Shown here: positions 1 to 34,953 of the stretch, piece by piece | Layout: every line of letters starts with the position of its first letter | Position numbering within the stretch: position 1 is the stretch's first letter | From: Paraphysomonas bandaiensis | Taxonomy: Eukaryota; Protista; Chrysophyceae | Assembly (NCBI GenBank): GCA_965644295.1 | Contig: CBFFRP010000535.1 | Coordinates: 1-34,953, forward strand | Reading direction: 5' to 3' | DNA: 34,953 nt | Translations under genes and position numbers: made by a program | Notes under the pieces: model-generated | What the model saw: only the letters and a program-made list of their open reading frames with translations | Databases searched by the model: none | What the model was told of the DNA's origin: nothing

Positions 1-466
1 TATTCGCTCTTTTTATTCTTGCTTGTTTTGCTTCTTCGATTGTATCAAAGTATCCAATGTGGATTTTAATGCCGTCTAATTTTATTGACGCTCTCCATTT
101 TTTACTTCTTTTGTGATAATCAATACCTTTTACACCTGATGTATTTGCTTTGCTTAACTTATGGTTATGTTGATTTTCCGATCGAGTGGCCCATCTCAAA
201 TTATTGACATTGTTATCTGTTTTGATATTATTTATATGATCTGTATGAGGTTTATTTTCTGGATTTGGTATAAAAGCCAATGCAACTAATCTGTGGATTA
301 GTTCTGTTTTTTTCTTTCCATTCACACTGAGACAAAGTTTATTATATCCGCCTCTATTCACAGCTTGTTTCAGTATCTTATTTGTATTATTGTTCTTCAC
401 ATTTCCTTTATTTGATATACTATAATTATTGTTGTATCCATCAATCACTTTCCATTCTTCAGCCAT
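1..466 (-). CDS. NUMOD4-HNH-AP2 homing-type endonuclease, 3' end runs off the window
   Basis: Manual translation from ATG at 466: MAEEWKVIDGYNNNYSISNKGNVKN (NUMOD4-like) ... IHRLVALAFIPNPENKPHTDHINNIKTDNNVNNLRWATRSEN (HNH) ... NTSGVKGIDYHKRSKKWRASIKLDGIKIHIGYFDTIEEAKQAR (AP2-like). Intronless, AT-rich, no stop before position 1. Confidence 0.92.
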   Translation of the reverse strand, partial: MAEEWKVIDGYNNNYSISNKGNVKNNNTNKILKQAVNRGGYNKLCLSVNGKKKTELIHRLVALAFIPNPENKPHTDHINNIKTDNNVNNLRWATRSENQHNHKLSKANTSGVKGIDYHKRSKKWRASIKLDGIKIHIGYFDTIEEAKQARIKRAN

Positions 467-552
467 TGTAATATATATATATGTATATAATAATTTCTTT
501 TTAAACCATTTTATATATATTTAAATTAGAATTCAAGGTTTTATGAGTTTTT

Positions 553-663
553 GCTTTAAGCATATTCGCCATTATATCACTACAACTACATTCCAGAGCT
601 TTAAGCATATTCGCCATTATATCACTACAACTACATTCCAGAGCTTTAAGCATTGCCATTATA
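553..663. repeat. 45-bp tandem repeat, 2 perfect units plus a partial third
   Basis: GCTTTAAGCATATTCGCCATTATATCACTACAACTACATTCCAGA at 553-597 and 598-642, degenerate partial from 643. Confidence 0.95.
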
Positions 664-858
664 CATTATTATAAAAAAGTCATATAGATAACAAAGTAGA
701 TTTAATAAGTAGTTTTAATGGTAGAATCCCGGGGTTTTATAACCTTTACAAATTTAAATTATTTTTCATTTTAATTTTTCCCTCCCCCTATATCTACTAT
801 TAAATCTACTTATTAAATCTACTTTACTATCTATATTACTTTTTATTATAAACATTAT

Positions 859-961
859 AAATAATATATAAAGTTATTAATTTTATTTAAGAATATAAAT
901 AATATATAAAGTAATTAAAAGTTATTAATAATATATAAAGTAATTAAAAATATATAAAGTT
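859..961. repeat. Degenerate AT-rich tandem motif (AATAATATATAAAGT(A/T)ATTAA)
   Basis: About 4 imperfect copies between 859 and 961. Confidence 0.7.
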
Positions 962-1401
962 AAATTAGCAAAGAGAAGGAATTACAACCGAAGGTTGTAA
1001 TTGGAAACACTCGAAGAGAAGAGGCCCCTTGAGGGGCAGTGGGGTAGAAAAAGGCTTGCCCTTGCCTCCGTCCCTTCGTTTTTTTAGGCTTGCGTAACGA
1101 TGAATTGGTTTTCAATTTATTGGCAATAATTGCCAAATAAATTAATTGGTTTTAAAAATAACAATTTCAACTATTGTTATTGGTCAAAATTACCATATAA
1201 TAGGCTGGCTTTCTTATATATAGCATCGTAAGATGTATAGCGTATTGCTACTGATTATATCTTTTAGCATAGAAGGACTTGGATGCATGTGCACAGTTAC
1301 TTTATCATTTTATTAATCATAATTGTGTGAAAGTATAAGAGTCAGTATACACTTTAACCTCAACACACAAGATCAAAGATCGTTCACAAAAAACAAACTG
1401 A

Positions 1402-1635
1402 ACATCTCCACATCAAGGACATGCTGCTCTTTGGACAAAAGGAGTTGCTGTGCAACAAGTGTTGCTTCTCTGTAAAACAGAAGATAAAGATGAGGATTCC
1501 GACATCGATTTTAGTGCAGAATCAATTGGAGAGTATTTGTTTGATGACTTTTTTAATGAGATTGGACTTCAATTGTGTTGGGTTTATTCTGGTGACAACA
1601 CTGCTTGAAACCAGAAAAAGAACAATTATATGGGC
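1402..1635 (+). pseudogene. Possible degraded hAT-like transposase fragment
   Basis: Frame 1 reads LLLCKTEDKDEDSDIDFSAESIGEYLFDDFFNEIGLQLCWVYSGDNTA*N, resembling the F(T/S)A.S...(L/I).D.L....GDN..N block of hAT-type transposases; in-frame stop at 1606-1608. Recognised by eye only. Confidence 0.4.
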
Positions 1636-1652
1636 ACCCTCTGTACCTTTGT

Positions 1653-2100
1653 GCTAAACTAGTGCTTAACTTTAATACCCTACAATTTTGCTCTACGAAA
1701 GCTGCTTGTGCATCACCGCAAGGACGAAGGTCCAACCACTTTCGCCCTCTGTCCTTAAAGGTGAACTATAGCCCGGGTGAGTGACCTCACCAGGAAGCCC
1801 AATACCACGGATGCCCTTGAGGTGGGTCCATTTCCGGTTATTCCCTGATGCCATTATTTTGTTCGTCAAGGCCCAAAGACGTCCCTCGTACCACACAAGC
1901 ATTTCGCTATGAGTGGGCAGAACAATATTTGCTGACTATATTATATACTATTCGATTAGGGTTAGGGTTAGGGTATACAGTCTGACATCACGAAAAGGTG
2001 CGAGTCCGACTTTGTTGAGGGTATATATATATGCGGCTCACGTTAGTTTTCTGGAGGGATATATCCGGTACTTATCCCAGAACACCACAAAAAGGTGCGA
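1653..2100 (-). mobile_element. Rearranged copy of the ~550 bp retroposon (1653-2020) plus a partial duplicate (2022-2100)
   Basis: Matches the family (GCTGCTTGTGC, TTCGTCAAGGCCCAAAGACGTC, AAAAGGTGCGAGTCCGACTTTGTTGAGG ending at 2020); internally interrupted by a short telomeric tract. Confidence 0.85.
1945..1974 (+). repeat. Short interstitial telomeric tract ATACTATTCGA-(TTAGGG)3
   Basis: TTAGGG x3 at 1956-1973 preceded by ATACTATTCGA at 1945-1955. Confidence 0.95.
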
Positions 2101-2448
2101 TATGTATATACAGTAGTGACTCGAATGCTGTGTGTACCAATAAAATACATAATGTTGGTAAGCACGACGTAACCCAAACCTAAAATAACAAATCTTCAAA
2201 ACTTGTTGTGGCATTTGCACTCTTCAGCAAAAACGAAGAATTTTTAAAGACAATTCACTTGTACTGACATCATCATTTTATTCTTTTCATCAATATATAT
2301 AACGTGAAGTATTTGATAAACTGCTTTTACTGCAGAAAATTGACTCATAATTGCGTTTTCCCTTAAATTATGTTGTAATTAATGATGATGTTGTATAATA
2401 TATAAACTCACTTTAAAATTATTTTCCAACAGATAGTTTTTTATCCAA

Positions 2449-2823
2449 CCTAATATTGATGTTGAATGTGTGTATTTTTGGTGCCAATATATCCGAACGT
2501 TCTGATGAAACCCAATTCAGGTTTAAATATAGTTATATATATATTATTTATCCACGGATAATCAGGAGGCCATATTATTGTTCTGAAACTAGGTCAAAAA
2601 GCCCGAGCCTTAAAATTTGGACAGGAGACTATACTCCTTCTTACCCCTTGTGGTTACATATTGTAGCTTATTCTCAAGATGCTGAATACCTAATATCTAG
2701 ACAGTACAATTAAGATAGAAGAGAGGTTCTATTTCACCCCCGAATATTGAAGTTGAATGTCTACATTCTACATTAGCCCGATGTTAATATGAGCGTTCTG
2801 TTGAACCCAATTCAGGTCAAAAA
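2449..2823. repeat. Degenerate ~80 bp direct repeat pair
   Basis: AATATTGA(T/A)GTTGAATGT ... CGTTCTG(A/T)TGAA(A)CCCAATTCAGGT at ~2449-2528 and ~2740-2823. Confidence 0.7.
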
Positions 2824-3152
2824 ACAATTTTTTGAGACAAAATGACTCCTCAATTATGCATTAGTTTCATGAAACCTTCACACCGAAAGGTAATATTATT
2901 CATAATAATTTTCCAACCGTTAAGATATCGAATTTCATCAGTGTAATCAGATCAATCATATCGTCATAAACGCAATAAAAACCATAATTTCATAATATAA
3001 CGTAATAAAAAATTGGTAAGATAGTTGTTTTTCGTATATAATTCGAGTCATTCCATGACATGATGTCGAAGGACTACAGCGAGCATACTCCCAGCGGCTT
3101 GGTGGGGCTGGCACATTGCTGGTGAAATTGCTATATAGCGTCCTCTAAATAG

Positions 3153-4514
3153 TTAATAACTTGAAATAGATTGGTGCGCGAAAGCAGCAAGGTGCCCAGT
3201 ATGAGCGTGCAGTGTTGTGGGTCGATGTATGACGTGTTTACAAACATCAATATGACGCATCGCAACACCCTGCTCGAAGAAGCGACGACAAGTAGGACAC
3301 TGCATATAGGATTCATAAACGGGGTCAGTCCGGGGAGGACTCTTATGAGGAGCCATCTTTTTAGCCTTTTCCTCTTCCCTCATTCGAGAAATAGCTCGAT
3401 CCCACTTGGCCTTGGCGACTCGTTTTTTGGCTCGTACCAGACGTCTGCCAGCTATAGCAGCATGGCGAAGAGCTTCACTCTGATATCTCCACTTAGATAC
3501 ATCATCAGAAAAAGTTCCTGGGATTATTTTCCCTCCTTTGTGATGCTTTGGAGAAACAGCGGGTGGTGGTAACTTAGCCGTATCAGCAAGAAAAGCTTCG
3601 AGCTCTGTGCCTCTAGCTCTGGCAGAAGCAGAATTGTACACAGTTCGTGTGGAGCGAGAAATAACACCTCTCCGGCATACTGGTTCGTCGACGCGTCTGG
3701 CGGGGGTTTCAAAGCAACAGGAGCGGTTATGAACCTCTAGACGTGCTGGGGCAAAAGTGCGGTCGCAGTACTCGCACTTCACAAGGGGGATATCGTCCAC
3801 GTGAGCCAAGGACGCCAGGTGCCCAGAATGGGGGTGCAAAGTCGTGGGACGATGTTTGATGTTGGCACACTTTTCAATGTGTCGGTACCCAACGGACCTG
3901 TCGAATGTTCGTGAGCAAGTAGGGCACTGCACGTAGGTTGAGTATATGATGCCGTCGAGGGGACTCGAGGAGCGAGTTGGGTCAATCGGACGCTTGATCA
4001 TGAAATCTTCCTTCTCAGCTTTCCTCTCGGCCTTCTCCGCACGACGAATAGTTTCCTTATGAGCTCGCTTCATTGCCTTCATGCGGCGCCTCGCTGCCAT
4101 AACACCGTGGCGAAGAGCTTCTGACTCGAATCGCCACTTCGATACCTCTCCAGACAATGTGCCAAATAGAACTTTCCCACCTCTATGTTTAGGAGAAATA
4201 GAAGGAGGAGGGAGGTTTGCAATCTTCCGCTGAAAATCCCATAGATCAGTTCCGTAGGCTCGCGCATTGGCAGAGTTGTAAATGGTCTTCTTCCCCCGTA
4301 TGTAAACATTCCATCGACTCACCGGCTCATCCACCCGACGATGAGGGGTCTCAAAAGTGCAAGATCGGTTATGGACAACGAGAGACTTCGGGTAGAAAGT
4401 TCTCCCACAGAAGTGACAGGGCGAGAGGACGGGGTCCAGGGCGATCGGACCTAAGTTACGCATCTCAGAAATGACCAAATCAAAGCTGCTGCTGCTCTTG
4501 TTGTTGGCTCCCAT
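3153..4514 (-). CDS. C2HC-type zinc-finger protein (ZC2HC1-like), four fingers in two tandem modules
   Basis: Four CxxC-R.F-x(n)-H...C motifs (CHFCGRTF, CPTCSRTF, CEYCDRTF, CPTCRRFF); the two halves are clearly homologous. First ATG at 4514; the ORF-track start at 4607 is a non-ATG codon. Confidence 0.85.
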   Translation of the reverse strand: MGANNKSSSSFDLVISEMRNLGPIALDPVLSPCHFCGRTFYPKSLVVHNRSCTFETPHRRVDEPVSRWNVYIRGKKTIYNSANARAYGTDLWDFQRKIANLPPPSISPKHRGGKVLFGTLSGEVSKWRFESEALRHGVMAARRRMKAMKRAHKETIRRAEKAERKAEKEDFMIKRPIDPTRSSSPLDGIIYSTYVQCPTCSRTFDRSVGYRHIEKCANIKHRPTTLHPHSGHLASLAHVDDIPLVKCEYCDRTFAPARLEVHNRSCCFETPARRVDEPVCRRGVISRSTRTVYNSASARARGTELEAFLADTAKLPPPAVSPKHHKGGKIIPGTFSDDVSKWRYQSEALRHAAIAGRRLVRAKKRVAKAKWDRAISRMREEEKAKKMAPHKSPPRTDPVYESYMQCPTCRRFFEQGVAMRHIDVCKHVIHRPTTLHAHTGHLAAFAHQSISSY

Positions 4515-4929
4515 GGTAGAAATATGTAGTAGTTTAACGAATGGATTATGGTGGCTACATGTAGTGTTCCTGGTCTCGTAAACTGAACTTAGATATCCTT
4601 CCAACACCCTTTCTCACATCTGTATCTACATGTACACATAATTTCATACACAACACGACACAATCCCAAAAGAATACGACGTATCCAATCATCTTCAACC
4701 GAACACGCAATGTTTCTATATGGGTGTATAGGTGTATAGGTACGGTATGTGGGTATATGGGTACAGCAGTAGATATTTGTATGTATGTAGGTCTGTTGCT
4801 GTATACCTATAGGCTCTCTTTACGTGACGCACGGATACTGCTGTAGTATGCAGATATGGTAAGGGCGCTGTGGTCCTCTTAGCTGTTCGTTAGTTGAAGG
4901 GATACTATATCCATTCAATAATAGATGGT

Positions 4930-6844
4930 ATGGATAGCTCAAACACGATAGGCCCAGCTGCATTTATTATCTCATCTGCATTGTCGTTATTACGGGTAAG
5001 GTATCTGCAGGAAGCTAGAGAGAAGCGCATCTTCTGTTCAGACAGCGACAGGGAGAGAATCGGTGCTTACACAGCTCCCCCCGGAATATACGATGCCGTT
5101 ATTGTTGGTGCGGGACCCGCAGGGGCTACAGCTGCTTATTATCTGGGCAAACAAGGAAAACGCGTGGCGCTGATTGATAAGAAGTCTTTTCCTAGACCGA
5201 AACCATGCGGAGATGCCTGGTGCAAGCCAGCTCTGGACATATTGGAGGATATGGGCGTGTTGAAAAAAATGGAAGATGATGGAATTACACGTCCAGTTAA
5301 GCGTGGTGGGTTTATTTCTCCGTTTGGGTATCGCTGCATTAACACTGACGGTTCGCAATATGGGTCTGTCACTGGGTGCAAGACCTACGCCATCAAACGA
5401 TATATTGCTGATGAATATATTGTCAGGGCGGCCTGTGCATTTCCTACAGTCGAATTATTTGAAAATGTTGAAATATGTGATGTTGTGTACGTTCCGCCGG
5501 CAAGCAAAGACGTTGATACATTGCCGGGTCACCACCGGGTTATCACTAAGTCAGACACCCAGAATAATATATCCGGTGTGATGTGCCTTATATGTGACGG
5601 TTCAACTTCCTACCTCGCCCAGAAGTTAGGGATAATCCCAAAAGGTTCTCAGCCTGATGCTGTCTGCTCGCACGCTTATATCCAAGGCAATAGTCATTGT
5701 TGGGATGAAGCCGACGGTGTTATGATATTCAATCGCTCGATATTGCCTGGATACTCGGCACTGTTCCGACATTACAACGACGATATGTACTTCGGTGAGT
5801 GAAACAAAGCTGTGTACACTTCATTTCATCATACATATGATGTAGAACCGTACAAATGTAATAATGTATGATAGGGACGTATATTCTTCCTGGAGGACGA
5901 GCAACATCCCGTGCAATTGCTCCGTTTGAGAATGAAGCGATAGAAAAACACCCTTATGTACGGGATGCCTTTGGCAGTGCTTATGTATATGAGGTACGAG
6001 GGTATAGCCCATGTGCAAATAGGTTTCACTGAGGAGGTTTTCAGGAAAAACGTGTAGTGGCTCCAATACGCTGTGGAGGGGTAGAAAAATCGTTCACTAG
6101 GCAGCTGCTACTAGTTGGAGATGCTGCGGGACATGTAGATCCCTTGACAGGTGTGCGTGTTGCCTCGAAATGTCACCACTGTATTCTATTATTCCTAGAA
6201 TATATATTGATGAGTGTGGACACATATATTCAATGTACACCACGGTCATTTGGCCGTCAACTAGGATACTAAATATAATATGCCACAGTAACCACTGTTG
6301 CCCTAGTTTAACGATGTAGTATAGGTGAAGGAATTCACACCGCAATGTTAGCTGGTAGAACTGCCGCTGAATGTGTCGGGGAGATGTTTTCCTCCGGAAA
6401 CTTCACATTACAGGCATGTCGTGCTTACGGTACGTGGACCGGTGTGGAACATATGTGAATGAAATGTCGGGATGAATATGTCGTGTGTCTGATGAAATTA
6501 TATATACAGAGAAACGCTGCTACGACATATTTGGCTACGAATTCTTGTCATCTTCCCTGGCTGCGAAAATAATCTACTACTTCCCAATCACCTTAGACGC
6601 AGTGGCTGTAGTTGGCCAACGTCGTGGACAGGCTTTCTTGGACTTTTTTGGTGAAGTTATGACTGGAGTGCGCCCAAAATCCGACTTTGCGCAACCTTTC
6701 TTACTTCTTGAGATTACATTCGAGCTGGTTCGGCAGTTACTTATTCAAAATGTATTGATTCGAAAGGCTTTATTGCCAACAGATATTGGGATGGATATTA
6801 TCGAGAAGCAGAGTGGCAAAAAGAGAGGTGGGAACTACGCATAG
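4930..6844 (+). CDS. Geranylgeranyl reductase family FAD-dependent oxidoreductase, 5 exons
   Basis: DAVIVGAGPAGATAA (Rossmann), FPRPKPCGD, CDG, and spliced GDAAGHVDPLTG|EGIHTAM; GT-AG introns, first 5795-5874; stop at 6844; hydrophobic N-terminus. Start codon uncertain. Confidence 0.9.
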
Positions 6845-7355
6845 TTTATGTACATTAGTATCATGTATTCCTCGTAACTTATAAACCCAAAAAGCACATT
6901 GAAGAATATTGGTATGAATATTTTTAAAGCAATATACGATCAATCGATTAGCCTGGTCTCGAACTTGTGTTTTAAGGTAATAAAACGCAAATTATTTGTA
7001 TTATTTACAAGGTTAAGGTTCAATGGATAAGTAAAAACCAAATTACAGTTAACTAAGCGGTAGATAATATTCATTATTGGCAGCGTAGTGAAGTTGGTGA
7101 CCATGTGATCTTAACGAGAGGAACTAAAATGAAACATTTTAGTATCACTGTATTTGTAGTGTCGTTGAATCAGTTAGAGAAGCATTGTAGCATTACTGAT
7201 GATAGAGGTAGGTAGCGTACAATATCATAGGAATATATATAAACCCTGATATATCAGAAGAAATTTGATAACGTCAGAGCATAGGGTTGACTTCTACCTT
7301 CTACGTAGTCCTGGCACAAATTCAATCTGGCTTTTGGTTGTAAATCCAACCACAC

Positions 7356-7440
7356 CCTCAACAAAGTCGAACTCGCACCATTTCGTGATGTTTTGGGGGA
7401 TAAGTACCGGAGATATTCCTCCGGGAAACTAACGTGAGCC
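7356..7440 (+). ncRNA. Candidate HDV-like self-cleaving ribozyme at the retroposon 5' end
   Basis: Consensus of the copies: P1 CCUCAAC, P2 CUCGC, P3 ACC, L3 UUUUCGU, P3' GGU, P1' GUUCUGG, GG, P4 hairpin CCGGAG-AUAUUC-CUCCGG, CUAAC, P2' GUGAG. P1 has two mismatches in the consensus, P1.1 would be U-G only, and individual copies carry further substitutions. Confidence 0.55.
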
Positions 7441-7448
7441 ACAAAACA

Positions 7449-7932
7449 TATTGAAAGTCTTATTATTACATATAGGTGTTTAAAACCTGCACTATCTTAG
7501 TAGCGATATGAACGCTAGACAAACTAGTTAGACCTCTACCTGTAACTAATCAGTACACACTTTTTTTATCCTACTATTTAACGCTACGGAAGCTGCTTGT
7601 GCGTCGCCGCAAGCACCAAGGTGCCACCACTTCCGCTCTGAGTTCTTAAGGTGAACATCCCGGATGCTTGACTTCAGCAGTCAGCCCAATACCCCGGTTT
7701 TACCGTTCAGATGGGCTCATTCCCGGATGCCTGTTTCTTCGTCAGGGCCCAAAGACGTCTACACAAGTGACACTTATTGGTGTCCCTTGTACCACACAAG
7801 CATTCGGCTATGAGTGGGCAAAAGAATATCTTATGACTCTATTTGCGGCTCACGTTAGTTTCCCAGAGAGAATCTCTCCGGTACTTATCCCCCAGAGCAC
7901 AACAAAAAGGTGCAAGTCCGACTTTGTTGAGG
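7449..7932 (-). mobile_element. Retroposon copy with both termini, nested in opposite orientation in another copy
   Basis: TATTGAAAGTC...TTTGTTGAGG flanked by AGCCACAAAACA (7437-7448) and AGCCACAAACA (7934-7944). Confidence 0.9.
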
Positions 7933-8660
7933 AAGCCACAAACATAGTCAGCAGATATAGTTCTGTCCACTCATAGCCGAATGCTTGTGTGGTACAAGAG
8001 ACGACACCAATAAATGTCACTTGTGTAGACGTCTTTGAGACTTGACGAATAAACAAGCATCCGGGAATGGGCCCACCTTAAGGGTAATCGGGGTATTGGG
8101 CTCACTGCTGAAGTCAAGCACAATATTCACCTCTTAAGAACTCAAAAATTTTGAAGTCAGCAGATGTCAGGTATATCAACATTCTGCTTGCTCACGGCAT
8201 TTTTTGCTTTGAGCGATATAGCGGAGGTGGTTGCACCTTGGTGCTTAAATAGTAGGATAATAGAGTTTGTACTTATTAGTTACAGGTAGACGTCTATCTA
8301 GCTTGACTAGTTTTCTTCTAGCTACTAAACAGACTGGTGCTGATTCTTAACGCCTATTGCTAATAATAAGACTTTCAATATCGAACCACATGGGTTCAGT
8401 ATTAATTGCTTAGAAATTACGCCATATAGCGTTTTCATGCAATGTATGGCGTTAAGTTTGATGTAGATGGTAATGTTCAGAGTTCAGATGGCCAAGCCTT
8501 CTACTACTATTATATGAAAGCTGGGCACCTGAAAAATCAAGTAATATCTCACTATAATAGTGGTGGAAGCTTGTTGCAAAGAAGAATGAACCACAAGCAG
8601 GTACTGTGAAGGTAGTTTAAACTTTAAATACTTTACCAACTAAACTTACCTACTAGCCTA

Positions 8661-9449
8661 TATTGAAAGTCTTATTATTATTTAGCAATAGGCGTTAAGA
8701 ATCTGCACCAATGTAGTAGCTAGTTGAATGCTAGACATACTATTTATTTGACCGCTACCCATAACTAATCAGCACAAATTCTATTATCCTACTATTTAGC
8801 GCTACATAAGCTGCTTGTGCGCCGCCGCAAGCACCAAGGTGCGGCCACTTCCGTTCTTAATGTTGATTGTGAGTTTCGCCATGATCGTGTGTCCTAGGAC
8901 TCACTGGCGCGTGGTATCAGGGGGTCTCCCCTTGGGATGAGATTCCACCACTGGCTCTGAGGTATGGGGTTCTGTATTAAGGTCCTGAGTGTACCGAGTG
9001 CTAGATGTGTGTGCTGAGAGGTGGAATGTGGCGTTCTTTCATTGCACCGTTTGGGCCTTAGGCATAGGTAGAGTTGCCGGAGACGGCGTCGTTGTCGAGG
9101 GCCTGAAGGTTTCGTGCGGGCTGGTGATGTGTTCCTGTGTGTATGAATGGTGGGGTTCGTGTGTGTGGTGGGCGGTGGTCCAGCCTCGGGTCGTCTGCAG
9201 ACTCCTAGTAATTGTAGCACCCTTGGGCGTTTCCATTGCAGTCTACGTTTTTGACGCGGTCGCGGGAGTAGCCTAGGTGGTCTTTTGTGTAGGGTAATAT
9301 ATCGTCGACTTCGATCTTGGATCATGAGCTTTGCTACAGCAAAAAGCGGGAGAAGCAGGCTGATGACCGCTGATTCAAGGTGCGCAGACCTTGCGGTGTC
9401 AGGGGCTCACGGATGTCATCTCCAAAAACCATCTCGAGTTGTGCAGTGT
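8661..9449 (-). mobile_element. Chimeric insertion: 3' ~200 bp of the retroposon (8661-~8858) fused to ~590 bp of unrelated GC-richer sequence
   Basis: Whole unit flanked by TTACCTACTAGC at 8646-8657 and 9450-9461. Confidence 0.75.
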
Positions 9450-9472
9450 TTACCTACTAGCTAAATCCTACT

Positions 9473-9722
9473 TGCTCGCACCTTTTCGTGGTGTTGTGCG
9501 GGATAAGTACTAACTAAAGTTAGCAACATATATATATAGTCAGCAGATAATTTCTGCCCACTCATAGCCGAATGTTTGTGTGGTACAAGGGATACTAATA
9601 AGTAATAAGTGTCACTGTGTCTTTGGTGGACCTTGACAAATAAACAGGCAACCGGGAACCGGAAATGGGCCCACCTCAAGGGCATCCGGGATATTGTGCT
9701 ACCTGCTGAAACAGAAGTTGAC
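9473..9722 (+). mobile_element. Partial retroposon copy (5' half), ending next to a Copia LTR
   Basis: CTCGCACCTTTTCGTGGTG ... GGGCCCACCTCAAGGGCATCCGGG matches the family. Confidence 0.85.
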
Positions 9723-9728
9723 ATTATT

Positions 9729-10430
9729 TGCTAAGGCTTGCTGTTCTCAATTCTCAAATTGATACGATTGAAATTATAACATTATATGATGAAGAAACTA
9801 AGTTGTATTCGGTGTGTTCAACACCAATCATATACTTCTAAAATGTACAAGCCACACACGAAGTAGTCGTATCCCGACTAGTCACCAAGTTATACTTCAG
9901 TTTCATGCTACAATATAACATACTAATAACATAATATTATAGATATATCTTTCGATCCTTGCATCTCACATAATACTGCACTCAATTGCAAGCATATAGA
10001 ATATTCAGATCTCAGCACTCCCCCTCAATTGAGTGTTGTATTATGACACCTCCTAGCAATTGTATGACTGAGAAAAAAATTCTTGACAGTAAAATAGACT
10101 CATCTCTAAGTGTAAACCTCTATCTAAAAACCCAGTGCCTACTTGTGTCTTCTTTTATCTCTTGGTCCCTCATCAATCACCTCAGTAGAACTCTTAATTT
10201 ATTTCTCCTTCTCTGCTCCATGTATGATAAAGCAACCAATGACTTTGTGTAACTGTCTGCTGCTTGTTGAGATGTATGCACATGCACTAATTTAATTGTA
10301 TTGAACTGATTGGGATCCACATGCTCTCTCACCATGTGCTTCGACTTCTTGTAAAACACTGGGTTTTCGGTCAAATCCTGGGTACTCTGGCTGTCGAATA
10401 GTATTAGTGTATTGTAGGATGACATATATT
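9729..10430 (-). mobile_element. Ty1/Copia 3' remnant: RNase H fragment, PPT and 3' LTR
   Basis: DSQSTQDLTENPVFYKKSKH...IKLVHVHTSQQAADSYTKSL (Copia RNase H); PPT TTGAGGGGGAG at 10028-10018; putative 289-bp LTR 10017-9729 with termini TGCTGAG...CTTAGCA. Confidence 0.8.
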
Positions 10431-11677
10431 ATAACTGTTAATAAAGCTCTGCTGTACAGGGGACAAAGTGCGGTACTGAACATGCGATCTTGACTTGGAG
10501 GTGAGTGGCCCCAACCTCCCGCACGCAGAAGCAGAACTACGGGCGGTACTATTACGAGTGTCGCACGTGCTTTCATTTGTTTTCTCTGTGGGGCACGCTG
10601 CGAAGAGGATTGTTCTTGCTATTTTTCCCTCCAGAGCTTTCTAAATGAAGTCAAAGAAAGCGAAGTATTGGGACTCAGTGGCTGTTGAGGCTCTACACGA
10701 TCTTTGGTCTCCAATACATGCACTGATAAGATGTTGCATAATTATAGGGTGAGTTTTATTTGTATTGTCTGCTTTACTAGTGGGTGATATGGAGCAATAA
10801 ATGCTCGAACAACAAGCCATTCTGATTAGCAAGGATTACATAAACACAGACGCAGGGAGGAACTGGGTTAGGAAGAATGTCTGAGCGGTATGGGCGCACC
10901 CCGGCTTCCCTGGGTTGGGGTGAAATCAAAGTCGTGCCTTTCTATCTCAATCTTTCATGGCATCGTCATGATAATGATGAGGCTGATTGATATCATGCAT
11001 ACCAGGCCGGCTTATGGATTCGTAGTGTCACGGTATCCCATACAGTCAGTTCGCGTTATGGTGGATGGTGTGTACCATAAGCCATACTGTCCACCACAAC
11101 GGCACCATCCACGATTAGATAACCCAGGTTTTTGTTTAAAAAACCACTATAACGGGGATATCCACCATACGTCGTCCACCGTATCCGATCTAGATATTCA
11201 CTTGGCTGTGCGTTGTGCAGATACAGTAAAAAACAGAGTACATTCCGTATACCAGTATACCGTGTACCATATACAGTACCCTTATCTGGAATGGAGGAAC
11301 GTTCGAAACGTTATGTAAGAAACCAAGTATCAGGAGCAGCAGAGTGTTGCCAGTTATTTCCGTATGTGTGATGCATTCATATCGTCACGAGCGGTATTTT
11401 TGTTATGAAACGATCAACAAAATCAACATGAAGTCAGAGGCAGTGAGGAGCGACGAAGTCAACACTACCCGCCTGGTGCAGTAGATCATATATAGCTATC
11501 TGCCCAACACTGTTCACAGCTCTTATTATTATCACTCACTCACTAGTCTCACGTACCCCTCTACCATCACATGCAAAGGCTTTAAGTATCAGCATTTCCA
11601 TATCTTGTGTTTAAAGATCGGTTATAATCAGCCGTGTATGTGGTGTATAGGGTTATAGTTACGACACTTTCATTCTA

Positions 11678-14041
11678 ATGGGCTGCGGCGCTAGTTCGCA
11701 GAAAGTGCAGTGTGGTGATAGGCCCAATGACCCGTCCAACACGAGCGTTCCAGTGAAAAACGGAAAAGTCAGTAAAGCTAACAAAAAAGCGGCTGTGTTG
11801 GAACAGAACGCTAAGGCGCGGAGGTCTCAACAAACGAAAACTGAAAATATGGTTCATGAGGAATATGAGAGAGGTCAGTCATCAGAGTGCTAACCTATTT
11901 CATACTCATTGGATATGGCAACAGATATTACTGAATTTTACGAAATAAATAATGGGGCCATATTAGGAGAGGGAATAAGTGGGTCAGTACGGATGTGTAC
12001 ACACAGGGAGGTAATTTTCGACCAGTAAATTTGTAACTGTCAAGAGATCTCAATTGCGTAACTTGTTTGTAGACTGGCATTGAATATGCACTTAAAACTC
12101 TTGATAAGTCAAAGCTCAAAGCAGATGCCCTCAATAACCTTCGACAGGAAATACGTATCATGGCTCAGGTTGACCACCCCCATATTATCCGCCTCCATGA
12201 ATGCTTTGAAGACAAGAAGTGTATTAGACTTGTACTGGAGCTGTGTACTGGAGGTACGTATGGTATTGATCTGGTATGCTTTTCGGTATATTAGAGATGT
12301 TATATGAATTATTATTTCGAGTTTTGATTAGATTGCAGGTGAGCTGTTGGACCGACTTCATGCGCAGTCTGGTCACCATTATACTGAGCGGGTAGCTTGT
12401 GGTTATGTCCAGACAATGCTAAGTGCAATACGCTATTTACATGAACACAACATTGTCCACAGAGGTACTTCACCTTATTTGTAATGTGACTTTTTGGAAA
12501 TGTATATATGTATATCGACTTATGTTTGTTGGGTTTGTGTTATGAATATAATATATCAGATCTTAAGCTGGAAAACTTTTTATTTGAGAGCACTGACGAC
12601 GATTCTCAAATGAAGTTGATCGATTTTGGTCTCTCCCAGTTCTTCGAGGAGAACGAGATAATTGTGAGCCCTGTGGGAACCCCATACTATGTGGCCCCTG
12701 AGGTATTGAGTGGGGCGTACGCAAATAAATGTGACGTGTGGTCAATTGGTGTGATTGCATTCATGTTACTGTCTGGTACACCACCTTTTTACGGCAAAGA
12801 TGATCTTGGAACTTTGCGCTCAGTACGAGCAGGGAGGCTTGTCTTTGAAGACAAGTACTTCAAAAATATTTCTATGACCGCAAAAAATTTTATTTCCTCG
12901 TGTTTGACAAAAAATGTTGAGAAGCGTCCAGATGCACGTACTCTGCTAGGGCATGATTGGTTTCGAATGCTTCAAGTAGATATGCCATCTCCATCGTTGA
13001 ATGTATGTGCTAGACTAGTTAGTTTTGAGAAACGTACAGCTTTGACGAAGTTGTGTATGGAAGTTGTGGCACACACTCTAAGCTCCGAACAGATCAATAA
13101 CTTAAGGACACAGTTCAAAATGCTCGATACCGACAATACCGGAGAAGTAAGTTATACGGACTTAATGCACGTGCTCAAGCGACAGGGGAAAGTGTCAACT
13201 GCCAATATGGAGCAAATATTTGGCAGCACCTCTTTTAGTGATTCGACGAAGCTGAAGTACCACCAGTTCTTGGCAGCCACATTGAGTAGACAGGCAATCA
13301 CTGAGAACAACATGAGGGTGGCATTTGAAAAGCTTTCGAAACATCATGAGTGTATAACGTTCGAAGATATCAAAGACTTACTGGGGAAAGAAGCCACTGA
13401 TGAGGAAATTCGAAACATGATGCGTGAAGTGAATGTTGACCCGGACAATAGCACCATATCATACGATAATGTAAGTGTATACAGTCTAGTATGCAATAGT
13501 TTTATCTACTTGACCCATATTCTGTGCATATTGCTTAATAGATATATATATTCGTGCGGATATGTCTGAATATGAATATTTGATAATTTCGTTGAACAGT
13601 TCAAGACCATCATGCATGGGGGTGACCAAAGCCCAATGATAAATACACCATACAATAAGTACAGAAAACAAATCAGTTTTGGTTCACCATCGTCAGGTAT
13701 ACAGTACAATTGTCGCACTAAAATGCTCTCAGTATATTCACCCCTCTGACAATACCTCTGACATTTGTATAGGTGGCTCGCGCAAAATGTCGGCCCCGAG
13801 AAGTGGTAGAAGTACCCCCTTGGCGAGAAAAGCTATCACTAATCGGGCCATGTCTCTCTCTTCTCCCACTGAGGAAGATGTGCCATCCGCTGAAAGTTCG
13901 TCCTCTCCAATGAGGCCGGAGACACTTGTATTTGAGGATGACGCTTCTTCACAATGTGCTTCGCCATTAGTCAAAATGCCCGAACAGGAGAATGATGATT
14001 ATATACCCCCCCCGCCCAGTTCACATCCGCCGTCTCCGTAG
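11678..14041 (+). CDS. Calcium-dependent protein kinase (CDPK-like), 7 exons
   Basis: MGCGASS acylation motif; spliced kinase domain LGEGISGSV, YALK, HR|DLKLEN, DFG, GTPYYVAPE, DVWSIG; EF-hand DTDNTGEVSYTDL plus degenerate EF-hands; Ser/Pro-rich tail; all introns GT-AG. Confidence 0.93.
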
Positions 14042-15669
14042 CCGCACCACATCATGTATCTGTTATGACAAGATATCTTGTCATGCTAACTCTAAGTATA
14101 ACTCCTTTTATAATTTTGTCAATGCGTATGAAATATAGCGGAATAGTGAATATATATGTAATTGATAATCACCATTATGAGTAGCGTTATTTTCACAGGA
14201 TTGAAGTCTTATCCTGATTGCTATCAATATATTATGAACCTCATCATACAAAGCAGCAATTATAGGGTACAACTACTTCAGTCTTATTTAGTAATATAAT
14301 GCTAGATAGTAAGAAACTATCATGAATAGCCTTTTAACTTCTAAGTAAGAAAGTTCAATTAAAGAGTAAACACAGAGCTATATTATTAACAATTACTGCT
14401 TACCATTATTTATAGTCTATAGTAGCTTTCTGCTACATTGTTTTGCTGCACCCCTGTCAAATATATTGAGTTTAGCAATTAAAAGATGTATTTTTTAGGT
14501 ATTCATACTATGACCGTTAGCTTAATGCTTAATAATACTGTAGTTGTAATCTGTAGTAAGTAGTAGTACATTATACATACTTAGTAACACTTATTTCTAT
14601 CTTCTACCTATATCCCCATTTATATATAAGTTTCTTGTATTACATTTTGACGACAGAGAGAGTGCGAGAGTGCACATTTGTGTTACATTAAACAATTATA
14701 TGATATGAACATATATGAACATATATATACGAACTATGTTAGATAAAACGAGATCTATTGTCAATTATCAGACCTAGTCAATTCTTTGTCAATTCGGTGT
14801 AACTTCCTCCAGTCGCACCAAAATCGGGGTTAAAACCTAGTCCTTTATTTAATAATTCATTTTTCAGTTTACAATGACTAGGTTGACTAGGTGTTTATGG
14901 TACTCACCTATAGTCAGAAACAAAAATTTCTACGCAAACATGAATTTGGGAGCATACTCTACCCATCAATTCATGCAACACATCATAGTTTCTCGTCACC
15001 AAGTCCGGCGAAGTTCTACATATTCTTTCATTTCCATCGTTGATGAAGGTCAGACGCATTGAAGGCCAGCCGCGTGTCCATGCAGACTTGATTGGGCTCG
15101 ACATGATGTGCTTCTCATTGAATGTCCCCTGACCTATGCAGTCATCAAAGCCATCTAGTGGAGAGAAGTGAAGAGAGAAAAGCGCTATCACTCATCATAG
15201 AGCATATGAGATCTAGAAATGTCCTTCATATTCATGAGGTTTTATCGACAACTTGATTGACCCCTGCTCTTCTCCATATCATTGACAAGGAACTCATCGC
15301 TATATATATACGAATACTCTATATTAAAGATATGCTGGATAGACATACATACACTGTGTTAAGTATATATATATAATATATAAATTAAATTATGCACGTT
15401 ACGTTTGAATATTTTTGTTTTGATGCTCTGAAAGCCATTATCATGTTGTGTGGTGTGAGTTGGTATCTTAGATCTTAGACAGTCACGATATGTGTAATTA
15501 ATGGATATAATATATATTAAAACAACAACTAGGTTTAATACCAAATATAACTACGTTATCGAATCATTATTACTTTGACCAGGTATTTATACCAAGTGTG
15601 ACTAGTAGTACGTAATTTAACCCATTTGACTAAGTTGAACATACAACTACTACAGTGACCACTGCAGTC

Positions 15670-16178
15670 ACTAACGTGAGCCGAATATATATAGTCAGCA
15701 GTCAGCAGATAATTTTCTGCCCACTCATAGCCAAATACTTATGTAGACGTCTTTGTCTTTGAGCACTGACGAATAAACAGGCATCCGAGTGTTCACCTAC
15801 TTAAGAACTCATAAATCCTGAATTCAGCAGATGTCAGGTATATTAACAATCTGCTTGCTCACTGCGTTTGCTTTGAGTGATAGAGCGGAGGTGGTTGCCT
15901 GCGGTGACGCACAAGCGTCTTTCGTAGTGCTAAATAGTAGAATGAATATCAAAGTTAAGCACTAGTTAGTAATGCTAAATTAGTTCTGACTCCTACACGC
16001 CAATTGCTAATATAAGGCATTCTCTACTATTGTGTATTCAGAATCCCTCAGTAACATCGCCGTTGAAAAACTTTTAACAAATGGGATAAAATGTAAGTAC
16101 TTAAATTTCAACATTTAATTGCTTAACTTTGAGCAACTCTCAACACAAATTCCTCTCAACAGTAGTATAATGTAAATT
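15670..16178 (+). mobile_element. 5'-truncated retroposon copy, variant with ~150 bp 3' extension
   Basis: Starts at CTAACGTGAGCCG; aligns in inverted orientation with 21247-21820. Confidence 0.85.
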
Positions 16179-17114
16179 CCCGAGATACATGTATAACAGA
16201 CGTTGACGCCTGCAAGTATTCAAGATCTAGGATTGAGAACTCCAAGCTACCTTTAGAAACTCTTCGGTACACATGATTGAGTAAGGGATATTAATGATTA
16301 TTATGGTCGAATGATGCTTTACATTCGATCTTGAATGTTTGTGAGAGAAACTGAATATTTAATTTGCATGAAATTTTATTAAAGTGTTTAGGGGCAATAG
16401 CCGATACTGCACCCACTAATAGCCCCATATAAATTGCGAGGTATGTGTATGATATGCATTGTTCTGTATGTATCCAAAAATCTAGTCCTCAGAGAACATT
16501 GACAACAAGCGCATGCAGGCCCCATCATGCCTGCGAGAAACGGTGGCACGCGTTCATCACTGACGACTCCGCCGATGTGATGACCCAAATGCCAGAAAAC
16601 TGGAAGACCACCTATCCAGTACATACAACCCACATGTCTTGTGTACCCACTGTCTAGTTTAGTGGTCCTGAAGATTAGATGAGATACTCGTCATCTCACA
16701 ATGAAATTATAACCGAATGTCATTCCGTGCTCATAGATATCAGCTCAGATATCGACGAGCGATATATCCATGCATATACTAACTATATCTAGATATCTGG
16801 AGATGATATGCCTGTAGATATGCAGTCCACACGTAGGAATATACCGCCGTACACTTCACTCTGTACGAAATTGTGTATAGTGCGATATACCCCGTATACC
16901 AGGTATACATATTTTTCATAGTGGTGTGCAGACACAGCGCTCCAGTCTAGTGGAACAGTGTACGATAGCAAGAGAGGGATGCAATGAGCGTCATAGATGG
17001 AACACAAACACATTCTCACTCTTGACTTCTGACATTACATTCCTACCCTAACATTCGGACCACTGGGCTTGATTTATAGGAGGTTTACACAAACTGTGCT
17101 CTGAGAGTATTATA

Positions 17115-20100
17115 ATGCCAGAAGAAGGTGCTCCGACTAACGTTGATTTCACACGCCCTGTGGGCCCTGGTAACAGCATGCGGCCTTTCTTATGTACGAC
17201 CTCAACGTGTTTGAATAGTGCGGACGTATGAGGAGGAAATGAGTTTCATAAAGCGTCTCTCTCCGTATAAATTCCAAATATCGCCTGGCTTTGTACCCAA
17301 CATGAATGTGTGTTCAGAATGATCCTATATGTTTACGAACTAATATCTGTTGACTTAGGTTCCAGGGGTGTTTTACGCCAACGAAGCGTTACAAGAACTT
17401 GTATTCGATGAACTCGAACAACACAGCAAGACTGGAGGATATGGGGGATTTCTGCCAGCAGTGAAACAAATCGCAAACGTTGCTGCATTACCAGGAATAG
17501 TCAAGTGCTCTATAGGTACTAAATGAATTCAGGGTTTAAAATTTAGTCTTGTAATGTGATATTGACTTAAGGCCTTCCTGATACTCATTCGGGCTACGGG
17601 TTTGCGATAGGTATAATCATTACTTGTGCTGTAAACTAGACCAACTTCGAGTAATGGGGCTTGATTTGTTGGCACTATGTTCAAAAACTGTGTATCACCG
17701 AGGAGTGTACTCTCCTTTCATCCACTGGATATATATACAATAGCTAACATATATACACGCCACATTGACTCACTGCAATGCAATATATCTAGGAAATGTC
17801 GCCGCGTTTGATATGGAGAATCCGGAGTCCGTTGTATCACCTGGTGGAGTTGGATTTGATATCAATTGCGGAGTGGTGTGTAGAATTGTTGCAAATTGTC
17901 CCGCAATGACGGTAGCGTTCTTACTAGAGGCTTTTGAGGACTAATTTAACAGAGGCGGAAGTTGGACCAGTGAGGGAGGAACTTGCACAGGTAAGCACCG
18001 TTAAGTATTTTGAACTTATGCACATGAATCTGTTGCAAGTGCGTATGTTGGCATGTATCACAGCATGAGCAACAATTCACTTAATAGTACATAATACATA
18101 ATGTTGTGAACAGCTTCTCTTTGATCATATCCCAGTTGGGGTTGGGTCGAAAGGTGTCATACCTACGTCAGGTACAGGGAACAATTGTCTTGTGTACACT
18201 CTGCAATCATGTGTAATTTGTAGTATTGCGTAATGATCGTCCACTTTCAAATCCGTGAGAATATTCGTTGCACTATGCATGTCGTGTATGATCCATGTTA
18301 TATACGCAGCCCAGGACCTGGACGCTGCCCTGGAGATGGGAATGGACTGGAGCATACGCGAGGGGTACGCATGGGCAGAAGATAAGGAGCACTGCGAGGA
18401 ATACGGACGTATGCTACAGGCTGATCCCAACAAGGTAAATAGCCTACATGACTATTAGTAATATATGTTAAGCTATTAGCATTTTATGTGCACGGTGTAA
18501 TAAAATTTGCGGTGTGCAGTGTGTGGTGTACGAAATACTAATGTCATTGCCTTTTTGTGAGTATGAGTAAATGTATATTATTTAACTAGAATGATGTCTG
18601 ATGTAAATGTCTGATGCATGTAAAACCTGGTTGTAAATATATTGCCGATATGTAGGTCGGCAAACGGGCTAAGAAACGTGGTCTACCCCAACTAGGGACC
18701 CTTGGAGCAGGTTAGTGTCTGCTTTTGGTTTGATGTACTAACTTCTCTCTTCCTGTTTGGCAGGAAACCATTACTGTGAAATACAGGTATTGGTTTGTAT
18801 TTTGCTGCATGGAACTTCTTGAATATAGCTTATTTGTCATATAATATTGCTTATTGGTATTTAGGTTGTTGATGAAATATTTGATGCGAGGGCTGCTGCT
18901 CGAATGGGAATAGATCGAGTTGGACAGGTCTGCGTAATGATCCACAGGCAAGTACATCTGTAACACAAATTTGTTTGTGGTTTATTACACATGTTATGGC
19001 TTTGGTAATGCAGCGAAACTTGGTTTTGCATCGTCTAGATGATGATGTGAAATGTTTTGTAATATCCAGCATATTGTTGATGATGACTTCACAGTGGGTC
19101 GAGAGGTTTGGGACATCAGGTCGCAACAGATGCTCTGACAGCTATGGAAACTGCAATGGCAAGGTAGGTTTCTATTGAAGCAGATGTATGGGAACTCACC
19201 AGCGGTGACGCTATAGGGACGGACTAACCCCAAATGACAGGCAACTGGCCTGTGCCAGAATTCAGAGTCAAGGTAGGCCTGTTTAAGAATATCGAATTTG
19301 AGACTGATCTGTTCCAGAGGGATCTGATTATTTGGCTGCCATGGCTGCTGCAGCGAATTACGCTTGGGTAAGAAGCGTGCATGATGAAACGCATTACGAA
19401 TCCTCATGAGTCGTAGTCATTATGTTTGATACTCTCTCGACTTCTCTGACTGATCTTGCACCCTAGGTGAACCGCTCCAGTATGACCTTTCTTGCACGAC
19501 AGGCCTTTGCGAAGCAGTTCGAGGTGAGTGTTATGACTGCTTATTTGACCCCACTGGCCGCTTGATGTATTCCTGATCCCTGCAGACAACTCCTGATGAT
19601 CTGGACATGCATGTTATATATGACGTTTCCCATAATATCGCCAAGGTACGTGAAATATGACAACCCTTTCTTGGGGGTAATGTTGGAGGGTATTGAGATG
19701 AATGAGGATAGTAGTGCATGAATGATAAAGTAATTTTTTCGTGAATCAGGTTGAGCAGCATATGGTGGATGGCAAGCCAAAGACATTGCTGGTTCATAGA
19801 AAGGGTAGCACTCGAGCTTTTCCCCCTCACCACCCGCTTATTCCTGTGGATTATCAGTTCACAGGTAGTGGGAAATATAGATATCATTCGTGTGAATAGA
19901 AAATGGCACACTCACTTGTGCGTATTTGTGGGATATATTGTATAAAGTTTCCTGTTTATTGAATGTGCAGGACAACCGGTATTAATCGGAGGAACAATGG
20001 GAACATGTTCATATGTACTCACGGGCACACAACAGGTAAAATGGGGGAACTTATGCGAACCTGCCCTAACAACGGACTGGCGTCTAGGGTATGGAAGAGA

Positions 20101-20406
20101 CATTTGGTTCCACGTGTCATGGTGCAGGCCGAGCACAGGTAGAAATTATCTGCGGTTTGTGAACTGTAGTAACAGTATTCATTCGAATAGAGCCGAAGCA
20201 AGTCACGACGAGTACTCAGCTACCAGGAGGTACTAGACAAATTGGCCGATCAGGGTATCGCGATCCGTTTAGCATCACCTAAGCTTGTTATGGAAGAGGC
20301 ACCAGAGGCATACAAAGATGTTACGGAGGTAGTCAACACTTGTCATAACGCAGGGATATCCAGCAAGGTTATCAAGTTGAGACCTATCGCAGTCATAAAG
20401 GGCTAG
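17115..20406 (+). CDS. RTCB: RNA-splicing ligase RtcB, 20 exons
   Basis: Spliced translation gives [101 protein letters not shown]; 18 GT-AG introns and one GC-AG intron (18948-19094). Confidence 0.97.
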
Positions 20407-20929
20407 CAAGGCGAGTCATTTTTATATTTAATGATAGGTGGAAATGATATCAGAATTTTAGAAGCAATGATGTGTACCTCTACGTCTAGTGTATTCTCAG
20501 GTGTAGATCATAGTTTAACAATTCCATGTTGGTGGGCTCGCGGTGATGGTAACATTTTAATATCTCTAACGAATAATCAGGCTTTATATACGAAGCGTAA
20601 AATTTTATTCAGGGCGATGAATCAGATCAAACGCTGTTGTAGTCACCTCGTAGCAATATGTATTTCAACTTAAGTATAGTGCCATTTTAAGTTTGTAGTT
20701 GTGTGACAAAATCATAGTCGCTATATATAATATAATGCACAGAGTTCTATCAACTTTTGACAAAATTGGATAGTGAAATAAATTAAGTAACTGAACTTGA
20801 TATCAATGCTCAATGCTCTAATTATAAATAATTATGATCAACATGAGATATCATTCATTGTCATTCGCCAAATTATACTATAGCAATAGTATATTGTTAC
20901 AATACTATAACACTTTGTATTGTAGTGTA

Positions 20930-20973
20930 TATTGAAAGTCTTATTATTTAGCAATAGGCGTTAAAAATCTGCA
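20930..20973 (-). mobile_element. 44-bp severely 5'-truncated retroposon copy
   Basis: TATTGAAAGTCTTATTATTTAGCAATAGGCGTTAAAAATCTGCA flanked by TGTATTGTAGTG at 20916-20927 and 20974-20985. Confidence 0.85.
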
Positions 20974-20985
20974 TGTATTGTAGTG

Positions 20986-21241
20986 AATGTCTCATATTAT
21001 TATAAGCAATATATAGGCGTTTAAGAGAGTCAGAACTAATTTAGCATTGCAATTTAGCTAACTAGTGCTTAACTCAGATATCCTACTATTTAGCACCACG
21101 AAATCTGAAACATCACGGTGCAACCCCTTTCTCTCTATCACTCAAAGCAAACGCAGTGAGCAAGCAGATTGTAAATATACCTGACATCTATCTGCTGAAT
21201 TCAGGATTTATAAGTCCTTAAGCAGGTGAACAACCCGGGTG
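20986..21241 (-). mobile_element. 5'-truncated retroposon copy (second subfamily)
   Basis: Direct repeat of ~21405-21650 (AGAGAGTCAGAACTAATTTAGCATT ... CTCAAAGCAAACGCAGTGAGCAAGCAGA). Confidence 0.85.
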
Positions 21242-21246
21242 AACAG

Positions 21247-21900
21247 AATTTACATTATACTACTGTTGAAAGGAATTTATGTTGAGAGTTGCTCAAAGTT
21301 AAGCAATTAAATGTTGAAATTTAAGTACTTACATTTTATCCCATTCGTTAAAAGTTTTTCAACGGCGATGTTACTGGGGGACTCTGAATACACAATAGTA
21401 GAGAATGTAATATATTAGCAATTGGCGTGTAAGAGAGTCAGAACTAATTTAGCATTACTAACTAGTGCTTAACTTTGATATTCATTCTACTATTTATTAG
21501 CACTACGAAAGACGTTTGTGCGTCACCGCAAGCAACCACCTCCGCTCTATCACTCAAAGCAAACGCAGTGAGCAAGCAGATTGTTAATATACCTGACATG
21601 TCTGCTGAATTCAGAATTTATGAGTCCTTAAGTAGGTGAACAGCCCGGGTGCCCTTGAGGTGGGCCCATTCCCGGATACCTGTTTATTCGTCAAGGCCCA
21701 GCCAAGGACGTCTACACTAGTGACATTTATATTAGTGTCCGTGTTGTACTACACAAGCATTTATTTGGCTATATGAGTGGGCAGAAACTTATCTGCTGAA
21801 TATATATGCGGCTTACGTTAGTTTCTCGGAGAAATATCTCCGGTACTTATATACCCCCCAGAACACTATACGAAAAGGTGCAAGCTCAACTTTGTTAAGG
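21247..21900 (-). mobile_element. Full-length retroposon copy with 3' extension
   Basis: 5' end TTTGTTAAGG at 21891-21900; shares the extension with 16020-16178. Confidence 0.85.
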
Positions 21901-21934
21901 GAGTGTCATAATGTACATTGTAGAGAATATGTTA

Positions 21935-22400
21935 GTTTTGGACCTGGCGGGTCACTCTCGTGGGGTTCCAAACTTCAGTATACTGTAGTTACTACATCGA
22001 TTATGCAAGCTGAGTGTCAATGTCTTTTTAACGGATTACAGGAAATAATAATAAATAATAGTATATGTGGTTTCAGGGGGTGACAGAGAGGAGAAATGTG
22101 GGGCTGAAAATTGACGAACCCACACCATTATTCCTGGATAGTCAAAATGCTCAGGATAATATTATATATATAATATCTAAAATCCAGTGCAACATGAACA
22201 ATCAAAACAACGTAGTGAGGTATATATCAAGTAGTAGTATCATGATGTGATTAGTAGGGAGAATGTGTGGATCCCGAACAGTTTTAAATTATAAATAAGC
22301 GAAATTAATTCATGCTAGCAGTCTACAACAGATGGCTGATATATATACCAAGGCGTGGTTGCGGGGTCCAGTGTATATTTATTGATGAACGAAATCTTAG
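21935..22400 (+). pseudogene. Degraded Ty1/Copia RNase H fragment
   Basis: SLSWGSKLQYTVVTTSIMQAEC...LQE, WF...PTPLFLDSQNAQD, NPVQHEQSK, QMADIYTK across frameshifts. Confidence 0.85.
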
Positions 22401-22572
22401 GGGTAAACTAAAAGACTACTGAACGGATTATAGCAGAGCGCAGAGGTACCCAAAAGGTAAAGAGAGCTCGTCGTAACTAGCTTTTGGAGTCATACGTGTA
22501 CTTTGAGGGTCGTCGATGGTTGCGTATCCGATAGCGATAATCTTTATCATAATAAATTATTCTAGAATGAAG

Positions 22573-23360
22573 AAGTCGAGGTAATATACCAAAACCTGCT
22601 CGTGAAATATTTGTGGTAGGAAAAGGGTATAAATATGCACAATAACTAAATATGAAGTTATATATATATAATATATAAATATATTATTATAGTGTGAAGA
22701 GTATTGTTTATATTATATCTTTCTACTTTCCTATAATATATATATATTATATTATTTCTGTGTTTTACAGCAACAATAGAAGTCACTGATTATACACATA
22801 CATACATATATATTATTATCATACATGCATAATATAATATATTATTATATAGTTTATAAGCTACTCCGTCAAACATGGGGTGCTATTCTTTGACGAAGAA
22901 GTTAATATATTTTTTATATAAAATAGTATTTTATAATAATATAATATAAAACAAACACTACCACTTAATATTATTATATAACGCTTACAATAATATCATC
23001 TTATATAATATATATATATATATATTATATACTATAACCTTATTTTTTAAGAGCCTCGCAAAAGTAACTTGCCGCTAGATTGTTGTCATCATGCTGTCCA
23101 TCATTATAATAATATTGATGTCGTATTCAGGCTATTCGGTTGGAGTGTTTACAATCTCAATATAGAGGCAGGGGCAGCTTGTAATGCAATTAAATACTTC
23201 TCTACTCTATTAACAACTATTATTGCGACCTTTTCTTTATTTTTAAACTCTCAGCAGATACAAATTAAATCACAGTAAAATAATATACTGCAATACTTAG
23301 ATATTATATAGAACTTGGTGAAATTGCTTTTTAACAGGTTTTGGTATATTACCTCGACTT
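22573..23360. mobile_element. MITE-like element with perfect 26-bp terminal inverted repeats
   Basis: AAGTCGAGGTAATATACCAAAACCTG (22573-22598) and its exact reverse complement (23335-23360) around a very AT-rich non-coding interior; no clear TSD. Confidence 0.75.
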
Positions 23361-23447
23361 ATATAATATTGTTAACTACATCCAATAATGGAGTGGGAGT
23401 GTTGAGTTCTACAGTTTATATATATATAGTGCAATTGAAGTGAGTCA

Positions 23448-23997
23448 TATTTAAAGTCTTATTATTAGCCATAATATATAGGCGTTAAGAATCAGCAGCA
23501 GTTTTGTAGCTAGAAGAAAACTAGTCAAGCTAGATAGACGTCTACCTGTAACTAACTAGTACAAACTCTATATTATTCTACTATTTAACTACGGAGGCTG
23601 CTTGTGCGTTGCCGACCACCTCCGCTCTACTGCTCAAAGCAAACGCCGTGAGCAAGCAGAATGTTGATATATACCTACCTGACATACATATATATTATGC
23701 TGACTTAACATTTTTGAGTCCTTAAGGTGAACCTCCCGATACCCCGGTTACCCTTCAGGTGGGCCCTGTCATGGATGCTCTTGAAGTGGGCCCATTTCCG
23801 AATGCCTGTTTATTCGTCAAGGCCCAAAGACGTCTACACAAGTGACACTTATTGGTGTCCCTTGTACCACACAAGCATTAGAATATAAGTGGGTAGAAAA
23901 TTATCTGCCGACTATATATTATGCGGCTGACGTTAGTTTCCCGGAGAACGTATCCCGCAGAACACCACGAAAAGGTGCGAGTCCGACTTTGATGAGG
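23448..23997 (-). mobile_element. Full-length retroposon copy (550 bp)
   Basis: TATTTAAAGTC...TTTGATGAGG flanked by GAAGTGAGTCA (23437-23447) and GAAGTGAGTTA (23998-24008). Confidence 0.9.
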
Positions 23998-24739
23998 GAA
24001 GTGAGTTAATAGTGTACGATAGGTGAAATCAACTCATAGAGGTGCAATGGGTGAATATAGTTATAAAAAGGAGATAAATTCAGTTATACTATATAGATGT
24101 ATGACTATATATAAGATTATATTAGGCTCTATTATATTAGAGGTGTGACTTGTGAAAATATATTATATTATGAAAAACAGCTGTTTCTGAGAACAAATGT
24201 TCACCAAATGTTGCATGAATATGTTGTGAAGTGTAAAGTAGTGTTGAGATTAATAATAATAATTCTTGCCTAAAAGTACATGGCGTGCAACAAAGCAAGG
24301 TTAAAGTTTATGTGGTGTAGAGCTAGGTTAACTTCAGTGTAATGTCCAATTCTAACAATTACCTTCAGTTTTAATTAAGCTTAAACCTTCCAAACTATCC
24401 AAACATTCATGTTGATTTCTGATATTCTTCAGTGATGCCATTTCTTAATTTCATCATTGCGACTACTACAATTCTATGGTAGCTGAGAAAATAACACCAT
24501 GTTGGAATAACTATTTTCTACACAAAATGCATGATATAATCCACTTCAAGCCAACCACAATTCTACTAGTATTGAACAAATGTCATGTGTACGATAATTA
24601 CGAGTACAGTAACACAGCTTTATCCGAAATCATTATTTTCTCAACTTAATTTATCAATGCGCTACTACGGTTATATGTATCTACACTGAGCATTGCGCTA
24701 TACATAGGAATATCAACATAACATTAGTCGATGATAGAA

Positions 24740-26134
24740 TTATTCTTTAGCCTCACCATCCCACCAGCAAGACTCATCAAAGCAAACTTCCGGGTCTACG
24801 AAACCTACGTTCTTCCCGTTCACTTGAGAGGACAAGTACTCGAACTCCCAGTCATCCGACCGATATGGCGTCGGAAATACAATTCCAGGGGCGGGGATGG
24901 GGAGTGCAGCCAGAATATCATCAATATCTCCCTCGTACATGACATTTTGTACATTATCGAATACAATATTTTCACACGGGTTACCGGGGTCGCACAGAAT
25001 AATTCCAGGGCCTTCAAATATTGGAACTGTATCAACAGCAAATACATTTCGGAAATAAATATTGCGTATCGTTACCAAAGGTTGTGTGGGACATATTGGA
25101 ATAAATGGGAATAAAAAGTTGCACCCAGTTCCATTTGATCCATCATTGGGCTCATTTTGCTGCTGAGGACCGATGTATATGGTCCACCACAGAGCCTCAC
25201 GTATTACGATGTTTTCATAGAGAATATTCTCGATCATACCAGAACCCTCTTCACCAGGGTTGGTTTTGATATATATGGCCTTCAACGGCCGATACATGGT
25301 TGTGTCTCGAAAAGTCACGTTTCGTATGCAATTCCCGTGTACATTAGGCGGAACACTTCCTATTGTCAGGCCGGTCGAATATGTAATATTGTTGTTGTAG
25401 GCAATGATATCACTCGCACAAATACAGTACTTCCAGTTGCTGTGGCAAGGTTTTGGGACGATTGCATCGTCATAGTTAGTAATGTTGCAGTTATAAATGG
25501 TCACATTAGTAGCGGCAATATCAATTCCATCGGTATTAAGGGGATACGTGACGGAATCACGACCATGGCCGCGGTCCACTGAACTGTCAATAAAAATCGT
25601 GATATCGTGGACTACAATATCTGCACAATCTTTGAAATAAATAGAGAAACGAGGAGAATTGAGGAAAAATGCATCCTTAATAATTATATCCGTTGAATGA
25701 TAAAAATATACTAAGAAAGGTCGGTAGGACAGTCCAAGGTAAGCACCACGCCACCATTTCAACCCTTGCCCATCTACGATTCCTTGACCTTGAACAGTAA
25801 TTCCATGGCACTCAACAAACCAGAATTGGGCGGTCGTGTCTGGATCCCAAGCAGGAATATAGTCGGAAAATATTACTTTACCACTGATTTGAATTGTCAC
25901 ATCATAAATGTCAGATACGTAGACGCCCAGCATATAGTACTCATTTCCACCTGATATTGTAACTACACGGTCCAAACTAGAGTTAGCAGCAACCAGTGCA
26001 TTCACCATAGCTTCCGAATTAACTCGTGCGGTGTGAAGGTCGTATGAGTTGGGCTTCGCACCATATTCCTCAATCAGAATTGAATTGACAGCTGCCACAA
26101 AAAATAAACAAAGAGCTGCAATATACTGCGCCAT
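24740..26134 (-). CDS. Secreted glycoside hydrolase family 28 (polygalacturonase-like), intronless
   Basis: Signal-peptide-like MAQYIAALCLFFVAAVNS from ATG 26134; GIVDGQGLKWW, NSPRF, NTDGIDI, NYDDAI, GLTIGS, IKT. Confidence 0.9.
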   Translation of the reverse strand: MAQYIAALCLFFVAAVNSILIEEYGAKPNSYDLHTARVNSEAMVNALVAANSSLDRVVTISGGNEYYMLGVYVSDIYDVTIQISGKVIFSDYIPAWDPDTTAQFWFVECHGITVQGQGIVDGQGLKWWRGAYLGLSYRPFLVYFYHSTDIIIKDAFFLNSPRFSIYFKDCADIVVHDITIFIDSSVDRGHGRDSVTYPLNTDGIDIAATNVTIYNCNITNYDDAIVPKPCHSNWKYCICASDIIAYNNNITYSTGLTIGSVPPNVHGNCIRNVTFRDTTMYRPLKAIYIKTNPGEEGSGMIENILYENIVIREALWWTIYIGPQQQNEPNDGSNGTGCNFLFPFIPICPTQPLVTIRNIYFRNVFAVDTVPIFEGPGIILCDPGNPCENIVFDNVQNVMYEGDIDDILAALPIPAPGIVFPTPYRSDDWEFEYLSSQVNGKNVGFVDPEVCFDESCWWDGEAKE

Positions 26135-26257
26135 GTCCACTGCAACAGATCTGAAATCCAGAAACTTCTCCCACTTAATACAGTTGACAAAAGAATTGAA
26201 TGGCAATTAGGGTGTGTTGAGATGTGTGTGATTCTTCTGCTATATGTACAGCAGTAT

Positions 26258-26260
<3 letters not shown>

Positions 26261-26290
<30 letters not shown>
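26261..26290. repeat. (AT)15 microsatellite
   Basis: Direct reading. Confidence 0.95.
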
Positions 26291-26294
<4 letters not shown>

Positions 26295-26892
26295 ATGGTG
26301 TTCTTAGTTCTTACTCGCACACAACAAAAGAACATGTGTACCAGTGTATTCTGCTGTATGTATACAGCAGCCTTGCAACACTTTTAGGTACTGTATGTAC
26401 TGCTGTACCCGGTATAAGATATACGTATACACTGCACCTGAAAAACACACTAGGAATTCCTACTATATGGATGTCTCTCCATAGTATACCATATATACGA
26501 AGTACTTGCTTATACATACAAGAAAGAACTGTCGTGAAGTGTGTTGGACTGAAGTGGATATGTGTGTGCAGATTCTAATTACACTGTAGGGTGTACCTAC
26601 GACGTACTATTCGGCTCCACAGATGGTACGAAATACATACATACATGAAATGGCATCCCAGCCCACTCCCACTCGCTCCCTCAACTGTAGCATGTCATAA
26701 CAGTATACACTAAGATATTTTATATGGCATTTACACTGCATCTTACACCTGAGGGTCAACAGATCATTTTAGTGTCAAGAGACCACCAGAAAACTATTCG
26801 CTATATGGAACTCCTGCTAATAGTGCTCCCGAACATTGAATACGTACAATTTTGGTTCCCTTCAGCGTTGATAAGATATTCCCCTCCTGATA

Positions 26893-29800
26893 ATGCCGGA
26901 TGAGAGCAACATTACTGTTGAATTGTCGGAGTCAGACATCGCATCTGAGTTGCAAGAGCTCCAAGTCGAATGGGCTGATTTACTTATGAATGATGACATT
27001 GTCATCGACATACCGCAGAAATGTGACTTGACTTCCAGTGAGAAAGAGATATTGGCCGGACGATGGTATTATTTCTCTTTGCAAAGAATGTCATGATAAT
27101 CCTGTAATGCTGTGGATGTAGGTTTGACGATGGGGTACTTGGCTGGAAGATTGACTACCCCCAGGTTGACCAGCACCTTTAATGTTTTTCGATTTTACAC
27201 TGTAATCTGAATATATGAGTGTAGACTTTATTTCAGCTGAAGTGCTATCGTATTTCTCGATCCAGAGTATTCCTCCAAATGTACACTCTGATCACAATTT
27301 TGCACATGTGTACTCCATTTTTAAGCGAACATCGTTGTCCGTGGCACAGAAATCCCGATCACCTATCAATATCTTTGTTTTCGATGGAAAGACGAGATTA
27401 TATATCAGCCATTACAGTCAATTTCATCGATTTATTTTGTACTCTGGTATATTTGGTCGAAATTAGCTTGCGCTTAGCGGTCAACAACAGCAAGGGGCGC
27501 TTCAGCGAGCTACTTCTGTATAAGGACAAGTGGATTTTCATACGCCTCTTATGTGTGTCCCTTATATTCATTGATAGCGTAGTATGTTTGGTCACACAAA
27601 TACCCGTTCGATTTGGGAGGTGCCTGATCCCTGTGATCTATATTGCACGTAGAAATAGTTTGCGCCAAATGGTTCATGGTCTATTTCTGTCAGTCATAAA
27701 TTCCTTTCCAATTCTCATGTTCCTTGTTGCGGTCCACTTTTTTTGGAGTTTTCTGGGGTATATAGTGTTTCGTGGTGTATATGTGGAGTATGGCGATAGA
27801 TTTCATACTTTCGGCGATGCGATGCTTACAGTTCTCCAGAGTGCCACTTCCAGATCGTTCGGTATCTTCGCACTGATGCCTTACTATGAAATAACCAGCA
27901 CGTCTGCTCTATTCTTCTTTGCTCTCACTGTTACTGCTGATTTGATTTGCGTTAACCTAATTGTGGCAGTCGGATTTTGGCAATATAAAGGTTTTTCGAA
28001 AGTTCTGTTCCGACGTCTTCTGAGGAATCGTCGGCAGGCTTTTGTTGCTATTCACGACCTTCTCAGTGACGAAAGGGGGTTCATATCTAGAGATAAATGG
28101 ATAGCTTTCTGCTCCAATATTCGGGGTAAATACAGTGTGACTCGACAGGTGGCTGAAGTTCTCTTTTCATTAGAATGTGAGAAGATGAATACAAAGGAAG
28201 GGTTTGACTGTATTGACTCTATTGGTTTGTTTCGAATCTCGGCCTTGCTATCTGCCCGAGTTATTGTTGATATTTCTAGGCCTGAAAATGGCATACCTTA
28301 TTCTTCGCGTGGTTTCTCTTCTCTCACTGAAGAATGTCTACAGAGACGGAACAGTCATAAACCCGCTGTGTCTTATCCAAGTTTGGAGAAAGTGCAGAAA
28401 TATATAACACATAGGAGATCATACAGTGACCCTTGTATGAACCCATGTCATTATGTAATAGATGAGGAAGTAAATGCAGTGCCTAGGCACGAAAGTCCAT
28501 TGTCTTGTGCGCTGTCAGAACCTGCTGCAATCCAAGGAGTGCGTATAGAATGTCGGTCTAGAGTAGATAGCTCACCTGCATCTTCAACTGATGTTCGTAC
28601 GATGGATGAGTTTGAAATCAGTGCTGCGGAAACAAAGTCAACTAGTACCATTGAGAAGATGTATTTTTCTATGCGTCTCCGAGTCGTACAAATGATGAAG
28701 TATAGTATAGCACTAGAACGAATTCTACCACAAAAGTGTTTGATTGAGCGCTTCCGAATGACTATTAATCCTTTTGATGGTTTTTTTTTTGCAGTAAAGT
28801 TACTGTTGGCCATTCAACTTGTATTTATGTCACAAAGGCCACAATCTATACAGTGGATTCGAATCGGATGGGTGCTCGAAGCACTGCTGTGGTTAGAGAT
28901 GTTTATCTTTATTTTTGCTTGGGGATTTGTGGTGTACTTCAGGCGCGGCGGGTTTGGGTATGTATTTTCACTGAACGTCCTCACTCTCGTGTTCATGTCG
29001 ATGCTTGGTACAAAAAGCGGTACGGGATATCGTAGCACACCGTACTCTTGTGTATTGATATTTCAATCCGCAAGATATTTAGTACTCCTTCGATACGTTG
29101 GTGACTCTGATATTTTTTTGTCGTTAGTCCCACTGCTGTTACGTGTACTGTTTATTATATTTTGTGTCATATACTTTTTCTCAGTGATTGGGTACAGTCG
29201 ATTGTGCGGGGTGTTTAACAGTGACCATGTACACAGCGATTCAGATGACGACTCAGTATTATGGTTGAACTTTGAGAGCATGTTTAACTTCGACTCTCTA
29301 CTTCAAACTATGTACACCTTGTTCTATGTAGCTATGTTGGGAAACTGGACGTTTATCATGGATGCTGCTGCTCGGACTGAGCGATTACCATCTCTTCTCT
29401 ACTTTTATTCCTTCCGCTTGCTAATGGTTGTTGTAGTAATTCCCATAATGTTTTCGTTCATTATACAAGAATTCGTTACAAAGCGAGATTATAATGCGGC
29501 AAGTAAAGGTACTGGTTGCATTCTCCTCTCGAATCATCTTGGCTTCGTTGATGCCAACCATCGTGAAGAGAAAGGCACAAGTGCTGGCGGAGATGATAGA
29601 TCCACCGACGAAGCAGTAAACATGGCTCTTAAACGTGTATTACTCAAACGAAACTCTTCTCCTGTTAATCACCAATGCTGTGTAAATAGCTACGGTGAGG
29701 CCGATCCCAACGTAGTCAATTGTCACTTCTCCTCTCAGATTCTAAAACATCGGAAATCTAACGTTAAAAGGCTTTCTCTGCATAACATGTTTACAGCATA

Positions 29801-30134
29801 CGCTGACGGAACACTCCTTGGAGATGATGAAAAGAAAATGAGTTGCAATCTACGTGAATATGAGATGCCAGTTTTTAATCGATCAAAATGCCTCTTCTCT
29901 ACAACTAGCAGCAAGTATTCAGTGCTCATTGGTGAAAAATCAACCTCTATGATGACTTACTGGTCGAGTGACTCGACGAATGCTATGGTCGAATCCTCAT
30001 CTGAAACCGATAAAGAAAAAGCTCATGTTCTTGAGCGGTTACTAATGGAGACTTTAAATTTAATAGCGAGCGAAAGGAAGAAATTCGAACAACTGCTGTC
30101 CGACTTGCACATATCATTAAAGGAATATTCATAA
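26893..30134 (+). CDS. Two-pore channel (TPC)-like ion channel, 3 exons (26893-27064, 27121-27163, 27237-30134)
   Basis: Two multi-TM repeats; S4-like RFGRCLIPVIYIARR; pore I FHTFGDAMLTVLQSATSRSF; pore II NFDSLLQTMYTLFYVAMLGNWTFIMD; in-frame GT-AG splicing links the 26893 ORF to the 951-aa ORF. Confidence 0.8.
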
Positions 30135-30206
30135 ATTTTTTGGTGTTGTGAAGACATTCTTATAGCATTTCGTCTTGCTTAAAAACATTCTCTGCATACT
30201 ATTCGA

Positions 30207-30218
30207 TTAGGGTTAGGG

Positions 30219-30259
<41 letters not shown>

Positions 30260-33200
30260 GGTTAGGGTTAGGGTTAGGGTTAGGGTTAGGGTTAGGGTTA
30301 GGGTTAGGGTTAGGGTTAGGGTTAGGGTTAGGGTTAGGGTTAGGGTTAGGGTTAGGGTTAGGGTTAGGGTTAGGGTTAGGGTTAGGGTTAGGGTTAGGGT
30401 TAGGGTTAGGGTTAGGGTTAGGGTTAGGGTTAGGGTTAGGGTTAGGGTTAGGGTTAGGGTTAGGGTTAGGGTTAGGGTTAGGGTTAGGGTTAGGGTTAGG
30501 GTTAGGGTTAGGGTTAGGGTTAGGGTTAGGGTTAGGGTTAGGGTTAGGGTTAGGGTTAGGGTTAGGGTTAGGGTTAGGGTTAGGGTTAGGGTTAGGGTTA
30601 GGGTTAGGGTTAGGGTTAGGGTTAGGGTTAGGGTTAGGGTTAGGGTTAGGGTTAGGGTTAGGGTTAGGGTTAGGGTTAGGGTTAGGGTTAGGGTTAGGGT
30701 TAGGGTTAGGGTTAGGGTTAGGGTTAGGGTTAGGGTTAGGGTTAGGGTTAGGGTTAGGGTTAGGGTTAGGGTTAGGGTTAGGGTTAGGGTTAGGGTTAGG
30801 GTTAGGGTTAGGGTTAGGGTTAGGGTTAGGGTTAGGGTTAGGGTTAGGGTTAGGGTTAGGGTTAGGGTTAGGGTTAGGGTTAGGGTTAGGGTTAGGGTTA
30901 GGGTTAGGGTTAGGGTTAGGGTTAGGGTTAGGGTTAGGGTTAGGGTTAGGGTTAGGGTTAGGGTTAGGGTTAGGGTTAGGGTTAGGGTTAGGGTTAGGGT
31001 TAGGGTTAGGGTTAGGGTTAGGGTTAGGGTTAGGGTTAGGGTTAGGGTTAGGGTTAGGGTTAGGGTTAGGGTTAGGGTTAGGGTTAGGGTTAGGGTTAGG
31101 GTTAGGGTTAGGGTTAGGGTTAGGGTTAGGGTTAGGGTTAGGGTTAGGGTTAGGGTTAGGGTTAGGGTTAGGGTTAGGGTTAGGGTTAGGGTTAGGGTTA
31201 GGGTTAGGGTTAGGGTTAGGGTTAGGGTTAGGGTTAGGGTTAGGGTTAGGGTTAGGGTTAGGGTTAGGGTTAGGGTTAGGGTTAGGGTTAGGGTTAGGGT
31301 TAGGGTTAGGGTTAGGGTTAGGGTTAGGGTTAGGGTTAGGGTTAGGGTTAGGGTTAGGGTTAGGGTTAGGGTTAGGGTTAGGGTTAGGGTTAGGGTTAGG
31401 GTTAGGGTTAGGGTTAGGGTTAGGGTTAGGGTTAGGGTTAGGGTTAGGGTTAGGGTTAGGGTTAGGGTTAGGGTTAGGGTTAGGGTTAGGGTTAGGGTTA
31501 GGGTTAGGGTTAGGGTTAGGGTTAGGGTTAGGGTTAGGGTTAGGGTTAGGGTTAGGGTTAGGGTTAGGGTTAGGGTTAGGGTTAGGGTTAGGGTTAGGGT
31601 TAGGGTTAGGGTTAGGGTTAGGGTTAGGGTTAGGGTTAGGGTTAGGGTTAGGGTTAGGGTTAGGGTTAGGGTTAGGGTTAGGGTTAGGGTTAGGGTTAGG
31701 GTTAGGGTTAGGGTTAGGGTTAGGGTTAGGGTTAGGGTTAGGGTTAGGGTTAGGGTTAGGGTTAGGGTTAGGGTTAGGGTTAGGGTTAGGGTTAGGGTTA
31801 GGGTTAGGGTTAGGGTTAGGGTTAGGGTTAGGGTTAGGGTTAGGGTTAGGGTTAGGGTTAGGGTTAGGGTTAGGGTTAGGGTTAGGGTTAGGGTTAGGGT
31901 TAGGGTTAGGGTTAGGGTTAGGGTTAGGGTTAGGGTTAGGGTTAGGGTTAGGGTTAGGGTTAGGGTTAGGGTTAGGGTTAGGGTTAGGGTTAGGGTTAGG
32001 GTTAGGGTTAGGGTTAGGGTTAGGGTTAGGGTTAGGGTTAGGGTTAGGGTTAGGGTTAGGGTTAGGGTTAGGGTTAGGGTTAGGGTTAGGGTTAGGGTTA
32101 GGGTTAGGGTTAGGGTTAGGGTTAGGGTTAGGGTTAGGGTTAGGGTTAGGGTTAGGGTTAGGGTTAGGGTTAGGGTTAGGGTTAGGGTTAGGGTTAGGGT
32201 TAGGGTTAGGGTTAGGGTTAGGGTTAGGGTTAGGGTTAGGGTTAGGGTTAGGGTTAGGGTTAGGGTTAGGGTTAGGGTTAGGGTTAGGGTTAGGGTTAGG
32301 GTTAGGGTTAGGGTTAGGGTTAGGGTTAGGGTTAGGGTTAGGGTTAGGGTTAGGGTTAGGGTTAGGGTTAGGGTTAGGGTTAGGGTTAGGGTTAGGGTTA
32401 GGGTTAGGGTTAGGGTTAGGGTTAGGGTTAGGGTTAGGGTTAGGGTTAGGGTTAGGGTTAGGGTTAGGGTTAGGGTTAGGGTTAGGGTTAGGGTTAGGGT
32501 TAGGGTTAGGGTTAGGGTTAGGGTTAGGGTTAGGGTTAGGGTTAGGGTTAGGGTTAGGGTTAGGGTTAGGGTTAGGGTTAGGGTTAGGGTTAGGGTTAGG
32601 GTTAGGGTTAGGGTTAGGGTTAGGGTTAGGGTTAGGGTTAGGGTTAGGGTTAGGGTTAGGGTTAGGGTTAGGGTTAGGGTTAGGGTTAGGGTTAGGGTTA
32701 GGGTTAGGGTTAGGGTTAGGGTTAGGGTTAGGGTTAGGGTTAGGGTTAGGGTTAGGGTTAGGGTTAGGGTTAGGGTTAGGGTTAGGGTTAGGGTTAGGGT
32801 TAGGGTTAGGGTTAGGGTTAGGGTTAGGGTTAGGGTTAGGGTTAGGGTTAGGGTTAGGGTTAGGGTTAGGGTTAGGGTTAGGGTTAGGGTTAGGGTTAGG
32901 GTTAGGGTTAGGGTTAGGGTTAGGGTTAGGGTTAGGGTTAGGGTTAGGGTTAGGGTTAGGGTTAGGGTTAGGGTTAGGGTTAGGGTTAGGGTTAGGGTTA
33001 GGGTTAGGGTTAGGGTTAGGGTTAGGGTTAGGGTTAGGGTTAGGGTTAGGGTTAGGGTTAGGGTTAGGGTTAGGGTTAGGGTTAGGGTTAGGGTTAGGGT
33101 TAGGGTTAGGGTTAGGGTTAGGGTTAGGGTTAGGGTTAGGGTTAGGGTTAGGGTTAGGGTTAGGGTTAGGGTTAGGGTTAGGGTTAGGGTTAGGGTTAGG

Positions 33201-34565
33201 GTTAGGGTTAGGGTTAGGGTTAGGGTTAGGGTTAGGGTTAGGGTTAGGGTTAGGGTTAGGGTTAGGGTTAGGGTTAGGGTTAGGGTTAGGGTTAGGGTTA
33301 GGGTTAGGGTTAGGGTTAGGGTTAGGGTTAGGGTTAGGGTTAGGGTTAGGGTTAGGGTTAGGGTTAGGGTTAGGGTTAGGGTTAGGGTTAGGGTTAGGGT
33401 TAGGGTTAGGGTTAGGGTTAGGGTTAGGGTTAGGGTTAGGGTTAGGGTTAGGGTTAGGGTTAGGGTTAGGGTTAGGGTTAGGGTTAGGGTTAGGGTTAGG
33501 GTTAGGGTTAGGGTTAGGGTTAGGGTTAGGGTTAGGGTTAGGGTTAGGGTTAGGGTTAGGGTTAGGGTTAGGGTTAGGGTTAGGGTTAGGGTTAGGGTTA
33601 GGGTTAGGGTTAGGGTTAGGGTTAGGGTTAGGGTTAGGGTTAGGGTTAGGGTTAGGGTTAGGGTTAGGGTTAGGGTTAGGGTTAGGGTTAGGGTTAGGGT
33701 TAGGGTTAGGGTTAGGGTTAGGGTTAGGGTTAGGGTTAGGGTTAGGGTTAGGGTTAGGGTTAGGGTTAGGGTTAGGGTTAGGGTTAGGGTTAGGGTTAGG
33801 GTTAGGGTTAGGGTTAGGGTTAGGGTTAGGGTTAGGGTTAGGGTTAGGGTTAGGGTTAGGGTTAGGGTTAGGGTTAGGGTTAGGGTTAGGGTTAGGGTTA
33901 GGGTTAGGGTTAGGGTTAGGGTTAGGGTTAGGGTTAGGGTTAGGGTTAGGGTTAGGGTTAGGGTTAGGGTTAGGGTTAGGGTTAGGGTTAGGGTTAGGGT
34001 TAGGGTTAGGGTTAGGGTTAGGGTTAGGGTTAGGGTTAGGGTTAGGGTTAGGGTTAGGGTTAGGGTTAGGGTTAGGGTTAGGGTTAGGGTTAGGGTTAGG
34101 GTTAGGGTTAGGGTTAGGGTTAGGGTTAGGGTTAGGGTTAGGGTTAGGGTTAGGGTTAGGGTTAGGGTTAGTTAGGGTTAGGGTTAGGGTTAGGGTTAGG
34201 GTTAGGGTTAGGGTTAGGGTTAGGGTTAGGGTTAGGGTTAGGGTTAGGGTTAGGGTTAGGGTTAGGGTTAGGGTTAGGGTTAGGGTTAGGGTTAGGGTTA
34301 GGGTTAGGGTTAGGGTTAGGGTTAGGGTTAGGGTTAGGGTTAGGGTTAGGGTTAGGGTTAGGGTTAGGGTTAGGGTTAGGGTTAGGGTTAGGGTTAGGGT
34401 TAGGGTTAGGGTTAGGGTTAGGGTTAGGGTTAGGGTTAGGGTTAGGGTTAGGGTTAGGGTTAGGGTTAGGGTTAGGGTTAGGGTTAGGGTTAGGGTTAGG
34501 GTTAGGGTTAGGGTTAGGGTTAGGGTTAGGGTTAGGGTTAGGGTTAGGGTTAGGGTTAGGGTTAG
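30207..34565 (+). repeat. Telomeric array (TTAGGG)n, ~726 units
   Basis: Near-perfect array with a TTTAGGG variant at 30237 and a TTAG variant at 34168. Confidence 0.99.
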
Positions 34566-34686
34566 AATCTTTCAGTATTAACACATATCTTCCCCCCATT
34601 TCCATGGCACGAATGAGCTAGAACCTTTCCCCCTAGGACACCTCATATAAGAACATCATCTGCCACATCCAGTTGCCCATTAATCA

Positions 34687-34953
34687 CTAATCACCAACAT
34701 GCAGTTTGATAAGCATCAAACCAGAACATTTGGGTCCGGATGCAATCCAAACATCCGGGTCCGGTGTCAAAGTGTCTCCCCAGTAGCCAAGTTTCCTCTC
34801 ATTCCTTGTTGAGCAGGCTCTGGCGTATCTCATGTTGTATATGACACCAAGTCCATATCCTTTTAACAGATACTCTCTTATCTGCTGGCTAATAAGTTCG
34901 GATCCTCCATCAGCATGACCACCCACCGCTGCAGTTTCCACCCTCGTACTTGT
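34687..34953 (-). other. Open frame of unknown function distal to the telomeric array
   Basis: Frame is open from the window end to a stop at 34687; no motif recognised. Confidence 0.25.

Follow-up and report, generated by a model that had tools for sequence, protein, structure and literature searches.

Non-telomeric primers are placed by ciliate telomerase (Euplotes, Tetrahymena in vitro) at a default position of the template, and are then extended. The ciliate Cbs is present in the germline DNA beforehand, is distant from the site of telomere addition, and directs cutting. To our knowledge, telomerase RNA is known to be copied outside its template at no more than a few dozen loci, irregular ones in vertebrates, and telomerase RNAs are themselves very hard to find by homology. 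These vertebrate loci, called TERC-ITS, are interstitial telomeric repeats flanked by reverse-transcribed pieces of telomerase RNA (Nergadze et al. 2007, PMC2246262; Sola et al. 2021, PMC8537989); 41 of them were described in 30 genomes, with varied RNA domains, often in the opposite orientation (PMC2246262; PMC8537989). In Diaphoretickes (plants, ciliates, Blastocystis), the genes for telomerase RNA carry a promoter of type 3, similar to that of snRNA genes (Fajkus et al. 2021, PMC8287931), and in stramenopiles a telomerase RNA was found in one genus only (PMC8287931).

The window analysed here (34,953 nucleotides of Paraphysomonas bandaiensis, assembly GCA_965644295.1, contig CBFFRP010000535.1, positions 1 to 34,953) contains two telomeric tracts preceded by the same 11-base leader, ATACTATTCGA. 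Most of this leader is very probably a stamp, copied by telomerase from the part of its RNA beside the template when broken DNA is capped or patched. TERC-ITS are the closest known case: in both, telomere hexamers adjoin a segment of (here putative) telomerase RNA that is not telomeric, the insertion is made in one step at a break, and fillers and microhomology typical of end joining are present. TERC-ITS are rare and irregular, whereas here a single 62 Mb genome has more than 170 loci, all with the same piece in the same orientation and register. The stamp also differs by its presence within arrays and at the start of most true telomeres, which suggests that the enzyme normally begins on foreign ends in this way, and not by a rare accident. 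As in the ciliate default alignment, the 3' end would sit at a preferred position of the RNA and new telomeres have a fixed register; the ciliate position is however inside the template and adds no foreign bases, whereas here up to 16 bases outside it appear to be copied and leave a readable stamp. Cbs resembles the stamp as a short fixed sequence linked to new telomeres, but the block described here would be newly synthesised, abuts the repeats and is missing from unbroken copies.

Two junctions with the same leader in one window

The leader precedes TTAGGG at positions 1945-1955 (followed by three units, 1956-1973) and at positions 30196-30206 (followed by a long array), in flanks that are unrelated, as had been claimed: the first site lies in a dispersed repeat and the flank of the second is single in the assembly. 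The match is beyond chance, since the 17-mer formed by ATACTATTCGA and TTAGGG occurs 11 times in 62.5 Mb (about 0.01 expected; 0 for the reversed control); its final 8-mer is present at about 24 of 41 array starts. The 11-base boundary of the original prediction did not hold: the recurrent block consists of the last 4 to 16 bases before the repeats, and the ATA with which the leader begins is a minority form of the upstream sequence. A third exact copy of ATACTATTCGA, at 10394-10404 on the minus strand, is not followed by repeats and is probably due to chance, the genome-wide count of such bare copies being near background (52 versus 38 for the control). A 20 kb element with terminal inverted repeats, delimited by this minus-strand copy and the plus-strand copy at 30196, was considered and dropped because no similarity extends past the 11 bases and copies without repeats occur at the background rate.

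At the first site (all features on the plus strand), the left part of a dispersed repeat copy (1700-1947; at least 84 matches in the genome) ends in a short TA run that includes the ATA at 1945-1947. It is followed by the 8-base stamp CTATTCGA (1948-1955), which is the complement of UCGAAUAG beside the template of the candidate locus described below, by the three TTAGGG units (1956-1973, read directly), by a 50-base filler (1974-2023), and by the right part of the interrupted copy (2024-2100, delimited by alignment to paralogues). Most of the filler copies the terminal segment, at the 3' end, of this repeat family, its stretch 1985-2021 matching the ends of other copies at 87-100%. The nearest paralogue (L132) aligns at 94% through base 1947, beyond which it has a TA run of its own. 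Paralogues (which are not orthologues) connect base 1947 directly to about base 2024, so the stamp and the repeats were inserted together, within a 76-base insertion made up of the 8-base stamp, three repeats and the 50-base filler. Because the stamp is missing from these paralogues, the block is considered as inserted at this site and not as pre-existing, while the ATA, which aligns with the paralogue flank, is pre-existing DNA and not part of the stamp. Marks of end joining are also present, namely the filler copied from the end of the repeat and a TA run on each side.

At the second site, the last gene before the break is an open frame of 951 amino acids with an ion transport domain (27279-30134, plus strand; Pfam PF00520, E 3e-23). 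The ATA at 30196-30198 precedes the stamp (30199-30206, plus strand, assigned by its match to the complement of the candidate locus flank); the flank being unique, there is no empty site for comparison, and genome-wide statistics indicate that this ATA is most likely the old 3' end, whose last A would have paired with the RNA. The 4.36 kb array (30207-34565, G strand rightward on the plus strand, ending in TTAG) counts 725 perfect units and two irregularities, an extra T at 30237 and a short TTAG unit at 34168. Its start at 30207, directly after the leader, is as first described; the array does not reach the contig end, since 388 bases follow it (34566-34953, plus strand). These belong to a truncated internal piece of another dispersed repeat (at least 40 copies, about 75% identity), other copies of which extend upstream of the array junction, and this tail is either a true junction or an assembly chimera. 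The site resembles a break that was healed, 61 bases beyond the ion-channel gene's stop codon, and may be or have been a true chromosome end, with a terminal status that is uncertain owing to the 388 bases that follow the array.

The stamp in the genome and a candidate telomerase RNA locus

Pattern counts were performed on the 62.5 Mb assembly. TCGA followed by TTAGGG was found at 226 sites (39 for the control), ATTCGA followed by TTAGGG at 133 sites (0 for the control), and CTATTCGA followed by TTAGGG at 103 sites (0 for the control); allowing at most 2 mismatches, an 18-mer was found at 174 sites versus 1 for the control. The length of the stamp varies from 2 to 16 bases and it always abuts the repeats. 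Upstream of the 8-mer the usual extension is AAA, then CCC, with ATA less frequent (A at -1, -2 and -3 in 78, 66 and 65% of cases, then C). Across 100 sites the flanks are unrelated on either side, and no second motif common to them was found. A single full unit is present in 45 of these 100 tracts; after the last full unit, exactly TTAG is found in 29 and TTA in 23, as expected for single passes that reach the end of the template; in line with this, the sequencing adapter at one contig end follows TTAG. The majority of arrays start with a full or partial stamp, most of those without the 8-mer having 2-7 bases of it or a slipped form.

The stamp leads to a single-copy locus (L038/L110, contig C144, minus strand, at about 108.7 kb) in which CUAACCCUAA, a potential template complementary to more than one repeat, has a 3' flank that is the exact complement of the stamp. 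At the two sites of the window the match is 8 bases long, and elsewhere it reaches 16; past the 8-mer it extends over 0 to 8 bases and decays far more slowly than expected by chance. Among the three explanations first proposed for the leader, that of a copied piece of telomerase RNA adjacent to the template is thus the one that is supported, since the last 8-9 bases of the leader are exactly complementary to what follows CUAACCCUAA on its 3' side, while a breakage signal and a mobile unit were not. The 5' flank was copied too: at another telomere (L105), 14 bases of it are read through after TTAG, before the repeats resume. Judging from these junction sequences, the flanks on either side of the template appear to serve as template in vivo, the 3' flank at more than 100 sites and the 5' flank at L105.

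We take this locus as a candidate telomerase RNA gene; if it is one, the hexamers would be joined directly to a segment identical to telomerase RNA, as in TERC-ITS. The Rfam model of the vertebrate telomerase RNA core gives a weak match on the correct strand with the template aligned (15 bits for a threshold of 70, E 0.13-0.46), folding predicts a hairpin of 8 bp directly beside the template (fold z -2.1), and a TERT gene is present in the genome, its RNA-binding domain having been found once (94 bits). Like the RNAs of Diaphoretickes, the candidate has a putative template of about 1.7 repeats and a predicted helix directly upstream; it differs from them by a weak likeness to the vertebrate core and by the lack of the conserved upstream element of its own snRNA genes. 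The 1.6 kb upstream of the template contain neither this element nor a TATA box, both of which are common to the U1, U2 and U5 genes of this genome (snRNA-type, type 3 promoter), and a U6-type promoter is missing from the locus as well. Eight consecutive T, some 60 bases past the template, would be awkward for RNA polymerase III. A metagenome scan for homologues of the RNA gene returned none, the only matches being two stamped telomere junctions and several chance bacterial matches.

Proposed mechanism and alternative explanations

The following steps would account for both sites. A non-telomeric 3' end that fails to line up on the template may pair, by one or a few bases, with single-stranded RNA just 3' of it (RNA 5'-CUAACCCUAA-UCGAAUAGUUUGGG...). 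Reverse transcription would cross this 3' stretch into the template, the new DNA beginning with part of ...CCCAAACTATTCGA and continuing with TTAGGGTTAG, and would halt at the boundary helix. Telomerase could then translocate and build a telomere (the healed break of the second site), or the short product could be joined to another broken end (the stamp, three repeats and filler of the first site). The enzyme responsible for the copying is probably telomerase rather than another reverse transcriptase. The 11-mer first noticed is made up of a 9-base match to the RNA (ACTATTCGA) and of an AT that the RNA does not encode, the RNA having UUU where the leader has ATA. Ends in ATA, frequent in TA-rich DNA, seem to be preferred primers because their A's would pair with the U run.

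It is unlikely, but less so than the other alternatives, that the whole 11-mer is templated, ATACTATTCGA being a full copy of a second telomerase RNA allele or variant with UAU for UUU. ATA is indeed over-represented, at 11 of the 24 sites with a base other than A at -2 (14.5% expected, about 3x background, p 2e-4), and 16 of these 24 sites have A at -3, as though this position still matched; from this excess the T may be templated. Against this, the sole locus in the assembly encodes the complement of AAA and no second RNA gene with the ATA form was found there; the next base of the RNA (C at -4) is present in 2 of 11 ATA sites versus 21 of 36 AAA sites; and the ATA of the first site aligns with the paralogue's own TA run.

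A pre-existing, sequence-specific signal for breakage or telomere addition, as in Cbs, was the first option of the original prediction, and would explain a fixed block at many telomere junctions and on most array starts. It is considered as very improbable: the unbroken paralogous copies of the first site are without the block, which always adjoins repeats, varies from 2 to 16 bases and occurs inside telomere arrays as well; moreover the bare 11-mer is at background frequency, the flanks have no other motif in common, and the block has the sequence found beside the template of the candidate locus.

An artefact of the long-read assembly (adapter or chimeric-read sequence) has an equally small probability. 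One contig end (C171) retains a piece of sequencing adapter, joined after TTAG, the exact copies are biased to the contig plus strand (70 versus 33; 11 versus 0 for the 17-mer), and the contig tail past the array may be a chimera. On the other side, the stamp is unlike the adapter at C171 and agrees with the two flanks of a template at an internal locus of the genome. The 174 sites include diverged copies, several of which differ solely by a transition at the CG of the stamp and fit old, inherited sites, and two unrelated metagenome contigs, assembled from short reads and foreign to this genome, have (CCCTAA)n next to these 8 bases of the stamp. A literature search for the CTATTCGA 8-mer with telomere terms returned nothing relevant.

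Least probable of all is the end (3' or 5') of a mobile element with telomere repeats as its target, or one that seeds them, the minimal mobile unit proposed at first: elements are stacked at telomeres here, a recurrent sequence follows short tracts at six or more loci and the first site is inside a repeat, but the likeness among 100 sites ends within 16 bases on one side and at the repeats on the other, with no open frame and no longer common body.

A possible record of healed breaks

Under the preferred reading, a stamp copied by telomerase from beside its template, well over a hundred repaired breaks would be marked in this genome, as judged from the junction sequences. Copying of this kind, being regular, abundant and in register, would give a base-by-base picture of telomerase acting on non-telomeric ends in living cells, and it has led to a candidate telomerase RNA. 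The stamp may also be used as a simple marker of healed breaks, telomere capture and telomerase-assisted end joining, in genomes and metagenomes. A broader proposal, which we regard as doubtful, is that telomerase routinely begins on foreign ends outside the canonical template and stamps every healed break, in a genome that, as most chromosome ends of the assembly have the stamp, may continually or programmedly break and re-cap its ends, telomerase being a general patch-maker in break repair too. If this were true, the stamp would be a natural, datable record of all break-healing events, and would show directly, in vivo, how primers align on a telomerase RNA in a lineage for which none is described.

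Recurrence and length of the stamp

The assembly searched is eukaryotic (62.5 Mb, 669 contigs), and the window is its complete contig C535. The prediction that one leader precedes both telomeric tracts was confirmed: the exact 11-mer ATACTATTCGA stands on the plus strand at 1945-1955, where three TTAGGG units follow, and at 30196-30206, where a 4.36 kb array follows. The match also exceeds chance as claimed, since the leader with one repeat (17-mer) occurs 11 times genome-wide and its reversed control 0 times; the leader-repeat junction is more than a coincidence. The 11-mer alone was counted 63 times versus 38 for its control, and copies without repeats are near background frequency; a third exact copy in the window, at 10394 on the minus strand and without adjoining repeats, is most likely one of these background occurrences.

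Outside the 11-mer and its repeats, the 11 sites of the 17-mer have nothing in common on either side. Shorter forms directly followed by TTAGGG were found at 226 sites for TCGA (control 39), 133 for ATTCGA (control 0) and 103 for the 8-mer CTATTCGA (control 0), and an 18-mer with at most 2 mismatches at 174 (control 1). Base statistics were computed on 100 of the 103 8-mer sites: A occupies positions -1, -2 and -3 in 78, 66 and 65% of them, C is enriched further out, and CCCAAA occurs upstream 8 times. The stamp, the short block before TTAGGG proposed as a copy of telomerase RNA beside its template, is a nested length series of about 2 to 16 bases in which every form ends at the first TTAGGG. 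The recurrence of the leader therefore stands and its 11-base unit does not, the most frequent triplets before the 8-mer being AAA (36 of the 100 sites) and, as a minority, ATA (11).

Nor is the 11-base leader the rule at telomeric junctions: among arrays of at least 4 units, about 24 of 41 starts carry the full 8-mer, and the majority of the remainder show either a partial stamp of 2-7 bases or a slipped form in which CCAAACTA is retained. Two array starts (loci L114 and L115) consist of CCAAACTA directly followed by TTAGGG, i.e. the stamp minus five bases, as if the growing strand had slipped from one AAU stretch of the RNA to a second. Stamps are also found within arrays, following TTA or a run of A. 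Downstream of the stamp, 45 of 100 tracts comprise a single full unit, and the last full unit is followed by exactly TTAG in 29 tracts and by TTA in 23. Several diverged copies retrieved with at most 2 mismatches deviate only by a transition at the CG of the stamp, which fits old, inherited sites. Stamped tracts of 2-5 units at loci L022, L023, L029, L062, L069 and L088, and at L111 and L128, lead into a single recurrent sequence beginning TTATACGCTGTCCCCC, which has the appearance of an element stacked at the chromosome ends.

Exact copies of the 8-mer stamp are distributed 70:33 between the contig plus and minus strands (33:16 for those over 20 kb away from any contig end), the 17-mer occurs on the plus strand in all 11 cases, and terminal arrays have the same 2:1 skew; copies with mismatches are balanced (about 55:52). 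The plus-strand excess may be a property of contig orientation or polishing.

Candidate telomerase RNA locus

A genomic locus carrying both a template and the complement of the stamp, as the original prediction called for, occurs just once in the assembly. Among the 103 sites, one agrees with the full consensus on both sides, near 108.7 kb of contig C144 (L038, L110), where the minus strand reads the 10-base template CUAACCCUAA and then UCGAAUAGUUUGGGUG, to which the longest stamps are exactly complementary. Extensions past the 8-mer match this flank over 1 to 8 bases at 79, 55, 37, 22, 15, 9, 5 and 2 sites, far exceeding the expectation for random flanks. The tract at locus L105 breaks off at TTAG and is followed by 14 bases identical to the 5' flank of the C144 template and then by telomere repeats again, so that both sides of the template appear to be in use. 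From these sequence matches, the locus is taken as a candidate telomerase RNA gene; the RNA-binding domain of TERT is encoded once in the genome.

Against the Rfam model of vertebrate telomerase RNA, the locus scores only 15 bits (E 0.13-0.46); strand and template register are correct, and this weak alignment takes in a closing helix and a pair of U-rich and A-rich stretches at the pseudoknot position. In the minimum-energy fold, an 8 bp hairpin is predicted immediately 5' of the template, at the expected position of a boundary element. The U1, U2 and U5 genes of this genome have in common a TATA box and a strongly conserved upstream element, and a different promoter element serves U6; neither type was found at the candidate. 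This result, with a run of eight T soon downstream of the template, disfavours a plant- or ciliate-like telomerase RNA gene. In the snRNA loci (L161-L174), the U1/U2/U5 element has the core ATATTTTGGGTAAAT about 45-60 bases upstream and the TATA box lies near -30, and ACAT-type microsatellites follow several U1, U2, U5 and U6 genes. A long TGTA microsatellite lies at least 380 bases upstream of the C144 template (L110, 1230-1800) and gives spurious microRNA matches in Rfam.

The two junctions of the window

The flank of the first junction is a dispersed repeat, whose closest paralogue (94%) aligns through the ATA to base 1947 and then again from about 2024, both sides of the gap having a short TA run in common; the insertion is thus 1948-2023, and consists of the 8-base stamp, three repeats and a 50-base filler, copied for the most part from the terminal stretch of this repeat family. 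Judged by this paralogue, the stamp was inserted and not already present, which tells against a pre-existing breakage signal, and the ATA at this junction belongs to the old flank; its last A could pair with the RNA's U run. At least 5 copies of this dispersed repeat (1700-2100; L131-L141; L043, L051, L071, L090) carry stamped insertions, and those of L051 and L071 both follow GGCAGAA at an identical place inside the repeat, a hint of a recurrent break point or of the terminus of an element.

The favoured and probable origin of the ATA is that TA-rich ends pair with the U run despite mismatches, because ATA sites rarely match the next RNA base (2 of 11, versus 21 of 36 AAA sites) and a second RNA locus was not found in the assembly. 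Both observations weaken the less probable alternative, templating by a second RNA allele, which draws on the ATA excess over random flanks among sites with A at -1 and non-A at -2 (11 of 24, versus 14.5% expected) and on the retention of A at -3 in 16 of those 24.

The second junction lies beyond ordinary genes of the contig, namely open frames for C2HC zinc-finger domains (3153-4607, minus strand), a CDPK-like kinase with EF-hands (12508-13569, plus strand) and a glycosyl hydrolase 28 (24740-26206, minus strand). The final gene ahead of the array, an open frame of 951 aa, encodes an ion transport domain and has its stop codon 61 bases upstream of the leader. The flank of this junction has no second copy in the assembly and hence offers no empty site for comparison; the simplest reading is a capped break, in which the chromosome would have broken 61 bases beyond the gene and a telomerase cap would have started on the ATA end.

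The array is made up of 725 perfect units with two irregularities, an extra T and a short TTAG unit, and its end at 34565 also reads TTAG; the foreign 388 bases from there to the contig end come from the interior of a dispersed repeat (at least 40 copies), of which they are a truncated piece. A telomere tract at the end of contig C171 (L003/L046) likewise stops at TTAG; after it come one A and some 22 bases that we take to be a nanopore ligation adapter, from which it follows that untrimmed adapters are still in the assembly and that TTAG is the natural G-strand end. The status of the array as a live chromosome end hinges on the nature of the 388-base tail, whose join is compatible both with a chimera, from ligation or assembly, and with the genuine capture of a DNA fragment.

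Comparison with known systems and relatives

The nearest described case is the vertebrate TERC-ITS, known from 41 loci in 30 genomes, with heterogeneous copied RNA piece and orientation (PMC2246262; PMC8537989). The simple model proposed by those authors for a Xenopus locus is the arrangement found here (PMC2246262; PMC8537989), whereas the present case differs in its larger scale, its regularity and the stamp at true telomere starts. A literature search combining the 8-mer with telomere terms returned no relevant paper, and a published survey lists a telomerase RNA candidate among stramenopiles only in Blastocystis (PMC8287931).

A scan of public metagenome contigs gave two (CCCTAA)n junctions with the same 8 bases, whose flanks are absent from this genome or about 65% similar to one of its gene families. 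The latter contig, Ga0007834_1002755 (L158, 1-814), has a stamped interstitial telomere tract and carries a sequence resembling a tandemly repeated gene family of this genome (C297, C378, C309, C241, C532). These two junctions are suggestive of an RNA flank that would be common to relatives of this organism.
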